This document shows, piece by piece, positions 1 to 64,000 of a DNA stretch of 64,000 nucleotides. Both the position numbers and the translations under genes were made by a program. The stretch comes from a virus (Duplodnaviria > Caudoviricetes), in the IMG/VR virus record IMGVR_UViG_3300032007_001727. The stretch is one strand, 5' to 3'. The notes under the pieces were generated by a model. That model did no database searches and was not told the DNA's origin. It saw only the letters and a list, made by a program, of their open reading frames with translations. How positions within the stretch are numbered: the first letter of the stretch is position 1; the number at the start of each line of letters is the position of its first letter.

Positions 1-163
1 GCATTTTTATTGCAAGTTTAAAATGCTCGCCATCATTTATTACATAATTACCATTACAGGCATAAATAGTTTCTGCTGTATCTAACATTTCTTTACTTGT
101 ATAACCAACAAATTCCATATTACTGATATTTATTATTATAATTGTTGCAAAATTAAAGAAATT

Positions 164-1114
164 ATGGATAACAACCAAATAAATGGGCAGAAAAATAACA
201 AAAAGGCATATTGCCCAAATATGTTTTTTGATAATGGCACTGTAAGTATTGGTGAATTCAAGACATTGGATGATGCAATGAACTTCCCAATAAAGGAGAT
301 TTGGTGTATCAACAGAACTGAGGATAATAAATTTCAATCATACCAATCACAAGGGTCTAGACTTCTAATTATTTGTAGTTGGAATAGAAGCATCCAAGAC
401 ACGTTGAAATTTGTGATGGCAGTGATTCACAAGAACAAAGTTGGTAAGATTTACTATTGGGGTATGGATGATTTACCATTATATCCTGAAGAAAAAAAGA
501 ATCAATTTGAAGGTAGTCTTGGTGACGATGCAACATACACATTATATCAAATAGCAAATAACAGATTAAATTGTAATACAAATATGAATAAGAAACTTAT
601 AAGATTAACAGAGAATGACCTTCACAAGATTGTGAAAGAGTCTGTAAAGAGAGTACTGAGAGAAACTGCACATGACATTAATTCACCTGAATACAAACAA
701 ATGTATGACAGTGGTATTGAAGATATGTGGGGGAATTATGACAACCCAGATATGGAGTATGAACCATATGCTGAAAAGTTCTTGAATACGCCAAATGCAT
801 CACAAAACTTTAAAGAGTTTCCAAGACAAAGTGTCAAAAGAGATTTGGATTTTGACCCGTTATCAAATAAAGGAATGCGGCGTTACTATGACCAAAAAAG
901 ATTAGATAAGATTAGGAATAAAAAATACGTTGAAGATAGGTATGATGAAGCATTGAAAGGCCTTATGCGCCTTCATATCGTCAAGCAATTTGGACAAGAC
1001 CCAAGAACATTAAGTAAAGAAGAAGTTGTTGATTTGTATGATGGTTATATGAATGAACGTGGTAGAGCAGCAGAACGAACAAGAGAACTTAACGCCCGTG
1101 ATAATGAGTTCTAA
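164..1114 (+). CDS. Hypothetical phage protein; second half (Met at 584) begins with the KKLIRLTExDLHxIVKESV leader motif
   Basis: 316-aa ORF with GATATTTAT at 125-133 upstream. The internal motif is nearly identical to the N-terminus of 32075..32470. Confidence 0.6.
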   Translation: MDNNQINGQKNNKKAYCPNMFFDNGTVSIGEFKTLDDAMNFPIKEIWCINRTEDNKFQSYQSQGSRLLIICSWNRSIQDTLKFVMAVIHKNKVGKIYYWGMDDLPLYPEEKKNQFEGSLGDDATYTLYQIANNRLNCNTNMNKKLIRLTENDLHKIVKESVKRVLRETAHDINSPEYKQMYDSGIEDMWGNYDNPDMEYEPYAEKFLNTPNASQNFKEFPRQSVKRDLDFDPLSNKGMRRYYDQKRLDKIRNKKYVEDRYDEALKGLMRLHIVKQFGQDPRTLSKEEVVDLYDGYMNERGRAAERTRELNARDNEF

Positions 1115-2106
1115 GCAGCAACCAATCCCACTCTAATCTCATCCCAAGTCCTAACCAAACCAATAGACTTAACAAACATATCTGAAAAGCGTTCGGATTC
1201 GGACGCTTTTCTTGTGTTCCAGCGGTACACAGCCTCGTCAATGTAAGACTGCAAATGCTCGTCAGATACATCGTGATAGCAACCGACTATCATTCTACGG
1301 AAGTGGCTCCAGAAGCCCTCAATGGAGTTGGTAAAGATGTCACCGTTGGCATACTCCTCAGCCTCGTGCTTTACCACTGCATGAGTATATCCCAACTCAG
1401 CAAGACCATTGTAGGCTGACAGTTCATCAGTGATAACTCTTGAACCATCAGCAACGAACTGCTGAATGATGGGCTGCAAGGTAGCCTTATCCGTCTTCTC
1501 CACAACAAATGCGTGAACATACGTGATAGACTCTTCTTCACCCTTACTGTTGATAAAGGTGCTGCGCTCCATCATACCGAAGACAGGTGTCTTGGTCTTT
1601 GTGGAACGACCTTGGGTCTTAGGTGTACGCATTGACTTGTGCTTCCATTTCTCCTTACCACCGATGTACGCCTCATCACACTCCACAGTACCCTCAAATG
1701 CTTCTGCATCACTCTGAGGATAAAGAAGACGTATCTTCTGAAGCATATACCAAGCAGTTGACTGAGTAACAGAAAGGTCACGGCTCAACTGATGACTGCT
1801 GATACCCTTCTTATGGGAAGATATAAGATACATGGCAACGAACCACTTGATGAGTGGCAACTTGGTATTCTCGAAGATAGTACCAACAAGGCAAGAAAAG
1901 TTCTTGTTGCACTCAGTGCAGTGGAAACGTCCGTTCTTGGACATCTTGCAGTGATGTTTACCACAATATGGGCAAACAACGTCTTGTTCATTGCCAATAC
2001 CCCAACGACTTTCAACGATGGCTTGCTTACACTTCTCTTCAGATGTGAAATACGCTGTGAGTGAAATGATGTTGTTGAATTTCTTGAAATTAATCATATG
2101 CTGCAT
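1111..2106 (-). CDS. IS1595-family (ISXO2-like) DDE transposase
   Basis: N-terminal Zn ribbon CPYCG...CTEC, then GTIFENTKLPL..WF, VECDEAYIGG, VITDE, TNSIEGFWS, YIDEAVYRWN, all typical of IS1595. Confidence 0.92.
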   Translation of the reverse strand: MQHMINFKKFNNIISLTAYFTSEEKCKQAIVESRWGIGNEQDVVCPYCGKHHCKMSKNGRFHCTECNKNFSCLVGTIFENTKLPLIKWFVAMYLISSHKKGISSHQLSRDLSVTQSTAWYMLQKIRLLYPQSDAEAFEGTVECDEAYIGGKEKWKHKSMRTPKTQGRSTKTKTPVFGMMERSTFINSKGEEESITYVHAFVVEKTDKATLQPIIQQFVADGSRVITDELSAYNGLAELGYTHAVVKHEAEEYANGDIFTNSIEGFWSHFRRMIVGCYHDVSDEHLQSYIDEAVYRWNTRKASESERFSDMFVKSIGLVRTWDEIRVGLVAA

Positions 2107-2179
2107 TGTTTCTCAATTACAATGCAAATATACGAAAAAAACGGGACATAGAAAAGTCCCGTATACCTATAAATAAGCC
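1111..2179 (-). mobile_element. IS1595-family insertion sequence; only one end visible
   Basis: Candidate terminal inverted repeat GGCTTATTTATAGGTATAC (minus strand, 2161-2179) upstream of the transposase. No matching partner end found in the window. Confidence 0.6.
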
Positions 2180-2455
2180 GATTTTGTGCCAACTGCTATA
2201 TTATTGCCTAAGGAAATTGTCGGGGCTTTTCTTAATGAAATCGAAAGTGAAAACTATGAGAATGGTTTGAACTGTGAAGAACTCACGGCAAAACTAGGTG
2301 ACTTAAGAACTCTGAAGGAACTTCTCTCAAAGTAGAAGAAACAAAGTGAAGGAAACCCACAGCAATTTTATATAGTTTCAGAATAAAGGATTTTAAACTC
2401 AAGGTTTCCTATAAAAATTAAAAAAGGTGAGCGAAAAAATGCTCACCTTTTATTG

Positions 2456-3199
2456 TTATTGTTTAACCTTGGTCCAATTATATAAACCTAAGTAATAAGC
2501 ACTTGTTCCCATCCAAACGTCATATCCACTGCTACCTTGTGGAACATAAAGAGTACCACCCGTCTTAACATTTTGGAAAGTATTACTTTGTATTGTTGGT
2601 GCTGTTGTGGCAAGCGAGGTTATACTTGTTAAACCGTAACAACGTTCGAAAGCACTACCACCAATGCTTGTGATACCACTGCCAATTGTACAACTTGTCA
2701 TGGCAGAACAACCACTGAAAGTGTTTTGACCAATACTTGTAACACCATTTGGTATTGTTATGCTTGATAAACTGAAACAACCATAGAAAGCAGCGGCACC
2801 AATGCTTGTAACACTGTCCGGAATTGTTATGCTTGATAAACTACGACATTGATAGAAAACCAATTCACCAATTCTTGTAACACTGTCCGGAATTGTTATG
2901 CTTGTTAAACCGGAACAACTATTGAAAGCCCAATCACCAATGGTTGTACAAAGTCCACCAATTTCAGCACTAACACAAGTTGCGCTGTATGGTTTTGTCA
3001 TTGCGCTTGTTAATGTTCCACTTCCTTCAAGTTTAACAACTTCACCATTGCTAAGGGTTAATTTACATAATGGGGGGGGGGTAGGATTGTAGTGGACATC
3101 ACCCTCAGCAACACAAAGTGATACGTTTGGCTTGGGATAATCCGTGGCAACGTATGCTGTATAATCGGCATGCGTTGCAAATTCTTTAACGTACTTCAT
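2456..3199 (-). CDS. BspA-type (LRR_5) leucine-rich-repeat protein, copy 1; G10 tract in frame
   Basis: Repeats of C..LTSITIPDSVTSIG..AF. N- and C-termini shared with three paralogues. Confidence 0.9.
   Translation of the reverse strand: MKYVKEFATHADYTAYVATDYPKPNVSLCVAEGDVHYNPTPPPLCKLTLSNGEVVKLEGSGTLTSAMTKPYSATCVSAEIGGLCTTIGDWAFNSCSGLTSITIPDSVTRIGELVFYQCRSLSSITIPDSVTSIGAAAFYGCFSLSSITIPNGVTSIGQNTFSGCSAMTSCTIGSGITSIGGSAFERCYGLTSITSLATTAPTIQSNTFQNVKTGGTLYVPQGSSGYDVWMGTSAYYLGLYNWTKVKQ
3072..3081. repeat. G10 homopolymer in BspA copy 1 (Pro linker)
   Basis: taa-t-G10-tagg. Confidence 0.9.
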
Positions 3200-3240
3200 A
3201 ATTATTATTTTTAAAGATTTTAATATAAGTTATTTTCTTT

Positions 3241-3281
3241 ATAAATATCTTGTTATTTTCATATTTTTTATATATCTTTGC
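3241..3281. promoter_or_regulatory. Back-to-back promoters: GATATTTAT (minus strand, BspA) overlapping CTTG-N20-TATCTTTG (plus strand)
   Basis: Same arrangement at about 15518-15567 and 22215-22256. TAnnTTTG is the Bacteroidota primary-sigma -7 element. Confidence 0.7.
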
Positions 3282-3321
3282 AATAGTTAAAAAAATGTTA
3301 AATTTAAATTATAATAAAATT

Positions 3322-3690
3322 ATGCTTTTAAGTGATTTGAAAAATAAAATCGGGGAAACCGTTGATGGTTATGAGATAAAAGGTCTTAAATTGGTCCCGG
3401 CTAGGTTCCAAATTTTAAGAAAACTATCATCAACCGATGATTTGGTTCTAATGAAAGTTGATAAGTTAGGTAGAAACTTATTCAGTTTTTATTTAATGTC
3501 AAGGTACCAAGAAGATACGGATAGAATTCCTAACCATAATTTTTACGGTTATGGTAACGGCACAACCTTTTTCGACGCCGAAGTTGCATATAATGCATTG
3601 TTGGCAAAAATTCACGAAAAAAAGAGAGAACTTGGTAAGGCTGAATTTGAATTACAAAAAACAATGCACAATGTCTTGTCCGTTCTGTGA
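3322..3690 (+). CDS. Hypothetical protein
   Basis: ORF after a promoter and A-rich leader. Confidence 0.6.
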   Translation: MLLSDLKNKIGETVDGYEIKGLKLVPARFQILRKLSSTDDLVLMKVDKLGRNLFSFYLMSRYQEDTDRIPNHNFYGYGNGTTFFDAEVAYNALLAKIHEKKRELGKAEFELQKTMHNVLSVL

Positions 3691-4042
3691 TATTAAGAAG
3701 GATTCAATTATATTTGATGGTGATAATTGGGTTGGCGTGAAGGATGGATTTCCGGTTTCAGAAGGACATACTCTGTTAATTCCAAAAAGGCACTGCGAAA
3801 CATTCTTTGATTTAAACAACGATGAGTTAACTGAATTGGTTTCGTATTGCATTCCAACAATAAAGGAGATATTGGATGGGGAATATCATCCGGACGGTTA
3901 TAATATCGGCGCAAATTGTGGAACCGCTAGCGGACAAACCGTAATGCACTGCCATATTCACATCATACCAAGATATAATGGTGACGTGGATGACCCTAGA
4001 GGTGGAGTGAGAGGTGTAATTCCAAAAAAACAAAAATATTAA
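3671..4042 (+). CDS. HIT-family nucleotide hydrolase
   Basis: CPFC, FPVSEGHTLLIPKRH, GQTVMHCHIHIIPRY histidine triad. Confidence 0.92.
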   Translation: MSCPFCDIKKDSIIFDGDNWVGVKDGFPVSEGHTLLIPKRHCETFFDLNNDELTELVSYCIPTIKEILDGEYHPDGYNIGANCGTASGQTVMHCHIHIIPRYNGDVDDPRGGVRGVIPKKQKY

Positions 4043-4140
4043 GGTGAATGACAATTTTTAACATACAAAGTCTTGCGGAATTCAAAAATTTTATATATCT
4101 TTGCAACGTAAATAAAAACAACGTTATACACTAAGTAATA

Positions 4141-4352
4141 GACACGTTCGGAGGCTGTCGAGGAGTTTCAAGTTTCTTCTCTTTTTTCACAGTTGCGTAA
4201 ACTTGAGGTACGGGCCGAACCAAAGAAGCCTTGGCTGGGTTGTCGGATTTCGAGCCATGCGGGTAAATTTCAATAAACCGTCCGTCCATACCGCGTTAAG
4301 GTTGCTGTTTTTTTCCATTAGGGGGTTGTACAGCGCTAGCACAAACAACCCA
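4141..4352 (+). ncRNA. Putative structured non-coding RNA
   Basis: Directly downstream of a TATCTTTG promoter and GC-richer than its flanks. Nested pairings GTTCGG/CCGAAC, TCAAGTTT/AAACTTGA, GGGTTGT/ACAACCC. Confidence 0.4.
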
Positions 4353-4354
4353 AA

Positions 4355-4427
4355 CGCCCAATCGTCTATTGGTAAGACACCATATTATATTAATTTGGGA
4401 AATGAGGTTCGAATCCTCAGAGGGCAC
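4355..4427 (+). tRNA. Degenerate tRNA-like gene with no valid anticodon loop
   Basis: GCCC...GGGC acceptor, D arm GTCT-ATTGGTA-AGAC, T arm TGAGG-TTCGAAT-CCTCA. Anticodon arm is the AT-rich CCATATTATATTAATTTGG. Confidence 0.65.
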
Positions 4428-4452
4428 AAAGATAGTTTAATAAGCATTCACA

Positions 4453-5427
4453 ATGAATCAAGAGAGACCATCAATTACGGATATTTTCAGCGCAATGACA
4501 GCCAATCAGACAATGGCGGTTGCAAAGGAAGAAAAAAATCCAACCAAACTTTGGAAAGAGTTTTGGATTGAGAATGAGGTGTGTTGTCTCTTTGCTGATG
4601 CCAATGTTGGCAAGAGTATTCTTGCCGTACAAATAGGAAACTACATATCCGAAAACATATTAAAGGATAATGAAACGGTATTGTATTATGATTTTGAATT
4701 AAGCAAGAAACAATTCGAATTAAGATACACTGACAAAGAGTCAAAAAAGCCGTTTAATTTCAGTGACCGATTCATAAGAGTTGAACTTGACAGTGATGTG
4801 GTTAGGGATTATTGCGAATACAGCAAGAAACCGTTTGATGAGGTTATTATCCAAGCCATTGAGGCAAATATATCCAAGTATAACTCAAGAGTCCTTATTG
4901 TGGACAATCTAAGTTGGCTTGTAAATATGAAGGATACTGCCACAACTGCCGGAAAGTTAATGAAGAACTTGTGCAATATCAAAAAGAAATATAATGTAAG
5001 CATATTGGTTCTTTCACACACACCAAAACGTAATCTTGGCTCACCGCTCACGCAAAATAGTTTAAGTGGCAGCAAGAAACTGACAAATTTCTTTGATGCA
5101 ATGTTTGCCGTCGGTATGAGTATTAAGGATTCTTCCCTAAGGTATCTTAAGCAAATCAAGGTCCGGACCGGGGAATTCAAATATGGAGAAGACCACGTCG
5201 CAATGTGCAAGATAGAAAAGGATGGCCCGTTCCTAGGGTTCAAGATGCTTGGCTTCTCAACGGAGAAGGAAGAACTAAAGGCACCCTCCGGCAAGAATAA
5301 ACCAAGTGTCAAGTCGAAAAGAAACACAACTAAAAAGAAACGTGGTAAGAGGTTCAAGAGTGAACTGACGAATTTCCAAATTGACATGGTTGAAAAAATG
5401 GTTGAAGATGCCTTTTCAAGCCTTTAA
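4453..5427 (+). CDS. AAA_25/RecA-superfamily P-loop ATPase
   Basis: Walker A LFADANVGKS, YDFELS, Walker B LIVDN, VLSHTPK. Confidence 0.8.
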   Translation: MNQERPSITDIFSAMTANQTMAVAKEEKNPTKLWKEFWIENEVCCLFADANVGKSILAVQIGNYISENILKDNETVLYYDFELSKKQFELRYTDKESKKPFNFSDRFIRVELDSDVVRDYCEYSKKPFDEVIIQAIEANISKYNSRVLIVDNLSWLVNMKDTATTAGKLMKNLCNIKKKYNVSILVLSHTPKRNLGSPLTQNSLSGSKKLTNFFDAMFAVGMSIKDSSLRYLKQIKVRTGEFKYGEDHVAMCKIEKDGPFLGFKMLGFSTEKEELKAPSGKNKPSVKSKRNTTKKKRGKRFKSELTNFQIDMVEKMVEDAFSSL

Positions 5428-5556
5428 CATTTATTAACATTCAAAGTCTTGCGGAATTCAAAAATTTTATATATCTTTGCAACGTAAACAAAAACCCGCA
5501 ACCTAGTTGCGATGAATTAACTAACTATTTTATAAACCTTTAAAACTTTTAAAACA

Positions 5557-5901
5557 ATGGGAAAGTTTTTACAGATGATGAGTCAGAATGACTCGAAGGC
5601 TCTTGTAGCACGTGCGTCACAAATCAACACTCAAGCAAAGATTGCTCAAGAGGAAGTTATCCACAAACTCAAGATTGAGAAGACCAACGTGGAAATGAAG
5701 ATTCAAGGTCTCACTGACTTTGCTCCCGACACCACCGATTCTCTCCGTCCCGGCGTAAAGGGTTGGAACCCCAACACATGGGCCGCTGACTTGCAAGAGG
5801 CCAAGACTCGTCTCTATGAGATTGGTATTGAGTTGAAGATTGCTCAGTCCACCTTTGACGAGTTCTTCGGCGGCGATGACGATGCAGCCGGTGAGGACTA
5901 A
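5557..5901 (+). CDS. Hypothetical coiled-coil protein
   Basis: Own promoter (near-copy of 4057-4112) and a hairpin terminator at about 5920-5955. Confidence 0.75.
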   Translation: MGKFLQMMSQNDSKALVARASQINTQAKIAQEEVIHKLKIEKTNVEMKIQGLTDFAPDTTDSLRPGVKGWNPNTWAADLQEAKTRLYEIGIELKIAQSTFDEFFGGDDDAAGED

Positions 5902-5988
5902 TCGTTCCCTCTGTGTGACAAGAATGGTGGTCACTATTGTGCCACCATTCTTTTTAAAGAAACTATTAATTATTTAAACAAAAAAGTT

Positions 5989-6552
5989 ATGTGGAATTAC
6001 GTAAGACTTCGTTCTAATCAAAGCCCAATGGCTAGCATTTTGTCTGATTGCACCAACAAGGCAAACTTGCAACTAGTAATCTACCATTTGAGTGAGAACC
6101 ACGTCGAGTGTGCAACGGTTCGTTCTGAGTCTGAGGCAAGAGCCTTTAACTTGGATAACAATACCGCTAGTCAAATCTCCCGTGATGCCGTTCATGGTCC
6201 GCATGCAATACTCGCATACGACATGGCAAATTCAACAGTCTATCTCATTGACAGTGTCAAGGACTTGGTGGTTGCTTCTGCTGTTCTCCTCTGTGTGGTG
6301 ACAGAATTGTTAGGTGCACAAGTTAGCGTTGGCCGTGGTGTCCGTGAGGAACGTATGGGTGAGGTTGAGCCTAACACTCCAAACCAACGACCTAACCGTG
6401 AGGTAGCAATGCGAGACTCTAGGGGCCGTTTTGTTCCTAGGAGAAATGAGGATGCTTGTTGCAACGACGAGCCTTGGAAGAATCCGCCAACGCCATCAGC
6501 ACTTGAGTGTGGTGGTCTGTTGAACCGTCGATTCAGACTAGGCAAGCATTAA
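5989..6552 (+). CDS. Hypothetical protein
   Basis: 187-aa ORF with an A-rich leader and a hairpin after the stop. Confidence 0.7.
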   Translation: MWNYVRLRSNQSPMASILSDCTNKANLQLVIYHLSENHVECATVRSESEARAFNLDNNTASQISRDAVHGPHAILAYDMANSTVYLIDSVKDLVVASAVLLCVVTELLGAQVSVGRGVREERMGEVEPNTPNQRPNREVAMRDSRGRFVPRRNEDACCNDEPWKNPPTPSALECGGLLNRRFRLGKH

Positions 6553-6935
6553 TCCGATTTAACATTGACCCACCACTTTGGAGAATGTGTGGTGGGTCTT
6601 TGTATTGAACCCATTAAGGTTTAAAATATCTGTTGAATTATTGATTTAGGTCAAAATAATGCTCATTTTTCGTATTTAACCCTTCTTAAAGATAGAAATT
6701 TGAATCCAAATTAATATATATTATTGGTGCAAATTAAAAATAAGGGGAAACCCAACTTAAAAAAGGGAAAAATGATGAAGAAGATTGCAAATTTTTTTAC
6801 TGCTTGGATAAATAGCAGTTCTATGACTCCTACCGGAGTAATTCCAATGATTAGATAATCAGAAATTATCTTTTCATTTTTTGAAAGAAAATTCTTAAAA
6901 ACCAAATAAATTAAAAAAATTAAATTTAAAAGAAG

Positions 6936-7109
6936 ATGAAAAAGATTTTATTTTTTGTAATGGCCTTAGTTGCCATGGTTGTTACTTCTTGCAATTGCAA
7001 GACAAGTAAGTGCGAGACTCTAGCAGACGAGGATAGTGTTGAAGTAGTCAATGACACCGTTGTTCTTGACACGGCTGTTGTTGTTACTGACACTCTCGCT
7101 GTTGAGTAG
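6936..7109 (+). CDS. Small lipoprotein (57 aa, absent from the ORF track)
   Basis: MKKILFFVMALVAMVVTSC signal peptide II, followed by an acidic tail with DSV, DTV, DTA and DTL. Confidence 0.75.
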   Translation: MKKILFFVMALVAMVVTSCNCKTSKCETLADEDSVEVVNDTVVLDTAVVVTDTLAVE

Positions 7110-7260
7110 TCTTCAAAACGAAGAAAATAACAATTAAATAGCACCAAGTGGTATACGTCAAGTTTCCACTTGGTGTTTTTTTTTTGGTTTAAAAAGAATG
7201 ATAAACTTGTTTTTTTCATATTTTTTATATATCTTTGCACCAAAGTAAAAAATAAAAATC

Positions 7261-7794
7261 ATGAACAAATTTAAGATTATTGCTTGTGTTAACAAGAAAA
7301 ACGTCATTGGTAAGAATGGTAAACTAATCTATACCATTGGTAATGACTTGGCAAACTTTGCTAGTATGACAAAGTTTAACGGCGTATTGGTTATGGGGAG
7401 AAAGACGTTCGAAAGCCTCCCGAATGGTGAGCCGCTTAAGGATAGGGTCAATATCATACTGACCGGTAATGAGGATTACGGGGTTGACCCCAAATATGAT
7501 AACGTATATATCGCCCATTCCGTTGGTGATGTTGTCGAATTATGCGAAGCATTTTTCTATGACAAGGAATTGTTTGTAGTAGGCGGTCAGTCCATATACA
7601 GCCAATTTATGGATTTGGGCCTCGTGGATGAAATGCGACTGACAATCGTTAACGATGAAGAGGACGGTGATGTCACGTTTCCGGAATTTGATGAAAACGA
7701 ATGGTACACATATTATAAGTCAATGGCCCAAACTAGTTCATTTGAAGGTGTTGAGCGTTCATTCTATTTCAAGATTTTAAAGCGTAAATTCTAG
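7261..7794 (+). CDS. folA: Dihydrofolate reductase
   Basis: IIAC...VIGKNGKL, VMGRKTFESLP, PLKDRVNIILT, VVGGQSIY, GDVTFPEF. Confidence 0.93.
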   Translation: MNKFKIIACVNKKNVIGKNGKLIYTIGNDLANFASMTKFNGVLVMGRKTFESLPNGEPLKDRVNIILTGNEDYGVDPKYDNVYIAHSVGDVVELCEAFFYDKELFVVGGQSIYSQFMDLGLVDEMRLTIVNDEEDGDVTFPEFDENEWYTYYKSMAQTSSFEGVERSFYFKILKRKF

Positions 7795-7805
7795 ATAGCC
7801 ATCAA

Positions 7806-8051
7806 ATGTCGAAAAAAAAGAATGACCATTCCATAGATATTAGAGATATATGTTATTTCGTTGACCATGTACATGACATAGATTTCAGAGTATCCTTAAT
7901 AAAGGACTTGGGTTATTCAATAGGTGTAAATGTGGCAACGGAAAACTCTAAATTAAAAGAAGTTACGATTGGTAAGAGAAACGAAATAAGGATACAGATA
8001 ACCCCAAGAACGAAACATTCTAAATTAGTAAAGTGTGCCATTATCCGTTAA
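7806..8051 (+). CDS. Hypothetical protein
   Basis: ORF in operon with DHFR. Confidence 0.6.
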   Translation: MSKKKNDHSIDIRDICYFVDHVHDIDFRVSLIKDLGYSIGVNVATENSKLKEVTIGKRNEIRIQITPRTKHSKLVKCAIIR

Positions 8052-8134
8052 AAAAGGTTAATGGTTGACTGATAACTTGTTTTTGTGAAATAAATTATAT
8101 ATCTTTGCACAAAAAAACTTTAAAACATTAAATA

Positions 8135-9520
8135 ATGACTGATTCACAGACCCTACATGAGAACGGCAGCAATGTTGCCGATGTCGAGAAAAATGAAAAT
8201 GCCGTCAACACATCCAATGGTGTTGAGAAAAACGGTGAGACAAATGGTGATGGTAAGACCACTGAGGAAACAAGCAGTGCTCAAAGTGACCCGGAACCCT
8301 CTACTGCTGTGGAAAGTAAGAGTGTCGTAAATAATGACCCTAGGGATGACGATATGGGCTTGAAATTCCTTAATAAGGATTTCGTATATGAATGTATGTC
8401 GGTTCCGTCTCACAGTAAGAAAGAGTTTAGAATGGTAATATTCATAATTCTTTGGGCTAGACGCAACCACATCAAGTATGAATTCGATGAGTACGGAAAC
8501 GTATATCTCACAAAGGGTGTGCTCAGTGAAGGCGAATTCTATCCATGTGTCACTTCTCACATGGACACGGTACAAGACCGACAAGACCCATACATATATG
8601 CCGGTGTGCCCCTTGACCTAAAGACGGAACTAACGGCAGATAATAGACACAAGATAAGTGTGGACTCCCACGGCGGAGCATCAATTGGAATAGGTGCTGA
8701 CGATAAGGGCGGTATCTGTATATGTTTATCAATGTTTAAGCATATTGATAAATTGAAGGCTTGTTTCTTCCTTGATGAGGAAAGCGGGTGCAACGGCTCA
8801 AATAATCTATCCACAGAATGGTTCAAGGATGTCGGTTATGTTATCGGATATGATTCTCCGGACTTGCATAGGGCCGCTTGGTCTTGCAGTGGGGTGAAGT
8901 TATTCAGTTATGAGTTCTATACCGAGCACATGAAGGAAGTGTGTGACAAGTGGGGTCTAGTCAAAGGATGCTTCTTCTCAGAGCCATACACAGATGTTAA
9001 GAATATCCGTGAAAAAACCGATATTATATGTATGAATTTTGGTAATGGCGGATACAATGCACACATGCCGGGTGAATACAGTATAATTGAAGATATGGAC
9101 CATGCTTGCGGAATGGGTGTGGAACTTATACAGTCAATTGGGTGCACGGAGCATAAATTGAAGCACCTTGGCTCTAATAAATCCGCCATACAATACAGAC
9201 GGACCGAAAATGGGACCTACGAGCCTATCACAAACGATGATACATCGTTGCTCAGAAGTTTGGGTGATGACACTAGGTACGGCGGTAAGGGTTCAACTAC
9301 GACGAGTTCGGCCACTACCTATCGCACGGTCACCAAGAAGGAAGATGAACTTAAGTTTGACAGTGTCAAGTACATCGTAAACCGTTACGACTCCCATATT
9401 CTTGCTATTAAGGAAGAATTGATTAGGGACATCAAGAAACACTGTAAGAAACTTAAGGTTGATTTCAGTGAGATTGAAAAGATTATAGAGGAAAAATTTA
9501 ACAACGAAATTAAATTCTAA
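8135..9520 (+). CDS. M28/M20-clan zinc peptidase-like protein
   Basis: Metal-ligand motifs SHMDTV, GADDKGG, DEESG and C-terminal GYNAH. Confidence 0.8.
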   Translation: MTDSQTLHENGSNVADVEKNENAVNTSNGVEKNGETNGDGKTTEETSSAQSDPEPSTAVESKSVVNNDPRDDDMGLKFLNKDFVYECMSVPSHSKKEFRMVIFIILWARRNHIKYEFDEYGNVYLTKGVLSEGEFYPCVTSHMDTVQDRQDPYIYAGVPLDLKTELTADNRHKISVDSHGGASIGIGADDKGGICICLSMFKHIDKLKACFFLDEESGCNGSNNLSTEWFKDVGYVIGYDSPDLHRAAWSCSGVKLFSYEFYTEHMKEVCDKWGLVKGCFFSEPYTDVKNIREKTDIICMNFGNGGYNAHMPGEYSIIEDMDHACGMGVELIQSIGCTEHKLKHLGSNKSAIQYRRTENGTYEPITNDDTSLLRSLGDDTRYGGKGSTTTSSATTYRTVTKKEDELKFDSVKYIVNRYDSHILAIKEELIRDIKKHCKKLKVDFSEIEKIIEEKFNNEIKF

Positions 9521-9528
9521 CGTTTATT

Positions 9529-11934
9529 ATGATTGGAACCAAAATTCGTGGAATCAGACATCTTTGGCGGTTGTCTGATTCTTCACTTAAAAAAATATTA
9601 GTTAGTATTGGCGGCAAAGAATCTAGCATTTGCTATGTTGTTAAAAGTCGGGTAGATTCACAAATTGGTGAAAGACTCTTAATATTCAATCGCGCCATCG
9701 ACAACGTGTCCTATAATTCCGATTCCTTGGAAGAATATTGTGGCATTAAAAGAGACGAGTTTTTTGCGCACCTAGTGTCATGTAATAAAATTTTTGAAGT
9801 ATCAAATCTATCTAGGGCACAAGAATATGACAGATATTTCAATGACATGATATTGTTCCCGGATGATTTTGACTATGCTTTTAAGGCATTTCTGAATGAA
9901 AATTCAAAAATGATTAAGAGCATTTGCGACAAATATTGTATCGAGGCTTCAAGTGATGTGTGTAAGAGTATATTCTTGCTCACCGGAAATTCCAAGAACT
10001 TTTTTTTGTGGGCCATTAACCTTTTCCTTAGGGAGAATTGTTCGTTATCAACGATACAAAGTATTCTCACATGGAATGAATGCTACGGGCAACTCACCAA
10101 AAAACTGAAGAGGGGTGGAACGATAACGGCCTACACCCATCTTAACAGCATTAACGACCTATTAATCGAGTTAAGGGGTCTTAGGACTGAAAAGAGAATT
10201 AATGATGCAATTAACTCATTCAATACTCTTCAGAAGAAACTGCTCCGGTCAAACAATCATACTAGCATTGACAAGCAGACGCTCGCAAGATTTTCAAAAT
10301 TGTCTGAAATAAAAAAGAACAACTTCATAAAGAAGGTGTCAACTATTGATGACTATTCGGAATTGATGAAACAGATGAGGCACGTAACTAGTACTCATTT
10401 TGAGTGGAGTAAGGAATCATTTTTGGATTCCATAAACAACATTGACGGCATTGATTATGAAGTCATATACGATAACGGACCAATAGTGTTGGTATATGTA
10501 AAGGACTATGAAACAATAAAGTATCTAGCCAAGACAACAAATTGGTGCATATCAAAAAATAAATCCTATTGGAACAACTATATAGAAAACGGACACAATA
10601 ACGCAAAACAATATATGGTATTTGACTTCTCCAAGATGGAGGATGACAAATTATCAATAATAGGGTTTACCGTTACAAAAAACAAGGGTATAACATCTGC
10701 GCATAACTTCATCAACGATAATCTCATGCAAGTCGATGCAAATGCCCGGATGTTGAAGTCGTATCTGTCCAAATTCACCAACAGTAATAATATTTTCAAA
10801 ATACTTGATGGCTGCGGAATCGATATCAACATGATAACGCATTATGAGAGGCCGCAATACTCTTGGAACTATAAAGGTGTAATGGATTACTTGTTCGAGT
10901 GTGTTGACAAGGAGTGCGTCAATATTATCACCAACGCCAATAATAAAATGGTGATTTCAGTTAGGAGTGAGTACATCAGATATTTCTTTGGTGATGCATA
11001 CATTGATAGGGTTTCGAATGATTATTACGGGAATGAGCACATCTTGTTTATCGATTTCAACAAGAGTATGTATGACCCGGAAAGAATTGTCTTTGCAATA
11101 ATCTCAAATGAGAATTATGACGAAGACTACTGTATCATGATTGATAACATATCCATGAATGCCCAAGGGCTGAATTTTGATACAATGTTGGTTGAATTCG
11201 GTGCACCGTATGATTGCATAAAGAGAACGGATAACGTGGAAAAAAGAATTGTTGATTCTTTTTATTCATTAAATTCAGTTGTTCTCCGGAAATGCTTAGA
11301 TGAAAACGGTAAAATGTTTCATAAAATCTTAAAGAGTAAAATTGACCAAGGAGATTCATATGATGTGATTAAGGATTCCATTATGGGTCATTTATCCTTT
11401 GATTTGTTGGATATCATATACGACAGTGGCTATTCTCTTCAAGAGTATATCGGCGCTAGGCGTGTAGATTCCCTCCTCAGCGCACTTTTTTCCACGCTAA
11501 GGGACTGTGCCGCTAGGATGGGACTGAAAGAGTTAGAAAAGCCGACGGACGAAGAAGTTGATGCGTTCTACAACGAAATGATTGACAATCGGACAAAAAC
11601 ATTCTACATTGGTATGTATATAGCCATAAAGAAAATAATTGAACATGAAGGGAAGGACAATGAAAATTTTAAATCGTTTGTTTTCCGTTCGTTCAACAAC
11701 AAGATTGTCGGTTCTATGATGAAGGAGTTTTACTACCTAATCATCCGGAAAATAGATTTTTCACGGAAATGTGACTTGTCTTCCAAAATCTTTCTTTATT
11801 TGGCCCAATATGGTGACGAAGAAATGAAAGAGACTGCATCATCTTTGATGAAGAAATATCCTTGGTTAAATAAAGAAGTAAATCTAAAGGAAGCAATATC
11901 AGTTCGGGCACTCTCTGATGTTGATATATTTTAG
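9529..11934 (+). CDS. Large hypothetical protein, paralogue of 12206..14263 (WCI-motif domain)
   Basis: Shared blocks INSFNTLQKKLL / ISNFNTTQRKML, W.KE.(F/L)L, WCI, QY..FDF....D....IGFT. Confidence 0.75.
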   Translation: MIGTKIRGIRHLWRLSDSSLKKILVSIGGKESSICYVVKSRVDSQIGERLLIFNRAIDNVSYNSDSLEEYCGIKRDEFFAHLVSCNKIFEVSNLSRAQEYDRYFNDMILFPDDFDYAFKAFLNENSKMIKSICDKYCIEASSDVCKSIFLLTGNSKNFFLWAINLFLRENCSLSTIQSILTWNECYGQLTKKLKRGGTITAYTHLNSINDLLIELRGLRTEKRINDAINSFNTLQKKLLRSNNHTSIDKQTLARFSKLSEIKKNNFIKKVSTIDDYSELMKQMRHVTSTHFEWSKESFLDSINNIDGIDYEVIYDNGPIVLVYVKDYETIKYLAKTTNWCISKNKSYWNNYIENGHNNAKQYMVFDFSKMEDDKLSIIGFTVTKNKGITSAHNFINDNLMQVDANARMLKSYLSKFTNSNNIFKILDGCGIDINMITHYERPQYSWNYKGVMDYLFECVDKECVNIITNANNKMVISVRSEYIRYFFGDAYIDRVSNDYYGNEHILFIDFNKSMYDPERIVFAIISNENYDEDYCIMIDNISMNAQGLNFDTMLVEFGAPYDCIKRTDNVEKRIVDSFYSLNSVVLRKCLDENGKMFHKILKSKIDQGDSYDVIKDSIMGHLSFDLLDIIYDSGYSLQEYIGARRVDSLLSALFSTLRDCAARMGLKELEKPTDEEVDAFYNEMIDNRTKTFYIGMYIAIKKIIEHEGKDNENFKSFVFRSFNNKIVGSMMKEFYYLIIRKIDFSRKCDLSSKIFLYLAQYGDEEMKETASSLMKKYPWLNKEVNLKEAISVRALSDVDIF

Positions 11935-11947
11935 CAGTTTAAGAAAA

Positions 11948-12139
11948 ATGGAAATTTTGCTTTTTTCTATTTCGTTAATGGTTACGCTATTTTTCCTTAA
12001 CGATAAATTTAGCAAGGCTGTAAGAGTGATTGCATTCAAGGAAGATGAGACTAAACGTAGTGCCATCGTATCTTTAATTACCATGTTCGCAATGGTGTTA
12101 CTGTGGGTGATTTTTTACTACTATGTTAAGGTTTATTAA
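11948..12139 (+). CDS. Small membrane protein
   Basis: Two hydrophobic segments. Confidence 0.5.
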   Translation: MEILLFSISLMVTLFFLNDKFSKAVRVIAFKEDETKRSAIVSLITMFAMVLLWVIFYYYVKVY

Positions 12140-12205
12140 CACAAATAACTTGTCTTTACTGAAAAAAATATATATCTTTGCAAAAATCAATTAATTAATA
12201 ACACA

Positions 12206-14263
12206 ATGAACTATAGCAAGAAACAAATGCAGCCGTTGATTGATAAATACTCAATCAATCCGGAAACCAACAAACTTTTCATTAAGGTATGCGAAATGTT
12301 TGAAGACCAACCCAACTATCAAGTTTGGGCCGTTAAGATGGTTTTTTCATCAGCAATTCAGTTTGACGGGCTTGAGGAGATTCATCAGTGGATTACCGAA
12401 AACAATGAGTTGATTCCAAGTTTATCAAAGAAGAATATTATCTCATACACAACGAAGAGTGATATTGAAAAACTCTTTGATGAAATGAGTGGGTTGAAAA
12501 AGGTGGCATTTATAAAGAAAATGATTTCCAATTTCAACACAACCCAAAGAAAAATGTTAATATCTGCCTTGTTTGGGTCAAACAATGTGCCACTTAACCT
12601 CAAAAGCAGAGTTATCGATGAGTGGTATAAAATATTCAAGATTTTCGACAAAAAGCCTTGGGCAATCAAACACAAGTTCTATAGCACTTGTTCGGCACTA
12701 AAATCTTCCACATCATTATGTCAAGCAATCAAGGATTGTCTAGCAGAATCCTATACATGGGAGAACGGTAAGGAAGATTTGCTAAGTTTCATATCATACA
12801 ATACCCCGGACTGTGACGTTGTGTTCGATGAGGGGAATTGTGTGGTGGTTCGGGTTCCTTCATACAATTCTAGCCATAAACTATGCGGAAGCGGCCGTAC
12901 CGGTTGGTGTATTTGCCGTGAAGAGGGCTACTTCAGAAACTACGTTACATCAAAGCCGAACCGTGCGCAGTATTTCCTATTCGATTTCAATAGGAAAGAG
13001 TCCGATGCATTTGCTCACATTGGATTTACCATTGAGTTCGGAAGAGGTATTGTTGAGGCTCAGACGTGCCACAACTATGGTATGATGCAACCGTTCGAAC
13101 AAGGTAACGAAAAACTCAGCATCCATGATGTGTTGAAGAATTTCGGAATATCCATGTCCACATTCATGAAACTACCAAAAGACCTTGGTTTTGGTTGGGA
13201 CATTGATTCAATCTGCAAATTAATCAGTGAAAACGGCGGAAAAGTAGTCTACAATGCCAACGGAAGGATTGTTGCAGAGGCCAACGGTCAGTTATTCACG
13301 GCAATCACCAAGAAAACATTCATTGGAAAGAATGATTTTCAGTCAAATGGCATGAATAAGATTTTCCTATGCATTGATTTGAACCTACAAACCACTAACG
13401 GGAATTGCATAATTGCAATCTCCTACGCAAAGGATAAGTACGGGTCCTATTCTCTAGGCAAAATAAACAATGCCTTGGGCGAGAAACTAGACGAAAAGAG
13501 TCTCTCTGAACTTGGCATAAATACTGAAAACTTGTTTGATTTGCCGAAATTAGACCCGTCCGTGCTGCTGCATAAGTATATTGATGAAAACAATGAAGAG
13601 GCTGCAATAAAGTTGATTAACAGTGACTCCAAGGTGAATGTAAACTACATCTTCAATAATAGGGCACCGGTATTTGCCGCCATAAACAATTGTATGACAA
13701 AGTTGTATGACACCATTGTCAACCACAAGGACTTTGACAGCAACTACAAGGACGGATATGGTGAAACCTTGTTGGAAATGCTTCTTTATCTCTATGGCAA
13801 TCCGGAAGTGGCTATCACGAAGGATGACAAGGATATGCTGAAAACAATGATTAACTCAACCTTGGCAAGTGAAACCTTTGATTTCAATGCTAGAGACTAC
13901 AACAATGATACAGTTATCAATTCTGCTTGCACCTATAAGGAAGAGGAATGGGTAGTGGGTGTTATTGCCTCATTAAGGGAGGTTGACGTGAACGTGGTAG
14001 ATGACTTTGGGTCCTCGCCCCTTACCACTTGCATAACCAACAAGAACCTTGGTGCCTTGAAGATATTGGGAATGAGACCGGATTTGAAGGTAACTGACGA
14101 AGACAGAGAACTTGCCAAGTCATTTAAGATAGACTTGGACAAATACATAAAGCCGTCTGAAAGTATCTTCGGAATGTATCCAAGACCAAAGAGAATGGAG
14201 CATAATCTTGAAGAGAAGCCAGTATCTGATGAGATTTTGGCTGAAGTCTTTGCCGAAGCATAA
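12206..14263 (+). CDS. WCI-motif domain protein with C-terminal ankyrin-like repeats
   Basis: NYKDGYGETLL, NARDYNNDTVI, DVNVVDDFGSSPL. Confidence 0.75.
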   Translation: MNYSKKQMQPLIDKYSINPETNKLFIKVCEMFEDQPNYQVWAVKMVFSSAIQFDGLEEIHQWITENNELIPSLSKKNIISYTTKSDIEKLFDEMSGLKKVAFIKKMISNFNTTQRKMLISALFGSNNVPLNLKSRVIDEWYKIFKIFDKKPWAIKHKFYSTCSALKSSTSLCQAIKDCLAESYTWENGKEDLLSFISYNTPDCDVVFDEGNCVVVRVPSYNSSHKLCGSGRTGWCICREEGYFRNYVTSKPNRAQYFLFDFNRKESDAFAHIGFTIEFGRGIVEAQTCHNYGMMQPFEQGNEKLSIHDVLKNFGISMSTFMKLPKDLGFGWDIDSICKLISENGGKVVYNANGRIVAEANGQLFTAITKKTFIGKNDFQSNGMNKIFLCIDLNLQTTNGNCIIAISYAKDKYGSYSLGKINNALGEKLDEKSLSELGINTENLFDLPKLDPSVLLHKYIDENNEEAAIKLINSDSKVNVNYIFNNRAPVFAAINNCMTKLYDTIVNHKDFDSNYKDGYGETLLEMLLYLYGNPEVAITKDDKDMLKTMINSTLASETFDFNARDYNNDTVINSACTYKEEEWVVGVIASLREVDVNVVDDFGSSPLTTCITNKNLGALKILGMRPDLKVTDEDRELAKSFKIDLDKYIKPSESIFGMYPRPKRMEHNLEEKPVSDEILAEVFAEA

Positions 14264-14314
14264 AGAAATTGAAACTAAAAAGAAAGGTGGCCAATATCTG
14301 ACCACCTTTTATTG

Positions 14315-15479
14315 TTATTGTTCGACCTTTGTCCAACCACTCAATCGGTTCATCCAAGTATCATAGCCACTGCTACCTTGTGGGACATAGAGAGTACCAC
14401 CGGTCTTAATATACATGAAAGTATTATTTGCTATTGTTGGTGCTGTTGTGGCAAATGAGGTTATTGCTGATAAACTAGTACAATTAACGAAACCTTGACT
14501 ATCAATACTTGTAACACCACTTGGAATGTTTATACTTGTCATAGCAGTACAACCATTGAAAGCCTGTACACCAATGCTTGTAACACTGTTCGGAATTGTT
14601 ACGCTTGTTAAACTACGACAACCGGAGAAGGTTTGATTATCAATACTTGTAATACCATTTGGAATTGTTATGCTTGTTAAACTATAACAACTAGTGAAAG
14701 CGCTATTACCAATGCTTGTAACACTGTCCGGAATTGTTATACTTGATAAGCCGTGGCATCTAAAGAAAGCATTATTACCAATACTTGTAATATCATTTGG
14801 AATAAATGCCGCATCAGAACCCTTTATTAAGGTATTTGTAGCAGTTTCAATAATTGCATTACAGTTGTTTCTTGAGTCATAAACTGTGTTGGCAGCATCA
14901 ACTTCTACGTCTGATAACCCAATATAATCTATGTCTCGAATGACTGCATTTATATTTGTAATCGCACTCCCAATATATAAAAATTTAATTTCAACACAAC
15001 CATCAAAAGCACTTCCGCTTATACTTGAAACACTGTTTGGAATAATAAGAGTCTGAAGGAAAGGTCTAGCACGTTCAATTCTCATTACCTCATCTTCAGA
15101 TTCAACACAAGAACCTCCCCAACCATTATATAAGTCACCAATGCTTGTGCATAATTCGCCGCAAACAATTGAGGTAATACAAGCACCGCTTAGTTCACCC
15201 GTTTCCGGGTCATAGTCCAAAGTTAAATAAGATTTAATCATGCATTGTGTCAGTTCTCCGCTTCCTTGTAACTCAACTTCCGTTGGTTCGCCAACCGGAA
15301 CATCATTCAAATATTCTTGTACGGTTAACTTAACAAAGAATGGTGGGGGGGGGTGGAACATCCGGATTGTAGTGTACGGCACTGTCAGCCATAACATAAC
15401 TTACGTTTGGCTTTGGATAGTCCGTGGCAACATAGGCTGTATAATCGGCAACAGTTGCGAACTTTTGTAAATACTTCAT
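14315..15479 (-). pseudogene. BspA-type LRR protein, copy 2, frameshifted at a G9 tract (candidate phase-OFF allele)
   Basis: ATG at 15479 gives MKYLQKFATVADYTAYVATDYPKPNVS..., then TAA at 15330-15332 after the G9 tract (15345-15353). G8 would give a continuous 387-aa protein. Confidence 0.85.
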
Positions 15480-15608
15480 AATTATTATTTAAAAATTTAA
15501 ATATGGTTATTTTAACAATAAATATCACAAATATCTTGTTATTTTCATATTTTTTATATATCTTTGCAACAGTTAAAAAAAATGTTAAATTTCAAACCTA
15601 ATTAATTC

Positions 15609-16796
15609 ATGTACTACGAATATAGCAATATTAAGAAATTATTGGTGTGCGGTAACATTTCTGATAACCTTGATAATTTCATTAAGAGAGTGGTGTCCAA
15701 AATGCCGGAAAAGGGTGACTATGGTAATAAGGTTCACCCAAAGGAAATTGAAAGAAGAGAAAGAATCAATCGTCAGTTACAAGAAAACCCGACATTAACA
15801 CTAACAAGTGGATTGTATAAAAACAAATCAAGGTATTCTTTAGATTCATTCAATTCATCAAAAAACAATTTGATTGTTGTGTGTGGTTCCAACACATTCT
15901 ATAACGATGATTATGGTTTTTATTTGAAAAAACTTGAAGAATTAAATGAAGTATTGTCCATGAATGAAAGCCATGTGGTTTTTATCCGTGGAAATGATAA
16001 CGTTACGCTCTTCAAGAACAACGTATTAAACCTCAGTAACATTAAATGTATAGATGACTTTGGTGTTATTAAGGTTGGTGGATTCAATATGATGTGCATC
16101 GGCGGTTCAATATCAATTGACCGTGAATGGAGGAAAAGACAACAAGAAAGGATAGGTAAGAGGTTGTATGATGAAAATGAGGGAATGGATTATAGAGACG
16201 AAGACGTTGACAAAGTTTTCAATGAACTCCCCATCCATTGTATTCTGTCCTCTTGCGGCCCGTCATTCTCCAACCCCGGTATGGGTTTCTATTCATCCTC
16301 CAATTGGGTTCGTGATGACAAGAAACTGTATGAGGATATGAAGAATGAGAGGCTGAAAATGGATGCCTTATATAATAAGTTGATTGAAAAGAACAAGAAA
16401 CCATACTTATGGATTTATAGCAAGTTCAATATGAGCAGCGAAAGCAATATGAATGATATGATATTCTTATCCATTAATAATACGCGGTTCATCAACATCA
16501 ATGAAACAATGCACGAGGCATATTCAATATCCGACATAACCAAAATTAAGGGTGACAATACGGAAGATGCCAAGTCAAAATCAAAAAGGCGCAAGAAGAA
16601 GGAGGAATCACGAATGGCTTGGGATGTCGCTTGGGAGATTCAACATCCGGTTTATCACCTTGATGTTGGAAACGATAGACAGATTGTTGGAGACTTAATA
16701 GAAGATGGTAGGGAGATTGAAGATGAAGTTGACCAAGAGTTGGACGAGGGAGAAATCTTCGGAGAAGAACAAATTGTTGAACGCTTGGAATTTTAA
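15609..16796 (+). CDS. Metallophosphoesterase-fold protein with degenerate catalytic motifs
   Basis: LLVCGNI, VFIRGND, CIGGSISIDR are recognisable, but the canonical D and H ligands are missing. Confidence 0.6.
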   Translation: MYYEYSNIKKLLVCGNISDNLDNFIKRVVSKMPEKGDYGNKVHPKEIERRERINRQLQENPTLTLTSGLYKNKSRYSLDSFNSSKNNLIVVCGSNTFYNDDYGFYLKKLEELNEVLSMNESHVVFIRGNDNVTLFKNNVLNLSNIKCIDDFGVIKVGGFNMMCIGGSISIDREWRKRQQERIGKRLYDENEGMDYRDEDVDKVFNELPIHCILSSCGPSFSNPGMGFYSSSNWVRDDKKLYEDMKNERLKMDALYNKLIEKNKKPYLWIYSKFNMSSESNMNDMIFLSINNTRFININETMHEAYSISDITKIKGDNTEDAKSKSKRRKKKEESRMAWDVAWEIQHPVYHLDVGNDRQIVGDLIEDGREIEDEVDQELDEGEIFGEEQIVERLEF

Positions 16797-16803
16797 GGTA
16801 ATT

Positions 16804-17571
16804 ATGGCACAGACTAACAGTAGATTTTTCTCACTCATGGTTGTTGGTGAGAACCCAAATGAAATTATAAAGAAATATGGTTCGGACTTTATTGTCGAGC
16901 CGTATGTGAAATACAAATACTTGAATGCCAAGAAGTATCAAGACACGGCAATAAAGACGCTTGGTGCCTTATTGGATAAATCTGACACAATAGGCATTGA
17001 CCCTCAGATGAAGGATGCATTGATTAACAGACTCAACAATCTGAAAAAAATGTCATCGTTTGAATATTATCGCAATCTGACTGACGGAATGTATTATGAC
17101 GAGGACGGCAATGCCATTTCCGAAGAAAACCCTAATGCCAAATATAATACTTGCAGATTGGGGAGGAATTTTGCCCTGCCGTTAATACTTATGGACGGTT
17201 CTGAGTCTTATTCCGCATTGGTTAAGAATGTCAATTGGGATGTGATGAACGGTGCAAACAAGGAACCTTATGAAAGGGCTTGGGACATGGTGGTTGAAGG
17301 AAAGGAACCGCAAACTGAAGAAGATAAATCCATTTTTAAGGCAATGGGTGACAAGGAGGCTTATTTTAGAAACTTTAAGTCAAAGGAGGATTATGTGGCT
17401 TATAATACAGCCTATTGGAACTACGCCTTTGCTGATAAAGACTCATGGGTGGACGTTGATGATTGCGGGGATGAGCAAAAATGGATTAGGGAGTATTATG
17501 ACCGGTTTATAAAAACATTAAATCCGGATGACCTAATTACAATATTCGAATGCTCCATCAATAACGGATGA
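16804..17571 (+). CDS. Hypothetical protein
   Basis: ORF follows an ATTATG start. Confidence 0.7.
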   Translation: MAQTNSRFFSLMVVGENPNEIIKKYGSDFIVEPYVKYKYLNAKKYQDTAIKTLGALLDKSDTIGIDPQMKDALINRLNNLKKMSSFEYYRNLTDGMYYDEDGNAISEENPNAKYNTCRLGRNFALPLILMDGSESYSALVKNVNWDVMNGANKEPYERAWDMVVEGKEPQTEEDKSIFKAMGDKEAYFRNFKSKEDYVAYNTAYWNYAFADKDSWVDVDDCGDEQKWIREYYDRFIKTLNPDDLITIFECSINNG

Positions 17572-17715
17572 ACTACCCATCAACTAAAGATTTGTGGAAT
17601 TTTTTGGTGTTTTTTATTAAAAAACATTAAAATAATGTGGGATATCTTGTGTATCTCACATTTTTTTTATACTTTTGCAAAAAATGATGGTACAAACACA
17701 GAAAGAATAATCACT

Positions 17716-19107
17716 ATGCAGATATTCAAAGAAGAAAGAATTATCAAGTTAATTGAGTTCATAAAAGATGAAATTAAGGATACTGCCTTCAGAAACCATG
17801 TATTCGTGGTCGGTGGCAGCATCAGAGATTCATTATTGGGACTTAAGGTAAAGGATATTGACTTGGTGGTGGACATCCCAAACGGAGGTGTATTACTATC
17901 GACGTTCTTGACAGCCAAGAACAACTGCTATAGAACCGGAAAGAACCCCGTCATTTACAACAAATACGGTACCGCAAAGTTCCAATTTCTCAACCACAAC
18001 GAATTCAACGACATTGAAATAGAGTGTGTACAAACTAGGAAGGAACAATACCACAATGAGAGCCGGAACCCAAAAGTCGTATTCGGCGAACTTGAAGAAG
18101 ATGCCAAGAGAAGGGACTTTACGGTCAACTCAATTTACTACAACATTAGCAGTGATAGGATAGAAGACCCGAATAACGGGTTGGATGATATTCTAAATGC
18201 TGTCATCAAGACTCCGTCAAACCCAAGAATAATCTTCATGGAAGACCCGCTCAGAATTCTGAGGGCGGTGAGGTTTTCTTGTAAATTGGGTTGGGGTATT
18301 GAAAAGGATACTTGGTTGGGCATGATTGAAAATGCCCATAGGATAGATATCATATCCCAAGAAAGAATAACCGATGAGATAACCAAGATTTTGACATCAC
18401 ACAAGCCTAGTGTCGGGATAAGGAAGATGCTAGGGTGCGGATTGCTACATAGGGTATTGCCGGACATATACGACCTAATTGGCGTATCTGAGTGCGGCAA
18501 ACTGTCTCTGTTTGACCATACAATGTCTGTGTTGGATGTCGTAAACCCGTGCATAGAGCACCGTTTAGCAGCCCTTTTCCATGATGTGGGCAAAGTCGTT
18601 GTCAATGGGGTTAATTCAAAACACGTTGATGTCCCCTCTTTCAGCAGTGATATTGCCTCCCATGACTTGTTTATGATGAAATATCCGAATTCCGTAATAG
18701 ATACGGTTGAAAAGGCAATCAAGTATCACATGGCCTTTTCCAATTACGGGGAATATGAAATCCCAAGGGATAAGATACTCCGGAAATTCATTCATCTAGT
18801 AGGTGATTCGATTGCACCGACATTCGACCTTATGAATGCAAACAACGCATTCTGCGGGCGAAACAAGAAGAAGACCCAAGTCATGAACATACTGAACCGG
18901 ATGGAAGAGTTGGAAAACATAGAAAATATGCAGAATGTTAAACTTCCGGTTTCCGGAAAGGATATTATGGAGAAATTCAATCTGAAACAGTCTCCGCTGA
19001 TTGGTACCCTCTTGAATGAGATAAGAGAGGCTTATTTTGAACGTCCGGACATTACAAAGGAAGAGTGCTTTGAATTGGTAGACAAAATCTTAAATAAAGT
19101 TATCTGA
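17716..19107 (+). CDS. cca: CCA-adding tRNA nucleotidyltransferase / poly(A) polymerase family with HD domain
   Basis: VGGSIRD, KDIDL, DAKRRDFTVN, EDPLRILRAVRF, SQERI, LFHDVGK. Confidence 0.88.
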   Translation: MQIFKEERIIKLIEFIKDEIKDTAFRNHVFVVGGSIRDSLLGLKVKDIDLVVDIPNGGVLLSTFLTAKNNCYRTGKNPVIYNKYGTAKFQFLNHNEFNDIEIECVQTRKEQYHNESRNPKVVFGELEEDAKRRDFTVNSIYYNISSDRIEDPNNGLDDILNAVIKTPSNPRIIFMEDPLRILRAVRFSCKLGWGIEKDTWLGMIENAHRIDIISQERITDEITKILTSHKPSVGIRKMLGCGLLHRVLPDIYDLIGVSECGKLSLFDHTMSVLDVVNPCIEHRLAALFHDVGKVVVNGVNSKHVDVPSFSSDIASHDLFMMKYPNSVIDTVEKAIKYHMAFSNYGEYEIPRDKILRKFIHLVGDSIAPTFDLMNANNAFCGRNKKKTQVMNILNRMEELENIENMQNVKLPVSGKDIMEKFNLKQSPLIGTLLNEIREAYFERPDITKEECFELVDKILNKVI

Positions 19108-19109
19108 CA

Positions 19110-19385
19110 ATGGGAACGAAATGCACGAAATGTCCTTTTAAGAAAACAAAGGACTGCACTCAGAGTTTTATTAGAAAATATCATAATAGTTGTACGACGT
19201 ATAACATAGACAGTAAAGATGAAAGCGTCAACACGGATATTGACAATTTTCTCGTTTCAAACGGTTTTGTGAAAGAAAAACCGAAGAAGGCCAAATCACA
19301 ACCGAAAACCGTAAAGAAAAATACCAAGACAAATGGTACAAAAAAAAAAATAAGTCATGAAAAAAGCCAAGGAACCCACGTTTAA
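19110..19385 (+). CDS. Small Cys- and Lys-rich hypothetical protein
   Basis: CTKCPF motif. Confidence 0.5.
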   Translation: MGTKCTKCPFKKTKDCTQSFIRKYHNSCTTYNIDSKDESVNTDIDNFLVSNGFVKEKPKKAKSQPKTVKKNTKTNGTKKKISHEKSQGTHV

Positions 19386-19923
19386 TAGATTTCTGAAAAA
19401 ATGCAGCAATGCATCTACATTTAAATTGGGATTTATTTATAAAGGAATTACTAGAGGGTTTGGTGCTCATAACATCTTCCCATACTCTAACTTTATGATG
19501 TTCGTTAGGAATGCACACCATAATGAATTTGTGTCATTAGGTAAACTGAATCTGTTTACAAATATTTTGCATTATTCTGACGTATTTGATGAAATAATGA
19601 AAATAAGACTTGGAACAACCATAAGTCCGTACTATGATTGTCAGATATTAAAAAATGTACAAGTCTTTAAAAAAGGTCCGATGGCTGCATTTGATGAGTT
19701 CATGAAGGAATATCTTGTATTCTATTTCAATGACAAGTCAAATAGGACACGACATTCGATATTATTTTATTGCTTTCTGTTCGGAATATTGTTTGCGACA
19801 ATGACTAGCATCGGTGTCTTTTATTTAGCATACCGTTTTTTAGGTTATGAGGTCACCATATTTTTTACCTTGTTCTTCTTGATTGTATTATTAGTATTAA
19901 AAAACATAAAGCAAAAAATATGA
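19357..19923 (+). CDS. Hypothetical membrane protein
   Basis: Two C-terminal hydrophobic helices. Confidence 0.6.
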   Translation: MKKAKEPTFNRFLKKCSNASTFKLGFIYKGITRGFGAHNIFPYSNFMMFVRNAHHNEFVSLGKLNLFTNILHYSDVFDEIMKIRLGTTISPYYDCQILKNVQVFKKGPMAAFDEFMKEYLVFYFNDKSNRTRHSILFYCFLFGILFATMTSIGVFYLAYRFLGYEVTIFFTLFFLIVLLVLKNIKQKI

Positions 19924-20132
19924 GGGATTTTTTAAGGGCCATACTAAGAACTTTGATTCTGTTGGCAATTGTCGGTTCGTGCACTGAAACAATTCGCTTT
20001 ATGGGTAAACTAACTGAAGTGGAAGATTACCCGTACAAGGAGCGGAAAGAGTATGTCATATCAAATAATTCTGAAGACACACACGAATATGAACCGCAAG
20101 ACAGTGAGTATTACACCAATACACCAAATTAA
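19920..20132 (+). CDS. Small secreted or lipoprotein-like protein
   Basis: LILLAIVGSC lipobox-like segment. Confidence 0.5.
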   Translation: MRDFLRAILRTLILLAIVGSCTETIRFMGKLTEVEDYPYKERKEYVISNNSEDTHEYEPQDSEYYTNTPN

Positions 20133-20264
20133 ATAACAATAACGATGAGACTTGAAGAATTTAAGAAATTAGTGAAAATCACCATAATGTTTCTAATAAT
20201 TTTATGGATGGTTGGACTTGGCACAATTATAATTCGTGAATTACTTTAAAAAATAAAAAAAATT

Positions 20265-20831
20265 ATGAACGATTTTAGAGAGAAAGTCTCCGCGCTTATC
20301 AACACGGCATCGGAGCAAGCAAATTCATTGCTTGGAGAGTTTAACAACATCGTCAACTCATTTGAGATTGACGAAAAGTATGGTTCCCTTCTCAACGAGA
20401 AGAAGAATGACTTGATTAGCAAGAGCAACAAGGTTCTCAACGATTTCTCCGATTTGCTCAAGCAAGTCAAGGACAACTTTAAGGACATGACAATCGTCGT
20501 TCCGTTCAATGAGGACAAGGGGGAAAAGTTCACCATCACAAAGGAAGGTAACAGAGTTACCGTAGAGGTGAAATACGAGGACGAGAAAACAACCAAGCAC
20601 AACAAGACAAGTGTGCTTATCGGCGAAGAATGTGATTGGGACAACCACACTGTTTCAGTGAACAAGTTCAACAACACATTGACACTCACAATCCCCAAGA
20701 AGAAGACTGAAGGTGATGATGCCAAACCGACATTCTTGTCCAAACTTGAAAGGAAACTCAAGGAGAACGAGGACAAGTTCGCCAAGATTATGGAGAACAA
20801 CGGAATGCGGTTTGTCCGTAGGAACCCATAA
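20265..20831 (+). CDS. Hsp20/alpha-crystallin-like protein
   Basis: Beta-rich core ending FNNTLTLTIPKK. Confidence 0.5.
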   Translation: MNDFREKVSALINTASEQANSLLGEFNNIVNSFEIDEKYGSLLNEKKNDLISKSNKVLNDFSDLLKQVKDNFKDMTIVVPFNEDKGEKFTITKEGNRVTVEVKYEDEKTTKHNKTSVLIGEECDWDNHTVSVNKFNNTLTLTIPKKKTEGDDAKPTFLSKLERKLKENEDKFAKIMENNGMRFVRRNP

Positions 20832-20882
20832 GACAAAAAAAGAAAGGTGGTCAGATATTGACCACCTTTTTATTGTTAAGTA

Positions 20883-22169
20883 TTATTGTTCAACCTTTGT
20901 CCAATTATTTAACTGGGTAATCCAAACATCATAGCCACTGCTACCAATTGGAACGTAGAGGGTGCCTCCTGTCCTAACAATTTGGAAAGTAGAATTAGTT
21001 ATTGTTGGTGCAGTTGTTGCAAGTGATGTTATTGCTGATAAATTAGAACAATTAGTGAAAGCATTATTACCAATGCTTGTAACACTGTCCGGAATTGTTA
21101 TGCTTGGTAAACTTGTACAATAATAGAAAGCACTATTACCAATGCTTGTAACGGTGTTTGGAATTGTTATGCTTCTTAAACTTCTACAATCAATGAAAGC
21201 ACTATCACCAATGCTTGTAACACCACTGCCAATGGTACAAGTTGTCATAGCAGAACAACCATAGAAAGCACTACCACCAATACTTGTAACACTGTCCGGA
21301 ATTGTTATGTCTGATAAACTTTCACAATAAAAGAAAGTACTATCACCAATGGTCGTAACACTGTCCGGAATTGTTATGCTTGTTAAACTAGAACAACTAT
21401 GGAAAGCCCTATTACCAATACTTGTAACACCGCTGCCAAGGGTACAAGTTGTCATAGCAGAACAATTTTGGAAAGCATTACTACCAATGCTTGTAACACT
21501 GTCCGGAATTGTTATGCTTGTTAAACTATAACAATTAGTGAAAGCACTGTCACCAATGCTTGTAACACCGCTGCCAATGGTACAAGTTGTCATAGCAGAA
21601 CAATTTTGGAAGGTATAATCAGCAATGCTTGTAACACCACTGCCAATGGTGCAAGTTGTCATAGCAGAACAACCACTGAAAGCATAATTACCAATGCTTG
21701 TAACACTGTCCGGAATTGTTATGCTTGGTAAACTAGAACAATAAACGAAGGCATTATTACCAATGCTTGTGACAGTGTTTGGAATTGTTATGCTTGTTAA
21801 ACTTCTACAACCATTGAAAGCATACTCACCAATGCTTGTAACACCACTGCCAATGGTACAAGTTGTCATAGCAGAACAACCATAGAAAGCCCAATTACCA
21901 ATGCTTGTACAGAGTTCACCGATTTCAGCGCTGACACAAGTTGTACTGTAACCGCTTATCATTGCTCTTGTAAGTTCCCCACTGCCTTCAATTTCGACAA
22001 CTTCTCCGGTGCGAAGGGTTAACTTACAGAAAAATGGTGGTGGGGGGGGGGTAGGATTGTAATGGACATCACCCTCAGCAACACAAAGTGACACGTTTGG
22101 TTTTGGGTAGTCCGTGGCAACATACGCCGTATAGTCAGCATGTGTTGCAAATTCTTTAACGTACTTCAT
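20883..22169 (-). CDS. BspA-type LRR protein, copy 3 (longest); G10 tract in frame
   Basis: About 13 LRR_5 repeats; first ~43 aa identical to copy 1; G10 at 22042-22051. Confidence 0.92.
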   Translation of the reverse strand: MKYVKEFATHADYTAYVATDYPKPNVSLCVAEGDVHYNPTPPPPPFFCKLTLRTGEVVEIEGSGELTRAMISGYSTTCVSAEIGELCTSIGNWAFYGCSAMTTCTIGSGVTSIGEYAFNGCRSLTSITIPNTVTSIGNNAFVYCSSLPSITIPDSVTSIGNYAFSGCSAMTTCTIGSGVTSIADYTFQNCSAMTTCTIGSGVTSIGDSAFTNCYSLTSITIPDSVTSIGSNAFQNCSAMTTCTLGSGVTSIGNRAFHSCSSLTSITIPDSVTTIGDSTFFYCESLSDITIPDSVTSIGGSAFYGCSAMTTCTIGSGVTSIGDSAFIDCRSLRSITIPNTVTSIGNSAFYYCTSLPSITIPDSVTSIGNNAFTNCSNLSAITSLATTAPTITNSTFQIVRTGGTLYVPIGSSGYDVWITQLNNWTKVEQ

Positions 22170-22272
22170 AATATTATTTTTTAAAGTTTTAAATTAAGTT
22201 ATTTATTTCTTGTTATAAATATCTTGTTATTTTCATATTTTTTATATATCTTTGCAAAAAACCATACAAATT

Positions 22273-22953
22273 ATGAAAATTTGCGCATTCTCAGATATGC
22301 ACGGTCAGTTGGATTTTACAGTGGAGCCGTGTGACATCGCTCTGATATGTGGCGATGTCGTGCCGTTGTACATACAAATGTATAATAAGGAAAGTGAACA
22401 ATGGTTTAAGGAAACGTTCATTCCTTGGTGCCTAAATCTTCCATGTGAAAAGGTTGTCTTCATTGGTGGAAACCATGATTTTATTTTGGAAAGGCAACCG
22501 AATAAAATAAGAAAATTATTGGAAGGACAAGATAAGGTCGTATATTTGGACTGTGAGGCGTTTGAATATAACGGCAAAATAATATTCGGTACACCGGTAT
22601 GCAAGCCATTCGGTTCATGGGCCTTTATGGAACCATATGAAAAACAAGACTCTAGATATGAGTCTTGCATAAATGATATTGGACACGTTGATATTATAAT
22701 GTCCCACGATGCACCATACGGAATAAGTGACATACTCTTGCAAAAAGATTGTCCTTGGGCTGACGGTACACACATTGGAAATCATTCCCTAAGAAAACTA
22801 TTAGACAATGTGAAACCAGAAATACATGTGTTTGGTCATTTGCATTCATGCAACCATGACGTGGTAAAGCATAATGACACTTTGGTTTCATGCGTTTCAA
22901 TGCTAAATGAAAACTATATGATGGTGTACAAACCGCTTTATATTGAGATTTAA
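22273..22953 (+). CDS. Calcineurin-like metallophosphoesterase
   Basis: SDMHG, CGD, GNHD, SHD, GHLH. Confidence 0.9.
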   Translation: MKICAFSDMHGQLDFTVEPCDIALICGDVVPLYIQMYNKESEQWFKETFIPWCLNLPCEKVVFIGGNHDFILERQPNKIRKLLEGQDKVVYLDCEAFEYNGKIIFGTPVCKPFGSWAFMEPYEKQDSRYESCINDIGHVDIIMSHDAPYGISDILLQKDCPWADGTHIGNHSLRKLLDNVKPEIHVFGHLHSCNHDVVKHNDTLVSCVSMLNENYMMVYKPLYIEI

Positions 22954-23008
22954 CAAACTTTAACCTAAATAATTTTGAATTTTAAACGAAAAATAATATA
23001 TTTGCATT

Positions 23009-23707
23009 ATGGATAGTGAAAATATTGTTAAGATAACGGTAAAATGTTTTTTGAAGGTGATTAAGTACAAAGGATTTTATCCAATATTCAGATGTTTTGT
23101 CGGGCATGAAGCACAAAACTGTGGGTTTAATTATTCACGTCGCTGTTCATTCCCGATGTTAGAGTGTCTAGAGCCATATGTCACCATGGCAACTATGTAT
23201 GCGCATAAAAATATGTTCTATTATGCACATAGTGCTGATGAAATTGGGGTTATAATAATTAAGACATTGCCGAAGTATGCAATGTTCTTTAATGATGAAG
23301 CCACCAATGAGGGCATAGAAAAAACCGTTTCCTATATTGTGAACACTCTCTTGATGAACACGATTCAACTCTCAACAACTAACCACAAGTCAATGGAACA
23401 AATCGGGAGGGAGGCTTATAACCTTTCTTGTAAACTAATAATAGGTGACTCCTTTGTTGAAGAGACGGAAGAAGATACTGCAAAATCCATAAAAGAGTTT
23501 AACCAACTATTGAAGAATTCTTTAGGTGATATTTTACACATAAGTGATTCGCATGATTTTTCCAAATTTTATGCGGATATTCTCCGGGATAGGGTGCAAA
23601 TGTTTCAACAAGGGCAAAATTTTGCTACATACTATCCTCTTGATGCAAATGGATTTGCCGCAAGTGCATACCAATGGACTACTACTAGTGGTGATGATTT
23701 ATATTAA
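23009..23707 (+). CDS. Hypothetical protein
   Basis: 232-aa ORF after a promoter. Confidence 0.65.
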   Translation: MDSENIVKITVKCFLKVIKYKGFYPIFRCFVGHEAQNCGFNYSRRCSFPMLECLEPYVTMATMYAHKNMFYYAHSADEIGVIIIKTLPKYAMFFNDEATNEGIEKTVSYIVNTLLMNTIQLSTTNHKSMEQIGREAYNLSCKLIIGDSFVEETEEDTAKSIKEFNQLLKNSLGDILHISDSHDFSKFYADILRDRVQMFQQGQNFATYYPLDANGFAASAYQWTTTSGDDLY

Positions 23708-23734
23708 AAGAAAAAAAAATTAAAACTATAGACT

Positions 23735-24274
23735 ATGGAAACTTGTCATCTTTGTAAAGAGTTAATTAAAAATTATATCGGTGACGAAAGAGTATTCTTT
23801 GACGCTTGCTGTGCTAGGTCATTGGTTATTAAAGGAACATTCACAAAACCTAGGCTGATTACCGCAAACGCTTCCCCCATGAGCACCCTTACAACACCGA
23901 ATTGGTGCCCGAAAATGAGGGGTGTGCTCCGGGAGAGTTTTGTGGAGACAACCGAAAACAAACTGCTTCCGCCGCCTCCAACAACTAGTCAAGCATCAAG
24001 CGAAGTTCCGTTCAAGAACTTGTCATATTACGAGAAGATGAAGAGACTCTCCGAACTGCCTAAGCATATGACTTGGGATGAAATAAAGGTTGGGAACACA
24101 TACGTGATTCCAAAGATATTAACAAAGAAGATGAAAATAGTGAAGGTGGTTGAAAAGACCGCAGCGATGATTCGTTGCAGTGAAATAGAAGACGGAAAAG
24201 AGAGCCTATACATGACAACCATATACCCAAATGATGTTGAGGCAGTGTTTATTGTTAACTTTTTAACCTTTTAA
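23735..24274 (+). CDS. Hypothetical protein; C-terminal domain related to 24278..24526
   Basis: WDEIKVGNTYVIP versus WEDVKVKTLYHIP. Confidence 0.65.
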   Translation: METCHLCKELIKNYIGDERVFFDACCARSLVIKGTFTKPRLITANASPMSTLTTPNWCPKMRGVLRESFVETTENKLLPPPPTTSQASSEVPFKNLSYYEKMKRLSELPKHMTWDEIKVGNTYVIPKILTKKMKIVKVVEKTAAMIRCSEIEDGKESLYMTTIYPNDVEAVFIVNFLTF

Positions 24275-24277
24275 CTT

Positions 24278-24526
24278 ATGGTAACTACTATTGAAGAATT
24301 AAAGGAGGCATTGGCCGGTGTTCCTAGTTCGACTCCGTGGGAAGATGTCAAGGTCAAGACGTTATACCACATCCCGACTCTGTTGAATCTTAGTCGGCGT
24401 GATATCATTATACTTAAAAAAGATGATGAGAAGGCAACCTACCGGAAGATAGGAGACACGGAAGAGAGGGTGATGAACAGATACTCCCTATTTGCCAAGG
24501 TTATGGTTAAAAAGAGAGTGTTTTAA
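24278..24526 (+). CDS. Hypothetical protein
   Basis: Paralogous domain to the upstream gene. Confidence 0.65.
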   Translation: MVTTIEELKEALAGVPSSTPWEDVKVKTLYHIPTLLNLSRRDIIILKKDDEKATYRKIGDTEERVMNRYSLFAKVMVKKRVF

Positions 24527-24594
24527 CCTATTTTAACTTAAAATGTTTGTGTTTTCAAAATAAAATTTGTATTTTTGCAAAAAATCAGAAAACA

Positions 24595-25026
24595 ATGCTA
24601 TATTCCTTTTTCAGAATCATATTTGGGATTGCCGACTGTTTCGCTGTTTGCTATATGTTTACAAATGGTGATTATGAATACGCTTTCTTCCTAATCACCA
24701 TATTACTATGGTGCGCCTACTCCTTTTTTAGGGAGGATGATAATGAATATCTGATTAGGGAAGGTATCGACCCGGAAGAGATTTCTTGGTATTTCCCGCA
24801 GATGACATACGAGGAAGCCATTAGGAATAGAAGCAAGCAAAACTACATTGCGTCCGATGGTAATATTAACTACACGCAAAATAATAGGTATTACAGTAAA
24901 CGTAAGACGAATACGGCCACCACTACTACCACTAGCGACCCTAACGCATCTAACAAGTTAAAGAATAAGGTTAGCATAAAGATAACCGTTGCAAAAGACG
25001 GAGAAAAAAATGTTGAAAAATTATAA
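24595..25026 (+). CDS. Hypothetical membrane protein
   Basis: Two N-terminal hydrophobic helices. Confidence 0.6.
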   Translation: MLYSFFRIIFGIADCFAVCYMFTNGDYEYAFFLITILLWCAYSFFREDDNEYLIREGIDPEEISWYFPQMTYEEAIRNRSKQNYIASDGNINYTQNNRYYSKRKTNTATTTTTSDPNASNKLKNKVSIKITVAKDGEKNVEKL

Positions 25027-25041
25027 AATAAAAATATCGAT

Positions 25042-25374
25042 ATGGACACAAAGACAGAAAGCAAGGTTGAGGTATTGACTTGCGCGAGCACCGCAGACGG
25101 TGAAATTAAAATGGAAGCACCATTGTTCATACTTTTTGCCGAATATTTTGGCTATGTCAGTATGTTCAATAAGGTTGCGGAAGATTGGTGTGTCGGAGCA
25201 AATGTTCCGGAATTGCATGTGCAGAAACTGATTATAGTGGAAGCAAAGAGCATATTGCGCCAAATGCTCAAGGATTATTCCGTGGAGGATATACGGGATA
25301 TATATAACCAATATTATCCGTTGGTGCTTGAAGAATATGCCGAATCATTGGCCGAACTCACCAAAAAGAAGTAA
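25042..25374 (+). CDS. Hypothetical protein
   Basis: ORF in operon. Confidence 0.6.
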   Translation: MDTKTESKVEVLTCASTADGEIKMEAPLFILFAEYFGYVSMFNKVAEDWCVGANVPELHVQKLIIVEAKSILRQMLKDYSVEDIRDIYNQYYPLVLEEYAESLAELTKKK

Positions 25375-25378
25375 CGCT

Positions 25379-25636
25379 ATGGCACAGAAGTGGTACGAAA
25401 AACCAATATATAGAAGCAATTTCTCCATCAGAATAGGGAAAGACGGTAAGATATACATCAGACATTCAGAGTGGGACAAGAATATCTATATAGGGCCATA
25501 CGACACCATGATTGATGCCAATAACGTTATGGATGAATATGTCAAGGCATCCAAGATTGGTCCGCTTGACAGACACTGCAATGAATATGCCGTCAGCAGC
25601 GTTCACGTGGAAAACGACAAACTATTCTTCATTTAA
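25379..25636 (+). CDS. Hypothetical protein
   Basis: ORF in operon. Confidence 0.6.
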   Translation: MAQKWYEKPIYRSNFSIRIGKDGKIYIRHSEWDKNIYIGPYDTMIDANNVMDEYVKASKIGPLDRHCNEYAVSSVHVENDKLFFI

Positions 25637-25646
25637 AAATAAAAAT

Positions 25647-25991
25647 ATGGGAGAACAAGTAATAATATTCATTTCATCACTTGCCGGATATTTTTCAATT
25701 GCCATAGTTGTGTTTGTTTTCCTTAAGACACGCAACCCAATTGTAGAATTCGCAAATTATCAAAAAAATGAATTCGGGATTGTTGACACTTCCCTAACGG
25801 ATTATTTGGGCAATATCTATGTAAATAAAAATAATACCTATATGAACATAGTCAAGTGTCTGAGCCTCTTGTGGATATTGACAATACCATTCTACCTTGG
25901 CGGACTGTTTGGCATATTCTTCTATAGACATATCGTCACCCGTGGGAACAAAGAGAAATTAATATCATCTTATTTTACTGAGAAATTTTAA
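25647..25991 (+). CDS. Hypothetical membrane protein
   Basis: Two hydrophobic segments. Confidence 0.6.
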   Translation: MGEQVIIFISSLAGYFSIAIVVFVFLKTRNPIVEFANYQKNEFGIVDTSLTDYLGNIYVNKNNTYMNIVKCLSLLWILTIPFYLGGLFGIFFYRHIVTRGNKEKLISSYFTEKF

Positions 25992-25999
25992 AAATAGTT

Positions 26000-26581
26000 A
26001 TGGAAAAAAGGACATTTCAAAAGGGGGATTTTATTAAATACCGTGCATATAACGATACCACGGATAAAATCACCTTTGGTATCTTTGAGGGCAACGACTT
26101 GGCACCACAGTACCAATATACAAAAAAACTATCCTTGGTATTGTATTACGATTCAAAGAAATACAGTCAAGACAAGGCAGGACAGTGGGGCTACCGTCCT
26201 TCTCTTGAAATTGCCAAGGACGGTAATGAATGTGAAAAGACGATTGACACAACAATAGAGGATTCATGGTGGTCCATATGCACGGAAGAGGAAAAGGAGT
26301 TTGCCTTGCAAATCCTAAGCGCAAACGGATACATATGGGACGAGGCAACAATGACCCTCTTCGACAAAGATACAAATGAAGTTGTCCATAAGATAGTTGT
26401 TCCAAAGAACGAATATAACGGCAATATCATAAAGCCGATTTCAGATTGGTTCATGGATAAACTGAGAAAGTTTGTTATCTCAAAGAACGCCTTTGGGTCC
26501 TATGCCGGAACCCCCAACTACGGTGGCGGATACCATCCGCAATACGGATATTACAATGAGTGGGATTCCGCTTATGATTAA
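26000..26581 (+). CDS. Hypothetical protein
   Basis: 193-aa ORF followed by a hairpin at about 26608-26655. Confidence 0.7.
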   Translation: MEKRTFQKGDFIKYRAYNDTTDKITFGIFEGNDLAPQYQYTKKLSLVLYYDSKKYSQDKAGQWGYRPSLEIAKDGNECEKTIDTTIEDSWWSICTEEEKEFALQILSANGYIWDEATMTLFDKDTNEVVHKIVVPKNEYNGNIIKPISDWFMDKLRKFVISKNAFGSYAGTPNYGGGYHPQYGYYNEWDSAYD

Positions 26582-26896
26582 AAAGAAAGTAAATGTTGTT
26601 AGTTTTTGCCGTTGTTGTTAACTTCAGATTGCCTCTTGTTAACATACAACGGCTTTTTGTTTAAAAAAGGTTAAGAAATTTGTTTTTCCCAATTTTTTTA
26701 TATACTTTTGCACAAAAAGCAAAGAAAATGGCATCAAAATCAGTATTAATCAAGGCAATAGAGATATTGGAAAAAGCCAATAACACGCTTAACCGCACTC
26801 TGCTTTCAACCGATAGCAGCAGTGAAAGGGAACGCATTTCCAAGGAAATCACCAAAAACGAATCAATGATTTTAGATTATAAATTTAGGATTAACC

Positions 26897-27733
26897 ATGA
26901 ATAATAAATTGCGCGAAGAGAGAATTGCACTCTTCAATGAGACGGTGGATACCGCCGAAAGAGGTTCATACCTCATCAACGGGAACGAAGTTGTCATCAA
27001 CGAACTTGATGACTACATGACCAACAAGACAGTCTTCTACAAGAAGAAGGTTGATATGGACCATAGCACACTCCCGAGATTCGAAACGGTCATAAAGGTT
27101 ATGAACAATGATTCCCTATACGAGGGAAAGAATCTGTTGGACGATGGCCTAAAGGTTGCAGTGCTCAATATGGCAAGTTACGTTATGCCCGGCGGAGGCG
27201 TAAGGAAGGGTTCACACGCCCAAGAGGAAGAAATATTCCTCAGAACAAACCTATACAAATCCCTCTACGCATTCCATGACATAGCGGGTGAATACAACGT
27301 GGAGAGAAACCCAAAATACTCATACCCGTTGGACTTCAGATACGGCGGAATCTACACCCCGAAGGTGACAGTCTTCCGTGGAGGCCAAGACACCAACTAT
27401 TCGTTCTTGGAAGAACCCTACACCCTTGATATTATCTCTGTCTCTGCCGTAAGGAACAAGGAGGGCATGGAGACCTCAAAGAAAACCAACGACATCACTA
27501 GGACAAAGGTAAAGCAAATGCTTGACATTGCCTTGGAAAACGGCAACGATGCCTTGGTATTGGGTGCCTTCGGCTGTGGTGCATACCACAACGACCCCAC
27601 CACGGTTTCCAAGATATTTGCGGATGTATTGGTGTCTGAGGAATATTCAAACCTCTTCAAGAAGATACACTTCGCAATCTTGGACGGTCCAAAGACCAAC
27701 AATTACAACATCTTCAAGACAATATTCGGATAA
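26897..27733 (+). CDS. TIGR02452/DUF2263 bacterial PARG-like macrodomain
   Basis: VLNMAS...PGGG...G..AQEE catalytic loop, LVLGAFGCGAY.N. Confidence 0.88.
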   Translation: MNNKLREERIALFNETVDTAERGSYLINGNEVVINELDDYMTNKTVFYKKKVDMDHSTLPRFETVIKVMNNDSLYEGKNLLDDGLKVAVLNMASYVMPGGGVRKGSHAQEEEIFLRTNLYKSLYAFHDIAGEYNVERNPKYSYPLDFRYGGIYTPKVTVFRGGQDTNYSFLEEPYTLDIISVSAVRNKEGMETSKKTNDITRTKVKQMLDIALENGNDALVLGAFGCGAYHNDPTTVSKIFADVLVSEEYSNLFKKIHFAILDGPKTNNYNIFKTIFG

Positions 27734-27752
27734 ATAATAATAGAATAACGAT

Positions 27753-28268
27753 ATGGATACAAACACAAAGGAATATTCATCTTCAATATTGAAGAAGATA
27801 GACGATAGCATGTCATCGCTGATGGCACTTCTTGCACACGGAGAGAACAACACAGAGGCAAGGAGCCGTCTCGACACGTTGAAGTTAATCAAGTCTGAAT
27901 TGGTCAGAGAAAACGGCAAGTTGCACTCAAACGTGCAATACAAGATGTTGCCCCAAGAGTAACTTAAGTTGCTCTCGACCATGAAGAAATCCCATGAGGA
28001 AACCATAGAGGGCTACATGAAGGTGAACAACACCCAATCCGCAGAATCTGAGAGGGCGGAACTCTCCATCATCATGGAATACCTCCCCAAGATGCCTTCC
28101 AAGGAGGAAACGGAATCATTCATAAGGGAGATAATCTCCCTACACCTTGCAGAGAACGGCACAATATCCATAAAGGACATGGGAAGGATTCTCCCCAAGG
28201 TCAAGGAGAAGTACCCCTTGGTTGACGGAAAACTAGTCAAGGACATTATCTTGTCTCACCAACAGTAG
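27753..28268 (+). pseudogene. GatB/YqeY-domain protein interrupted by one in-frame TAA (27960-27962)
   Basis: The two ORFs share a frame (..PQE*LKLL..). YqeY motifs LKLIKSEL, AELSIIMEYLPK, KDMGRI, VDGKLV. Confidence 0.75.
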
Positions 28269-28276
28269 CGCAAAAA

Positions 28277-29951
28277 ATGAATAGGCCCAAATATGTATTC
28301 AAGTCACTTGGAGGGAACGATTCGGACAACTCCATAGATGATTATATTTTTTTCTGCGAGCCTCACATTTCCGGCCGCAACAACGAAGGCTATATAACAA
28401 GACACTGTGCGTCAATAAGAAAAATAAACGGCAATGGAATGGCCTCGTTAGCAAACTTAGGTAACGAGAAACTGTTCAGAAAGGATAAGGTTGAAATATT
28501 CAACTTCAAGAGATATATCCGGACAAACATGTCTCTCATGGCCACCGGAAGGATATATAACAAGAACAAATTCCGTCACGAGTTAAACAAGGTGATTAAA
28601 TGAATGGACGCAAATATATACTCAAGTCACTTGGGGGACATGATTCGGACAACTCCATAGATGATTATATCTTTTTCTGTGAGCCTCGCATTTCCGGCTG
28701 CAACAACGAGGGTTATGTGACAAAATACTTTGTGTCGGTAACCAAAATGAATGCCAAGGGAATTTCTTATGTGAGAAATGAAGGCGACGAGATACTGTTC
28801 AAGAGTGACTTGGTGGAAAACTTTACCTTCAAGAGATATATCCGGACAAACATGTCCCTTATGGCTACCGGAAAAATATATAATAAGAACAGATACCGTC
28901 ATGAATTAAATAATAAAACATAATCAGATGAAGAGGCCCAAATACATGCTCAAGTTAATTGTTGCCGAAAAAAGTTTAAACGGTTCAATTTATGACTGTA
29001 TTTTTTTCTGTGACCCCAAAGTCTCGGGTTATAAGCACGAAGGACACATGACAAGGTACTTTGCACAAATAAAGAACTTGTCCTTCTTTGGAGGAGTGGC
29101 AATAAATGATAAGGAAGGACTCTTAAATGAAGAGTTTGTGGAGAATTTTACCTTTAAGAAATACATGCAAATAAATATGGTGCTCATGTCCTCCGGAAAG
29201 ATTTATAATAAGAACATGTACCGTTACCAATTAAGCCGTGGGCGGTCAAAATAAAAAAAAATAAAATGAAAAGACCCAAATATATGCTAAAGTCACTCAG
29301 TGGCGCAGATAATGACATTTCAAAAACTGATTGTATTTTCTTCTGTGACCCCAAAGTCTCGGGTTTTAACAACGAGGGTTATGTGACAAAAGCATTCGTG
29401 ACGATAACCAAAACGAACATAGGCGGTAAATCAATAGCCAATTATAATTTCTTCGGTGATGAAAAACTATACAAACAAGATTTTGTTGAGAGTTTTACCT
29501 TCAAGAAATACATGAGAATAAACATGACCCTCATGTTCGCCGGAAAGATATATAACAAGAACAGATACCGTTATGAATTAAATAAATAAGACGTAACTAG
29601 TATAATGAACTGTTAATCATGCTTCAATTAATTGAAATATCTACACGTGGACGTATATACGAGGGAGCAAAATTTGTTGCCTTGTGCAGCAATGAAACAT
29701 TCAAGATTCTTAAAGAGAAACAAGAAGGCAAACACCTTGGAAAAAAGGTTTATGCCCCATATTTCATATGGGTTAACAAACAATCTCCGGACACATTTGG
29801 AGACATAACAACCCACGAGGAACTAGGCCCATATGACGTTCCTAGTAAAATCACGTTAAAGACTTACATGTGCCTCAATGAAATTCTAATGGAAAAGAAC
29901 AAGGTTTTCAACAAAAATAAACATAAGAGAGAATGTCAAACAATAGAGTAG
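28277..29951 (+). CDS. Five tandem ~108-aa paralogues (28277-28603, 28600-28923, 28928-29254, 29266-29589, diverged 29619-29951)
   Basis: Shared RPKY.LKSL, IFFC(E/D)P..SG, F.FK.Y...NM.LM..GKIYNKN..R.EL. Confidence 0.85.
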
Positions 29952-30125
29952 CAAAGACCTATGAAGAAGGCATAGAAGAGGCCATTTCATATGTCAAGAG
30001 AATGATTGTCAAGAGCGACGCGCTCTTCACCACACCAAGGGAAGCCTTGGAGAATGTCAAGGTTTTCCTAGAGAACCGTTTCAAGCGTTTTATATAGAAA
30101 AAGAAAAAAAAGAAAATAAGAACAA

Positions 30126-30659
30126 ATGAAAGAGGATATAACCATCTTTAAGTTTTTCAACTCCATAAGTGATTTCACAAAGGAGTTTGTCACAAGCCTT
30201 GAGTGTTCTCCCATAAAGGTCAAGGGTGACTTGCACGTCTTGGGCATAAGAAGACACTACAAGAACGGCATACCTTCCATAGACTTCCACCTAAAGCACT
30301 TGAAGGAGAGAAGTGACGGAAAGATTTCAAACATACCGTGTGAGGACAACGGAGAGATATGGATAGACAGCACGCTCTTCCAAGAGTCCACCTCAAGGGA
30401 CGTAGTCTCCAAGATTGTATCTTGGTATGAGTCCCTAAGTGAGTTCGACTTGGCCAAAATGGCATATAAGCCCTCTCACGAGCCTTCAAATTGCGCAAAC
30501 AAGGAAGAGGTCACCATATATGAAAACAACCACGCAGCATGCGAGGGAATGCGGAAAAAACGCCTTGCCTCAACATCCTTCAGAGCGGAGATAAGGCACT
30601 TTGAAAAAAACGGCAAACAAGAAAAGAAATACACGGACGAGGAACTTGCCGAACTGTAA
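30126..30659 (+). CDS. Hypothetical protein
   Basis: ORF with A-rich leader. Confidence 0.65.
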   Translation: MKEDITIFKFFNSISDFTKEFVTSLECSPIKVKGDLHVLGIRRHYKNGIPSIDFHLKHLKERSDGKISNIPCEDNGEIWIDSTLFQESTSRDVVSKIVSWYESLSEFDLAKMAYKPSHEPSNCANKEEVTIYENNHAACEGMRKKRLASTSFRAEIRHFEKNGKQEKKYTDEELAEL

Positions 30660-30687
30660 CACGCACACATAATGACAATAACCCATA

Positions 30688-31191
30688 ATGATGAACAAAA
30701 CCCTTCACTTGGACGAGATATTGGAAAGGCTCAGACTTGAGAGTTGTTCCATGTTGCGTTTCTCACCGAATTTGGATGAGTTCTTGGAATTCTTGAAACA
30801 CGATTTCTACATCTTGGACTTGCACAACTTTCCGAAAAATGCTTGCGTGAGTTTCATATACGTGCCCATGCCAAGGTCAACCGTTGAAATTTCCTTCTCT
30901 AGCACCGGAAGCAACATCTTGACGGTCAATACCAATGATGATGTAATATGTTCGTTCTCAACACCTCTCATGAATTTCTCAAAGGCAAGGTACGATAAGA
31001 GGGTCTTCCGTTTCATAGTACCCTTCTTCGGCTCCTTCCGCGTAGTATATTTCTCGGACGATGACAAGGCACTCGTTGACATCTTGAGGACATACTCCAT
31101 CTTGGAGAGGCTAGGGCCGAAGACCCCCGACAATATTTTCCACACCTTCGGAACAATTTACAGAGGAATCTGCAACAAGATAAAAGAATGA
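30688..31191 (+). CDS. Hypothetical protein
   Basis: ORF in operon. Confidence 0.6.
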   Translation: MMNKTLHLDEILERLRLESCSMLRFSPNLDEFLEFLKHDFYILDLHNFPKNACVSFIYVPMPRSTVEISFSSTGSNILTVNTNDDVICSFSTPLMNFSKARYDKRVFRFIVPFFGSFRVVYFSDDDKALVDILRTYSILERLGPKTPDNIFHTFGTIYRGICNKIKE

Positions 31192-31952
31192 TGGAAAGAC
31201 TAACATACCAAACCCCCTTGGGTTCAAGACTCTTGAGCAACGTAAGAGAACACGACACCATTGCGGGACAGATAAAAGAACAAGACCAAGTGTACGAACT
31301 CTTGCGTTCCGTCTTCACGGACAAGGACACCGCAGAGTTGGTGAAGAAGAGGGTGGATGCAAACACCAACACGGCTTCTTTGTCCCTACGCTTTTACGGC
31401 CAAGACCAAGTAATGAGGAGGATACCGAGAACGGTTCACCTCATGTTGGAGAACTATCTCTTCATCCTCAAGGTCACGTACATGAACTACGGAAAAGAGA
31501 CGTACCAAGCAAGCATAAACCTTTTTACGCTCAAGCCACACGACGTTCTCACCGTCAACTACCACGTCTGTCCGCTTACGCTTGACACGGCCCCATACGC
31601 TTATCCCACCAAGTTGGCCGCACTAGATTTTTACGAACGCACAAGCAAGTGGACGGTCAACGTGGACAAGATGGTTCGGTGCGGCGACGCTTCAAACTCT
31701 CTCAAGATGTTGAGATATTCCGGCCCCGCCACTTCCGTTTCCTTCCTCTCCACGGACAAGCGGTTCATAGTTAGGAAGGCAAAGGAACTGCTTGCACTCT
31801 CCTCTCTCACGTCACCGGTCATCTTCAATCTTTTAAAGTTAAAGTTGGACAACTTGAAGGAACTTGAACCAAAATATTATTATTTAAGGGAGACCTATGG
31901 CACTAAAAATGCTGCAAGCCAAGACCTTCCCACGTTTCTGTGCAGCACTTGA
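31188..31952 (+). CDS. Hypothetical protein
   Basis: ORF overlapping the previous stop (ATGA). Confidence 0.6.
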   Translation: MMERLTYQTPLGSRLLSNVREHDTIAGQIKEQDQVYELLRSVFTDKDTAELVKKRVDANTNTASLSLRFYGQDQVMRRIPRTVHLMLENYLFILKVTYMNYGKETYQASINLFTLKPHDVLTVNYHVCPLTLDTAPYAYPTKLAALDFYERTSKWTVNVDKMVRCGDASNSLKMLRYSGPATSVSFLSTDKRFIVRKAKELLALSSLTSPVIFNLLKLKLDNLKELEPKYYYLRETYGTKNAASQDLPTFLCST

Positions 31953-32074
31953 CCAAAAAGTTTATCAAATTTAAAACAAGGGCAATAATGTTAGGATAAA
32001 AAATGAGCGAACCTTGAATGGGTTCGCTCTTATGTTTATAGATGGTGTGAGATTAGAGTTGGTCTTGTGGCTGC

Positions 32075-32470
32075 TTAATCATCAGCATAATCACCAAGAC
32101 CTAAGTTTTGAGCCATTCTTTTACCTTTTTGGTGGTATCCTTTGAAATATGGACTTCGCTTCATTATTTGTTCTGCACCGCTTAATCCATCAGAGTTGGT
32201 TAATTCAATTCCGTTTTCTTGGTCTCTCCTTCCGATATTCCATTCTCGTTCCGCACTTCTTGCTTTCTCTAGATTGTTATGAATATCTCTTTCATCTTGG
32301 TCACGCCACCCTCTTGCGCTTCTTACTCGGTGGACGGCCCCCCAATCTTCTGCGTTATTACCGTGAAGACTTTCTCCACCATATTCTACTTCATTGAGTA
32401 TTCTATTCACTGACTCTTTCACGATTCTATGAAGGTCACTCTCCGTTAATCTTATAAGTTTCTTTTTCAT
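32075..32470 (-). CDS. Putative late/virion-associated protein with KKLIRLTESDLHRIVKESV leader
   Basis: GATATTTAT at 32506-32514 (minus strand). Confidence 0.75.
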   Translation of the reverse strand: MKKKLIRLTESDLHRIVKESVNRILNEVEYGGESLHGNNAEDWGAVHRVRSARGWRDQDERDIHNNLEKARSAEREWNIGRRDQENGIELTNSDGLSGAEQIMKRSPYFKGYHQKGKRMAQNLGLGDYADD

Positions 32471-32578
32471 ATTGTTTTATATGTGTTTATTTTGTTATTT
32501 TTATAATAAATATCACAATAAACAGAAAATGCAGCCATTTCTGACTGCATTTTAATATTTGTTGTGCCAACTGCTATG

Positions 32579-33265
32579 TTACTGCTCAACCTTGGTCCAA
32601 TTATATAATCCCAAGTAATAGTTTGCATTTTGCATCCAAGTATTATAGCCACTGCTACCTTGTGGAACGTATAGAGTACCATTAGATGCTATTTCATTAA
32701 ATGTGTCATCAATTAAGGTAGGTGCCGTCATGGCAAGTGACGTAATGGACGTAAGACTACTACACTCAAGGAAACACTGACTGCCAACGCTTGTAACACC
32801 ACTTGGTATCGTTATGCTTGTTAAACCACTACATTCTCTAAATAAATCCTCACCAAGCCTTGTAACACCGCTTGGAATCGTTACGCTCGTTAAACTCGAA
32901 CATTGACTGAAAACAAAATCACCAATGCTTGTAACGGTGTCCGAAATCGTTATGCTTGATAACTCATAGCACCCGCTGAAAACACTATCGCCAATGCTTG
33001 TGCACAGCGTACCGATTTCAACGCTTGTAATCTCATATTTCATGTCCACCACATCATATATCATGCTATCGGTCAGTTCTCCGCTTCCCTCAATCTCCAT
33101 GGGGCCACTATAACTTGATGTCAGTTTACAGAAGAAGGGTGACTCCACGTACGGAGTATAGTGCATTTCGTTTTCTTGTACGCAAAGTGACACGTTAGGC
33201 AGTATCAATCCGCTTTGTGCAGCCTCATATGCGCTGTGATTCTCAAATTCTTTAACGTATTTCAT
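32579..33265 (-). CDS. BspA-type LRR protein, copy 4 (no poly-G tract)
   Basis: MKYVKEF start, LRR_5 repeats, TLYVPQGSSGY..WTKVEQ end. Confidence 0.9.
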   Translation of the reverse strand: MKYVKEFENHSAYEAAQSGLILPNVSLCVQENEMHYTPYVESPFFCKLTSSYSGPMEIEGSGELTDSMIYDVVDMKYEITSVEIGTLCTSIGDSVFSGCYELSSITISDTVTSIGDFVFSQCSSLTSVTIPSGVTRLGEDLFRECSGLTSITIPSGVTSVGSQCFLECSSLTSITSLAMTAPTLIDDTFNEIASNGTLYVPQGSSGYNTWMQNANYYLGLYNWTKVEQ

Positions 33266-33719
33266 AGTTAAATTAATTAATAAAGATTTAAGTTAAGTTA
33301 TTTATTTCTCTTTATAAATATCACAATGAGTTTGTTTTTCATGGAGAAATATCCACATATTTCACGTCTTCCCGCATAAATAGGGAGGATTGAACGTATA
33401 GTAAGCGTAGAAATTAATTTTTTAAAACACTTAATTCATTGATAATCAGATAGTTAGTGTTAAACCTTATGAATTAAGTTCATAAGACTTCATAAGGGTG
33501 AAAAATTGAAGGCGAAACCGTCAATGAAACATATATTGTTGTGGTGTTATAGTATGGTTTTGACTGACGGTTTTAAGGGAAATAAGAAAAAAAGAAAGGT
33601 GATAATGAAAGGGTGATAAAAAAAAGAATAAGAAGAAACAAGAACAAATTAAAAGTAGTAATGATTAGAAGGAGTAATAAAAAGAAAGGTGATATAAAAA
33701 CCTTAAAACAACAAAAAAC

Positions 33720-34190
33720 AATAATAAAATTGTGATAAAAATAGCATTTTTTCTGACCACTGCAAAAACCTTAAAAACTGTGATAAAAAGAAGCATTTTT
33801 TGTTACTGTTGTAAAAATCTTAAAAACCTTAATAAAAGGTGATAAAAAACAGCATTTTTTCCGACTGTTGAAAAAACCACAAAAACTGCAATAAAAACCT
33901 TAAAAAGAAGCATTTTTTCCGGCTGTTGTAAAAACCTTAAAAACCTTAATAAAAACCTTAAAAAGAAGCATTTTTTCCGGCTGTTGTAAAAACCTTAAAA
34001 ACCTTAATAAAAACAGTTTTCTTTTATTAATATTTTAATTTTTATTAATTTATTTAAACTCTGCTAAAATAAATTTCGCCTATATGAAAAATTTATTTTA
34101 ACTTGGCTAAAATAAATTAATATGATATTATTACCGGTACTATATTATTACATTATTATTTTCAGTACTATATTATTACATTATTATTAC
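33720..34190. repeat. Tandem ~50-59 bp repeats (x5) plus AT-rich direct repeats in a 1-kb non-coding island; candidate replication origin
   Basis: AGCATTTTTT starts at about 33743, 33792, 33851, 33909 and 33967; the last two units are identical. GTACTATATTATTACATTATTATT occurs twice. Confidence 0.75.
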
Positions 34191-34342
34191 CGGAATTAAT
34201 TTACTGAAAATGTAAAATCAGAAAATAAGTCTTACAGATTAAGTTTTTAGTACTAGAGCGAACCAAAATAATTTGTGCAAATATTTGTATTTCTCATATT
34301 TTTTTTATATATTTGCAAAAATTCATATTTCAGTGTAAAGAA

Positions 34343-34894
34343 ATGGCTAAAAAGAAAGAAGTGAAGGAAAGACCAAATCTGATTGAGTTGTTCCGAAACT
34401 ATATGACAAGGAAATCATCTGAACAACAGAACGATGATGATGGTTGGGAAGATATATATGGTGTCTTTAACAATTGGTGGGAAGATGAGGATGACGGATT
34501 CGCGGAATATATGAAATCCAAATACGGGAAGAAGAATAAGCATAAGAAGAACAAGAAGAAACAATTTGATGATGATGACGAGTATGACTTCAACTTTCCG
34601 GACACCAATGAAGACGTTACCGTCCTTGATAATGACAAGAAGATATATTTCTATTATGACTATCATTATGAGGACGAGAGGGAAGAGTTTGATTCAATTG
34701 AGGAATTCAATGAATTCTGTGAGTCCATGGGGTATTTCATCCCGGACTATGTCATAGCGGAAATGTTCTATGGGACAGAGTTCCACTGTTGCATATATCC
34801 TAGCACTGAGCGGGACGGTACGTTTGAGGTTGCTTGCGAGTTGAGTTACGGGGAATTGTTTTTTGAGGTTTGTGATAATAGTGAGTTGGAATAG
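34343..34894 (+). CDS. Acidic hypothetical protein
   Basis: Shares IYFY...F.S..(E/D)F..FC with the next gene. Confidence 0.7.
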   Translation: MAKKKEVKERPNLIELFRNYMTRKSSEQQNDDDGWEDIYGVFNNWWEDEDDGFAEYMKSKYGKKNKHKKNKKKQFDDDDEYDFNFPDTNEDVTVLDNDKKIYFYYDYHYEDEREEFDSIEEFNEFCESMGYFIPDYVIAEMFYGTEFHCCIYPSTERDGTFEVACELSYGELFFEVCDNSELE

Positions 34895-34897
34895 ACG

Positions 34898-35359
34898 GTG
34901 ATTAATTATTATTTCAATAATAGAAGGTTTGAACTCCGCGAGTTGGTCAAGGATTATCTGAAGGGTAGGATAACAGACCCCTCCGTGTATGGGGGGTATG
35001 GGTATAATTCCTTTGGAAACAGCGGCAATAAGGGTACCATTACGGTCCATAGCGTGAGGGATGTCCCGGGGTTTAATATGGTAAGGATATATTTCTATGA
35101 GTTTTCAAATCTGTATCATACACCACGGACGTTTACTAGCGTGAAAGACTTTGAGGATTTCTGCAAGAAATATGAATTGGAGTTGAATGATTGTCAGAAG
35201 ACAATGATAGCAACGCTTGGAATTGCGTATGTTGCTTGCTATGAAGGGTTTAAGGACTTGAATATCAGAGGTTCGTATAAGAATCTCAAGGATACCATGG
35301 GAGAAAGGGGTGCGTTGAAGTTAATGGACGGTATTGTGAATAACAAATTCAAACTATAA
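34898..35359 (+). CDS. Hypothetical protein
   Basis: GTG start right after the previous stop. Confidence 0.65.
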   Translation: MINYYFNNRRFELRELVKDYLKGRITDPSVYGGYGYNSFGNSGNKGTITVHSVRDVPGFNMVRIYFYEFSNLYHTPRTFTSVKDFEDFCKKYELELNDCQKTMIATLGIAYVACYEGFKDLNIRGSYKNLKDTMGERGALKLMDGIVNNKFKL

Positions 35360-35391
35360 AAACCATATCTCATTTCTTTTAATTGTTGAAT

Positions 35392-36200
35392 TGTACTTAA
35401 TTAAGTACATGAGGGGGTGCTGCCTAGGGTGGTGCCCCCTTATTATAATAAGGTATAAAAAAGAGGTTGGTACCCTTGAATGGTGATGCCAACCTCTTCT
35501 CGTAGAAATAAAATCTTAATCTTTATGAAAACAGTAAACATGACATGTGCTATAATACCATTGTACTTAATTAAGTACATAGAGGGGGGATTTTTAGTTA
35601 TCTACTACCCTCAAGGTGGTTACCTTCTCTTTATATTCATCCTTGAAGTGGAACTGTATGAACTGTTGTTCATTTTCAGCATCCCAAAAGCCTCCTCCCG
35701 GCATTCCGGCATAGTTCTTTGCCTTTTCAACATCTGTGGTGAACTCAAGTTTATGGTTGGCTCCATCCAACTTGCTTAAGTATTCACCTTTCTCATTCTT
35801 TAAGAAATATCCACTCATAATTATATTATTGCTTAGATTTAAGTTTTATTCAAGAGACATTAAGCATTACTACGTACTTAATTAAGTACATTGGGCGGGG
35901 TGGACCTAGTACTCATAGTCTAGGTGTACCACCTCGGGGTACTGTTCTTTGAAGAGTGTCATTATCTGTTCTCTCAAGGCCCCCGCGTAATATCCGTCCC
36001 GGCCTTCATATGCCTCGTCTTTATTATTGGTGAAGGTGAGTTTGGTATTGGGGAAGTCTATCTCCTTGATGTATACCTTAGCATTGCCCTTCTTATAAAA
36101 ATAGTTTGCCATATTTTTAATATATTATTTGTTAACACTGCAAAGATATATAAAATATCTGAGAATTCCAAATTATTGTACTTAAAAAAGTACAAAGGGG
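35392..36200. repeat. Palindrome TGTACTTAATTAAGTACA cluster 1 (35392, 35562, 35874, variant 36177)
   Basis: Each copy is followed by a G run. Confidence 0.85.
35594..36112 (-). CDS. Two small paralogous genes (35594-35818, 35906-36112)
   Basis: Y...(L/I)D....KL.FT...(E).A....EQ....FK..Y shared. Confidence 0.65.
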
Positions 36201-36504
36201 GCATGCTTTACGTATATATACAATAATAGCAGCAATAATAAAATGGTGATGGTATTCATAATCAAAATTCTGAATTAAATTAATTCTTTCTTTTATCCGA
36301 GTACCTTGGTTATGAATCTACCAATTATTTATTATTATTGCCGTCGCTATGTATATATATTCTATTATCCCAATAGATTTCTTCTTATATATACCGTGGT
36401 ACTACACTATATATATGGTTTCTATTTTTTTCTTTTCTTCTTCTTTTTTTTTCTATCTTTTTATTTGTTGATTCTTCTTCTAACTATTTGATAGATGGTG
36501 GGAG

Positions 36505-36828
36505 TCATCCCATGACATCAATTACATGGAGTTCAACGGTTTTCCATTCCCATTTGTCATCCAAGTAATTCTGTGGGTCAAGCGGGTCTAACGTCTTCAC
36601 CTTTATATAATATGTGGATATCTTCCCGCCGGTATGTGCCGTGAAGTTTGCGCACAGCCCTTCAATACCCAAATATGGTGCTGAATATATTTGGCCGTCT
36701 ACGGATTGATTCCGGATAAACTCCTCTGCTCTTTTTGATGGGTAACAATAGCCATGCGCATCAACTCTTAAAATGGTAGAGAAACGCGGCCTAACCACCC
36801 CTTCTAAATTAATCTGAATTATCTTCAT
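36505..36828 (-). CDS. Hypothetical early protein
   Basis: Preceded by a reverse copy of the early promoter repeat at about 36850-36905. Confidence 0.65.
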   Translation of the reverse strand: MKIIQINLEGVVRPRFSTILRVDAHGYCYPSKRAEEFIRNQSVDGQIYSAPYLGIEGLCANFTAHTGGKISTYYIKVKTLDPLDPQNYLDDKWEWKTVELHVIDVMG

Positions 36829-37071
36829 CTAATGTATTTTTGAATTTCGGGGACAAAAGTACCTTCAATAATTGAAATGACGAAATGAAATATGGATTTT
36901 TTGAAAAAATGCCCCTTATATATAATATAATAATGTATATGGAAAAAAATTGTTTTTATTTGAAAATAATTTGATTTTTGTTTCGCTAATTCAAATTATT
37001 TGGGTACTTTTGCAACGTCAAAACAAAAAAACAATTAACATTATCGTCAAACAATTTAAATTTCAAAGATT

Positions 37072-38166
37072 ATGGCACACGGATTAGAAGAGAGAAATGG
37101 TAAGTTTTCATTCGCAGAGAATGGCAGTAGGGAACGCGCATGGCACGGCCTTGGTGAGGTATTTGACCGTCCAATGTTCATTGGTGAGGCTCTGAAGGCT
37201 TGTCGCGCTGACTTTAAGGTGCAGTTGCAGCCCATCGCAGCACTTTCGGATGACATTATCAATGCCATCGAGAACGGGGAAAGCATTGACGCTTCCATAT
37301 TGCGCGGCCTCATTGTTGAGGGCAAGAAGGCCACGGTACGCACCGACTTGAATGCTCCCTTGGGTATTACGAGCGACACCTACGGCATTGTACAGAATGA
37401 AGATGCGTTCAAGTTCGTGGATATGCTCTGCTCCGGCTTGGAGGCCGATAGGGATTCTCATCCTACGATTGAGTCATGCGGAGTGCTCGGCAAGGGTGAA
37501 AGAGTGTTCGTAACGTGCAAGATGCCGGAGGATATTATCCTTGACGCAAAGCGTGACGATAGGATTGAAACCTATGTGGTGTTCACCACGTCCCATGATG
37601 GCACCGGCGCCGTTCGCTGCATGGTCACTAACATTCGCGTGGTATGCTCCAATACGCTTGCATGGGCAATGCAGAACAATAGCGGACGTATTGCCTTCCG
37701 TCATTCTTCAAGAGTTATGAGCCGCCTTGACCTGCTCAACAAGGAGAACGCTGAATTCGCATATCGTACGCTTGGTTTGTGGCGTGAATATGAGAGTTCC
37801 TTCAAACAGAGTCTTGAGCACCTTCGCAATATCAAGATTAGCGAGCGGTTCTTGGAGGACTTGGTGGCCGAGGTGGCTTTGAGTGATGAGTCCAACAAGA
37901 TTTTCTTGGAGAGCCGCAACATCTTCCACGAGGACATACCGACAAGAGGCCGGAACATCTACCTTGGCATGATGAACGCCATGGAGAACGGCATCGGGCA
38001 GGACATCTTGGAGAGCGGAAACGCATTGTGGGCATTGAACGGCATTACAACGTATTTCCAAAACGAGGCCAACTTCAAGAACAGCGAAGTGATGTTCGAG
38101 AACATTATGGACGGCAACGTGTACAAGAAGGTACAGAAAGCATACGACAAGTTGGTCGCAGCCTAA
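37072..38166 (+). CDS. DUF932 (TIGR03299-like phage/plasmid) protein
   Basis: AWHGLG, YGIVQNEDAF, GVLGKGERVF, TSHDGTG, IRVVCSNTL, RHS. Confidence 0.85.
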   Translation: MAHGLEERNGKFSFAENGSRERAWHGLGEVFDRPMFIGEALKACRADFKVQLQPIAALSDDIINAIENGESIDASILRGLIVEGKKATVRTDLNAPLGITSDTYGIVQNEDAFKFVDMLCSGLEADRDSHPTIESCGVLGKGERVFVTCKMPEDIILDAKRDDRIETYVVFTTSHDGTGAVRCMVTNIRVVCSNTLAWAMQNNSGRIAFRHSSRVMSRLDLLNKENAEFAYRTLGLWREYESSFKQSLEHLRNIKISERFLEDLVAEVALSDESNKIFLESRNIFHEDIPTRGRNIYLGMMNAMENGIGQDILESGNALWALNGITTYFQNEANFKNSEVMFENIMDGNVYKKVQKAYDKLVAA

Positions 38167-38309
38167 AATGAGAGTCCTAAAGGTGGGTGCTGAAAGATGC
38201 ACCCATCTTTTTTTTATTTTTAATTGAAAATAATTTGATTTTTGTTTCGGTATTTCAATTTATTTGGGTACTTTTGCAGCGTCAAACAATTTTAAAATAG
38301 TTATAGATT

Positions 38310-38636
38310 ATGTTCGTATTAATTTTTGTCAAGAGTTATGAAAACGGGTTTTCGATAGAAAACTCCTATCAGACTGCCCTTTATGAGAGCAGGGAAGAAG
38401 CCGTAAAGGTTATGAAAGAGAGCGCAGAGAAGCACGTTAATTCCTATTTGGAAACGGAAGATGATGAGCACATAGAATTTACCGAATACGGGGATTTGGG
38501 GGAAAAGGGTTTGGGCTTGGATATTGAATATCAAGCCAATAAGATTTCGGTGACGGATGATTGCAGTTTGAGCAACCACTATAGGAAATGGGAATGGGTT
38601 GTTACGGCAAGTAAGCCGGAGATTGAAGTTTATTAA
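38310..38636 (+). CDS. Hypothetical early protein
   Basis: Follows a promoter repeat. Confidence 0.7.
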   Translation: MFVLIFVKSYENGFSIENSYQTALYESREEAVKVMKESAEKHVNSYLETEDDEHIEFTEYGDLGEKGLGLDIEYQANKISVTDDCSLSNHYRKWEWVVTASKPEIEVY

Positions 38637-38724
38637 CATTAAAGAAAAAAAGTTGGGATAATATTTCGTTATTCCAATTTTTTTTGGTATATTTGCAATG
38701 TGAAATAAATAATCAATATTAATT

Positions 38725-39081
38725 ATGTTAGTTAGAGTATATATTACATCAATAGAAATTGGCCTTGTGGTGAATGAGGCCGTTGATAGCGGGCTTTTGA
38801 GGCTACAGCGTAGTTTTGACGGTAAGAACGGGATTCTCGCCATATATGACGGGGAAATCAGCAAGATTGGCTTAGTTGCCCTTTCCGTCTTCGGGGTTAA
38901 GTTTTTCCCCTTGGATAACTATGGGGAATTTAAGATTACTTGCCCACATTGCGGCCGGAGAATTGAGGACGATTGGATTCTCACTTCATATACAGATGAG
39001 GTGTTGAGTGGAAAGAATATAAAGTGCGACAATGAGGAATGCGGCCATCAGATGGCTAATGTGGAATTTATTTTTAATTGA
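38725..39081 (+). CDS. Zn-ribbon hypothetical protein
   Basis: CPHC...CDNEEC. Confidence 0.65.
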   Translation: MLVRVYITSIEIGLVVNEAVDSGLLRLQRSFDGKNGILAIYDGEISKIGLVALSVFGVKFFPLDNYGEFKITCPHCGRRIEDDWILTSYTDEVLSGKNIKCDNEECGHQMANVEFIFN

Positions 39082-39305
39082 AAAATGTGTATGAGGATTA
39101 CGAAAGATTTCGTTATAGGGCAAGGACACGATACAGATTAGTATGACTGCATAATATAGTAATGAGATTGTTTTTGGAAATGGCATTTGTTGTGAAACAC
39201 GTGCCATTTTTTATTTTTAATTGAAAATAATTTGATTTTTGTTTCGGTATTTCAAAACTTTTGGGTACTTTTGCATTGTCAAACAAATAAAAACAATTTA
39301 AGATT

Positions 39306-40211
39306 ATGAAAAAGATTGAAGATGCTATCGCCTATAATCTGTTTCAATACGAAATGAACAGATTAAGCAAAATTACCTACAAGGGTTACGAAAAAACTTT
39401 GAAGGAGATTGGAATTGCCTATATTGCTTATTGCAATTCTTCTGCAAAATTAACGCATAACGGCAAGAAACATATGCTTACCTATGGCCTTTATTTGGCA
39501 TCATCTGACTTGTCCGGAGTGAACGTATGCCCAAAGAGCAAAATATGTCGTGAAAGTTGCCTTGTAGGTAGTGGTCACGCGAGGGTAGAGGGTTTGGCAA
39601 GTAAGGATAACTTGATTAATTCCCGTATCACCAAGACAAGGCTATTCTTCGCAAATAAGCCATTGTTTATGAAGTTAATGTGCATTGAGATTGACCGAGC
39701 CATTAGAAAGGCTGAAAGGGAAGGCATGGGCTTTTCCGTCCGGCTGAATTGTACAAGTGATATAAGCCCCCTTGCATTTTCATTGAATGGCAGGAACATT
39801 CTTGAAATATATCCGAATGTTTCATTCTATGACTACACCAAGGTAAAAAACTATTGGAAGATAACAGAGAGATATAATAACTATTATCTTACCTTTAGTC
39901 GTGACGGGAGCGAGGAAAACGATTCAGAGTGCATGGAATGGCTTTCGAGGGGCAATAATGTAGCCGTAGTATTTGGTGTACGCAAAGCGTCTGAATTGCC
40001 CAAGAAATGGAGAGGCTACGAAGTGTTGGTGGGTGACGATTACGATTATAGGGTATGGGACAAGTTGCAGGTTGGCAAACAGATTGTCGGCCTTGTATAT
40101 AAAGTGACCAAGAATGACTATGTAAAGGGTGAAGATGGCAAGTTTCACTTTGGTGGGATACCTAAATCTCCCTTCATCATACAAGCAAATGACAAGGATT
40201 GTGAGTATTAA
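39306..40211 (+). CDS. GP88-like phage protein (Cys-cluster)
   Basis: CPKSKICRESC, VRLNCTSD, FYDYTK, YLTFS, GNNVAVVF, GD..DYR. Confidence 0.7.
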   Translation: MKKIEDAIAYNLFQYEMNRLSKITYKGYEKTLKEIGIAYIAYCNSSAKLTHNGKKHMLTYGLYLASSDLSGVNVCPKSKICRESCLVGSGHARVEGLASKDNLINSRITKTRLFFANKPLFMKLMCIEIDRAIRKAEREGMGFSVRLNCTSDISPLAFSLNGRNILEIYPNVSFYDYTKVKNYWKITERYNNYYLTFSRDGSEENDSECMEWLSRGNNVAVVFGVRKASELPKKWRGYEVLVGDDYDYRVWDKLQVGKQIVGLVYKVTKNDYVKGEDGKFHFGGIPKSPFIIQANDKDCEY

Positions 40212-40284
40212 TTACTCACAATCTTTTTTGAAAAATAATTCCATTTTTATTTCGTCAATTCAAAAAGTTTGGGTAATTTTGCAT

Positions 40285-40355
40285 TGTAAATAGTAAATGT
40301 TGTTTGTTTAAGGTTGAGTGGCATTTGTTGTGAAACACGTGCCATTCTTTTTTTG
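40285..40355 (+). ncRNA. Stand-alone ~70-nt small RNA
   Basis: Early promoter repeat, then a U-rich tract, GUGA hairpin and U run, with no ORF in between. Confidence 0.55.
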
Positions 40356-40444
40356 TTTTTATTTGAAAATAATTGTGATTTTATTTCGTCATTTCAAAAC
40401 TTTTGGGTACTTTTGCATTGTCAAACAAATAAATGATAAAGATT

Positions 40445-43400
40445 ATGAAGTTTACATTGCATGGAAGAGAGTATGAAAGTTACCAATTGAGCAACGGCGC
40501 AATATTGGAATTGCTTGAAGGTAACACAATAAGCAATAAGCAGCGTGAATATCTCACCGGGAAGGTTCTCGAAAGATTTAAGAGCGATTTGTGTCCGAGA
40601 TATGGAGAGGGCACGGATGAGGTGTTTGCTCGTTTCTTCAGTGACTACGTGAACAGATGCCCCAATGATTTCAATAAGGCTGCAAGAGCCATGGGCACGG
40701 AACACAGATACTTACAGAGTGAAATGTTCAAGATGTGCCTTGCCTACATTAAGGAATTGTCGGAGCATTACGAAAGTGGCCGTTATGATGCCCGTAATGA
40801 ATGGGCTTGCCGGACAGCCAATGAGATAAACAAGATATTATAAAAATTTAGTAGCATATGAAGATTAAGGATTTGCCGAAGTTTTGCCTAAACATTGGCA
40901 ATACATTGGAAGATGAGTATGACGTGGCCGCAACCAACAATGGAATTTCCGTAAATGGTGAGATAGTTGGTGGCTATGATGAGGAAAGGGACATCAATGA
41001 TACTGATGATTTCTTAGAGTTGATTGATGATGCCATTCGTGAATGTGATGCCTTCACAGATGAGGACAAAGAAGAATTGGGAGTTGTTCTCTATAGTGAC
41101 GTACTGACATACGATATTGATTCTTGGTGGGACGAAGAAAAATTGTGAAAAAAAGTTGTGATTTTATTTCGTCAATTCAAAACTTTTGGGTACTTTTGCA
41201 ACGTCAAAACAAATAAACATTTTAATTAATATAGTATAAACAATAAAAAGATTAAAGTTATGAAGTTAGAAGTAAATGACATCGTGAAGATTCGCAGAGG
41301 CGACTTCGGAGTAGTAGTAGGTTTCAACAACAAGCCCTGCGCAATTCTGTTCCACTCCTTCACAAGTGTGCTGACGCGCTACAATGAGAACTTGAAGCAC
41401 TCCAACAAGGAATACGACATTGTGGCCGTGTACAACGGTGACAAGGTTGAGTCCTACAAGGAAGTATATCGGGCTAAATTCGACCCGGATGCCCTTGAAT
41501 TGGAGTTGCGGTACGAAGAATCCGTTTAACAATAATTAACAGAAATTGGAAAGGCATATTCTTTGCTTTTCCAATTTTTTTTTATATCTTTGCAAAAAAA
41601 GATAAGAAAAATGAAAATAACCACGGACGAAAGTAAGATTTATGAGAAGCATTGTGGCAAGAAGATTTGCACAGAAAATCTCAACATCGAAGGTTTTAAG
41701 AAGCCGATTCCATTTGACATCTATGATGGCTATGCAGTATGTTTAGACCATGGTGGCCATAGGTTTGATTTGGTTTATCCGACATTAAAGGCAATCAGCG
41801 AAAGCAAGGAACTATCCGATGCCATAATAGACTATGTCGGTGACATTTCAAACAAGTATGAAATCAGCGTCATTCATATCTTAATAACGTTTTCTACCTT
41901 ATACAAAGATGGGGTTGAGATAAAACCTAAGAAAAAATAAAAATTTAGGACTATGGGAAGATTTACTATTGAAATGAATTACAATGCCTCTATAATTGTT
42001 GAGGTGAACGCAGAAGATGAGGGAAAGGCATTAGATGAGGCAAGGAACATTGCCGAGGATGCGGATATTCGTGAATTTACGATTACATCTGAAAGAGAAT
42101 CAAGGATTCTCAAACGGGAATAAAAAAGTATCTCTGTTTTTAGACTGCAATAAATTGACTTGGTGAATTGCGTTTGTCGTGATGATAAGCGCAATTTTTT
42201 TTTAAAATAATTCCATTTTTGTTTCGGTAATTCAAAACTTTTGGGTACTTTTGCATCGTCAAACAAATAAAATGATAAAGATTATGACTAAAGAGGAAAT
42301 GGTTTTCGAGATTATGAAGTTTATCGCCCCCACGTTCGCGTCAAAAGGCGTTGAATTACAAGAACGTATAATTGCAGGTGGCGGCAACCCACAAGAGTGT
42401 ACAATTGGGGGTTATACAATTCTCGAGGCACAAGCGCAAAGCGCAAAGGAATGGGCAGAGGCTTTCGTAAATGTGTTATATAAATAAAACTTTAAACAAT
42501 GATTAAAGAGGAATTTTTGAAAACAATTGGTGGCTATCAAGCAGAGATAAGCGCACTCCATGACAAGATTGTAGAAACCACGGCCAAGTATCTCAAAGAG
42601 GCTGAAAAGCCCTACCCGGTTGGCTCGAAGGTTAGAGTCATCACCAATGAGCGAGGCACTAAGATTGTTCAAGCCGGAATCGTGACGGACTACACGCTCA
42701 ATCTTCAAGATGACATCACTCCGGTGATTATGAAGATGAAGAAGGACGGGACACCACATCCGACACAGAAGATTTGGTGTACATGGCGAAGTGTCATTGA
42801 ACCCATAACAGAATAAGGTTATGAAAAGGTTAGAAGAACTAAAGAGAAACAATGATACACGTTACTTCACCAATGGGAAGGTTTCCTTCCCATTGGATTT
42901 GTCCAAGATAACGTATGCGTCAAGAATTGATTTGGAACACGCAATGTACGCGGAGCGTGACGAGGAATGTGACTATCCTACAATTAATGAGTTGATTGCA
43001 AGCGGTTCTTTGCAGGAAAAGTCATATATCAAGATGTGTGATATAGATTATGAAAAATATCCGGCACAAGTTAGGCGAATGGATGAGAAGCAGATAGATG
43101 CCTTGTTAAAGAGGGTTCAAAACAAATTCAAGGCCAACGGATTCAATGTTACATTAGAGGCTTTGGTACATAACTTGAACGCATGGCTATTGGACTATAA
43201 GAGCGGCTATCTGGATGAGGCAAACAAGTATCATCTGTTCACTCCCTGCGGCTGCAACCCATTATCCTTTAGGGCTTCAGAGTTGGATGAGCACTGCCGA
43301 GATTGGCAAACAACATATGAAGCATAAAAAAAGTTGTGATTTTATTTCGGTATTCCAAAACTTTTGGGTACTTTTGCAATGTCAAACAATTTAAAACAAA

Positions 43401-43939
43401 TAAAGATTATGAGAATAAAAGGAAAAAAATCAATCAGTAATCGCATAGTTGAGATTGCTGAAAGCGGCAAGGCGATTGGGATGCCGAGCAAGTTTAATCT
43501 TCCACAGAACAAGGCCGTGCGCGAAAAGCATATTGCCATCTGTAAAGAGTTGGTTGAGATTTCTAAAAAGAACGGCAATTATCCGATAGGTACGCTTATT
43601 TACTTTGCCATCGGTACAAATTCCCATCGGACGGAAGTGTTTGAAAAGTGCTATCGGAAGATAGATGCCAAGAAGGCCGAAACCATCATCAGTTGGGTAA
43701 AGTTGTTCGCAGAGTATAACGATAACCCGAAAATGGTCAAGAACGCGAAGATTGCCCATGCCATCTGTTCCTTCTATGACAAGAACAATGGTGATACAAA
43801 GGCTTTCAAGATTGCCTTGGGGTGCTCGCAGCCGAATCCGGCAATAGAATCATTCAAGGAAACCGCCCAAGCATTGGGAATTGCGAAGGAGTCGCTTTCA
43901 GAGGCCGAGGCTGAAATGGCGGTGGTAACGGTTGAGTAG
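40445..43939 (+). CDS. Run of small early genes: 40445-40843, 40858-41148, 41260-41529, 41611-41940, 41953-42123, 42284-42487, 42499-42816, 42821-43327, 43409-43939
   Basis: Most follow a promoter repeat and an ATTATG-type start. No recognisable domains. Confidence 0.7.
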
Positions 43940-44051
43940 TTTTATTTTATATCAATCATATTTCCGATTTTCTATTTTTTGGTGAGTACCATCCGTGAGG
44001 AGCGGAAAGCCATTTTATTAACAAGAGTTTTAAATTTAAAATTAAATCAAT

Positions 44052-44525
44052 ATGAAAAAAATAGTTTATTCATTAGTGTTGATGATGTGTGTTATGTCGG
44101 TATTTAATTGTTCGAGCAACAATAGGCCGAAAACCATCATCGGGAGTTGGGAAACCATCAGTGTCAAGGGTGAAGTGAAGGAGTTTGGCGGTGAGTTCGA
44201 GCAAGATTTCACATCACAGCAGATAAACCCCATCTATGAGGAAATGTATCGTTTCAAACTAACCTTTGACGAGAACACTTGCGTAACACTTGTTTCGTCT
44301 GTCAATGGTCAATGGAAGGAAGATTCAGTTGATGTGTACAATTATATCCTCAACAATGGTATGGTGCGCATCTTGGACGTACGCAATAAGATGTTCGGAA
44401 ATGATAATGATGTGCCGCCCTTGGACGAAACGTTTGAGTATGCAATAATAGGTGACGAATTGTTTATGACTTGCTATAACGAGGATGAATATGTCACTTA
44501 CCGGCTGAAACGCATAAAAAATTGA
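44052..44525 (+). CDS. Lipocalin-like lipoprotein
   Basis: Signal peptide with Cys, IIGSWE motif, beta-rich. Confidence 0.6.
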   Translation: MKKIVYSLVLMMCVMSVFNCSSNNRPKTIIGSWETISVKGEVKEFGGEFEQDFTSQQINPIYEEMYRFKLTFDENTCVTLVSSVNGQWKEDSVDVYNYILNNGMVRILDVRNKMFGNDNDVPPLDETFEYAIIGDELFMTCYNEDEYVTYRLKRIKN

Positions 44526-44603
44526 AAAAAGTTGTGATTTTGTTTCGGTAATTCAAAAACTTTGGGTACTTTTGCAATGTCAAAACAAAAAAACGAATAG
44601 AAA

Positions 44604-44717
44604 ATGAGTAAAAGAAGTTTCAAAAGAGCGGTTGCGGCCGCAAAGGTTACGGCCATCCCGTCAAAGAAGAAAGGCAATGGACAAGATGCCATTCAGTTGT
44701 ACAACGTGTACAAATAG
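44604..44717 (+). CDS. 37-aa basic peptide (absent from the ORF track)
   Basis: MSKRSFKRAVAAAKVTAIPSKKKG..., directly after a promoter repeat. Confidence 0.55.
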   Translation: MSKRSFKRAVAAAKVTAIPSKKKGNGQDAIQLYNVYK

Positions 44718-45154
44718 GTAGCAGCACTACCGAATTTACGCTTGTGGACTACCCAACTGCCGAAAGGCGAACCACACGAATGTGTGGGGCTATGGATGAC
44801 AGACTCGGCAATGAGGTACTAAAAAGTAGTGGTAGGTTGAAGCAAGAAGTTAATAATGGATAAACAAATTTGTTCAAGTTTTAACATGCTGTACAAGTAA
44901 CTGATTATTAACCCGTGGAATATGGGGGTGTCCTCCGGAACACGATAGGTCGAGCAAGTTCATCGGTCACCCCCATCCACACAATTCAAGCCATTATGGA
45001 ACGTCCTCCACCCAAGTAAGGAATAATTCAGATAATTTATTTTTATTATTATATGCAAATTTAAAGCCCATAACACAATGAATCCAAGAGCAAGTCCCAT
45101 AAAATAGATTTTAATTCGTCTATACATTATACATTAATTATTTATTCTCTCGCA

Positions 45155-45260
45155 GGGATAAACCCAAACGATGGGTATCACCCTTGACGCAACGAAGTCC
45201 CCGGAGAGTCCGGCTGACATGAACGTCATTGGCGATTGCGGTTCGTTCCGCATTATCCCA
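45155..45260 (+). ncRNA. tRNA-like RNA whose anticodon loop is replaced by a multi-hairpin domain
   Basis: Acceptor GGGATAA/TTATCCC plus A; hairpin ACCCA/TGGGT; T-like arm TGCGG-TTCGTT-CCGCA; internal CCGGA/TCCGG and TGAC/GTCA. Confidence 0.6.
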
Positions 45261-45423
45261 CAATAAAAAAACTGTTTTTCGTAATTTGAGTTGTTTAGGT
45301 TAATTGTAACAGATGTGTTGTGATAACACGTCTGTTATTTTTTGAAAATAATTCTGTTTTTATTTCGTCAATTCAAATTATTTGGGTACTTTTGCATTGT
45401 CAAACAATTAAATAATATAAGTT

Positions 45424-48400
45424 ATGATTGAAAAGAAAGAAAATTTAGTAGAGTTGTCAAAGAAAATCGTAGATTTCAATGAGGCCGTGATTGCCGCTTG
45501 CAAGGCAAAAGGCATCGCAGTACCAAGCGCAGAGGAAATGAGCGACTATATGCACAATTATGGCTTTGATGTCCAAGATTTCATGCAAACCATCCAAGAG
45601 CAAGAGAAGGAGATAACTCCATTCGATGAGTTTAAAAATGAGGTTATGGGCATTTGTTGGAGCGATATGCCCACGGATAAGGAAATGCTTGCCTTCTTCA
45701 ATGAGAACGGCCACAATGTCCGCTTATTCATGATGCAGAGAACCATTCAAGATTTTAATAAGATTGAGAAGGCCATATATGACGCGGTAATTAACAAGTT
45801 TAGCATCGAAGAACTTGTTGGCCTTTGGAACTTCTTTATTGAAGAAAGTGCATTGTATGGGGAAGATTCCAAAATCTATGACCTTAAAAATTCGGATTCC
45901 ATCCCCATCATTGCAAACATGGGAGAAGCAGACGCAAGGAAATTGTTTAACGATGTAATCTGCAAGGGAAAGAGATTCTTCCAATTCATTGTCAGTATTG
46001 ATGTGAAAGAAGAAGATGATATTAAAGGCATCATTACGGCCTTTTGGGAGGAAATATGTGCGAGAATACTCATGTTCCCGATGGAGTATAATAATAATGT
46101 TGCTCCAAGTTCCTGCCTATTTATGGAAGTTGTGTGGCCGATAATTACCAAAGAGGCCGGAGTTGTTATTAATTATTTTCAGAATGAATTAAAATACACC
46201 CATTAAATAATTAGATTAGATATGAAATTAAGGGACGAAATAATCGACCACATTGACCGAGGGTTTAGGGATGTGGTGTTTTACAAAAGGGATGCCAAAG
46301 GCATATATGGGATTTTATCGGCAAAGATACATGGAAGTTCAACTTTAACGATGATTCCGAAGATACCAAAGAATATTGTTGTTACGGCAATAGATGAGCG
46401 GCACGACAAGGTTGTCTTTCCATATGAAGATTTGGAAGTAGAAGCGGTTATAACGTGGAACAAGGCACAAAACGGATGGGCGATGAAAGCGATAGAGTGA
46501 CAAGATAAAACTTAATTTATAAAAACCTTCTTGTATGGAATTTTTCTTTCAAGAAGGTTTTTTCTTTGTTTATTTCTTGTTTTTTAAAAATATTTTATAT
46601 ATCTTTGCATTGACAATGTTTAATTGTCGTTCAAGGAATAAAAACCTTTTTAAATTGAGATAAGCAAACGTTGGGGGACGTTTGCTTATTTTTTATTTGA
46701 AAATAATTGTGATTTTATTTCGGTATTTCAAAAACTTTGGGTACTTTTGCAATGTCAAACAAATAAAAACAAATAAAGATTATGGAAAAGATTTGGTTAA
46801 TGACCCAAGAAAGCAAGGTGGATGGGGATATTTTCTTTAATGTCATTCCTTGCGCAACGGAAGAGGCCGCAAAGGCTGAAATGGAGAAGGAGATTCGCAC
46901 CTTGATGAATAAGAGTCCTTATATCGAATATACGAATAGGTCTCTCGATTTTATCCGTGAAGAAACTGAAACCTCATACTACATTGAGGACACTTGCGAT
47001 GCTTATTATGAGTACATTAGGATAGAGAAAAAGGAAATAGTAAAGTAATAATAAGATTATGAGCACACCTTGTAAAATTATCATGAAAGTTCCCGAAGAA
47101 TACAAGGGAACGACCATTAAGTTCAATAAATCAGCCCTTCCTATTGAATTGAAGGAATGGTACGAGAAGGACGAAAAGACAAATGAGGTTTGGTTAGACC
47201 AAAGATGTAAGGAAAAATCACGGCCAATAAAGATTAAGGGTGATTACATTGGCATATATTGCCATTGGGATGGCGATAAAATCGGCAAGGTATTGAAGGA
47301 ACTATTCACCGACAAGAAAGCCGTATTGAACCTTATTGCCGGTGGTTTCTGCTCATTTATATGGTATGATGGTGTTAAACGCTATGCCAATAGGAATTGC
47401 GAAATGTGGAAGGACATAAAGCCAATACAAGGCTCTCGTAAAAAGGTAGAAGAGAGCATCTACGGACTCTATGAGTATGTATTTGTCAATACTTGGACTA
47501 AAAGGAAACTATGAAAAAATAACTTGATTTTTATTTCAGTATTTCAATTTTTTCCGGTACTTTTGCAATGTCAAACAATTTAAAGCAAATAAGATTATGG
47601 GTAAACATGTTCATGTAGCAGTAAAGTATGAGGTAAGTTATGATTCCTCATGTGGTTTTAATTGGCACAATGTGGAGTTTAAGGAATTACTCCAAGCCTT
47701 GAATGTCAGCACATACGATGCAGATGGAGAATTAACTGACGGATTTTCCGACACATGGGAATGTCATTCGGATGAGTACAACGAGGCATTGACTTTCTTG
47801 AAGGAGCATAAGGAGGACATACGCAGCCTTGATGAGGATGGTGATAAGCCGGAGTGTAACGGCTACGATGTCGAGTGTGAGGACATCTATGAAGCAATAA
47901 TTGGCCTTGAATGCGGCAATGGCTTTGAGGATTCATACGAAGAAGTTGTTAAGATGATGGAACTATTCCAAAAACAAGCGGCAACATCGGACGGATATAT
48001 GCACTTTTGTGCCTTCTGAAATAATGGTTGGGGTGAGGATTTTTATCTTCACCTCAACTTTTTTTGTTTTTATTTAAAAATAATTTGATTTTTATTTCGG
48101 TATCTCAAAGTTTCTTGGTACTTTTGTATCGTCAAACAATTTAAAATAAATAAGATTATGAAGAAAGCAATCGAATTAATGAATCAGATGATTCCTATGA
48201 AGAAGGAAGTAAAAAAGACTTGTATCGCATACCTAAAGAGGGTGTTGGAGAAGTGCAATAACAATTACTTGTCCTTCTATGACGAGGATGGTGAGGCATA
48301 TGGCAACAGATACGTTTCCGTCACCTATGACGGGGGAAACCATCCGGAGTATGAAAGCAATGCCTTCAGTACCGTAAAGGGTGTTTTCATTGACAAATAC

Positions 48401-51400
48401 GGGGACATCTGCCTTGACACAGAGGATGATGATGCCTATGCCATTGAGAACATCAACCTTGAAGAACTCTATGACATCGCGGAGTATGTGTATGCAGACG
48501 TGGAAGAAACAATAAACCAATAATTTAGAAGAACGTTAAATTGAGGTGGGGATTTTATCTTCACCTCTTTTTTTATTTTTAATTGAAAATAATTACATTT
48601 CTATTTCGTCAATTCAAAACTTTTGGGTACTTTTGCAATATCAAACAATTTAAAACAATAAATATTATGACCTATTCACTTATAATTGAACAATATTGCG
48701 CTGATGCCAAGTATGTCAATGACATAAAGACTTGGAAGGAAGTAACCGATTTCTTGAAGAATCAGTTATCACAACTAACAACTTGTGTTCACATCTTCAA
48801 GTTTTCAAGCAACAGCAAGACCCTCGGCTCGAAGGTTGTGACAATGGGCAACCTCTTTGATGTGTGCAATTCTCTTACGGACAAGATATTGTTATAAATC
48901 AAAAACAAAATAAGACTATGGCACATTATAAAGAAGAAGTTAGATTTTCTACAAAGTTCAAGAGATTCAATGTTTTCACAACAAGTGGGGAAAACGTAGT
49001 AGTGAAAAGTGACAAGCCAATGACATTGGATGAGGCAATGTATGAGTATAAGGCACTTGCCATTGGCGGAATAGATTAAATAAACTAAAAACAAAATAAG
49101 ATTATGAGAAGATTAGCGATTATTGACCATGACACCCATACATTGTATGTGGACGATGTGGATGAGAAGGAGTTAGAGGAATATTATGATGGTGATGAAC
49201 AAGCCTACATCGAGGATAATTATGCCCTTCTTAATAATTACTCATGGGATTGGGTTACAGATGGCATCTATTACAAGAAGATGTACGAAACTGGAATCGA
49301 CATCGATTTTGACAAGTTAATAGAAGAATAAACAATTATTAAATAAAAAGTAAACAAATGAACAAAGAATTATTAACGGTCGAGTTTCGTTATCACGTCA
49401 TTCCAAAATCAGAATATGATTCCGACTTTGAGTCAAAAGAAGTTACGATTGGAGTGTATGAAACGCTCGATGAGGCTATAAAAGAAGGAAACAATGTCCT
49501 TAAAAAATTATCTTCAAGATTTAAGTTTCGTGAATCATTTGGCACTCATAATGGCGTGTTTGGTTCTCCCACACGACTTGTTTGTGACTGCTTCAATGGC
49601 TATCCGCAAGTGTTCTGCAAAATAACGCAACTAAAATATGACAATATAAATAATGTTGCGAACGTGGCTTTTGACAATGAGGAAAAATATCGTAAATGGT
49701 GTGTATAAGTTAAAAACAAAATTATGATTGCAAGAATTACATTCCGAAGCGAAGTTTACGTTGAAGGCGATAATATCGAAGATATTGCAAGGAAATGGGA
49801 AGGTATGGAACTTTACTCCGCTGAAGCAAACAAGGGAATGGTATCACTATCCCCGGCCGAGTTTGTTGAACTTGACAAAGTAGAAGATGAAAATTATAAC
49901 GACATCACAGATGAATTTAAGAGAAAATAAGTGGTGGGGGAGAAATCCTCCACCTTTTTATTTAAAATAATTTGATTTTTATTTCGTCATTTCAAAACTT
50001 TTGGGTACTTTTGCAATGTCAAACAAATAAAAACAATAAGATTATGGAAGAAATAATTAAACTTCAAGAAGAAATTGACAAGAAGCAATGTAAGGTTAGA
50101 AAAGGCTGTATTGAATACCTTAAAAGAGCCACCGAAAAAGTTGGTGGAACAATCTGCATGGATGATGAGGAAGACGTAGTTATGGTAGCCTATGATGGTG
50201 GACGTCACCCGGAATATGACAGCAATTTGTATTCAGCGGTAGAAAGCGTTTTTCTCAAAGATGGTAAACTCTACCTTAGCATAGAGGACTGCGATGAGTA
50301 TGAGATTGACCGCGTAAGTAGCGATGAAGTCTATGCCGTTGCCTTGTTCGTTTACGGCATGCTTAACGAAAATGCCTAATAGAAATACTTTTGCAATGTC
50401 AAACAAATAAAGATTATGAAAACAAAAAATGATTCAAGGACAAAGAGAAGGGTTGTCGAAACCTACAAGGGATTTGACATCATAAAGGTAATTGTTGAGT
50501 ATTTTCATAAATCCTTCTACGGCTATGAGTATGATGATGATTGGGTAGATAGAAGGACTGTTTACTTTGACTTCTGCAAGGAAGGAGAGGGCAAGAAGTC
50601 AAGCCAAGCATATTCGGTATATGCAAAGAACATTTCAGATTGCAAGGAATGTATTGACAAGTTCATCGAGGATGATTCCTTGTACTTCACAGATGAGGAA
50701 GTAAGGAAGTATGTAACAAAGCCGAACCATGATTGCGGTTGGGCTTATGGGTACGACTCATTGATGAAACTCATGAAGCAGCACCAAAAGGCTGATAAGC
50801 GAATGAAACGGCTTATTGAGGATAGGCTATCCGATGCTAACTTTCATTCCGAGGCTGGTTTCCTCTCGCAAGAAGATTATGTAGGTTTCACTGATTTGGT
50901 AAGAAAAACCTACAAGTTCTGTGAGAAGTTTGAAATCTATACTGAAACAATGGGAAAGAGGATTGACAATCCCAAAGGGCTTGAAGAAGGCTTGAAGATG
51001 GTTATCAATGACTTTCTTAAAAAACGAGGCATAGAAGATACGGACGTTAAGGTCAATTTTGTGGAAAATTGGTGAGTGGAGCAATCCACCACCATTTTTT
51101 TTTTTGAAAATAATTCTATTTTTATTTCGTCAATTCAAAAAGTTTTGGTACTTTTACATTGTCAAACAAATAAAAACAAATAAAGATTATGAAAAGAACA
51201 ACTAACATTAGGATTGAATCATTCGACCTATCACGAGAGCAGCATGATATGGCGGTTGAAATGGTCGTGAATGACAAGCGCAAGGTAGCCTCTTACACCT
51301 TGGAAGAGGTGGATGGCGAAATGGCTAATGTATGGATTTCCGAAGCCCATTCCGAGGGCAATACAGATTATGCGGAGTTCCTTCGCAAAGCCATTGCTGA

Positions 51401-53234
51401 GAACGCAGAACTTTACACCCTCACAGACCATTTAGGTGGGTTTGCACAGCCTATCGGTGAGGTGGCAGCATTTCAGAAGCAGTATTTCACAATTGATATT
51501 TAATGGCATATGTTTACTCTATTCACATTACTTTTAATCATTTATTGGTTATCCATATCGATAATTGAAGACGGTTTTGAATACACTTGCAAGGAGTATC
51601 TTAAAGGGTTAATTATGATGCTATTGTTTGCTATGGCCGTTGATGGGTTCTTCATAGTAATATCACATCTGTTATAATCATGGAAAAGAAAGCATTTTAT
51701 AATAAGTTGTCCGGCACTCGCTATGAGATAGTGGATAGCGCATGGATAGACAAAGATACATTCGTCATTGTCTTTCAAGATATGAAAGACATAGATGGTG
51801 ACACGTTCCATTTCGAGGCTGAATACCATAAGGACGAACAAAAGGTGACATTCTGCTTGGTATATGAGAATCAAGTGTTAAGCGGAGAGGACTGCATCCC
51901 AACCTCAATAAAGAGAGAGATTGAGGAATATATGCTAAAGCAATTAGATGTGGTCAAGGGGATGCTTATAAAGCATAATATTACGCTTGAATTGTCGCTT
52001 GACATTGACGAAAACTTGACAATGGATGAATTAAGGGCATATCTTAATACCTTGGACATAGATGTGAAGGGTTATGGTGACAAAGTGAATTGCATAGGAG
52101 TTAAACGAATAAATTAGGCGGATTTTATGATGATTGAAGCAAAAATAATTCTGTTTTTGTTTCGGTAATCCAAAAAGTTTGGGTACTTTTGCATTGTCAA
52201 ACAATTTAAAAACAAATAAAGATTATGGAATACAAAGACATTGCACCCGTTGTTAAACATGATTATGCAAAGCCATATAGGGTCAAGTACGCAAACGGAA
52301 AGACAGCCATTGTGCGCCTTTGGCTTGCATCTAACGGATTGGTAGCCAAGTTGGCTAAAGGGAGAAAGGTACACGGCTATGTGCTTGGTTATTACGACTA
52401 CAAGGATTGGGTGTCGTTGAAGGCAGTGGAGAAGAAGCCGACAAGCACGTTCACCCTCATGAAGAAAAGGGCAACAGATGCCTTGAAGTATCTCACACAG
52501 AGCGGAATGTGGCCTTCAATTAAGAAGGAGATAGAACATTTCCTTTCCGATGATGCCATCATACAAGCCGTAGCCGATGCCATTGACAAGGATTCATACG
52601 AGTCTTTCTACAAGGAATGCTACGAGAACGGGAAATTCCCATGGTGTCACACCACACAAGTGTTCGAATCCTTTGCCGCCAAAAGATGTTGGCAGTCTAT
52701 CCCATATCAAAGGTGGGAAAGGGAAAGGATGAACCAAAGAATAAGTAATGCCATTGAGGATAGGCAAGACTTCAGTTACCGTTGGACTAACGGCTATGAC
52801 AATACAATAGAGATTAGCGGTGGCGAAGAACTAAGGGGATGGCTATCATGTGAATACAGAGGCTGCGGAAACGGACATTACTACCTTCTATTTGATGCTA
52901 CCCATGCCATCTTCTACGAGGACGATTGAAAAGTAATTAAAAATAGATTAATAATAAAAAGATGAACAAAGATATTGAAAGAATAAAGGGTATTGTGCTC
53001 TCGAAAGGGAGCACAGACCCAAAAGGCGGCAGGGTGCTCAAACTAGAGGCCGGAAAGGTTACGGTACTATCGAGGGCCAAAGAAAGACTTTATCCCGTGG
53101 CCCTGCGCGTATACCAAGAAGAATTGCAAGTGGTTTTCGTTAATAAGAGAAAGAGATTCTTTTCCTATCCATTGCTATCACTGCAAAGTGATGCTCCTAA
53201 GTTATTCGAAAAGGTCATATCCGTCTTTTGTTAA
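45424..53234 (+). CDS. Run of small early genes: 45424-46206, 46222-46500, 46782-47048, 47059-47514, 47597-48019, 48158-48523, 48667-48897, 48918-49079, 49104-49331, 49358-49708, 49724-49930, 50044-50379, 50416-51075, 51189-51503, 51680-52117, 52225-52929, 52962-53234
   Basis: Promoter repeats and A-rich leaders. 48158 and 50044 are paralogues (YDGG.HPEY.SN). 47059 has a GIYCHWDG motif. Confidence 0.7.
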
Positions 53235-53392
53235 CAAATGTTAAAATGTTGGCAAATATTTTGGATTGTCAAATATTTTATATATCTTTGCAATGTCTTG
53301 AAAAGGACGATAAAACATAATTAAAGAACTCGGTTGCGGTGGACAACACGCCAAACTATAGTTAAGAGTTAGGGCATTTAAAAACCACCTTT

Positions 53393-53517
53393 TGGGAAGT
53401 ACTAGAGGAGAACCATCTTGCAATCCTGCAAGGGTGGATGTAGACAAATAGGTATCAAGTTTGTGCTTGATATGTCGCCTACGGGCGGCTTCGGCGGTGC
53501 AAATCCGTCCTTCCCAA
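53393..53517 (+). ncRNA. Expanded cloverleaf tRNA-like RNA, copy 1
   Basis: TGGGAAG/CTTCCCA acceptor, U8A9, D stem CTA/TAG, long variable arm, T arm GGCGG-TGCAAAT-CCGTC. Confidence 0.8.
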
Positions 53518-53574
53518 CAAATTTCTTGCGGTGGACAAGGACGGAATTAATCCGAAAAAAAACCACCTATCTTT

Positions 53575-53690
53575 TGGAAGATACCGGAGGAGAACTATCC
53601 GCAAGGGTAGATGTAGACAAACGGGTATCAAGTATGTGCTTGATATGTCGCTTACGAGCGGCTTCGGCGGTGCAAATCCGCCTCTTCCAA
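53575..53690 (+). ncRNA. Expanded cloverleaf tRNA-like RNA, copy 2
   Basis: TGGAAGA/TCTTCCA acceptor, D stem CCG/CGG, compensatory changes relative to copy 1. Confidence 0.8.
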
Positions 53691-53708
53691 CACTTTTGTT
53701 TGACGCGA

Positions 53709-53756
53709 TGAGGGTTCGGCTTTTCTAAATCTTTACGGCCGAACCCTCTATTTTTA
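53709..53756 (+). terminator. Intrinsic terminator
   Basis: GAGGGTTCGGC / GCCGAACCCTC stem followed by a T tract. Confidence 0.7.
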
Positions 53757-53864
53757 TTCAACCCCAATTGAAACATATATCACACCATAAAAAAGAAGTG
53801 TGTCATAAAACACACTTCTTTCGCTTTCTGACGGCCTTTAACCATTGGGGCAATACTTTCCCGG

Positions 53865-54062
53865 TCACTTAATTCCAAGCCTCTTACATAACGCTTCAAG
53901 CATTCTATCCTTGATGCTTGCCACCTTCCAATTCTTTTCGTCCTTTCCGATTAAGATGTCTTTGACAATGAAGGACTTTAATTCTTGTTTTGTTTTAAAC
54001 CCGCATTTGCGGCAGAACGAAGCACATTCCTCAATGAACTTGTTAAACTTCTCGTCATCCAT
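53865..54062 (-). CDS. Hypothetical protein
   Basis: Divergent promoter TATATTTG upstream. Confidence 0.55.
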   Translation of the reverse strand: MDDEKFNKFIEECASFCRKCGFKTKQELKSFIVKDILIGKDEKNWKVASIKDRMLEALCKRLGIK

Positions 54063-54167
54063 ACACAGAAAAATATTTTTGGTTACACAATGCAAATATA
54101 TCAAAAATATTTCGGTATTCCAAACTTTTGGGGTACTTTTGTGATGTCAAATAAAATAATAACGATT

Positions 54168-54401
54168 ATGGCAATAGATATTTCGAAACTACCATTGACT
54201 CAGTTAAGGAGTTTAAGGAATTGCTGCTATAACTTGGTTATACGCAATCTAAGACAATGTCCGGAGGGCGATGAGAAATATAGGAAGATAAGAATACTCT
54301 TGTCACAATTCTATCTTGGTATCGTTGCACAGAATGAGTTGCTTCAAGAATGTGTCGAACTCGGATGGATTAATGAAAAAAACATCACCCATTTCTTGTG
54401 A
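54168..54401 (+). CDS. Hypothetical early protein
   Basis: Follows a promoter repeat. Confidence 0.6.
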   Translation: MAIDISKLPLTQLRSLRNCCYNLVIRNLRQCPEGDEKYRKIRILLSQFYLGIVAQNELLQECVELGWINEKNITHFL

Positions 54402-54438
54402 TTAAAGAATATTTTATATATCTTTGCATTGTGACAAT

Positions 54439-54512
54439 CGGGGTGTAGCGCAGTTGGTTAGCGTGCTTGTTTTGGGAACAAGTGGTCGTGTGTTCGAGTC
54501 ACACTACCCCGA
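54439..54512 (+). tRNA. tRNA-Pro(TGG), CCA not encoded
   Basis: CGGGGTG acceptor start, anticodon arm CTTGT-TT TGG GA-ACAAG, T loop TTCGAGT. Confidence 0.93.
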
Positions 54513-54604
54513 CATCTGCTTGAATCTATACTTGTATTTTCTACTACCAAATTCCAACCGGCTGTGAAGTTAGTTGGAATTTTATTTTACCCATTTCCCA
54601 TATA

Positions 54605-55355
54605 GACTTAATTAAGTACATAGAGGGGCGTACCACACCCATTCACCATTGTATCATTATTTATTATAGATTAATAATAATTTTCCCTTACAGATATTGC
54701 ATATAAAAATTGTGCACCACACTTAAATTCATATGTGGTACACAATCCGTATAGTCCATTCCATATTACCTATGGACTTAATTAAGTACATAGAGGGGAC
54801 TTTGGAATGACGGATTCCATTATATCCTCCGTCCATCATCACTTAATCACAATTTGACCCTCTAGCGACAATATGTGTCTATCCTTGTGTCATAGTGCTC
54901 ATATCTAATCTTTTCACCCAACAACCTAGCAACCTTCTTGCACTCCAATACATCTTCCCATTTGCATCCCATTGTTGTCCGGTAGCAGAATCCATCACGA
55001 AGCCAATCCACTGAATAGATTTTAGTTTTTCTGACTATCTTTTTTTCATTTCCAATTATTTTTTTCATAGTTCGCTATGTTATTATATGATTATCTATTA
55101 ATTTATTCATATATATTATCATTATATTATGTATGCAACTAACTTCTAAGTCCATCATGTGGAGCGTCCATCCTTTGCCGGAGGCAATTCCCCGGAATCC
55201 TTACACCATCCACATATTTCTATATTTTTCTTCATATTCCTATCTAATTTCATTACAAAAGTACCCAAAAGTTTTGGAATATCGAAATAAAAATCAATTT
55301 ATTTTTCCTCCCCCACAAATGATAGTATTAATTCTATAGACTTAATAAAGTACAA
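54605..55355. repeat. Palindrome (G)ACTTAATTAAGTACA cluster 2 (54606, 54776, variant 55339)
   Basis: The first two copies are followed by TAGAGGGG, as in cluster 1. Confidence 0.8.
54862..55068 (-). CDS. Hypothetical protein
   Basis: 68-aa ORF. Confidence 0.5.
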   Translation of the reverse strand: MKKIIGNEKKIVRKTKIYSVDWLRDGFCYRTTMGCKWEDVLECKKVARLLGEKIRYEHYDTRIDTYCR

Positions 55356-55397
55356 GATAATAAAAAAGGGACAACCTTCCGGCTATCCCTTTTTTTC

Positions 55398-56024
55398 TCA
55401 ATAGGCTGCGACTGCTGCGACTGCTGCGGTGGCTAACACTTCTGCCGGACGGATTGAGAATCCGGCTTGTGTGATGCTTGTCACATTAGAGAGTGTGAGA
55501 AGATTAAATTCCTCACTATTCTTTCCCTTTTCCAAACCTATCTCCTTCTGTGTGGACGATAACTTGTCCTTGTCCTTCTTTCCGGCCTTCCATGCCGTAA
55601 TTTGCTCCTTTAAGGCCGGGTCGGTAACTTGTATTCCATCGAGGAACAGATAGGTATCAATATCACAAGCCTCTCTTTTCTCGTTACGCTGCAACTTCAA
55701 GTAAATTTTACTCTCTGTGCTTTTGTCCGTTGAGAAGAATTCGGGGTAAAGGCTGCAAGGTTTGTGCCAGTTGTCCTTCAATTTGGCTTCCACCTTTTCT
55801 CCGGTGGCTCTCTCGGCTGCACCCTCAATGCAAGCCTTATAGTCCATCCCGAGGCCGTAGCCATGATAAACACTCTTTTGGGTCACTCTACCTAAATACG
55901 GGTTTCTGTTATTACCCCGTCCTTTGTTCATGGAGTAATCTTTTTCAAGAATGACTACGGTACCGGCTCCCTTCTTAATGTTTTGAGCGATAACGCTCAT
56001 AACATAAATTTCAATTTCTTTCAT
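55398..56024 (-). CDS. Hypothetical early protein
   Basis: Promoter at about 56081-56115 on the minus strand; hairpin after the stop. Confidence 0.75.
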   Translation of the reverse strand: MKEIEIYVMSVIAQNIKKGAGTVVILEKDYSMNKGRGNNRNPYLGRVTQKSVYHGYGLGMDYKACIEGAAERATGEKVEAKLKDNWHKPCSLYPEFFSTDKSTESKIYLKLQRNEKREACDIDTYLFLDGIQVTDPALKEQITAWKAGKKDKDKLSSTQKEIGLEKGKNSEEFNLLTLSNVTSITQAGFSIRPAEVLATAAVAAVAAY

Positions 56025-56406
56025 AACATTGAATGTTTAGTGTAACAATAATTTAAAGAACTCCTTTGTCTTATTAAGACAATGCAAAATTACCCCAAAA
56101 AACCGATATAACAAACATTTTCGGTAATTTTGAAGCCTTATTTGCAAAAAAACGAAAAAAAATGCCTTGAAACGCTATGAACGTGCATGCAAAAAAAGCG
56201 ATTTATTGTGCAATAAGAAATTTAACTTTTTATTATATAGGAGAATATCCTGCCATATATACATTATTATATTATAGGGAATTTTCAAATTATTTTCATT
56301 TTATGTTGTCAAACATATTTTTTTTGTTGTGTATTTCAAAAAATCGCCGTACCTTTGCAGCAGATTTAGAAAGAAATATAGTCAAACAAGTTAAACAACA
56401 TTTAGT

Positions 56407-57090
56407 ATGAAAAAGATTTTCTTCAAAGAAAATTCTTCTGTCCATAGGACGGAAAATTTAGAGAGATTCTGTGTGGAAATGCGCAGAGTAACGAGAGTAA
56501 CCAACAACCGCAACAGTGAGGAAGAATTTAGTAACTTGCTTGCCGAGGCACAGGAAGGTAATACCGCTTCTCGGAACAAGTTAGTAGAAAAGCATCTTCG
56601 TCTTGCCTATAGTGTGGCTGCACATTATAACGGCATGGCAGAATTTGAAGATTTACTTCAAACGGCATCTATCGGCTTAATAAAGGCCATAGAAAACTAT
56701 CGTAGCACTGATGGCTTATTTAGTTCCTACGCAGTTATGACTATGCGTAGGGAAATTACGCACGAACTAACCGCAAACGGCCGGAAGTTTGGGCATGAAG
56801 TAAAGAGCATTGACGAGCCGTTAGAAGGTGCAGAAGGCGCAGGAAACGAGCGTTTCAGTGACCTTTGCGCCGGAACATCACATGCAGACGATATTGTCAG
56901 CGCAGACGAAAGAACAAGAGAGATTAAGAAGTATATATCTTTCTTGACAGAGCCGGAGGCAAAAATTATCTTAGGTGAATTTTTGCAGGACGAAACCGAT
57001 TTTACTATGAGTTTAAAACTCGGTGTATGTGTTGAAAGAATACAACAGATAAAGCGCAGTGCTCTGAAAAAATTAAGAGAACTGATGTAA
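56407..57090 (+). CDS. Sigma-70-family RNA polymerase sigma factor
   Basis: Region 2 NKLVEKHLRL, FEDLLQTASIGLIKAIENY, FSSYA; region 4 ERIQQIKRSALKKLR. Confidence 0.88.
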   Translation: MKKIFFKENSSVHRTENLERFCVEMRRVTRVTNNRNSEEEFSNLLAEAQEGNTASRNKLVEKHLRLAYSVAAHYNGMAEFEDLLQTASIGLIKAIENYRSTDGLFSSYAVMTMRREITHELTANGRKFGHEVKSIDEPLEGAEGAGNERFSDLCAGTSHADDIVSADERTREIKKYISFLTEPEAKIILGEFLQDETDFTMSLKLGVCVERIQQIKRSALKKLRELM

Positions 57091-57189
57091 GATTAAGAAT
57101 ATAGAAGGCGGAGCGCAGTATTCCCTCCGCCTTTTTCTATTTCTTTACTTTTTAAAAAAATAGTCACCTACCTATTACGTTTTTAAAAT

Positions 57190-57630
57190 GTTCCACATGG
57201 AACATTCCCCACACACCCCCCTATATACCCCCCACCTATGTAACCCCCGCCCCCCTACGGGATTTTTAGTACCCAAAAAGGTGGAACAGTTTCCTAAATA
57301 TTTTCCTGGAAAAAATTCTGATGTTTTAAAAAAGAGACATGTGTTAAAAAATTTTGAAAAAAAATTCTAATGATTTAAAAATGATGCACATTAAATATTT
57401 CCTGGAAAAAATTCTGATGGTTTAAGAAAAGACATATGTTAAAAAAAAATTGGAAAAAAAAATTAGTATATTTTATTATGGGCTAAGTCTCTAAAAAAAA
57501 TTTTGGAGAAAAAATTTTGATGATTTAAAAAAGAGACATGTGTTAAAAAAAATTCCGGAAAAAATTTTTCTAATGTTTTACGGAGACCTCTTAAAAAAAA
57601 TTTTGGAAAAAAATTTTAACGTTTTAAAAT
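57190..57630. repeat. C-run tract plus repeated A/T-tract units in a non-coding island
   Basis: Several C4-C6 runs at 57207-57255; repeats TTTTCCTGGAAAAAATTCTGATG, AAAAAGAGACATGTGTTAAAAAA, AAAAAAATTTTGGA. Confidence 0.75.
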
Positions 57631-57651
57631 ACAGTTGCCTTTACTTATCTA

Positions 57652-60600
57652 TTATTTTATTGAACTGAGTGTGTCGAATATTTTCCTTAAGGGTGACTCG
57701 TTGACCCTTATGGAACTTAGTGTGCCAAATATTTCCCTTAAGCGTGGTTCGTTGACCTTTTGTGTTTCGTCGTTAAGGTTAACCGTCAAATGGTTTAGGA
57801 AGTTGGTCGCCCAAGTGTCACTAACGTTACGCCAAAATCCGGAACCTTCCGGTGTGTTTGCCCACTCAAAGGCGGTTATAAAGATGCTCTGCTTAAAGGA
57901 CACCGTGGAATTAATTTCCTTGAAGTGACATAACATTAACTTCAAGTTACTAGTTTTGTTCTTCCACCTACTTCTTCCAACAACACACAACGCGCTATAT
58001 TTTCTGAACGAGTGGTAACACTTGTTGTGCTTGAGGAAAAGTACGAACAAGAAAAGAAATTCTTGTCTGTTTATGACGTAGGTTGACAAATCTTTTAGTT
58101 TATCTTTCACGGTGCTTGTTTAAGTCTACGATGTTTTTTAGTATGGACTCATGGAAACAATCTCTTGTCAAACGCTTGTAGAGTTCAAACTCGGTTTCTG
58201 TCAGCGTCCTAACTATTACGTCCTTGAGGAGTGTTCCGTTGTTGAGGTATAGTGTAAGACAAGTTTCCATCGGACAAGGGGCGTAGTTGTCATACTTAGA
58301 TGACAAGTAAAGCGTATAAATGCCTAGAACAACACTTTTCTTATCGTCGTACTTTGTCACCGTCTTCACGTAATAACACTCGTTGCTCGTTGCGAAGAGA
58401 AGCGGGCGTCCCTTGTACTCGTTGATTTCATGAGTGAACGTAAGCCGCTTGTTAAAGACGTAACCGCCGTCATCCAAGTTAAAGTTAACTTGGAAATAAA
58501 CCACGTCGTTTGTGTAAAATTTATGAGCCATTTTTATCATTTTATTATTATTTACTTAAGGGTACCGTACGGAACGAGCCGTGAGAATCCACATCTGTAC
58601 TTGAGTGTGAGTCTCCGGTAGAGTTCAAACTCTGTTTCTGTTAAGGTTCTAATAACCATTTCATTGCAGTTGACGTGCAGCACGGTTTCCCTTGGCGTGA
58701 GGCTTGTGGAACAGTTGTTCAAGAGGGAAGAAAACATAACCGTGTACATTCCACGGACCGTACCGCGTTCAACGTCACACTCTGTTATGGTCTTGACGTA
58801 ACCTCCGTCATCTTCTATGAAGAGAAGTGGTCGCCCCTTGTACTTGTTAACGTCATAAAGATTTATTTCTTTATTGAAGACGTAATCGATATTTTCTTCA
58901 AATTTTGAAATCATTTTTTTTCTTTATTTATTTTATCTTGGTATGAAACTCTTCAGTTCTTCAAAAGAGTGCAGCGTTTTGTTAAAATGGTAGTCCATGT
59001 GTGGGTGTGTTTGTTAAACCGCTAGTCCACCTAGTGTGGCGGTGTGGTGGCTTAGTGTGTTTTAAGATTTTTTTGTCAACTGAGGCGGCAACCTCTGTTA
59101 TTTCTTTGGGTAGCGGTGTTCGGGGTTCCGGCCATTCCATGAGATAGTTGACGTTTGACTCTTCCAATCCTCTTGCGGACAAGTTTTCTATGAGTTTATT
59201 CATTCTAAGAGACAAGACATCGTTGAATTTGCAGTGCAAGTTGTGCCAAAACTTATAACCTTGTGGAGTGTGGTCCCAAACAAAGGAGTCGAAAATTATT
59301 CTCTCAAATCTTAAGAAATGTCTAGTGCTGATAATTATCCAAAAGAAGGCAAATATTTTCGGTTTGTGACCGTGTCTAGCACCAAAACAGTAAAAACTCG
59401 GATTATTTGTGAAACACCGGTAGACATTATCCTTGTACGCCTTGTAGGCGTTGTTCATTTTCAAGAAATCTATGAAAAACTTTTGATTTTGGGTCATTTT
59501 TGTTTATTTTTTTATTTATTATTATTGTTGTTCAAAAAACTCCTTTGGAATACATGCTAGAAGATTTTATTCTTGCGATTCTTGAGTTCAACTTGTTTAA
59601 AACATCCAAGTATCTTAACTTCTTGGTCATTCTGTTATAGAGTTCAAACTCGGTTTCTGTCAGCGTCCTTACGGTAAACATTTCTTTTGTTGTGTCAATC
59701 GAAAACACGGTTGTGCCAAAGTTAATGTCCATTATCACGCGCTCATCGCTAGTTTTATCAAAATTTGGTTTGTGAAGCCAAACGGTAACGGTAAACTTTC
59801 CCCTAATCTCCAAGAACTTATTGTTTACGTTATTTATGCCGGTGACGTGTTTTATATAACAACTTCCTTTTGAGAAGGTGGGCAGACAACAGACCGGTTT
59901 TCCTACGTACTGTTTCAATTCTTCAATGGTTCCTAAGTATTTGTTAAAGACGTAATCCATTTGGGTGGTTTTTATTATTTGATTTATTTATCTGTTTCCG
60001 TGTTGAATATTTTATTGAACAGTTCTTTCATGAGTTCACGTCTCACTTCCGGTGTGTTGCTGTCGGTGACGTTTAAAAGGTGTGCCATGTTGGACCATAA
60101 TTGACTTATGAGAGACCAAAAGACAAAACCTTCCTTGGTGTTGTCCCAAACGAAAGCCCTCCTAACTAGTGCGTCCTTGTTGTGGTTGTTCGGGTAGGTA
60201 AATAATTTTTCAGAGTTCCTTTTGTCTGAGAAATATTTTTTTAACCCACCTTTGGAGGCTGCGTGGTCTGACACGTTCTTTCTTAGGTTTTCAAAGAAGG
60301 AAGAATAACCTCCTACCTTCTTCAGAAACAGCCCTAGCAAGAAAATCACCTCTTGGTTGTTTATGTCGTATTTTTGTTGTGCCATAATATCTTTTTCTTT
60401 TTAATTTATTAATGTCCCCTTATTATAAGAGAGTTGCAGATTTCCTCTATGAGAGGATGTCTGACACGTTGTAACGGCTCGTCAACTATGTTGAGGTGGT
60501 CTGAGATTGTCCTCCACTCGGCACTCCTTATGGCCCAAAACATGTGTCCTTCAGCGGTGTCTCCCCACGTGAACGAGGTCATTATAATGTTACACTTACA

Positions 60601-61192
60601 GTAACACATTGAATCAGAGTTGTACGGTATTAAACTCAGTATGGTCTTTAGTGGTATCGGCTTCCCGGCGAAGTAGTTTTTAATTACGGAATATTTTATG
60701 AACGACCGGTAGCACCTATGGTGCTTTAGGTAAAACGTAAAAATAAAAAACAGTTCTTGGCCGTTTATGTTGTATTTATCTCCCATTCTATCGACTTATT
60801 AATATTTTGAACACGTGTTCCATCCAAGGTTGGTCAACCCCTTGTCTTTCTTCGTCATCCACAAACAAACGGTCTAGGAACTTACGTTCCCAATCATTGT
60901 GCAAGTTACACCAAAAGTCCGGACCCTCCGGAGTCTCTTGCCAATTGAAGGCTCTCATGAAAACATTTGAGCGTATGTAAGTCGTAGAATTTAATGAGTT
61001 AAGTTCGGTGAAATTGATGAACAATCCTTTGAGTTTGTTAAATCCTTCGTGGCACTTTACGACATATTTCGCCGCGTGTTCCTTAAACGAGTGGTAACAC
61101 TTGTGGTATTTTAGGAAATACGTGAAGAGCATTGTTAATTCCTCCCGGCTGACCGTGAAATATCCGGTATCATCAATTTTTATTTTTGCCAT
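57652..61192 (-). CDS. Family W..T(P)EG..FW: 57652-58110, 58982-59497, 59984-60385, 60409-60786, 60788-61192
   Basis: Shared (F/Y)LK....Y..F and F.W..T.EG..FW motifs. Confidence 0.8.
58100..59960 (-). CDS. Family RTLTETEFELY: 58100-58540, 58552-58914, 59532-59960
   Basis: YVFNK, Y.G.P, Y(V/I)K, identical C-terminal RTLTETEFELY. Confidence 0.8.
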
Positions 61193-61318
61193 CTTTTTCT
61201 CCTTTATTAAGCATATGGTTAATGCAAAGATATATAAAAAATGTGAGAAAACAAACAATGGTATATTTATATTAAGATTTTTTAAAGGTTTTAGAGATTT
61301 TTTATAAGAGAGAAAAAA

Positions 61319-62548
61319 ATGGGAAAAATGGTTAATGTTTTTATGACACCAAGACAGTTTGGAGTGATTGAGGAAGCAAATTGGAACTTCCACAGAGGGT
61401 CGGTTGACAACTTGAGGCCGTATGTGAGCGACAACAAGTATCACATGGGAGGAAGGGAAACCGGGCATTTCGGCAGCGGGACGTATTTCTCCACGTACAA
61501 GAACTCTAGCGGCTTGGACAAGTATCGCTCTGAGGGCGGTGACCGTAGGTTTGTGTCGGTCGGTGACGGCGTGTACCGCGTTGACCTAGATATTTATAAG
61601 AATCTGTACAAGGTTAGGAGCAAGAGACAAGGTGACGTTCTCTATACCTTGCTTAAAAACGTTAACCGTCTTGGAAACAGAATTGCCTACTTGGGAGAGT
61701 TTAGGCGCGGGTTGGCTTCGTATGACAATGCCGACTTGTACCAAGTTATAAGGGCAAACGCTAAGGGGCTTGGACTCAAGTGTCCCTCATACTATGAACT
61801 CACTAGGATGGCGCAGCGGTTGGGGATGGACCAAAATGACGTTAGGTCGCTGTCAACCGTGTTCATGGAGTTCAACGGCTACAACGGAGTGGACGTGAGC
61901 GGTGTGGAGTATTACGACAACACGAAGCACGGGTCTGTAATTTATGACATGTCCAAGATTGGCGGTGAGGTCGAGGAGGTTATGCCGAAATCGTTATATA
62001 CGGGGTATAAGGATTCACCGTATGACAACTCAGTCGTTAGGGACGGTATCACGGACAAGAGGATTGAGTCGCTGAAAGGTGAAAATGCGTTTTGGGTGAA
62101 AGACCTTGACGGAATGCCGGTAAGCGAGGCCATGAGGCTGCTTAAGAACTATACGGACAGCGGGAACGCATTGGACTCCTATGAGTTCGATTCACTGAAT
62201 GATGACTTGGCAAGCCGGTACCTTAGACTCTTGTTTGTCAAGGACCCGAACTATGACTATTGGGGGGAAACGATTATTGACCGGATTTTGGAAGGACGGT
62301 ACGGAAAGGGGTACTTGGAACGGATTGAAAAACTTGGAGCATACTATTGGGTAAACTACTTGTCGAAGAAGAGTTCCGGACTCATTGCCTTTCTCAAAAG
62401 GTTCGGCATGGAATTGGATTGGAGCCTTGATGCGGAAGAGGAGAATAGGATGAAGAAGGGATATTTGGACAAGTTGACAAGGTATTTGCAGAGGGACTTG
62501 ACGGAAGACGAAAGGGAGTACATTGACAAAAGATACTACAGCATCTGA
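61319..62548 (+). CDS. Putative ADP-ribosyltransferase-fold protein, late class
   Basis: FH.G ... FGSGTYFST ... GYNGVDV pattern resembles phage ART-like domains. TATATTTAT upstream. Confidence 0.45.
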   Translation: MGKMVNVFMTPRQFGVIEEANWNFHRGSVDNLRPYVSDNKYHMGGRETGHFGSGTYFSTYKNSSGLDKYRSEGGDRRFVSVGDGVYRVDLDIYKNLYKVRSKRQGDVLYTLLKNVNRLGNRIAYLGEFRRGLASYDNADLYQVIRANAKGLGLKCPSYYELTRMAQRLGMDQNDVRSLSTVFMEFNGYNGVDVSGVEYYDNTKHGSVIYDMSKIGGEVEEVMPKSLYTGYKDSPYDNSVVRDGITDKRIESLKGENAFWVKDLDGMPVSEAMRLLKNYTDSGNALDSYEFDSLNDDLASRYLRLLFVKDPNYDYWGETIIDRILEGRYGKGYLERIEKLGAYYWVNYLSKKSSGLIAFLKRFGMELDWSLDAEEENRMKKGYLDKLTRYLQRDLTEDEREYIDKRYYSI

Positions 62549-62931
62549 ATCCATTCAGTGTAGTTTTCTCCATTGGTTTTGAGTGAAAATCTTTTCTTTA
62601 GAGTTTTGTAGTTCTTGTTAAGAAAATCACGCCATTCCACGTAAATCAAGTACGGGTAGTCTCTTTTCTTGGTTAGGTGAGAAAATAGTTGGTTGGAGTT
62701 TTTGTCCATGTTATAGACCATTAAGCCTATAACATAGTTTAGATTACAAATCGTTGGATTCTCCATGGCTCTTTCGAGGGTGCTGATAACAATGTGTAGG
62801 TTATTTGACGATACTATTTTACTGTCTATATTGGAATAGCACGATAGGAACATCGGTCCAAGCAGCCTCCTTTCCTTTAGGAAGTGCAAGAGAATCTTCT
62901 TTGCGACATTCTGATTATCTTTTTGTTCCAT
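62536..62931 (-). CDS. Hypothetical protein
   Basis: TATCTTTG promoter upstream on the minus strand. Confidence 0.6.
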   Translation of the reverse strand: MEQKDNQNVAKKILLHFLKERRLLGPMFLSCYSNIDSKIVSSNNLHIVISTLERAMENPTICNLNYVIGLMVYNMDKNSNQLFSHLTKKRDYPYLIYVEWRDFLNKNYKTLKKRFSLKTNGENYTEWIQML

Positions 62932-63033
62932 TTTTTCTTATTATAGTCTTATGATTAATGCAAAGATATATAAAAAATCTGAGAAAAACAAAATATCGGT
63001 GATATTTATCTTTTGAGAAGAAGTTTTTTAAAT

Positions 63034-63438
63034 ATGGGAGTATTCGATAACATAGCCAAATCAATTGACGATAAGTCTTCAATGAGGGTTGACAGCGTGA
63101 CACTGTTGGCTTCTGCCATCATGGGTGTAATATTGGGCTTGGTGATATGCTTTGTGCTGATATATGACGTGACATACGACGGGGAGGTCAACACGGAACT
63201 TGATGACTTGGGCATATTCTTGCTGTGCTCCGGTGCCTACATACTTGGGTCCGGTGTACCGAAGGCTTATGTCGACTCTAGGCTGAAGACGCGCTCTTGG
63301 GTTGAGGCCGAGAAGATGAGGGCCGAAGCGGAGGAGGACGTTGAGGACGTTAGGTTCGAGAGGGAAAGAAGGAGAAGGCAGATGATGGATGTCGAGAAGG
63401 CTGAGGAACCTTGCGGTGAAAATGAGGATGATGCCTAA
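63034..63438 (+). CDS. Two-TM membrane protein with charged C-terminus (holin-like topology)
   Basis: GATATTTAT at 63001; two hydrophobic helices. Confidence 0.5.
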   Translation: MGVFDNIAKSIDDKSSMRVDSVTLLASAIMGVILGLVICFVLIYDVTYDGEVNTELDDLGIFLLCSGAYILGSGVPKAYVDSRLKTRSWVEAEKMRAEAEEDVEDVRFERERRRRQMMDVEKAEEPCGENEDDA

Positions 63439-63486
63439 ATTTTTTCTAAGTGTGTGATATTTATTGCTATAAAATAAATTATTATT

Positions 63487-64000
63487 ATGAATAAAACGAT
63501 TCTTAATTATATTAACAAGTGTGAGGGATGGAAGAGAAACATAAAGGGACTCCATTGGAATTCAAAGAATCTCTCACAACATAAGTTATGTGATGATATT
63601 GCTGATGCAATATCTGAATTCGAGGACTTGGTTTCCGAGATTGAACAATCTATCAGTGGTAAGTTGAATACAAATGCGTTTTCACCCACAAAGAGCAAGG
63701 AGACATCCTTGAAGGCATTTGTTGAGGGTGTCATTTCCGATAGTCAGAGATTCTTGAAGAAACTCGATAAGATGGGAAAGGAGTATGTGGGTATCAAGAG
63801 CGAGTGTGAGACGTTCATAGGTACAATGCAGAGAAATCTCTATCTTGTTAACTTCACGCTCAAGGAAGACCTCAAGAGAAGGCTTAGGAACGAGTTGAAT
63901 GAGTCTAAGAAGGGGGGAATAAGGGTGTCCGAGGCCGAACTGAAGGGAATCTTGCATGAAAGTGTTGCAAAGGCTTTGCGGAATATCATGGAAATGAACG
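63487..64000 (+). CDS. Dps/ferritin-like protein (partial, runs off the window; absent from the ORF track)
   Basis: MNKTILNYINKCEGWKRNIKGLHWNSKNLSQHKLCDD...FEDLVSE: HWN, H...D, D...E pattern. GATATTTAT at 63456. Confidence 0.7.
   Translation, partial: MNKTILNYINKCEGWKRNIKGLHWNSKNLSQHKLCDDIADAISEFEDLVSEIEQSISGKLNTNAFSPTKSKETSLKAFVEGVISDSQRFLKKLDKMGKEYVGIKSECETFIGTMQRNLYLVNFTLKEDLKRRLRNELNESKKGGIRVSEAELKGILHESVAKALRNIMEMN

What the first reader, a model, noticed from the sequence alone, without database searches (positions are those of the whole stretch)
2456..33265. Dispersed BspA-LRR family with poly-G slippage switches: candidate phage phase-variation system
Seen: four minus-strand paralogues share a ~40-aa N-terminal domain and a C-terminal cap but differ in LRR number and variable residues. 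Three have a pure G tract at the same place, the Pro linker right after the N-terminal domain: G10 at 3072-3081 (in frame), G10 at 22042-22051 (in frame) and G9 at 15345-15353 (out of frame, stop after 49 aa; G8 or G11 restores a full protein). Copy 4 has no tract. G runs this long were not noticed elsewhere in this AT-rich window. Known: 5-prime poly-G/C tracts are the hallmark of bacterial contingency loci, and BspA/LRR_5 repeats are protein-binding modules. Inference: the phage population switches interchangeable binding proteins ON and OFF, with the conserved N-terminus possibly serving as a virion-docking domain.
Basis: partly seen in the sequence, partly recalled or inferred. Interest (0 to 1): 0.9.

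Follow-up and report, generated by a model that had tools for sequence, protein, structure and literature searches.

The report
Poly-G switches in phage LRR genes
A giant rumen phage carries a dozen or so copies of a leucine-rich-repeat binding-protein gene, and almost every copy has a slippage-prone run of 8-13 G/C bases at the same joint, so each is probably switched on or off at random, a bet-hedging trick so far shown by experiment only in Campylobacter and T-even phages.

Summary
The window is part of a jumbo phage of about 366 kb from the rumen, with Bacteroidota-type promoters.

In the 136-kb record that holds the window, all six G runs of 8 or more sit at one place. That place is just after a 40-aa N-terminal module of BspA-type LRR (PF13306) genes.
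- Two runs are in frame, three are out of frame, and one is cut by the contig end.
- Every out-of-frame copy keeps an open downstream frame, of 146 to 647 codons after the tract.
- CCC is the rarest proline codon here, so a need for a proline linker does not explain pure C runs.
- Relatives at 34-70% identity have no such tract.
- Two other phage lineages have their own G tracts in or just after an N-terminal module of LRR_5 or similar genes.

The best reading is a set of slipped-strand contingency loci that switch a repertoire of binding proteins, probably borne on the virion.

Three things are not shown:
- length variation within a population;
- virion association;
- any variation at the one orthologous locus I could compare, which has the same out-of-frame C9 in three assemblies.

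The closest known case is the phase-variable receptor-binding proteins of Campylobacter Fletchervirus phages. This scan found the same idea before in another rumen jumbo phage (e1-3451508). I rate it a new variant of a known kind.

The parts
2456..3199 (-). LRR copy 1, 247 aa, in frame (ON)
   Evidence: Translation. PF13306 E=3e-37. AlphaFold2 pLDDT 92.8, LRR solenoid with a small N-terminal unit.
3072..3081 (-). Poly-C tract (G10 on the + strand) of copy 1. It encodes the Pro linker after the N-module. Only C10 (or +/-3) is in frame.
2422..2451 (-). Hairpin terminator directly after the stop codon of copy 1
15330..15479 (-). Copy 2, 5' part: N-module plus tract, ending in a stop after 49 aa (OFF product)
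   Evidence: The same 49-aa peptide is on record in the protein collection.
15345..15353 (-). Poly-C tract (G9 on the + strand) of copy 2, out of frame. C8 or C11 gives 387 or 388 aa.
   Evidence: The orthologous loci L049 (93% identity) and L048 (86%) also have C9.
14315..15344 (-). Copy 2, LRR body in the other frame, open to the family C-terminal cap
20883..22169 (-). LRR copy 3, 428 aa, in frame (ON)
   Evidence: PF13306 E=4e-97.
22042..22051 (-). Poly-C tract (G10 on the + strand) of copy 3
20843..20869 (-). Hairpin terminator directly after the stop codon of copy 3
32579..33265 (-). LRR copy 4, 228 aa, with the N-module but no tract (junction HYTPYVESPFFCKLT)
3200..3283 (-). Conserved 5' region of copy 1, shared with the other copies. 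Its distal 16 nt (3268-3283) read on the + strand are a Bacteroidota-type -7 box (TAnnTTTG) that belongs to the divergent neighbour gene.
15480..15569 (-). Conserved 5' region of copy 2, with the divergent promoter box at 15554-15569
22170..22257 (-). Conserved 5' region of copy 3, with the divergent promoter box at 22242-22257

Best explanation
Each gene of this family is a self-contained unit. It has its own 5' region and start codon, about 40 codons for a small N-terminal module, a pure poly-C tract of 8-13 bases read as 2-4 prolines, an LRR_5 solenoid with 4 to about 25 repeats, a conserved C-terminal cap and a terminator.

Inferred mechanism: when the phage genome is copied, slipped-strand mispairing adds or removes one C. 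The gene then flips between a full-length LRR protein (ON) and a 45-52-aa peptide made of the N-module alone (OFF). With ten or more independent switches, every burst yields phages that carry different subsets of LRR binding proteins. This is bet-hedging against variable host surfaces.

The proteins are most likely virion-borne adhesins or receptor-binding accessories, and the shared N-module is the part that attaches them.

Shown here: the anatomy, the statistics, the mixed phases and the intact OFF copies. Inferred: actual switching, its rate, virion location and the docking role.
For: 1. Placement. All six G runs of 8 or more in the 135.8-kb record lie 118-126 nt after the start codon of family genes. 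Shuffles of the window give 0.66 matching 8-mers.

2. Phases. Of the five copies that can be judged, C10 and C10 are ON and C12, C8 and C9 are OFF. Each OFF copy is restored by a change of one base, and each has an open downstream frame of 146, 647 or about 340 codons with LRR homology.

3. Codon usage. CCC makes up only 14% of proline codons in this genome. The only other run of three or more prolines uses mixed codons. A relative has a Pro-rich linker written in mixed codons (L054). Other relatives have no linker at all (HYNPFFCKLTL).

4. Distribution. 28 IMG/VR relatives at 34-70% identity, and 14 more distant genes with the N-module, have no tract at the junction.

5. Independent origins. 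L037 has a G12 inside the N-module on the coding strand; it is OFF, and G10 or G13 would give 403 or 404 aa. The 353-kb phage G002 has a G10 (OFF) and a G11 (ON) after a different N-module.

6. Other rumen samples. Short contigs from four other assemblies carry family genes with C9 or C10 tracts.

7. A likely phase difference. P0010 (48 aa, another JGI contig) is exactly what the gene of P0007 (369 aa, ENA assembly) would give with one C fewer. This is inferred from protein sequence only.

8. Binding role. The fold is a BspA-type LRR like bacterial surface adhesins. Repeat positions x in xAFxxC are hypervariable at 3.1-3.3 bits on an otherwise fixed scaffold.

9. Virion link. In the same phage a 907-aa tail-fibre gene (Peptidase_S74, 42.7 bits; phrog_1980) is followed on the same strand by two LRR_5 genes, one of which has the family C-cap. 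In the full genome, P0006 lies next to a gp25 baseplate gene.

10. The N-module. It heads 2,610 protein clusters, always at residue 1. It is mostly fused to LRR_5, sometimes to lectin-like or Ig-like domains. It turned up only once among 185,579 bacterial species genomes.

11. Precedent. Poly-G tracts in the receptor-binding proteins of Fletchervirus phages create phenotypic diversity (Sorensen et al. 2021, as described in PMC11959909 and 10.1101/2025.10.21.683753).
Against: - No reads were available, so no within-population length variation is shown.
- At the only orthologous locus I could compare, the tract is C9 and out of frame in three independent assemblies (window, L049 at 93% identity, L048 at 86%). 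A freely drifting switch does not predict this.
- The window and its IMG/VR twin record have identical tract lengths.
- The tract-bearing copies in the window lie among metabolic and accessory genes, not in a structural module.
- No gp25 gene or other structural neighbour was found in the 136-kb fragment, apart from the tail-fibre operon.
- No virion data exist.
- One OFF copy (genome 25490-26066) lacks the family C-cap and may be decaying.
- The extra OFF alleles from other samples were found by searching with OFF peptides, so their phase is biased by how they were found.
Confidence: 0.55

Rival explanations
1. The switch works the same way, but the LRR proteins act inside the infected cell or are ejected into it. 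They would be host-takeover or anti-defence binders. On this reading the N-module is a packaging or targeting signal, like the capsid-targeting sequence of T4 internal proteins, not a tail-docking part. Phase variation would then avoid host defences that sense a given LRR protein.
For: - There is no signal peptide; the N-terminus is hydrophilic.
- The copies in the window sit among accessory genes: a HIT hydrolase, a PARG-like protein, an ankyrin-repeat protein and a sigma factor.
- Each copy is a moron-like single-gene unit with its own terminator.
- T2/T4 contingency loci are reported to help evade host defence (10.1101/2025.10.21.683753).
- A short conserved N-terminal tag on varied cargo is the T4 internal-protein pattern (my own knowledge).
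Against: - The partner domains of the N-module are of extracellular adhesin type: LRR_5, Lcl_C (lectin-like), Big_2 and MBG.
- LRR_5 genes lie in the tail-fibre operon.
- One family gene lies next to gp25.
Confidence: 0.2
2. The tracts mutate fast but are not an adaptation. A slippage-prone polymerase expanded proline codons in a tolerant linker, and the out-of-frame copies are young pseudogenes of a redundant family.
For: - The family is large and redundant.
- One OFF copy lacks the C-cap.
- The same OFF length is seen in three assemblies at one locus.
- Tracts in a linker tolerate in-frame length changes.
Against: - There are no stop codons in 146-647 codons downstream of the three OFF tracts here, nor in the OFF copies of L037, L038 and L048-L051.
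- Tracts arose independently at module junctions in three lineages.
- No long G/C run occurs anywhere else in coding sequence of the 136-kb record.
Confidence: 0.12
3. The tract is a recoding site. Its length is fixed, and full-length protein from 'out-of-frame' copies is made by transcriptional slippage or by ribosomal frameshifting on the C run. The tract would then set dosage instead of acting as a heritable switch.
For: - C9 is conserved at the copy-2 locus in three assemblies at 86-93% identity, with the body intact.
- All three OFF copies in the record are one base longer than an ON length.
- Runs of C read by tRNA-Pro are known to be shift-prone (my own knowledge).
Against: - Paralogues with the same architecture are in frame.
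- L050 and L038 are in the other OFF phase.
- No conserved RNA structure lies near the tract: the covariation term is +0.91.
Confidence: 0.08
4. The odd lengths are homopolymer errors of sequencing or assembly, and all copies are really in frame.
For: - Homopolymers of 8-13 bases are error-prone.
- One end of the record stops inside a G13.
Against: - The same C9 was recovered by three assemblies made with different assemblers and from different studies.
- OFF peptides are on record from both JGI and ENA assemblies.
- The tracts themselves, and where they sit, do not depend on exact length.
Confidence: 0.05

Closest known systems
Phase-variable receptor-binding proteins of Campylobacter Fletchervirus phages (Sorensen et al. 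2021, Cell Rep 35:109214; summarised in PMC11959909 and in 10.1101/2025.10.21.683753)
   Same: Both have poly-G/C tracts of about 7-11 bases or more inside phage genes for host-binding proteins. Both have several tracts per genome. In both, frameshifts create subpopulations.
   Different: - The phage here is a ~366-kb jumbo phage of a probable Bacteroidota host, and the protein family is different (LRR_5).
- Here one paralogous family of ten or more genes carries the tract at the same module junction, so the OFF product is always the N-module alone.
- There is no experimental evidence here.
- Sequence relatedness to the Fletchervirus proteins was not tested.
Contingency loci of coliphages T2/T4 (Gomez, Barrick and Waters 2025, bioRxiv 10.1101/2025.10.21.683753)
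   Same: Both involve homopolymer slippage during phage replication, giving reversible frameshifts and bet-hedging.
   Different: - The coliphage tracts are short (6 bases or more), scattered across all gene classes, and under-represented in tail fibres.
- Here the tracts are long (8-13 bases), exclusive to one gene family, and at a fixed position.
Neisseria Opa protein repertoire (my own knowledge, not tested here)
   Same: Both have about a dozen dispersed paralogous adhesin genes. Each has its own coding repeat near the 5' end and switches independently, which gives combinatorial expression.
   Different: - Opa is a bacterial outer-membrane beta-barrel family, not a phage LRR family.
- Opa uses a pentamer CTCTT repeat in the signal-peptide region, not a homopolymer at a domain junction.
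BspA-type LRR_5 surface proteins (Pfam PF13306; structures 4fs7, 6mlx TpLRR, 4cp6 PcpA)
   Same: The repeat family matches by sequence (E down to 4e-97) and by fold.
   Different: - The phage proteins have no signal peptide or anchor.
- They carry a phage-specific 40-aa N-module and a poly-C linker.
Branched multi-receptor-binding systems with conserved N-terminal anchors (CBA120 tailspikes, Klebsiella jumbo phage PhiK64-1; my own knowledge)
   Same: In both, many alternative binding proteins share a short conserved N-terminal part while their C-terminal parts differ.
   Different: - Those proteins are trimeric beta-helix spikes with proven docking.
- Here the body is an LRR solenoid and docking is only inferred.
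- No phase variation is known in those systems.
Diversity-generating retroelements of phages (Bordetella BPP-1 Mtd)
   Same: Both are phage-encoded ways to vary a host-binding protein.
   Different: - No reverse transcriptase was found in the 136-kb record.
- Variation here is ON/OFF switching by frameshift, plus differences between paralogues.

Membership tests
Simple-sequence contingency locus (slipped-strand phase variation) | A homopolymer or short repeat, long enough to be hypermutable, inside a reading frame or promoter | tested here: met
   Pure C runs of 8-13 bases lie inside six family genes.
Simple-sequence contingency locus (slipped-strand phase variation) | A change of one repeat unit toggles between a full-length and a truncated product | tested here: met
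   In-silico length series: only every third length gives 192-690 aa; the others give 44-52 aa.
Simple-sequence contingency locus (slipped-strand phase variation) | Tracts are over-represented against genome background and codon usage | tested here: met
   6 of 6 long G runs fall in the family. Shuffles give 0.66 matching 8-mers. CCC is 14% of proline codons.
Simple-sequence contingency locus (slipped-strand phase variation) | Tract length differs at the same locus between or within populations | tested here: inconclusive
   The copy-2 locus is C9 in three assemblies. P0007 (ON) and P0010 (OFF) look like one gene in two phases, but only at protein level. No reads were available.
Simple-sequence contingency locus (slipped-strand phase variation) | A measured high and reversible switching rate | not testable with these tools
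   This needs culture or deep accurate reads.
Fletchervirus-type phase-variable receptor-binding proteins | The tract lies in a gene whose product is a proven receptor-binding protein of the virion | not testable with these tools
   The evidence is indirect only: a tail-fibre operon with LRR_5 genes and a gp25 neighbour.
Fletchervirus-type phase-variable receptor-binding proteins | Sequence homology to the Fletchervirus proteins | not tested
   No Fletchervirus sequence was compared. The domain family here is LRR_5.
LRR_5 / BspA-type leucine-rich repeat (PF13306) | A match to the Pfam model above its gathering score | tested here: met
   97.9-321 bits against a cut-off of 27.7 for all four window copies.
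LRR_5 / BspA-type leucine-rich repeat (PF13306) | An LRR solenoid fold like solved BspA-type proteins | tested here: met
   Model pLDDT is 92.8. The best PDB matches are 4fs7, 6mlx, 4gt6 and 4cp6, with probability 1.00.
Phage tail fibre / receptor-binding protein | Encoded in the tail or baseplate module | tested here: inconclusive
   Two tract-less LRR_5 paralogues follow a Peptidase_S74 tail-fibre gene. The tract-bearing copies in the window are dispersed among non-structural genes.
Phage tail fibre / receptor-binding protein | Present in the virion and binding the host surface | not testable with these tools
   This needs proteomics or adsorption assays.
Diversity-generating retroelement target | A reverse transcriptase and a template repeat nearby | tested here: not met
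   There is no RVT_1 match in the 136-kb record. The record is only about 45% of the genome.

The most novel reading that the evidence does not exclude
The 40-aa N-module is a universal and so far undescribed docking tag of Bacteroidota jumbo phages, heading about 2,600 protein clusters. This phage has turned a dozen tagged LRR adhesins into an Opa-like stochastic repertoire. Because the tract sits exactly behind the tag, an OFF gene still makes a free tag peptide. That peptide would occupy or cap a docking site, so the switch would set which heads, and how many, decorate each virion, not merely presence or absence.
Probability: 0.2. Interest if true: 0.8.

Novelty: new variant of a known kind. 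Interest (0 to 1): 0.6.

Why it matters
If the tracts do switch, this would be the largest phase-variable gene repertoire seen in a virus. It would also be the first in a phage of the Bacteroidota-rich gut and rumen world, where hosts themselves vary their surfaces by phase variation. It would show that phages answer host surface switching with the same genetic device, used many times over in one genome.

The work also points to a widespread, unnamed N-terminal module that may be the handle by which such phages mount exchangeable binding heads. That is useful for predicting host range and for engineering phages.

The claim can be tested directly with reads that already exist in public archives.

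Tried and rejected
- An exact DNA pattern from the N-module found no other IMG/VR record.
- DNA of the 366-kb JGI and ENA contigs and of the 53.7-kb JGI contig could not be fetched. Tract lengths in the rest of the genome, and the P0007/P0010 comparison, therefore rest on protein sequences only.
- The metagenome scan gave only three loci. One of them, L037, was useful.
- A search for an ON counterpart of the OFF peptide P0168 found none.
- A hairpin inside the N-module coding region has no covariation support, so I dropped it.
- I first read the 15-mer TGCAAAGATATATAA upstream of the copies as their own promoter. Its occurrences and downstream frames show it is the reverse complement of a Bacteroidota -7 box that serves the divergent neighbour genes.
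- No reverse transcriptase and no gp25 is present in the 136-kb record.
- Pfam and PHROGs have no model for the N-module.
- No complex prediction was run, because no specific partner protein is claimed.

Full report
**What is there**

The window is bases 66,596-130,595 of a 135,815-bp IMG/VR virus record. The record is rated 45% complete and has 37.9% G+C. Exact protein look-ups place the same genes on contigs of 366,743 bp (JGI) and 366,366 bp (ENA), so the phage is a jumbo phage of about 366 kb.

Related short contigs come from cattle rumen studies (PRJEB21624 and the STEW18/STEW19 samples).

A 15-mer occurs at least 26 times in the record. Read on the + strand it contains TAnnTTTG, the -7 box typical of Bacteroidota promoters (my own knowledge of that consensus), and it precedes + strand genes. 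The only bacterial genome with the family's N-module is a MAG binned as Prevotella. The host is therefore probably a rumen Bacteroidota. This is an inference.

**Check of the observation**

The four genes are LRR_5 proteins that share a 40-aa N-terminal module and a C-terminal cap.
- Copies 1 and 3 (C10 on the coding strand) are in frame.
- Copy 2 (C9) stops after 49 aa, and C8 or C11 gives 387 or 388 aa.
- Copy 4 has no tract.

The whole record holds six G runs of 8 or more, and all six are at this same junction in family genes:

| Position in the record | Tract | State |
|---|---|---|
| 1-13 | G13 | gene cut by the contig end |
| 25929-25940 | G12 | OFF; 11 or 14 would be ON |
| 47823-47830 | G8 | OFF; 7 or 10 would give 689 or 690 aa |
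| 69667-69676 (window 3072-3081) | G10 | ON, 247 aa |
| 81940-81948 (window 15345-15353) | G9 | OFF; 8 or 11 would be ON |
| 88637-88646 (window 22042-22051) | G10 | ON, 428 aa |

The other end of the record stops in the 5' region of yet another copy. An eighth member, 769 aa, has a divergent N-module and no tract.

Further members are encoded outside the record, in the rest of the genome: P0005, P0006 and P0007 (ON) and P0011 (OFF). Earlier unchecked notes of this scan on other windows of the same genome list three more tracts.

**Why this is not chance and not only a proline linker**

Shuffles of the window give 0.66 matching G 8-mers. CCC is the rarest proline codon at 14%, and the only other run of three or more prolines in the long ORFs outside the family uses mixed codons.

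Relatives show what the junction looks like without a tract:
- HYNPFFCKLTL in P0008;
- NLPFFCKLTL in L066;
- a Pro-rich linker written in mixed codons in L054.

None of 28 IMG/VR relatives at 34-70% identity, and none of 14 more distant genes with the N-module, has a run at the junction.

**Why the out-of-frame copies look like switched-off genes and not wrecks**

After each OFF tract the other frame stays open, with recognisable LRR repeats: 146 and 647 codons after two of the tracts, and a 387-aa product for copy 2 once in frame. Two of the three run to the family C-cap. The 192-aa copy lacks the cap and may be decaying.

The same holds for OFF alleles in other assemblies: L048, L049, L050, L051, L037 and L038.

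**Convergence**

L037 is a 68-kb SPAdes contig from another study. It has an LRR_5 gene with the same N-module but a G12 on the coding strand inside the module. That copy is OFF, and G10 or G13 gives 403 or 404 aa.

The complete 353-kb phage G002 has three runs of 10 or more.
- Two lie right after a different N-terminal module. One precedes an LRR-type body with the same FCKLTL start (G11, ON). The other precedes a different body (G10, OFF).
- The third lies outside any long reading frame, upstream of another gene.
- Four other large relatives have none.

An earlier follow-up of this scan reached the same reading for that phage (e1-3451508). So long G/C tracts arose at least three times in or just behind N-terminal modules of such genes.

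**Variation between samples**

This is the weak point.

The locus orthologous to copy 2 is C9 and out of frame in the window, in L049 (93% identity over 1.3 kb, a MEGAHIT assembly) and in L048 (86% identity). That rules out a simple assembly error, but it shows no length change. It fits a modal OFF length; tract-length attractors near 9 are known from Campylobacter jejuni (my own knowledge). It also fits the recoding rival.

L050 keeps the left flank of copy 1 at 95% identity but carries a copy-2-like body, with C10 in the other OFF phase. This shows cassette turnover at a fixed site.

P0010, a 48-aa peptide on a 53.7-kb JGI contig, is letter for letter what P0007's gene (369 aa, ENA assembly) would yield with one C fewer. 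P0007 and the OFF peptide P0168 are on record only for the ENA assembly of the genome. The DNA could not be fetched, so this is only suggestive.

**What the proteins are**

AlphaFold2 gives a confident model, with pLDDT 92.8. It shows:
- a small strand-helix-strand-strand unit at residues 4-37;
- the proline linker;
- an LRR solenoid.

The best structural matches are BspA-type surface proteins of Bacteroides, TpLRR and PcpA, together with many LRR proteins of gut phages. Within the 23-residue repeat, the positions flanking the invariant F and C are hypervariable at 3.1-3.3 bits, while the scaffold is nearly fixed.

The N-module profile finds 2,610 protein clusters, always at the very N-terminus. 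Of 110 longer members, 63 carry LRR_5, 4 carry a lectin-like Lcl_C domain and 1 carries Big_2. Pfam and PHROGs have no model for it. Related jumbo phages carry one to six copies each.

There is no signal peptide.

In the same record, a 907-aa tail-fibre gene is followed on the same strand by a 352-aa gene and two LRR_5 genes. The tail-fibre gene matches Peptidase_S74 at 42.7 bits and phrog_1980. One of the two LRR_5 genes has the family C-cap. In the full genome, P0006 lies beside a gp25 baseplate gene. These points favour a virion-borne binding role but do not prove it.

The tract-bearing copies in the window lie among accessory genes: an IS1595 transposase, a HIT hydrolase, a metallophosphoesterase, an ankyrin protein and a PARG-like protein. 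Each copy is a single-gene unit with its own terminator.

**Mechanism and rivals**

The best reading (0.55) is a set of independent slipped-strand switches on a repertoire of binding proteins, probably mounted on the virion through the N-module.

| Rival | Confidence |
|---|---|
| Same switch, but on intracellular or ejected effectors | 0.20 |
| Non-adaptive tracts with young pseudogenes | 0.12 |
| Fixed tracts read through by transcriptional or ribosomal slippage | 0.08 |
| Homopolymer errors of sequencing or assembly | 0.05 |

**Comparison and novelty**

Phase variation through poly-G tracts in phage receptor-binding genes is published for Campylobacter Fletchervirus phages, and homopolymer contingency loci are reported for T2/T4.

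Four things are new here:
- the host group and the protein family;
- the size of the paralogous repertoire;
- the fixed position of the tract behind a shared N-module, so that OFF leaves the module alone;
- its repeated origin in rumen jumbo phages.

I rate this a new variant of a known kind, with interest 0.6. It is untested by experiment but can be tested directly with existing reads.

Noticed in passing
window 2456-3199, 20883-22169, 32579-33265 (residues 1-40 of each protein); loci L021-L035: The 40-aa N-terminal module (consensus MKYLKKF..t..eY......lPNVS.c...nevHYNP) is a large unnamed family. It has 2,610 clusters at E<=0.001 among 1.84 billion representatives, always at residue 1, and has no Pfam or PHROG model. 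It turned up only once among 185,579 bacterial species genomes, in a Prevotella MAG contig.
   Followed up: partly
G000 26212-34033 (outside the window; L083:6212-14033): Tail-fibre operon: a 907-aa protein with a Peptidase_S74 chaperone domain, then a 352-aa protein, a 752-aa LRR_5 protein and a 542-aa LRR_5 protein with the family C-cap. An OFF family copy lies divergent just upstream.
   Followed up: partly
whole record, e.g. window 3268-3283, 15554-15569, 22242-22257: The motif TTATATATCTTTGCA (as read on the + strand) occurs at least 26 times. It contains the Bacteroidota -7 box TAnnTTTG and precedes + strand genes, so it is probably the main promoter type of this phage.
   Followed up: partly
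window 57215 and 60908: The window differs from the IMG/VR record G000 at exactly two bases in 64,000. At 57215 the window has A where G000 has C, which turns a C6 into a C8 in a non-coding C-rich stretch.
   Followed up: no
window 57190-57640: This is a non-coding region just after a sigma-70-like gene (56407-57090; Sigma70_r2, 54 bits). It has a C-rich 15-nt repeat (57216-57248) and about three copies of a 49-nt A/T-rich repeat (57295-57458). It may be an origin or a regulatory region.
   Followed up: no
window 1111-2106 (-): An IS1595-family transposase (DDE_Tnp_IS1595, 152 bits) lies directly downstream of LRR copy 1 on the same strand.
   Followed up: no
window 12206-14263 (+): A 685-aa protein with C-terminal ankyrin repeats (weak matches, some below the Pfam cut-offs) lies next to LRR copy 2. 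It is a second repeat-type binding protein in the neighbourhood.
   Followed up: no
L023:583-699 and L024:3001-3114: Two unrelated IMG/VR contigs have an in-frame TAA at the same N-module codon where relatives have Leu (QN*ILPNVS). In L023 an intact LRR body of about 400 aa follows; L024 ends 42 codons after the stop.
   Followed up: no
L037:2555-2566: An independent G12 tract lies inside the N-module, on the coding strand, of an LRR_5 gene on a 68-kb contig from another study. It is out of frame, and G10 or G13 would give 403 or 404 aa.
   Followed up: yes
L050 versus window 3084-3891 and 14503-15611: A rumen contig keeps the flank of copy 1 at 95% identity but carries a copy-2-like LRR body (79%). 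LRR cassettes are therefore exchanged at a fixed site, with the break near the N-module or the tract.
   Followed up: partly
G000 2648-4027 (-), 22555-23700 (+); L052:9214-10578: Several large HNH or homing endonuclease genes are scattered through this phage and a relative.
   Followed up: no
window 26897-27733 (+), 3551-4042 (+), 17635-19107 (+): Accessory genes of note: a microbial-type PARG (poly-ADP-ribose glycohydrolase-like) protein, a HIT-family hydrolase and a tRNA nucleotidyltransferase.
   Followed up: no

What the first reader, a model, noticed from the sequence alone, without database searches (positions are those of the whole stretch)
4355..54512. Suite of anticodon-less tRNA-like RNAs alongside a phage CCA-adding enzyme and YqeY
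Seen: four tRNA-shaped RNAs without a usable anticodon (4355, 45155, 53393, 53575) and one normal tRNA-Pro. None has CCA after the predicted discriminator. The same window encodes a CCA-adding-family enzyme and a YqeY tRNA-binding-fold gene. Known: anticodon nucleases (PrrC, RloC and others) and toxins acting on tRNA ends are anti-phage effectors. Inference: a coordinated tRNA-mimic and tRNA-end maintenance module.
Basis: inference. Interest (0 to 1): 0.7.

Follow-up and report, generated by a model that had tools for sequence, protein, structure and literature searches.

The report
Non-decoding tRNA-Tyr mimics, jumbo phage
Two of the four reported RNAs belong to a widespread, apparently undescribed family of tRNA-Tyr-derived RNAs in giant phages that keep every feature needed to be cut and finished like a tRNA but cannot read a codon; the link to the CCA enzyme and YqeY is only that all occur in the same phage lineage.

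Summary
The window is part of a jumbo phage record from IMG/VR, with Bacteroidota-type promoters. Only tRNA-Pro (54439-54512) is a normal tRNA.

- **53393-53517 and 53575-53690: real.** They belong to a family I call TyrL, with at least 150 distinct copies in viral and metagenome contigs. None was found in 185,579 prokaryote genomes, GenBank phages or Rfam 15. On 128 distinct copies, 99.2% of pair positions are paired and 26 of 34 pairs show compensatory changes.
- **Origin.** TyrL derives from the phage group's class II tRNA-Tyr. It carries a hairpin inserted in the D loop, a closed stem where the anticodon loop should be, and T loop UGCAAAU.
- **Context in relatives.** The order tmRNA, TyrL array, GOLLD-like RNA holds in nine of nine covered loci.
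- **4356.** A degenerate Glu-like tRNA (25.5 bits) with a syntenic counterpart in relatives.
- **45155.** An orphan tRNA-shaped fold with no homologue found.
- **3' ends.** None has CCA; all have CA after the discriminator, like the phage's real tRNAs.
- **cca and yqeY.** Both are conserved in the lineage but lie tens of kb away, and yqeY here carries a nonsense codon.

Best reading (inferred, not shown): TyrL RNAs are matured tRNA-Tyr body mimics that titrate tRNA-Tyr-directed host factors, such as PtuAB nucleases. Other readers of this scan had already noted the same RNAs on this genome.

The parts
53260..53290 (+). Bacteroidota-type promoter-like motif (TTTG ... TATCTTTG) ahead of the TyrL pair
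   Evidence: Read. The same promoter block recurs upstream of copies in many related contigs (blastn). The -33/-7 consensus is from my own knowledge. Not tested.
53338..53389 (+). Leader hairpin of copy A (GGUGG ... CCACC, then UUU before U1)
   Evidence: The conserved leader UUGYGGUGGACAA..AAAAACCACCUUU is seen in 48 distinct upstream regions. The fifth pair covaries: G-C, U-A, A-U.
53393..53517 (+). TyrL copy A: 125-nt tRNA-Tyr-derived cloverleaf, U1-A72, A73, enlarged D-loop hairpin, no anticodon loop
   Evidence: R1 104.8 bits, E 1e-25; fold; alignment A3/A5.
53530..53567 (+). Leader hairpin of copy B
   Evidence: Same motif as copy A.
53575..53690 (+). TyrL copy B: 116 nt, D-loop hairpin CUAUCC-GCAA-GGGUAG. 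Same acceptor (UGGAAGA) and identical D-loop hairpin as L012 5525-5638, the copy 8-11 kb downstream of the 260-aa gene homologue in G003
   Evidence: R1 113.9 bits. Hairpin and acceptor identical to L012 5525-5638. Shared position relative to the 260-aa gene and a 145-aa gene homologue 2.5-3 kb upstream.
53710..53758 (+). Terminator-like hairpin (11-bp stem) plus U tract closing the TyrL unit
   Evidence: Read. Not called by the simple scanner because its loop is longer than 8 nt.
54439..54512 (+). Normal tRNA-Pro(UGG), no encoded CCA (A73 then CAU)
45155..45260 (+). Orphan tRNA-shaped RNA candidate: 7-bp acceptor, 5-bp D-position hairpin, about 70-nt extended arm, T-like arm with a 6-nt loop, A then CAA
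   Evidence: Fold z -3.2; descriptor scan; no homologues. In G003 and G005 odd tRNAs lie upstream of the same gene and are followed by the same FopS-like element.
45272..45345 (+). FopS-like sRNA/terminator element after the 45155 RNA
   Evidence: Rfam BTncRNA_FopS 27.9 bits, below the gathering score of 56. The same element follows tRNA-like genes in G003, G004 and G005.
4356..4426 (+). Degenerate tRNA (Glu-like D arm, canonical T arm, defective acceptor, 9-nt loop), 27 nt before the ATPase gene
   Evidence: Rfam tRNA 25.5 bits, below 29. Aligned through conserved element X and the D and T arms with G004/G005 'tRNA-Ala(cgc)', itself only 33.7 bits with a poor anticodon stem.
4232..4282 (+). 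Conserved element X upstream of the 4356 tRNA-like
   Evidence: blastn hits in G003, G004 and G005 in the upstream region of the ATPase-gene homologue; alignment A4 with G004 and G005.
17635..19107 (+). CCA-adding-family tRNA nucleotidyltransferase with HD domain
   Evidence: Pfam PF01743 85 bits, PF12627, HD; NCBIfam; homologues in G001 and G003-G005.
27753..28268 (+). YqeY-domain gene interrupted by an in-frame TAA at 27960-27962
   Evidence: PF09424 65 bits read through one TAA; the C-terminal half alone scores 53.8 bits; the stop aligns with Glu of the intact G003 homologue.

Best explanation
Shown. The tandem pair at 53393-53690 are two paralogues of a conserved phage RNA family (TyrL).
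- TyrL descends from the class II tRNA-Tyr of this jumbo-phage group. It keeps the 7-bp acceptor stem with invariant U1-A72 and G2-C71, U8, the 3-bp D stem, the long variable arm, a 5-bp/7-nt T arm and A73.
- It also keeps the flanks of the phage's real tRNAs: U at -1 and C after the discriminator.
- It carries a hairpin inserted in the D loop between the invariant strands GAGGAGAAC and GAUGUAGACAAA.
- An 8-bp stem closed by a 5-6-nt loop stands where the anticodon loop should be. The T loop is UGCAAAU.

Inferred. Host RNase P and RNase Z (or exonucleases) cut the RNAs out like tRNAs, a CCA-adding enzyme (host or phage) finishes them, and they accumulate as stable L-shaped RNAs that cannot enter decoding.

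Most likely mechanism (about 0.3). They act as competitive mimics of the tRNA-Tyr body. They would bind and titrate a host factor that recognises tRNA-Tyr through its body and long variable arm rather than its anticodon. The leading candidates are Septu/retron-type PtuAB nucleases, which cut the tRNA-Tyr variable arm.

The other two RNAs are separate matters. 4356 is a decaying or re-purposed Glu-like tRNA retained upstream of an ATPase gene. 45155 is an orphan tRNA-shaped end of a roughly 750-nt non-coding transcript. cca and yqeY are lineage-core translation-related genes, not a dedicated module.
For: Family and structure:
- 225 pattern instances, 210 of them with 7/7 acceptor pairs; 152 unique sequences passed the filter, all but two of them family members (U1 150, G2 150, A73 150, next base C 149, leader ending UU 141).
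- On 128 distinct CM-aligned copies, 99.2% of cells are paired, 26 of 34 pairs change on both sides, and the covariation score is 0.628. Shuffles give 0.174 and slid controls at most 0.095.

Origin:
- R1's best hits outside the family are the phage tRNA-Tyr(GUA) at 43.1 bits and class II tRNA(CAU) at 32-42 bits. No tRNA-Ser or tRNA-Leu was hit in the same loci.
- Shared features are visible.

Same maturation signals as real tRNAs:
- 9 of 9 tRNAs of this record have U at -1 and CA (mostly CAA) after N73, as do both copies.
- Packed arrays have 5-nt spacers.

Distribution:
- 28 IMG/VR stretches, including complete 295-412-kb genomes with 3-5 copies each.
- More than 119 metagenome stretches.
- Only chance hits in prokaryote genomes, nothing in GenBank phages, nothing in Rfam.

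Precedent for the mechanism:
- PtuAB of Septu and retron-Eco7 cut the variable arm of tRNA-Tyr.
- Higher dosage of phage tRNA-Tyr, or a phage tRNA-Tyr with a longer variable arm, neutralises them (PMC13096335, PMC12673091, PMC11555353).
- TyrL keeps and lengthens exactly that arm (5-6 bp plus a tetraloop, against 3 bp in the phage's own tRNA-Tyr).
- Copy number varies from 1 to 5 between relatives.
Against:
- The decoy target is inferred from E. coli systems. The host is unknown, and whether it carries PtuAB was not tested.
- Arrays are old paralogues with a conserved order. Identity within arrays is 0.75, against 0.93 to the best match in another contig. This points to distinct, non-redundant roles rather than simple dosage.
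- The invariant D-loop strands, the G55 T loop and the conserved leader hairpin are not explained by a plain decoy.
- The fixed position next to tmRNA and a GOLLD-like RNA in relatives suggests a role tied to those RNAs.
- How PtuAB recognises tRNA-Tyr is unresolved (PMC12673091).
Confidence: 0.4

Rival explanations
1. TyrL RNAs work with the GOLLD-like giant RNA. They would serve as its 5' processing handle (RNase P/Z cleavage defining the GOLLD 5' end), or as a partner or cargo of the GOLLD cage. The solitary copies, as in this window, would supply the same partner in trans.
For: In nine of nine loci where the tmRNA-linked array is covered (G001, G003, G004, G005, L014, L017, L018, L021, L039), a GOLLD-like RNA (45-86 bits, E 1e-8 to 1e-21) follows the last copy. 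It lies on the same strand, 355-637 nt downstream. In the loci listed, that last copy carries the leader hairpin. GOLLD forms 14-mer cages. Its authors propose tRNAs as possible contents and note tRNAs in and beside GOLLD (10.1101/2024.12.08.627333).
Against: GOLLD hits are below Rfam's gathering score of 150. The pair in this window has its own promoter and terminator, and no GOLLD was found in the 136-kb record. That record is only 45% of the genome, and the search's control rang in none of the named genomes. GOLLD occurs widely in bacteria and prophages, yet TyrL was absent from 185,579 genomes. A processing handle does not need 2-5 diverged paralogues.
Confidence: 0.2
2. tRNA-shaped processing and stability modules ('punctuation'). 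The tRNA-like folds recruit RNase P/Z to cut and stabilise neighbouring RNAs or mRNAs. This fits 4356 (27 nt before an ATPase gene, after element X) and 45155 (at the end of a roughly 750-nt non-coding transcript) better than it fits the TyrL pair.
For: Positions are read. D and T arms and the acceptor are kept while the anticodon region differs completely between the window and G004/G005 (A4). Both have the CAA trailer.
Against: The base at -1 is C (4356) and A (45155), not the U seen in all real tRNAs and TyrL copies. The 4356 acceptor has two mismatches. 45155 has no homologue. TyrL copies in packed arrays punctuate nothing but each other.
Confidence: 0.15
3. TyrL RNAs are aminoacylated (Tyr, or Leu through A73) and used outside decoding. 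Alternatively they titrate TyrRS, EF-Tu or elbow-binding factors to reprogramme host translation. The phage YqeY (GatB-tail fold) might bind their altered D loop.
For: A73, the acceptor end and the variable arm of the phage tRNA-Tyr are retained. YqeY and cca co-occur in the lineage. That GatB recognises U1-A72 and that its YqeY-like tail binds the D loop is my recollection, untested.
Against: Bacterial TyrRS depends strongly on the anticodon (my knowledge), which is absent. yqeY is broken here. There is no linkage, and no aminoacyl-tRNA-dependent transferase was found next to the copies.
Confidence: 0.1
4. The RNAs are decaying tRNA pseudogenes, or real tRNAs with removable insertions.
For: 4356 scores 25.5 bits and has a damaged acceptor. 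45155 is an orphan. Relatives carry 120-126-nt tRNAs with insertions of about 50 nt.
Against: For TyrL this is excluded: 99.2% pairing, 26 covarying pairs and invariant single-stranded blocks across 128 distinct copies. Removing the D hairpin still leaves no anticodon loop. No splicing system for short bacterial tRNA insertions is known (my knowledge).
Confidence: 0.1

Closest known systems
tRNA-Tyr(GUA) of the same jumbo-phage group (L177 2053-2133, L178 2005-2085)
   Same: U1-A72, G2-C71, U8, D stem CCA/UGG, D loop beginning GAG and ending CAAA, G26, variable arm followed by UUC, T loop U.CAAAU, A73, trailer CAA. Best non-family hit of R1 at 43.1 bits.
   Different: TyrL has a hairpin with invariant flanks inserted in the D loop. 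A closed stem with a 5-6-nt loop replaces the CUGUAAA anticodon loop. The variable arm is longer, position 55 is G, and many copies have a conserved leader hairpin.
Phage tRNA-Tyr used against Septu/retron-Eco7 PtuAB (T6, T5/SP15; PMC13096335, PMC12673091, PMC11555353)
   Same: Phage-encoded tRNA-Tyr-type RNA, in tandem copies or at raised dosage. The long variable arm is the feature that matters.
   Different: Those are decoding tRNAs that can also replenish the pool; TyrL cannot decode. Their arrays arise by recent amplification, whereas TyrL arrays are old paralogues. No test was done here.
Class II tRNA(CAU) with T loop UGCAAAU (L179 3257-3338, L018 2779-2860, L003 1938-2020)
   Same: D loop ...GUAGUCAAA together with T loop UGCAAAU, as in TyrL (GUAGACAAA + UGCAAAU). 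R1 scores 32-42 bits.
   Different: It has a normal 7-nt anticodon loop (CAU) and no D-loop hairpin. Its own function is unknown.
tRNA-like domains of tmRNA and YrlA (bacterial Y RNA); T4 stable RNAs C and D
   Same: Non-decoding RNAs with an acceptor/T-arm mimic. Some are phage-encoded and lie in tRNA clusters.
   Different: No Rfam tmRNA or YrlA match in the window. TyrL keeps all five arms with its 5' and 3' ends in the acceptor stem. The comparison with T4 RNAs C and D rests on memory only.
GOLLD RNA (RF02032) with associated tRNAs
   Same: In relatives, TyrL arrays lie directly 5' of a GOLLD-like RNA in a tRNA/tmRNA island.
   Different: No GOLLD in this window or record. TyrL is a small tRNA-shaped RNA, not part of the GOLLD model.

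Membership tests
Canonical tRNA (Rfam RF00005) | Score at or above the gathering threshold (29 bits) or a call by ARAGORN | tested here: not met
   53393, 53575 and 45155: no tRNA hit even at E<=10. 4356: 25.5 bits. ARAGORN finds only tRNA-Pro.
Canonical tRNA (Rfam RF00005) | 7-nt anticodon loop with U33 and a readable anticodon | tested here: not met
   TyrL: 8-bp stem with a UUUGUG or UAUGUG loop (UUCGUG or GGUAA in relatives). 4356: 9-nt loop. 45155: about 70-nt arm.
Canonical tRNA (Rfam RF00005) | 7-bp acceptor stem stacked on a 5-bp T stem with a 7-nt T loop, and a single discriminator base | tested here: met
   Met for both TyrL copies. 4356 has 4 pairs plus 2 mismatches. 45155 has a 6-nt T loop.
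Canonical tRNA (Rfam RF00005) | D-loop G18G19 and T-loop U54-Psi55-C56 | tested here: not met
   In TyrL, GG is replaced by AG within GAUGUAGACAAA and position 55 is G in 138 of 152 copies (UGCAAAU).
TyrL (family defined here, model R1) | Full-length match to R1 with U1-A72, G2-C71, A73, GAGGAGAAC-hairpin-GAUGUAGACAAA, and T loop UGCAAAU | tested here: met
   Window copies score 104.8 and 113.9 bits over model positions 1-112. All motifs present.
YrlA / tmRNA tRNA-like domains | Match to RF02553 or RF00023 | tested here: not met
   No such hit in the window at the gathering threshold, or at E<=10 around the four loci.
Class II CCA-adding enzyme | PolyA_pol head domain plus RNA-binding domain | tested here: met
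   PF01743 85.1 bits, PF12627 58 bits, weak HD.
Class II CCA-adding enzyme | CCA-adding rather than A-adding or poly(A) activity | tested here: inconclusive
   Best NCBIfam hit is CCA tRNA nucleotidyltransferase (220.6 bits), below the equivalog cut-off of 438.8; PcnB models also match. Motifs were not inspected.
YqeY (PF09424) | Intact open reading frame covering the domain | tested here: not met
   Domain match of 65.2 bits only when one TAA is read through. The stop aligns with Glu in G003. Homologues in relatives are intact.
Anti-PtuAB tRNA-Tyr decoy or supplement | Neutralises Septu/retron-Eco7 and is bound or cut in the variable arm | not testable with these tools
   Literature precedent only.

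The most novel reading that the evidence does not exclude
TyrL RNAs are dedicated partners of the GOLLD-like giant RNA. A set of non-decoding, elbow-extended tRNA mimics would dock onto or be enclosed by the GOLLD cage, or use it as a platform. This would give the first clue to what phage RNA nanocages do. It would also explain the fixed order tmRNA, TyrL array, GOLLD, and the invariant D-loop strands.
Probability: 0.15. Interest if true: 0.9.

Novelty: new variant of a known kind. Interest (0 to 1): 0.62.

Why it matters
- **A well-defined new RNA family.** TyrL is absent from Rfam 15. It has over 150 distinct members, textbook covariation and a clear evolutionary origin in a phage tRNA-Tyr. 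This shows that giant phages turn tRNA genes into non-decoding RNAs and keep several diverged paralogues for long periods.
- **A testable link to tRNA-targeting immunity.** If TyrL RNAs are decoys, they would be RNA-only counter-defence factors against nucleases that attack the tRNA body, a recently recognised branch of bacterial immunity.
- **A possible handle on GOLLD.** If they work with the adjacent GOLLD-like RNA, they offer an experimental route to the unknown function of RNA nanocages.
- **A practical caution.** tRNA finders miss these genes, while permissive settings mis-call them as intron-containing tRNA-Cys or tRNA-Ile.

Tried and rejected
- **T-arm 18-mer scan of IMG/VR.** It found only an unrelated phage's class II tRNA(CAU). 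This was later useful as a comparison.
- **Scans for relatives of 45155 and 4356.** No hits.
- **Looser D-arm/T-arm pattern.** Too generic: it matched ordinary Glu-type tRNAs in over 117 unrelated contigs and says nothing about 4356.
- **Stop-codon reassignment as an explanation for the TAA in yqeY.** Rejected. TAA is the commonest stop of long ORFs (73 of 123), and the codon aligns with GAA/Glu in G003.
- **Intron-containing tRNAs.** ARAGORN's permissive calls are tRNA-Cys i(40,32) and tRNA-Ile i(35,24). They disagree between two 90%-identical copies, and no anticodon loop remains after removal.
- **Sarcin-ricin-loop mimicry.** CGA-type copies read UACGAGAGGA at positions 8-17. Rejected as the main reading, because position 11 covaries with 58 as a D-stem pair and most copies have C11.
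- **Homing endonuclease next to arrays (SegB-like amplification).** Only G001 has a clear HNH gene.
- **GOLLD in this record.** None found. The record is 45% complete and the control search rang nowhere.

Full report
**Where the window lies.** The window is bases 66596-130595 of a 135.8-kb IMG/VR virus record that CheckV rates 45% complete. That points to a jumbo phage of roughly 300 kb. Intergenic regions carry repeated TTTG...TAnnTTTG blocks, which I recognise as Bacteroidota-type promoters (own knowledge). The record has nine ARAGORN tRNAs: eight just upstream of the window, plus tRNA-Pro inside it.

**The observation.**
- ARAGORN and Rfam at gathering thresholds find only tRNA-Pro at 54439-54512.
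- With permissive thresholds, 4356-4426 is a 25.5-bit tRNA match, below the threshold of 29. It has good D and T arms, a 6-position acceptor with two mismatches, and a 9-nt loop.
- The other three loci give no tRNA match at E<=10, yet all fold into tRNA-like junctions with z-scores near -3.
- A minimal descriptor was run over the record: a 7-bp acceptor directly after a 5-bp T stem with a T[TG]C[AG] loop. It finds 12 sites, against 1.9 expected from Markov simulations. Five are real tRNAs, two are the pair, one is 45155, one is a further 126-nt tRNA-like outside the window, and three look like chance.
- None of the loci encodes CCA. All four, and tRNA-Pro, have CA after the discriminator.
- The nine real tRNAs of the record all have U at -1 and C after N73, and all but tRNA-Arg (CUU) continue with A.
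- The cca-family gene (17635-19107) and the YqeY gene (27753-28268) are real.
- YqeY has an in-frame TAA that aligns with Glu of the intact homologue in G003. TAA is the phage's main stop codon, so this is a nonsense mutation or an assembly variant.

**The tandem pair is a member of a large family.** The two copies are 90% identical. They already differ by compensatory changes in the acceptor, the D stem and the D-loop hairpin.
- A related phage, reached through its CCA enzyme (50% identity), has five copies.
- The invariant strands were used as the pattern GAGGAGAAC-N(8-30)-GATGTAGACAAA.
- In 185,579 prokaryote genomes it found only two hits. These lack the family features and are chance matches in GC-rich DNA.
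- A blastn search of GenBank phages found nothing but tRNA-Pro.
- Of 225 instances, 210 have a perfect 7-bp acceptor.
- Among the 152 unique sequences that passed the filter (all but two are family members), U1, G2 and A73 each occur in 150, the next base is C in 149, U8A9 occurs in 149, and the leader ends in UU in 141.
- RNAalifold on 43 copies gives five helices with compensatory changes in 25 of 34 pairs.
- On 150 copies aligned to model R1 (128 distinct), 99.2% of cells are paired, against 76% in shuffles and 35-43% in slid controls. Twenty-six pairs change on both sides. The covariation score is 0.628, against 0.174 and at most 0.095. This is a real structured RNA under purifying selection.

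**Anatomy.** From 5' to 3':
- a 7-bp acceptor;
- U8 A9;
- a 3-bp D stem that covaries (CCA/UGG, CGA/UCG, CUA/UAG, CCG/CGG);
- a D loop made of invariant GAGGAGAA, a 4-10-bp covarying hairpin (often with a GNRA loop), and invariant AUGUAGACAAA;
- an 8-bp stem closed by UUCGUG, or GGUAA in one subtype, in place of the anticodon stem-loop;
- a 4-6-bp variable arm with a tetraloop;
- UUC;
- a 5-bp T stem with loop UGCAAAU;
- A73.

Many copies are preceded by a conserved leader, UUGYGGUGGACAA...AAAAACCACCUUU. Its fifth pair covaries. These are the solitary copies, the first copy of an array, and the copy nearest GOLLD. Both window copies have the leader. Copies inside packed arrays are separated by only 5 nt.

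**Origin.** Outside the family, R1's best hits are the group's own tRNA-Tyr(GUA) (43.1 bits) and a class II tRNA with anticodon CAU (32-42 bits). tRNA-Ser genes in the same loci, and the tRNA-Leu genes of L003 and L021, are not hit. The phage tRNA-Tyr shares U1-A72, G2-C71, the CCA/UGG D stem, a D loop running GAG...CAAA, G26, the UUC linker, A73 and the CAA trailer.

One detail may matter. tRNA-Tyr combines D loop GUGGUCAAA with T loop UUCAAAU. The class II tRNA(CAU) and TyrL combine GUAG(U/A)CAAA with UGCAAAU. This looks like a coupled change at the 18:55 elbow contact, so I infer that the elbow is kept and the hairpin projects from the variable part of the D loop.

**Context.**
- Complete relatives (295-412 kb) have 3-5 copies each.
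- One locus corresponds to the window's pair. It lies 8-11 kb downstream of the homologue of the window's 260-aa gene, with a homologue of the window's 145-aa gene (51680-52117) 2.5-3 kb upstream. It holds one copy in G003, G004 and G005, and two here.
- The other locus is an RNA island. In nine of nine covered cases the order is tRNA-Ile, tmRNA, usually a tRNA(CAU), two to five TyrL copies, then a GOLLD-like RNA 355-637 nt further on the same strand. tRNA-Ala follows, and in several an amber-suppressor-type tRNA.
- The GOLLD matches are significant (E 1e-8 to 1e-21) but below Rfam's gathering score.
- Arrays are old. Copies within an array are 75% identical on average, while each has a 93% match in another contig, and the order of subtypes recurs.

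**The other two RNAs.**
- **4356.** In G004 and G005, the upstream region of the homologous ATPase gene (70% identity) holds a roughly 200-nt unit that aligns with window 4225-4432. It comprises conserved element X and a tRNA with the same Glu-like D arm and T arm, a fully changed acceptor and an unrelated, poorly paired anticodon region. ARAGORN calls that one tRNA-Ala(cgc) and Rfam gives it 33.7 bits. So 4356 is a retained but degenerate tRNA-like. It could be a pseudogene or a processing element.
- **45155.** No homologue was found in seven related records. It closes a roughly 750-nt stretch without convincing genes and is followed by a FopS-like element and a terminator. In G003 and G005, odd tRNAs upstream of the same gene are followed by the same FopS-like element. 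It lacks U8/N9, the D-loop signature and a 7-nt T loop. I rate it about even that it is a functional RNA.

**Mechanism.**
- Shown: TyrL keeps every determinant that RNase P, RNase Z and CCA-adding enzymes use (acceptor/T minihelix, elbow, discriminator). It shares the flanks of the phage's true tRNAs, and it has lost the anticodon loop in all copies.
- Inferred: it is matured like a tRNA and cannot decode.

For its role I favour molecular mimicry of the tRNA-Tyr body. The reason is precedent. PtuAB nucleases of Septu and retron-Eco7 cut tRNA-Tyr in the variable arm. They are neutralised by more phage tRNA-Tyr, or by a phage tRNA-Tyr with a longer variable arm (PMC13096335, PMC12673091, PMC11555353). 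TyrL keeps and lengthens that arm.

Several features are not explained by a plain decoy: the ancient, ordered paralogues, the invariant D-loop strands, the leader hairpin and the fixed neighbourhood with tmRNA and GOLLD. These keep a GOLLD-linked role alive (10.1101/2024.12.08.627333). I put identity and maturation at about 0.9, and the decoy mechanism at about 0.3.

cca and yqeY occur in G001, G003, G004 and G005. They are tens of kb from the RNAs, and these genomes also carry dozens of CCA-less tRNAs. yqeY is broken here. Co-occurrence therefore reflects a lineage-wide set of translation genes. A functional tie is possible, since the CCA enzyme would finish these RNAs too, but it is not shown.

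**Novelty.** No Rfam family, GenBank phage or paper found in six literature searches describes this RNA. A catalogue of about 10,000 IMG/VR structured-RNA candidates exists (PMC10690425) and may contain it unnamed. Other first readers of this scan noted the same loci on this genome. A follow-up on another jumbo phage reported different non-decoding tRNA-shaped RNAs beside GOLLD.

Noticed in passing
window 27960-27962: In-frame TAA splits the YqeY gene. It aligns with Glu (GAA) of the intact G003 homologue, so this is a nonsense mutation or an assembly variant.
   Followed up: yes
window 53338-53389 and 53530-53567; 48 related upstream regions: Conserved leader hairpin UUGYGGUGGACAA..AAAAACCACCUUU directly before many TyrL copies, with covariation at its fifth pair. 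Role unknown. UGGU could pair with a mature ACCA end (speculation).
   Followed up: partly
L011 1215-1690 (-), L181 2693-3114 (-), L180 4994-5427 (+), L179 4561-4991 (-), and L014, L017, L018, L021, L039: GOLLD-like RNA (45-86 bits, below Rfam's threshold of 150, E down to 4e-21) follows the TyrL array in every covered relative. Phage tmRNA lies just upstream.
   Followed up: partly
L180 5441-5566, L181 2557-2679, L011 1081-1201, L017 10358-10481, L018 3877-4000, L039 4637-4757: Conserved 120-126-nt tRNA matches (39-42 bits) right after the GOLLD-like RNA. Each carries an insertion of about 50 nt in the anticodon region.
   Followed up: partly
L179 3257-3338 (-), L018 2779-2860 (-), L003 1938-2020 (+): Class II (long variable arm) tRNAs with anticodon CAU, D loop AAGUAGUCAAA and T loop UGCAAAU. 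They occur in unrelated phages, and in G005 with a U1/U72 mismatch. Identity unknown.
   Followed up: partly
L186 (G003, upstream of the ATPase gene), L187, L188: Further odd tRNA-likes. One, GUGCGGU...ACCGCAC, has an insert of about 90 nt (G004, G005). In G003 a 'double' form has two D arms and two T arms joined by a closed acceptor-like hairpin.
   Followed up: no
G000 58103-58229 (about 8.4 kb before the window start): A 126-nt tRNA-like with a perfect acceptor and T arm, directly after tRNA-Met. ARAGORN at a low threshold calls it tRNA-Thr with a 54-nt intron.
   Followed up: no
window 45272-45345: FopS-like element (Rfam BTncRNA_FopS 27.9 bits, sub-threshold) ending in a GUGA-loop terminator. 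The same element follows tRNA-like genes in G003-G005. It hints at a Bacteroidota host.
   Followed up: partly
window 44713-44896: Repeated element, 92% identical to one beside TyrL copies in L118 and present in L119 and L138. Another reader called it omega-RNA-like.
   Followed up: no
window 3551-4042: HIT-family (histidine triad) gene (Pfam HIT 71 bits) just upstream of the 4356 unit.
   Followed up: partly
L179 7675-7782 (-): Sub-threshold YrlA (Y RNA-like) match, 36 bits, E 1e-4, in the RNA island of G005.
   Followed up: no
L179 578-654, L180 8143-8228, L181 173-264, L017 6932-7023, L018 1412-1497, L039 2301-2377: tRNAs with anticodon CUA (amber-suppressor type) in relatives, suggesting that TAG is read as sense in part of these phages.
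   Followed up: no
TyrL copies with a CGA D stem, e.g. L037 4632-4743: Positions 8-17 read UACGAGAGGA, the same ten letters as the core of the 23S sarcin-ricin loop (from memory). Position 11 covaries as a D-stem pair, so probably a coincidence.
   Followed up: partly
L011 2945-3433 (-): HNH endonuclease gene (Pfam HNH_2, 42.5 bits) between the tmRNA and the five-copy array of G001. No clear endonuclease domain at this position in the other relatives checked.
   Followed up: partly

What the first reader, a model, noticed from the sequence alone, without database searches (positions are those of the whole stretch)
39150..54590. Family of GUGA-loop hairpins with variable U-rich 5-prime tracts: candidate guide-like small RNAs
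Seen: six hairpins share a GTGA loop on a short stem with a nearby bulge or mismatch, followed by a T run. They are at 39181 and 40319 (both TGGCATTTGTTGTGAAACACGTGCCA), ~42167, ~43990 (TCC-GTGA-GGA), ~45308 and ~54552 (GGCT-GTGA-AGTT). Each follows a non-coding U-rich stretch, and the 40319 copy has its own early promoter with no ORF (~70-nt transcript). Reverse complements of the tracts look like A-rich Bacteroidota translation-initiation regions (43950-43972 gives AGAAAATCGGAAATATGATTGAT). Inference: antisense sRNAs with a constant protein-binding handle that silence host or phage mRNA leaders.
Basis: partly seen in the sequence, partly recalled or inferred. Interest (0 to 1): 0.7.

Follow-up and report, generated by a model that had tools for sequence, protein, structure and literature searches.

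The report
FopS-like small RNAs in jumbo phage
The GUGA-loop hairpins are transcription terminators of a giant Bacteroidales phage's early genes; four are built from the tail of a known host regulatory RNA family (FopS), and one has a conserved front end mirroring the phage's own early gene start sites, so it may switch genes off.

Summary
Five of the six hairpins are real and stable. The one at ~43990 is not. All five sit where intrinsic terminators belong: behind early genes or a tRNA and before the next copy of a near-identical Bacteroidota promoter.

They are more than generic GNRA terminators. Four (39166-39216, 40286-40354, 42134-42206, 45272-45344) carry, exactly or nearly, the hairpin-tip motif UGUYGNGA(U)RACA. 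In 875 kb of Bacteroidales DNA this motif occurred only in FopS small-RNA genes (81 of 81). A model of the FopS 3' half, built without this phage lineage, places these four among the five best hits of the window. A relative phage carries a FopS copy above Rfam's threshold.

The element at 45272-45344 also keeps a FopS-like anti-start-codon seed. It is conserved in four related phage sequences. It is the best of 12,794 plus-strand windows for pairing with the phage's own early start regions. The 40286-40354 unit is a stand-alone gene for an RNA of about 69 nt, with its own promoter.

No expression data could be obtained. This scan has noted FopS-like RNAs in other jumbo phages before.

The parts
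36975..54143 (+). Early-gene region. It holds about 18-20 cassettes, each with a near-identical Bacteroidota-type promoter (-33-like TTTCG, -7 box TAnnTTTG) and an A-rich leader ending in AGAUUAUG.
   Evidence: Promoter core: 27 matches against 3.1 expected. Repeat families D1-D7. 21 copies in the whole record. Terminators precede 11 of 19 promoters.
45272..45344 (+). e1: FopS-like sRNA module at the 3' end of a long non-coding transcript. Seed tract 45272-45305, terminator hairpin 45306-45338, U run 45339-45344.
   Evidence: Rfam RF04319: 27.9 bits over the full model, E 0.065-0.48. R2 3'-module model: 22.7 bits, best hit of the window. Seed identity to FopS is 12 of 18 in register. Rank 1 of 12,794 windows against early start regions. 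Orthologues in G001, L313, L311 and L314.
44718..45271 (+). Non-coding stretch between a small basic ORF (44604-44717) and e1. It is the presumed precursor transcript from the promoter at ~44537-44576.
   Evidence: No plus-strand terminator lies between the promoter and e1. Only the e1 tract is conserved against the G001 counterpart.
40244..40283 (+). Early-type promoter copy that drives e3 and no ORF.
   Evidence: D3 repeat copy, 83% identical to the reference; -7 box at 40274-40281.
40286..40354 (+). e3: stand-alone predicted RNA of about 69 nt. It has a divergent 5' tract, a UUUAAGGUU box at RNA positions 22-30, a FopS-type hairpin at 40316-40347 and a U run.
   Evidence: The start site is predicted from the rule TTTG + 4 nt, seen in 111 bacterial FopS genes. 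R2: 18.6 bits. Tip motif present. Fold.
39166..39216 (+). e2: duplicate of the e3 hairpin (26 of 26) in the 3' UTR of ORF 38725-39081, preceded by UUGUUUUUGG. No intact promoter.
   Evidence: R2: 17.2 bits. Tip motif present. Syntenic FopS-tip terminators in relatives L312 and L315.
42134..42206 (+). e4: 3'-UTR element behind ORF 41953-42123. CUGUUUUU at 42134, hairpin 42165-42197 whose tip differs from the canonical FopS tip at one base, then a U run.
   Evidence: R2: 22.2 bits, local match to the hairpin and tail.. No complementarity to early start regions.
43985..44015 (+). e5: weak, probably decayed hairpin around TCC-GTGA-GGA (43992-44001).
   Evidence: z -0.7. No hit with R2 or Rfam.
54439..54582 (+). 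tRNA-Pro(UGG) at 54439-54513, followed by e6, its GUGA-loop terminator at 54549-54582.
   Evidence: No FopS signal.
51037..51106 (+). Possible fifth FopS-like 3' module. It has a GCAA loop and overlaps the end of ORF 50416-51075. Doubtful.
   Evidence: R2: 22.4 bits, E 0.021. Most of the score comes from the coding part and the U run.

Best explanation
The window is part of a jumbo phage of Bacteroidales. Its early region is a row of short cassettes, each with a strong host-type promoter, an A-rich leader and often an intrinsic terminator. The GUGA-loop hairpins are these terminators.

Four of them (e1 45272-45344, e2 39166-39216, e3 40286-40354, e4 42134-42206) derive from the 3' module of the FopS family of Bacteroidales small RNAs. 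FopS RNAs are 65-70 nt long. They have a single-stranded 5' seed that pairs across the start codon of target mRNAs and blocks translation initiation, followed by a terminator with a GNGA loop.

I take two of the four to be working small RNAs. e1 is released from, or acts as, the 3' end of a long non-coding early transcript. Its seed (UUUUUCGUAAUUU and onward) pairs with the conserved early start region AGAUUAUGAAAAA, so it would repress translation of the phage's early genes, and possibly of similar host start sites. e3 is a stand-alone RNA of about 69 nt, made from an early promoter, with a different and still unassigned seed. e2 and e4 may be no more than terminators that kept the FopS tail. 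e6 is an ordinary tRNA terminator and e5 is decayed.

Shown: the hairpins, their positions, the FopS-specific sequence signature, the conservation of e1 and its complementarity. Inferred: transcription, processing, pairing in vivo and repression.
For: Terminator role. Stable hairpins with T runs lie directly before promoter copies.

FopS link.
- Rfam RF04319 matches e1 over the full model: 27.9 bits, E 0.065 in 900 nt.
- Relative phage G002 has a copy at 58.5 bits, above the 56-bit cut-off. G001 has copies at 29.5, 21.3 and 18.4 bits.
- Model R2 was built from the 3' parts of 110 FopS genes from other viral contigs and bacteria, with the seed excluded. It gives e1, e4, e3 and e2 scores of 22.7, 22.2, 18.6 and 17.2 bits. 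These are four of the five best hits in 64 kb on both strands; the next hit scores 12.4.
- The complete 412-kb relative yields only one R2 hit.
- The tip motif occurs 81 times in 875 kb of bacterial loci, always behind a FopS seed. In the 135.8-kb record it hits e1, e2, e3 and, with one base relaxed, e4, plus one coding site.
- GNGA loops are found in about 118 of 125 FopS-type terminators.

e1.
- Its seed is 12 of 18 identical to the FopS seed, in register. Such identity occurs at 53 of 63,982 positions.
- It is the only conserved island in about 700 nt of non-coding DNA compared with G001.
- Orthologues exist in G001, L313, L311 and L314.
- Duplex energy with 18 early start regions has z -3.4 to -3.9 against shuffles.
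- It ranks 1 of 12,794 windows.
- Early start regions are preferred over random 40-mers (p 1.6e-6) and over non-early start regions (p 0.006).
- The G001 orthologue gives z -3.6 and the L313 orthologue z -2.2.
- The best duplex is near-continuous across the AUG of gene 39306, at -18.9 kcal/mol.

e3. It has its own promoter, a predicted length of 69 nt, and the UUUAAGGUU box one base from its FopS position.
Against:
- None of the window's elements reaches Rfam's gathering score. Only e1 matches RF04319 at all.
- R2 also gives 22.4 bits to a GCAA-loop terminator that overlaps a coding end, so scores near 20 bits are not fully specific, and R2's E-values are rough.
- In relatives, FopS-tip hairpins sit 18-30 nt behind stop codons with no seed (L312, L318). 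This shows the module is often used as a bare terminator.
- The L311 orthologue of e1 shows no enrichment against its own start regions (z 0.0).
- About 10% of random 40-mers pair with e1 as well as the average early start region does. No single outstanding target emerged in a whole-record scan.
- e1 has no promoter of its own, so a discrete small RNA needs processing. Its anti-start tract could be a relic of an inverted leader copy.
- e3 is not conserved in G001.
Confidence: 0.5

Rival explanations
1. They are plain intrinsic terminators. The FopS-like tails are inherited or shuffled terminator modules that stop transcription between cassettes and do nothing else. The e1 complementarity and the orphan promoter unit are by-products of duplications and deletions among near-identical promoter-leader repeats.
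For: All the stable hairpins lie at cassette ends before promoters. e2 and e3 are one recent duplication. Relatives use the same tip directly behind stop codons without any seed, and terminator types at the syntenic site are swapped freely. e4, e5 and e6 show no start-region complementarity. e3 is absent from G001.
Against: e1's 5' tract is conserved in four related phage sequences while the surrounding non-coding DNA is not. It ranks first of 12,794 windows for pairing with early start regions. A promoter that drives only about 69 nt with a FopS-like layout is hard to explain as a mere remnant. A terminator needs no conserved upstream tract.
Confidence: 0.3
2. They are host-directed mimics. 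The phage RNAs act on host mRNAs, for example susC-like outer-membrane transporters, the known FopS targets. Alternatively they soak up the host protein RbpB or host FopS RNAs, remodelling the cell surface or metabolism during infection.
For: Relatives carry canonical or near-canonical FopS seeds (G002 at 58.5 bits; G001:176527). FopS represses susC translation and is bound by RbpB (PMC11697453). e1 also pairs well with non-early start regions in general. No RRM protein is encoded by the phage records, so a host partner would be needed.
Against: The host genome is unknown, so no host target could be tested. The seeds of e1 and e3 differ from the canonical seed at the positions that specify the target. 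The canonical seed shows no affinity for the phage's early start regions, so the two seed types are not interchangeable.
Confidence: 0.12
3. The e1 tract insulates in cis. On transcripts that read through the terminator, it pairs with the start region of the next gene about 130 nt downstream. Only promoter-initiated transcripts would then be translated.
For: e1 pairs with the leader of the adjacent gene 45424 at -14.5 kcal/mol. The element sits directly upstream of a promoter.
Against: Pairing is as good or better with many distant early leaders. The adjacent terminator is strong (-17.8 kcal/mol).
Confidence: 0.05
4. It is chance. GNRA loops are common in terminators and U-rich tracts are common in AT-rich intergenic DNA.
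For: The genome is 38% G+C. Other GNRA loops (GAAA, GCAA) also occur among the terminators.
Against: Fisher p 0.0024 for GTGA loops. The tip motif is FopS-specific, 81 of 81. R2 hits cluster in this region.
Confidence: 0.03

Closest known systems
FopS (family of paralogous sRNAs; Rfam RF04319) and GibS of Bacteroides thetaiotaomicron (PMC11697453)
   Same: The 65-70-nt layout: a single-stranded U-rich 5' seed antisense to the start-codon region, a UUUAAGGUU-type middle box, a Rho-independent terminator with a GNGA loop and the tip UGUYGNGA(U)RACA, and a sigma-ABfr-type promoter (e3). One bacterial member, FopS-14, is derived from a 3' UTR, as e1, e2 and e4 would be.
   Different: All elements score below the Rfam cut-off. 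The seeds differ from the invariant 21-nt FopS seed. e1's seed fits the phage's own early start motif rather than susC-type starts. The elements lie in a phage early-gene region and double as cassette terminators. RbpB binding is untested.
FopS sequence in a Caudovirales phage, noted in one sentence of PMC11697453
   Same: A FopS-type sequence carried by a phage of Bacteroides.
   Different: That note concerns a canonical copy and suggests only dissemination. Here there are several diverged copies with altered seeds in a jumbo phage.
c4 antisense RNA of phages P1 and P7 (from my own knowledge, not checked here)
   Same: A phage-encoded small RNA, cut from a longer transcript, that blocks a ribosome-binding region of phage mRNA.
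   Different: It has no sequence relation and belongs to a different host phylum. It has a single target operon on the same transcript.
RegA translational repressor of phage T4 (from my own knowledge, not checked here)
   Same: An early product that represses translation of many early mRNAs by occupying their start regions. This is the proposed role of e1.
   Different: RegA is a protein, not an RNA.
Ordinary Rho-independent terminators with GNRA tetraloops
   Same: Stem, loop, U run, and a position at the end of a transcription unit.
   Different: Generic terminators have no conserved tip sequence shared with an sRNA family and no conserved upstream tract.

Membership tests
FopS sRNA family (Rfam RF04319) | Match to the covariance model at or above the gathering score of 56 bits | tested here: not met
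   The best window element is e1 at 27.9 bits. e2-e6 give no match at E up to 10. Relative G002 does meet it at 58.5 bits.
FopS sRNA family (Rfam RF04319) | Single-stranded 5' seed R1' (about 21 nt, starting GUGUUUUUCAU), antisense to a start-codon region | tested here: inconclusive
   e1 is 12 of 18 identical in register, with its first 10 nt unpaired in the fold. e2 and e4 keep only UGUUUUU. e3 has a different tract.
FopS sRNA family (Rfam RF04319) | Rho-independent terminator with a GNGA loop and the conserved tip UGUYGNGA(U)RACA | tested here: met
   e1, e2 and e3 match exactly and e4 differs at one base. The motif is FopS-specific in 875 kb of bacterial DNA. R2 scores are 17-23 bits.
FopS sRNA family (Rfam RF04319) | Own sigma-ABfr promoter with the start 4 nt after TAnnTTTG, giving a transcript of about 65-70 nt | tested here: inconclusive
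   Met for e3 only: predicted start 40286 and 69 nt. e1, e2 and e4 lack a promoter and would be 3'-derived like FopS-14. No transcript ends were observed.
FopS sRNA family (Rfam RF04319) | Binding by RbpB and translational repression of susC-type mRNAs | not testable with these tools
No RRM protein is encoded in the phage records.
Intrinsic (Rho-independent) terminators | Stable G+C-containing stem-loop directly followed by a U run, at the end of a transcription unit | tested here: met
   Met for five of six, each before a promoter copy or after a tRNA. Not met for ~43990.

The most novel reading that the evidence does not exclude
A jumbo phage lineage has taken over the scaffold of its host's FopS small RNAs and re-aimed the seed at the conserved start region of its own early genes. 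An early transcript would then yield an RNA that shuts off early-gene translation, an RNA counterpart of T4 RegA. Further re-aimed copies such as e3 would hit other, still unknown targets.
Probability: 0.3. Interest if true: 0.8.

Novelty: new variant of a known kind. Interest (0 to 1): 0.62.

Why it matters
Post-transcriptional control in Bacteroidota is poorly known, because the phylum lacks Hfq and ProQ. FopS is one of its few mechanistically understood sRNA families.

If phages carry diverged FopS copies with new seeds, two things follow. First, the FopS scaffold would be a portable, re-programmable antisense device whose GNGA-loop terminator is under selection beyond termination. Second, giant phages of gut and rumen Bacteroidales would regulate their own early genes, or host genes, by sRNA. 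That would be a directly testable case of phage-host RNA mimicry.

It also gives a practical signature for finding such RNAs: the tip motif plus an anti-start seed. If the elements turn out to be only terminators, the finding is modest: terminator modules recycled from an sRNA gene.

Tried and rejected
- Megablast of 39000-46000 against GenBank phages: no match.
- Exact search for the 26-nt hairpin in IMG/VR: none.
- Rfam at gathering threshold: only the tRNA.
- A degenerate e1-seed pattern in IMG/VR returned 39 loci, of which only G001 was relevant.
- Model R1, built with an automatic structure, had no base pairs and was not used.
- Scanning the whole record for single best targets of e1, e3 and e4 gave no outstanding site.
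- The canonical FopS seed and the G001:176527 seed show no significant pairing with early start regions. The idea that host FopS targets these leaders is therefore not supported here.
- A weak match of e3 to Bacteroides sRNA BTnc201 (18 bits against a cut-off of 105) was dismissed as generic.
- Coding potential of the e2 and e3 tracts was rejected, because the frames are not shared by the two copies (read from the sequence).
- Antitermination (boxB-like) and kink-turn readings were considered and dropped for lack of any supporting feature.
- The search for an RRM (RbpB-like) gene in the three phage records was negative.
- The L311 orthologue gave no start-region enrichment.


Full report
**Context.** The window is bases 66596-130595 of a 135.8-kb IMG/VR virus record, rated about 45% complete. 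Its closest relatives are a complete 412.5-kb jumbo phage (G001), a 104.9-kb fragment (G002) and 17 metagenome contigs. Between about 36.9 and 54.2 kb the plus strand holds about 18-20 copies of a roughly 100-nt module. The module has a Bacteroidota-type promoter (TTTCG, about 19 nt, TAnnTTTG) and an A-rich leader ending in AGAUUAUG. The promoter core gives 27 matches against 3.1 expected. Eleven of 19 promoters are preceded by a strong hairpin and a T run. The genes are typical early or unknown phage genes, such as DUF932 and GP88.

**Observation.** Five of the six hairpins are real and stable; the 43990 one is not.
- The 39181 and 40319 copies are identical.
- 42165 and 45306 fold with a GUGAU or UGA loop.
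- 54552 follows tRNA-Pro.
- GTGA-containing loops are enriched: 5 of 17 early-region hairpins against 2 of 72 elsewhere (p 0.0024).
- The 40319 copy is indeed a promoter-to-terminator unit without an ORF.

**What the hairpins resemble.** An E-value scan of Rfam matched 45272-45344 to RF04319, the Bacteroides FopS family. The match covers the full model at 27.9 bits, against a cut-off of 56.

FopS RNAs are 65-70 nt long. They have a single-stranded 5' seed that pairs at the start codon of susC-type mRNAs and blocks translation, then a terminator. They are transcribed from canonical promoters and bound by RbpB (PMC11697453).

Searching RF04319 in the relatives gave:
- a copy above the cut-off in G002 (58.5 bits), inside the same early region;
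- weaker copies in G001 at 29.5, 21.3 and 18.4 bits.

The 21-nt FopS seed is present in at least 109 IMG/VR contigs and at least 120 Bacteroidales genomes. Among these, about 118 of 125 terminators have a GNGA loop, and GUGA is the commonest.

**Independent test of homology.** I aligned the 3' parts, with the seed excluded, of 110 distinct FopS genes from other viral contigs and from bacteria. From these I built model R2.

With filters off over the whole window, the five best hits were:

| Region | Bits | Note |
|---|---|---|
| 45290-45343 | 22.7 | e1 |
| 51037-51106 | 22.4 | GCAA loop, overlaps a coding end, doubtful |
| 42167-42203 | 22.2 | e4 |
| 40307-40353 | 18.6 | e3 |
| 39166-39215 | 17.2 | e2 |

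The next hit scored 12.4 bits. For comparison, the true FopS of G002 scores 31.1. In 49 kb of relatives only two hits passed, both with FopS-like seeds. The whole 412-kb G001 gives one hit.

The hairpin tip UGUYGNGA(U)RACA occurred 81 times in 875 kb of bacterial DNA, every time behind a FopS seed. In the phage record it marks e1, e2, e3 and, with one base relaxed, e4. I conclude that these four terminators descend from FopS genes. e6 and e5 show no such signal.

**The element e1.**
- *Seed similarity.* Its 18 nt upstream of the R2 match are 12 of 18 identical to the FopS seed, in register. Such identity is reached at 53 of 63,982 positions.
- *Conservation.* Against the G001 counterpart of this non-coding region, the e1 tract is the only conserved island. 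Orthologues in G001, L313, L311 and L314 share GUUUUYC, then C or G, then A or G, then UAA, and later UUAGGUU. The outer stems differ.
- *Pairing with the sRNA tract shuffled.* Mean duplex energy with 18 early start regions is about -14 kcal/mol against about -9.5 for shuffles, z -3.4 to -3.9.
- *Rank among windows.* Of 12,794 plus-strand 34-nt windows it ranks first, ahead of true antisense strands of other gene starts.
- *Target class.* Early start regions are preferred over random 40-mers (p 1.6e-6) and over non-early start regions (p 0.006).
- *Best duplex.* At -18.9 kcal/mol, it runs almost unbroken across the AUG of gene 39306.
- *Orthologues.* G001 behaves alike (z -3.6), L313 more weakly (z -2.2) and L311 not at all (z 0.0). 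Canonical FopS seeds show no such affinity.
- *Transcription.* e1 has no promoter of its own. It ends a transcript that would start at the promoter near 44565 and contains a 37-codon basic ORF and about 550 nt of non-coding RNA.

**The element e3 and the others.** In 111 bacterial FopS genes the RNA starts 4 nt after TTTG of the -7 box. Applying this rule, e3 starts at 40286 and ends near 40354, which is 69 nt. It carries UUUAAGGUU at positions 22-30, against 21-29 in FopS, and the FopS tip, but a different 5' tract. Its pairing with early leaders is marginal (z -2.9; about the 4th percentile).

e2 is a promoter-less duplicate. e4 keeps only UGUUUUU and the tip. In relatives the same tip is found 18-30 nt behind stop codons without a seed, and the terminator type at the syntenic site varies. 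The module therefore often serves as a bare terminator.

**Verdict.** The hairpins are terminators, and four are FopS-derived. e1 is a credible anti-start-codon RNA and e3 a credible stand-alone sRNA gene. Function is inferred, because no RNA data could be obtained. The source paper mentions a FopS sequence in one phage in passing. Earlier notes of this scan describe FopS-like RNA sets in other jumbo phages. I reached the FopS link before reading those notes, and they are not independent evidence.

Noticed in passing
window 33680-34040 (minus strand): Tandem repeats of about 60 nt, rich in TTAAGGTTTTT units, in a gene-free stretch. They look like iterons and may mark a replication origin or a protein-binding array.
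   Followed up: no
window 53330-53700 (+): Two tandem copies of a roughly 173-nt unit, whose conserved 100-nt core is 87% identical between the copies, lie behind a second promoter type that is also used for tRNA-Pro. Each folds into a tRNA-like cloverleaf with an acceptor-like stem, a T-arm-like hairpin and extra arms. ARAGORN calls them only at a relaxed threshold, and Rfam finds nothing.
   Followed up: partly
window 54601-54620, 54771-54790, 55335-55354; also L011 ~400 and ~850; G001 near 161050: A conserved, nearly palindromic motif (GACTTAATTAAGTACA type) is repeated at the end of the early region. In all three phages it lies next to a FopS-like element. It may be a promoter of another class or a recombination site.
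   Followed up: no
IMG/VR loci L024-L132: About 100 viral contigs of 30-65 kb carry the exact 21-nt FopS seed without a canonical promoter. It is followed by a CCGUGAGG-tipped hairpin and no T run. This appears to be a different, longer RNA that shares the FopS 5' end.
   Followed up: no
window 44604-44717 (+) and L010 10406-10582: A small lysine-rich ORF (37 aa here, 58 aa in G001) is conserved in position ahead of the long non-coding stretch that ends in e1. It has no Pfam match.
   Followed up: partly
window 44960-45127 (minus strand): A 55-codon ORF with a hydrophobic N-terminal half lies inside the non-coding stretch, opposite to the early transcripts. It is unclear whether it is a gene.
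   Followed up: no
G001:176440-176530 (L015): A tRNA-like sequence with a long variable arm directly follows the FopS-like element at G001:176527-176601. Its identity was not checked.
   Followed up: no
G000 45838-45862, 80878-80904, 87440-87462 (the last two = window 14283-14309 and 20845-20867): A second family of near-identical terminators: a bidirectional hairpin with a GATAT/ATATC loop, repeated three times. Terminator modules are evidently copied around this genome.
   Followed up: no
L311 ~2140-2210 and L314 ~1320-1390: A further FopS-like element is present in related contigs. It has UUUUUCAU, then UUUAAGG, then the canonical tip, and pairs significantly with that phage's early start regions (z -3.2).
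   Followed up: partly

Follow-up and report, generated by a model that had tools for sequence, protein, structure and literature searches.

A cloverleaf RNA element in the tRNA slot of a phage cassette, possibly a processing or stabilizing handle for a conserved RNA tail

Results

We analyzed a 64,000-nt stretch of DNA (the window) from a 135.8-kb IMG/VR virus record (Duplodnaviria; Caudoviricetes) that is estimated to be 45% complete. A cloverleaf element at 45155..45260 occupies the position at which related phages carry a genuine or degenerate tRNA, just 5' of a conserved tail; given this position, it is most likely a processing or stabilizing handle and not a decoding tRNA. Our preferred reading, which we hold tentatively, is that the element is a plus-strand, non-decoding module of the tRNA slot that marks processing of the tail RNA or stabilizes it. 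The plus strand is assigned from context: the element folds on both strands, and its pairing pattern fits the minus strand better. The element is kept, with three transitions, in three near-identical contigs (L034-36) from ENA metagenome assemblies that are taken to be from rumen studies.

Structure of the element

On the plus strand, the element is closed by a perfect 7-bp acceptor-like stem (GGGATAA, 45155-61, with TTATCCC, 45253-59) followed by the unpaired A45260. Inside this stem lie a D-position hairpin of 5 bp (ACCCA-AACGA-TGGGT, 45162-76), a T-like arm (TGCGG-TTCGTT-CCGCA, 45237-52), and an imperfect stem with one A.C mismatch (ATCACC, 45177-82, with GGCGAT, 45231-36), all of which the first-pass annotation had described correctly. 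That annotation also placed three small hairpins side by side within the imperfect stem, an arrangement that folding does not favor: scored explicitly, it reaches -24.3 kcal/mol, compared with -41.5 kcal/mol for a single nested arm of 60 nt (45177-45236) in which UGACG/CGUCA surrounds GUC/GAC, which in turn surrounds CCGGA/UCCGG. The minimum free energy fold of the plus strand is a four-way junction (-41.5 kcal/mol, z -3.3), and 1 of 200 shuffled sequences folded as well. Of its 37 pairs, 35 are intact, including the closing stem and two perfect 5-bp hairpins. The minus strand folds into a mirror cloverleaf that is more stable (-49.3 kcal/mol, z -4.6), with none of 200 shuffles as good. The GC content of the element is 56%, compared with approximately 26% in the flanking spacers.

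The junction has no unpaired linkers, and thus no counterpart of U8/N9, of position 26, or of the variable loop. The D-position loop is AACGA (5 nt, without GG), and the T-like loop is UUCGUU in the window and UUCGCU in L034, with 6 nt rather than 7. The GG-UUCG..-CC hallmark of a T arm is present on the plus strand only. After the fold had been obtained, we noticed that the T-like loop has two complements elsewhere in the structure, the D-position loop and an internal AACGAA loop in the long arm. The element was said to be unrelated to a pair of tRNA-like units near 53.4 kb, and this was borne out by a covariance model built from it (R1), which found no second copy in the 135.8-kb record.

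Comparison with tRNAs and known RNA families

The element resembles a canonical tRNA (RF00005) in its cloverleaf outline, in its 7-bp closing stem with one unpaired purine, and in its 5-bp GG-UUCG..-CC arm immediately before the 3' strand. It differs in having no anticodon loop, no linkers, and no GG in the D-position loop, and in its 6-nt T-like loop. Feature by feature, a tRNA has a 7-bp acceptor stem and an unpaired discriminator base, which the element has as well, with the same stem also present on the minus strand. In place of a U8/N9 linker, a 4-bp D stem, and G18 G19, it has a 5-bp hairpin with a 5-nt loop, and in place of a 5-bp anticodon stem with a 7-nt loop it has the 60-nt irregular arm. 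The T-like stem has 5 bp ending in G-C, and its loop begins with UUCG but has 6 nt, as compared with a 5-bp stem and a 7-nt UUCRANY loop in tRNAs. No CCA is encoded after A45260.

Searches for tRNAs passed over the element. In the window, ARAGORN and Rfam both called only a tRNA-Pro, at 54439-54513. Rfam models did not match the element at the gathering score across the whole window, at E values up to 5 in 38500-55000, or at E values up to 10 in the 601 nt from 44900 to 45500, where the tRNA model was included. The same Rfam searches of the window led us to reject identity with a self-cleaving ribozyme or riboswitch. We also built a covariance model (R2) from nine sequences that occupy the tRNA slot in related phages. 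With filters off and E values up to 10, it found nothing at 45155-45260, and it matched the tRNA-Pro of the window at 35 bits. In addition, R2 weakly matched the T arms of the 53.4-kb pair (53491-53509, E 1.8; 53664-53682, E 0.83), two units that the Rfam tRNA model left uncalled at E values up to 5. The element, rejected by ARAGORN, Rfam, and the slot-specific model, is not a recognizable tRNA. What stands of the tRNA frame proposed at first is the shape and, chiefly, the slot position, as set against these failures of detection. Blastn detected no similarity between the cloverleaf and the slot tRNAs, and any descent of the element from a tRNA is putative.

Homologues of the element were likewise confined to this phage lineage. 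It is kept in L034-36, and R1 found none in the records of 10 related phages (five of them complete) or in 151 Prevotellaceae genomes. A DNA search of GenBank phages and an exact pattern of the T arm and acceptor in IMG/VR gave no match, and a pattern for the window's type of tail gave only chance matches in JGI metagenomes. The 260-aa protein encoded downstream of the element is 97% identical in L034-36 and 30 to 42% identical in more distant relatives; a large protein database held relatives that were either 97% or at most 42% identical, and thus no intermediate lineage for covariation. Searching IMG/VR with the 260-aa and 157-aa flanking proteins as bait recovered no relatives.

The cassette in the window

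The genes around the element are arranged in small plus-strand cassettes, each of which starts with a Bacteroidota-type box, TAnnTTTGCAnTG; this motif occurs 19 times in the window, compared with 0.26 occurrences expected. The box TACTTTTGCAATG at 44567..44579 on the plus strand is the only recognized promoter placed to transcribe the element, and no exact TAnnTTTG box lies within 255 nt upstream of the element on that strand. The cassette begins with a small basic open reading frame (ORF) of 37 aa (44604..44717, plus strand; ..AIPSKK..QLYNVYK), read from the sequence. Further downstream, at 44993..45113 on the plus strand, is the remnant of a large non-coding RNA, which shares a block (ATGGAACGNCCNCC..TAAGG) with a related phage (L052:3274-3397; blastn, 66% over 126 nt, E 2e-6) and also matches two others, L037 and L053. 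The cloverleaf is followed by a U-rich tail at 45261..45305 and, in a terminator scan, by an intrinsic terminator at 45306..45344 with a 15-pair stem, a 3-nt loop, and a GUGA tip, then a U run. The element is bracketed by a plus-strand promoter and a plus-strand terminator.

Basic ORFs of 57 to 58 aa that appear by eye to be counterparts of the 37-aa ORF are present in two relatives (L037:4826-4999 and L052:2883-3059), and the motifs A[IV]PSKK and QLYN are common to the window and the relatives. The 37-aa ORF, which is too short, gave no match in tblastn. Its product may be a partner of the RNA encoded downstream. Between the ORF and the remnant, the window contains a 183-nt insertion (44714..44896) with TGTACAA repeats at its bounds, which is missing from L034, L035, and L036 in the alignment. 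The insertion is outside the cloverleaf and within the same predicted transcript. Its sequence re-forms the final part of the 37-aa ORF together with the stop codon, and it has no match in Rfam.

We rejected two further identities for the element. As a 5' UTR element or part of a type I toxin system, it would be the leader of a 55-aa ORF with a hydrophobic stretch, the sole minus-strand ORF beside the element; this ORF has no homologue among 1.8 billion representatives, and all three of its differences from L034 are non-synonymous. Against a retron, transposon end, or terminal inverted repeat element, we saw no reverse transcriptase or target duplication, and the downstream protein belongs to no Pfam family.

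The tRNA slot in related phages

Using the conserved tail as a search pattern, we recovered ten related phage loci. The same cassette is present between the same two genes in about 10 related phages of 295 to 412 kb; by tblastn, homologues of the 191-aa and 260-aa proteins flank it in L037, L041, L042, L046, L048, L049, L050, L052, and L053. At every recovered locus, a tRNA or tRNA-like sequence lies directly 5' of the tail, on the strand of the cassette. The element shares this genomic slot, its strand, and the start of its trailer with the slot tRNAs, and the flanks of the element are homologous to those of the relatives by blastn, with 44993-45113 matching part of the large upstream RNA and 45260-45348 matching the tail.

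The occupants of the slot are diverse, and all are on the cassette strand. L041 carries a tRNA-Lys with anticodon UUU (69 bits in Rfam), L047 carries a tRNA-Gln, and L043 carries a 79-nt tRNA (52 bits). In four relatives, the slot tRNA has an anticodon loop of 8 nt, UGCCAACA (L044:547-620, L049:10418-10491, L050:3063-3136, and L052:3759-3832); ARAGORN reports a four-base anticodon, CCAA, for this tRNA, and it has G.A or A.A mismatches at the base of the acceptor stem. The slots of L037, L048, L042/L053, and L046 hold degenerate or expanded cloverleaves that are not called as tRNAs. In L037, this is an 85-nt tRNA-like sequence with normal D and T arms and a 19-nt loop. The expansions differ in place and sequence: that of L046 affects the D arm, and those of L037, L042, and L043 affect the anticodon region; the 109-nt element of L046 (L046:9677-9785) is expanded in the D arm in the manner of the 53.4-kb pair of the window.

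Among the nine slot sequences, pairing is kept at 100% in the T stem and at 84% in the acceptor stem; the parts that resist alignment are the anticodon or D regions. Because the slot tRNAs may be different tRNAs swapped in, covariation among them says little about a single evolving lineage. Several of the relatives' slot tRNAs have imperfect acceptor stems, so the processing constraint on the slot may be loose.

Upstream of the slot, the relatives have a large, block-conserved non-coding region, taken as free of ORFs (L052:3060-3758, L037:5000-5708, and L041:945-1783), with 565 to 990 nt lying between the nearest promoter and the slot. In Rfam searches of the relatives' cassettes, this region matched no model, including those for GOLLD and ROOL.

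The conserved tail and terminator

A tail of approximately 38 nt is identical in all nine aligned relatives and is recognizably kept in the window, where MAFFT and blastn place it within the plus-strand U-rich segment. The consensus fold of the tail contains no predicted pairs, and the segment is therefore predicted to be single-stranded. The terminator hairpins of the relatives differ in sequence; 6 of 12 pairs keep their pairing through two-sided changes, with the G.U pairs on the plus strand. After the unpaired A, the trailer in the window begins with CAA, as do the trailers of the L041 tRNA-Lys and the L047 tRNA-Gln, and the 3' edge of the element thus coincides with the 3' end of a tRNA.

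The tail resembles FopS, small RNAs of Bacteroides (RF04319; PMC11697453), in having a U-rich 5' part and then a terminator with a GUGA loop. The FopS model weakly matches 45272-45344, at 27.9 bits compared with a gathering score of 56 (E 0.043 in a search of 0.6 kb and 1.2 in 16.5 kb), and does not match the tails of the relatives; we therefore rejected identity with FopS. When compared with 401 Prevotellaceae genomes, the tail of the window gave chance-level matches only. The tail of the relatives had a strong match in 1 of the 401 sampled genomes and none in the others. In this 2.9-Mb Prevotellaceae metagenome-assembled genome (G011), it is perfectly antisense over 34 nt to L063:2056-2089, which lies within an ORF exceeding 2300 aa that has repeated ..IPNSVT.. 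units, from which we read the product as a probable BspA-like leucine-rich repeat protein. The reverse complement of the tail resembles an A-rich leader followed by ATG GAA AAC AAA G.

Substitutions and the choice of strand

The three differences in the 106 nt of the element equal the rate in the flanks; our own alignment count gave approximately 2.7% overall. Both non-Watson-Crick positions of the fold are in the long arm, as are two of the three substitutions. Each of the two non-Watson-Crick positions is an A.C mismatch when read on the plus strand and a G.U pair when read on the minus strand, so that the minus-strand fold has 37 standard pairs out of 37. Read on the minus strand, the transitions in L034-36 change C-G to U.G, U.G to C-G, and a loop A to G, the last of which leaves the complementary-loop pairing possible through G.U. 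Read on the plus strand, they relocate an A.C mismatch and add another in the loop pairing. The minimum free energy stays nearly level between the window and the L034-36 variant on the minus strand (-48.1 and -47.9 kcal/mol) and weakens from -41.5 to -39.3 kcal/mol on the plus strand. An alternative plus-strand helix (GAACG, 45221-25, with CGUUC, 45244-48) would show a double change from A-U to G-C, although its formation would be in competition with two further helices. The strand preference of the pairs is the chief feature that our reading leaves unexplained, and it argues against a plus-strand processing mechanism.

One explanation of this signal is that the functional molecule is a minus-strand antisense RNA, structured as the same four-way junction, that acts on the plus-strand cassette transcript or is made against it. 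The greater stability and rarity of the minus-strand fold among shuffles, its full set of standard pairs as opposed to the two A.C on the plus strand, and the preservation of pairing by all three transitions on that strand alone favor this explanation. Weighed against them, the three or four transition sites amount to a likelihood ratio for the minus strand of only about 8 to 16; the minus strand has no exact TAnnTTTG box closer than 210 nt to the element; and the neighboring genes, the promoter, and the terminator are all on the plus strand, as are the U.G pair of the terminator hairpin and the slot tRNAs of all relatives. The 55-aa minus-strand ORF downstream, with no homologues and exclusively non-synonymous differences, also counts against it. 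We therefore regard a minus-strand antisense RNA as unlikely. Should the minus-strand signal prove real, the element would be of another nature, one that no known family accounts for.

The equality of the substitution rates in the element and its flanks is what would be expected if the cloverleaf were a functionless relic, a structured remnant, now drifting neutrally, that rearrangements had left behind at a rapidly changing tRNA slot. The plus-strand mismatches are the expected product of G-to-A drift, the slot is unstable across the relatives, and the large upstream RNA has mostly been lost in this lineage. Against such a relic stand the nearly complete set of plus-strand pairs and the GC-rich island in an AT-rich spacer, and the gain of a 60-nt paired arm is unexpected in a decaying tRNA. 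We consider this explanation quite improbable.

The first-pass annotation had proposed that a tRNA frame displays a functional insert, such as an aptamer, a decoy, or a protein-binding arm, in place of the anticodon loop. The arm is indeed long and well paired, its AACGAA loop and the D-position AACGA loop could allow a specific tertiary fold by pairing with UUCGUU, and arm expansions also occur in further tRNA-like RNAs of this phage and its relatives. The proposal is nonetheless unsupported and, in our judgment, very doubtful: no relative has a counterpart of the arm, the expansions in L046, L037, L042, and L043 vary in place and sequence, the arm holds both mismatches and most of the substitutions, and the conserved sequence is the tail, outside the cloverleaf.

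Discussion

We return to the plus-strand handle as our preferred reading. The order within the conserved cassette is a promoter, a small basic ORF, a structured non-coding RNA, a tRNA or tRNA-like RNA, the U-rich tail, and a terminator. In this phage, the slot appears to have no decoding tRNA left; it retains a 7-bp closing stem, which directly adjoins a 5-bp GG-UUCG..-CC hairpin in the sequence, and one unpaired A. In a tRNA, what RNase P, RNase Z, and CCA-adding enzymes read is the acceptor stem with the T arm stacked on it. If the closing stem of the element stacks coaxially on its T-like arm, tRNA-processing enzymes could cut at G45155 and after A45260. Such cleavage would detach the tail RNA from the RNA upstream, and the 5' end of the tail would thereby be defined; the cloverleaf might instead remain attached and protect the tail. 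Transcription of the plus strand and any function of the tail are likewise putative. The geometry is atypical, with a T-like loop that lacks one base and a junction free of linkers, and RNase P or RNase Z may or may not recognize it.

The window also encodes a tRNA nucleotidyltransferase (17635-19107; phrog_2244, E 2e-58). A CCA-adding enzyme of the phage's own fits with a phage that keeps many unusual tRNA-like RNAs.

A more specific version of the processing mechanism seems improbable to us. In this version, the phage would have exchanged a tRNA for a minimal cloverleaf that is not a tRNA, with a linker-free junction in which the Watson-Crick complementary AACGA and UUCGUU loops replace the elbow formed by the D loop and T loop of a tRNA. 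The cloverleaf would still recruit tRNA-processing enzymes and would thus release a conserved, antisense-type small RNA from a longer non-coding transcript of the phage. Were this mimicry of the elbow true, the combination of a large RNA, a tRNA handle, and a small RNA would be a new kind of phage RNA operon.

Known systems offer partial parallels. The mascRNA at the 3' end of MALAT1 is a tRNA-like processing module, and the 3'ETS-leuZ of E. coli is a tRNA 3' trailer that acts as a small RNA. Like these, the element is tRNA-shaped and belongs to a longer predicted non-coding transcript, in which it is preceded by another RNA and followed by a conserved short RNA, and cleavage by tRNA-processing enzymes is predicted to define the ends of its neighbors. 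It differs from both in its bacterial phage setting and has no sequence relation to them, and its shape is further from a tRNA than that of mascRNA. Engineered tRNA scaffolds carry a recombinant RNA inserted into the anticodon stem; similarly, a long arm replaces the anticodon stem-loop of the element inside a frame of closing stem and T arm. The element, in contrast, is natural, its D arm and junction are not tRNA-like, and its arm is only a putative payload. GOLLD and ROOL are large phage RNAs that often adjoin or carry tRNAs (bioRxiv 10.1101/2024.12.08.627333). The relatives resemble them in that their phage genomes have a large conserved non-coding region directly preceding a tRNA, whereas neither the window nor the cassettes of the relatives match these families in Rfam, and the window keeps only a fragment of the region.

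If the element is a handle, the slot presents a graded series that runs from working tRNAs, through tRNAs with odd anticodon loops, to a cloverleaf reduced to a closing stem and a T-like arm, and it would provide natural evidence that the role of a tRNA as a processing handle can outlive its role in decoding. Both tRNA-like processing modules and tRNA-linked small RNAs are already known; a series within one slot that leads to a non-tRNA cloverleaf would be new. The conserved tail RNA and the large unclassified RNA of these rumen jumbo phages are worthwhile objects for experiments.
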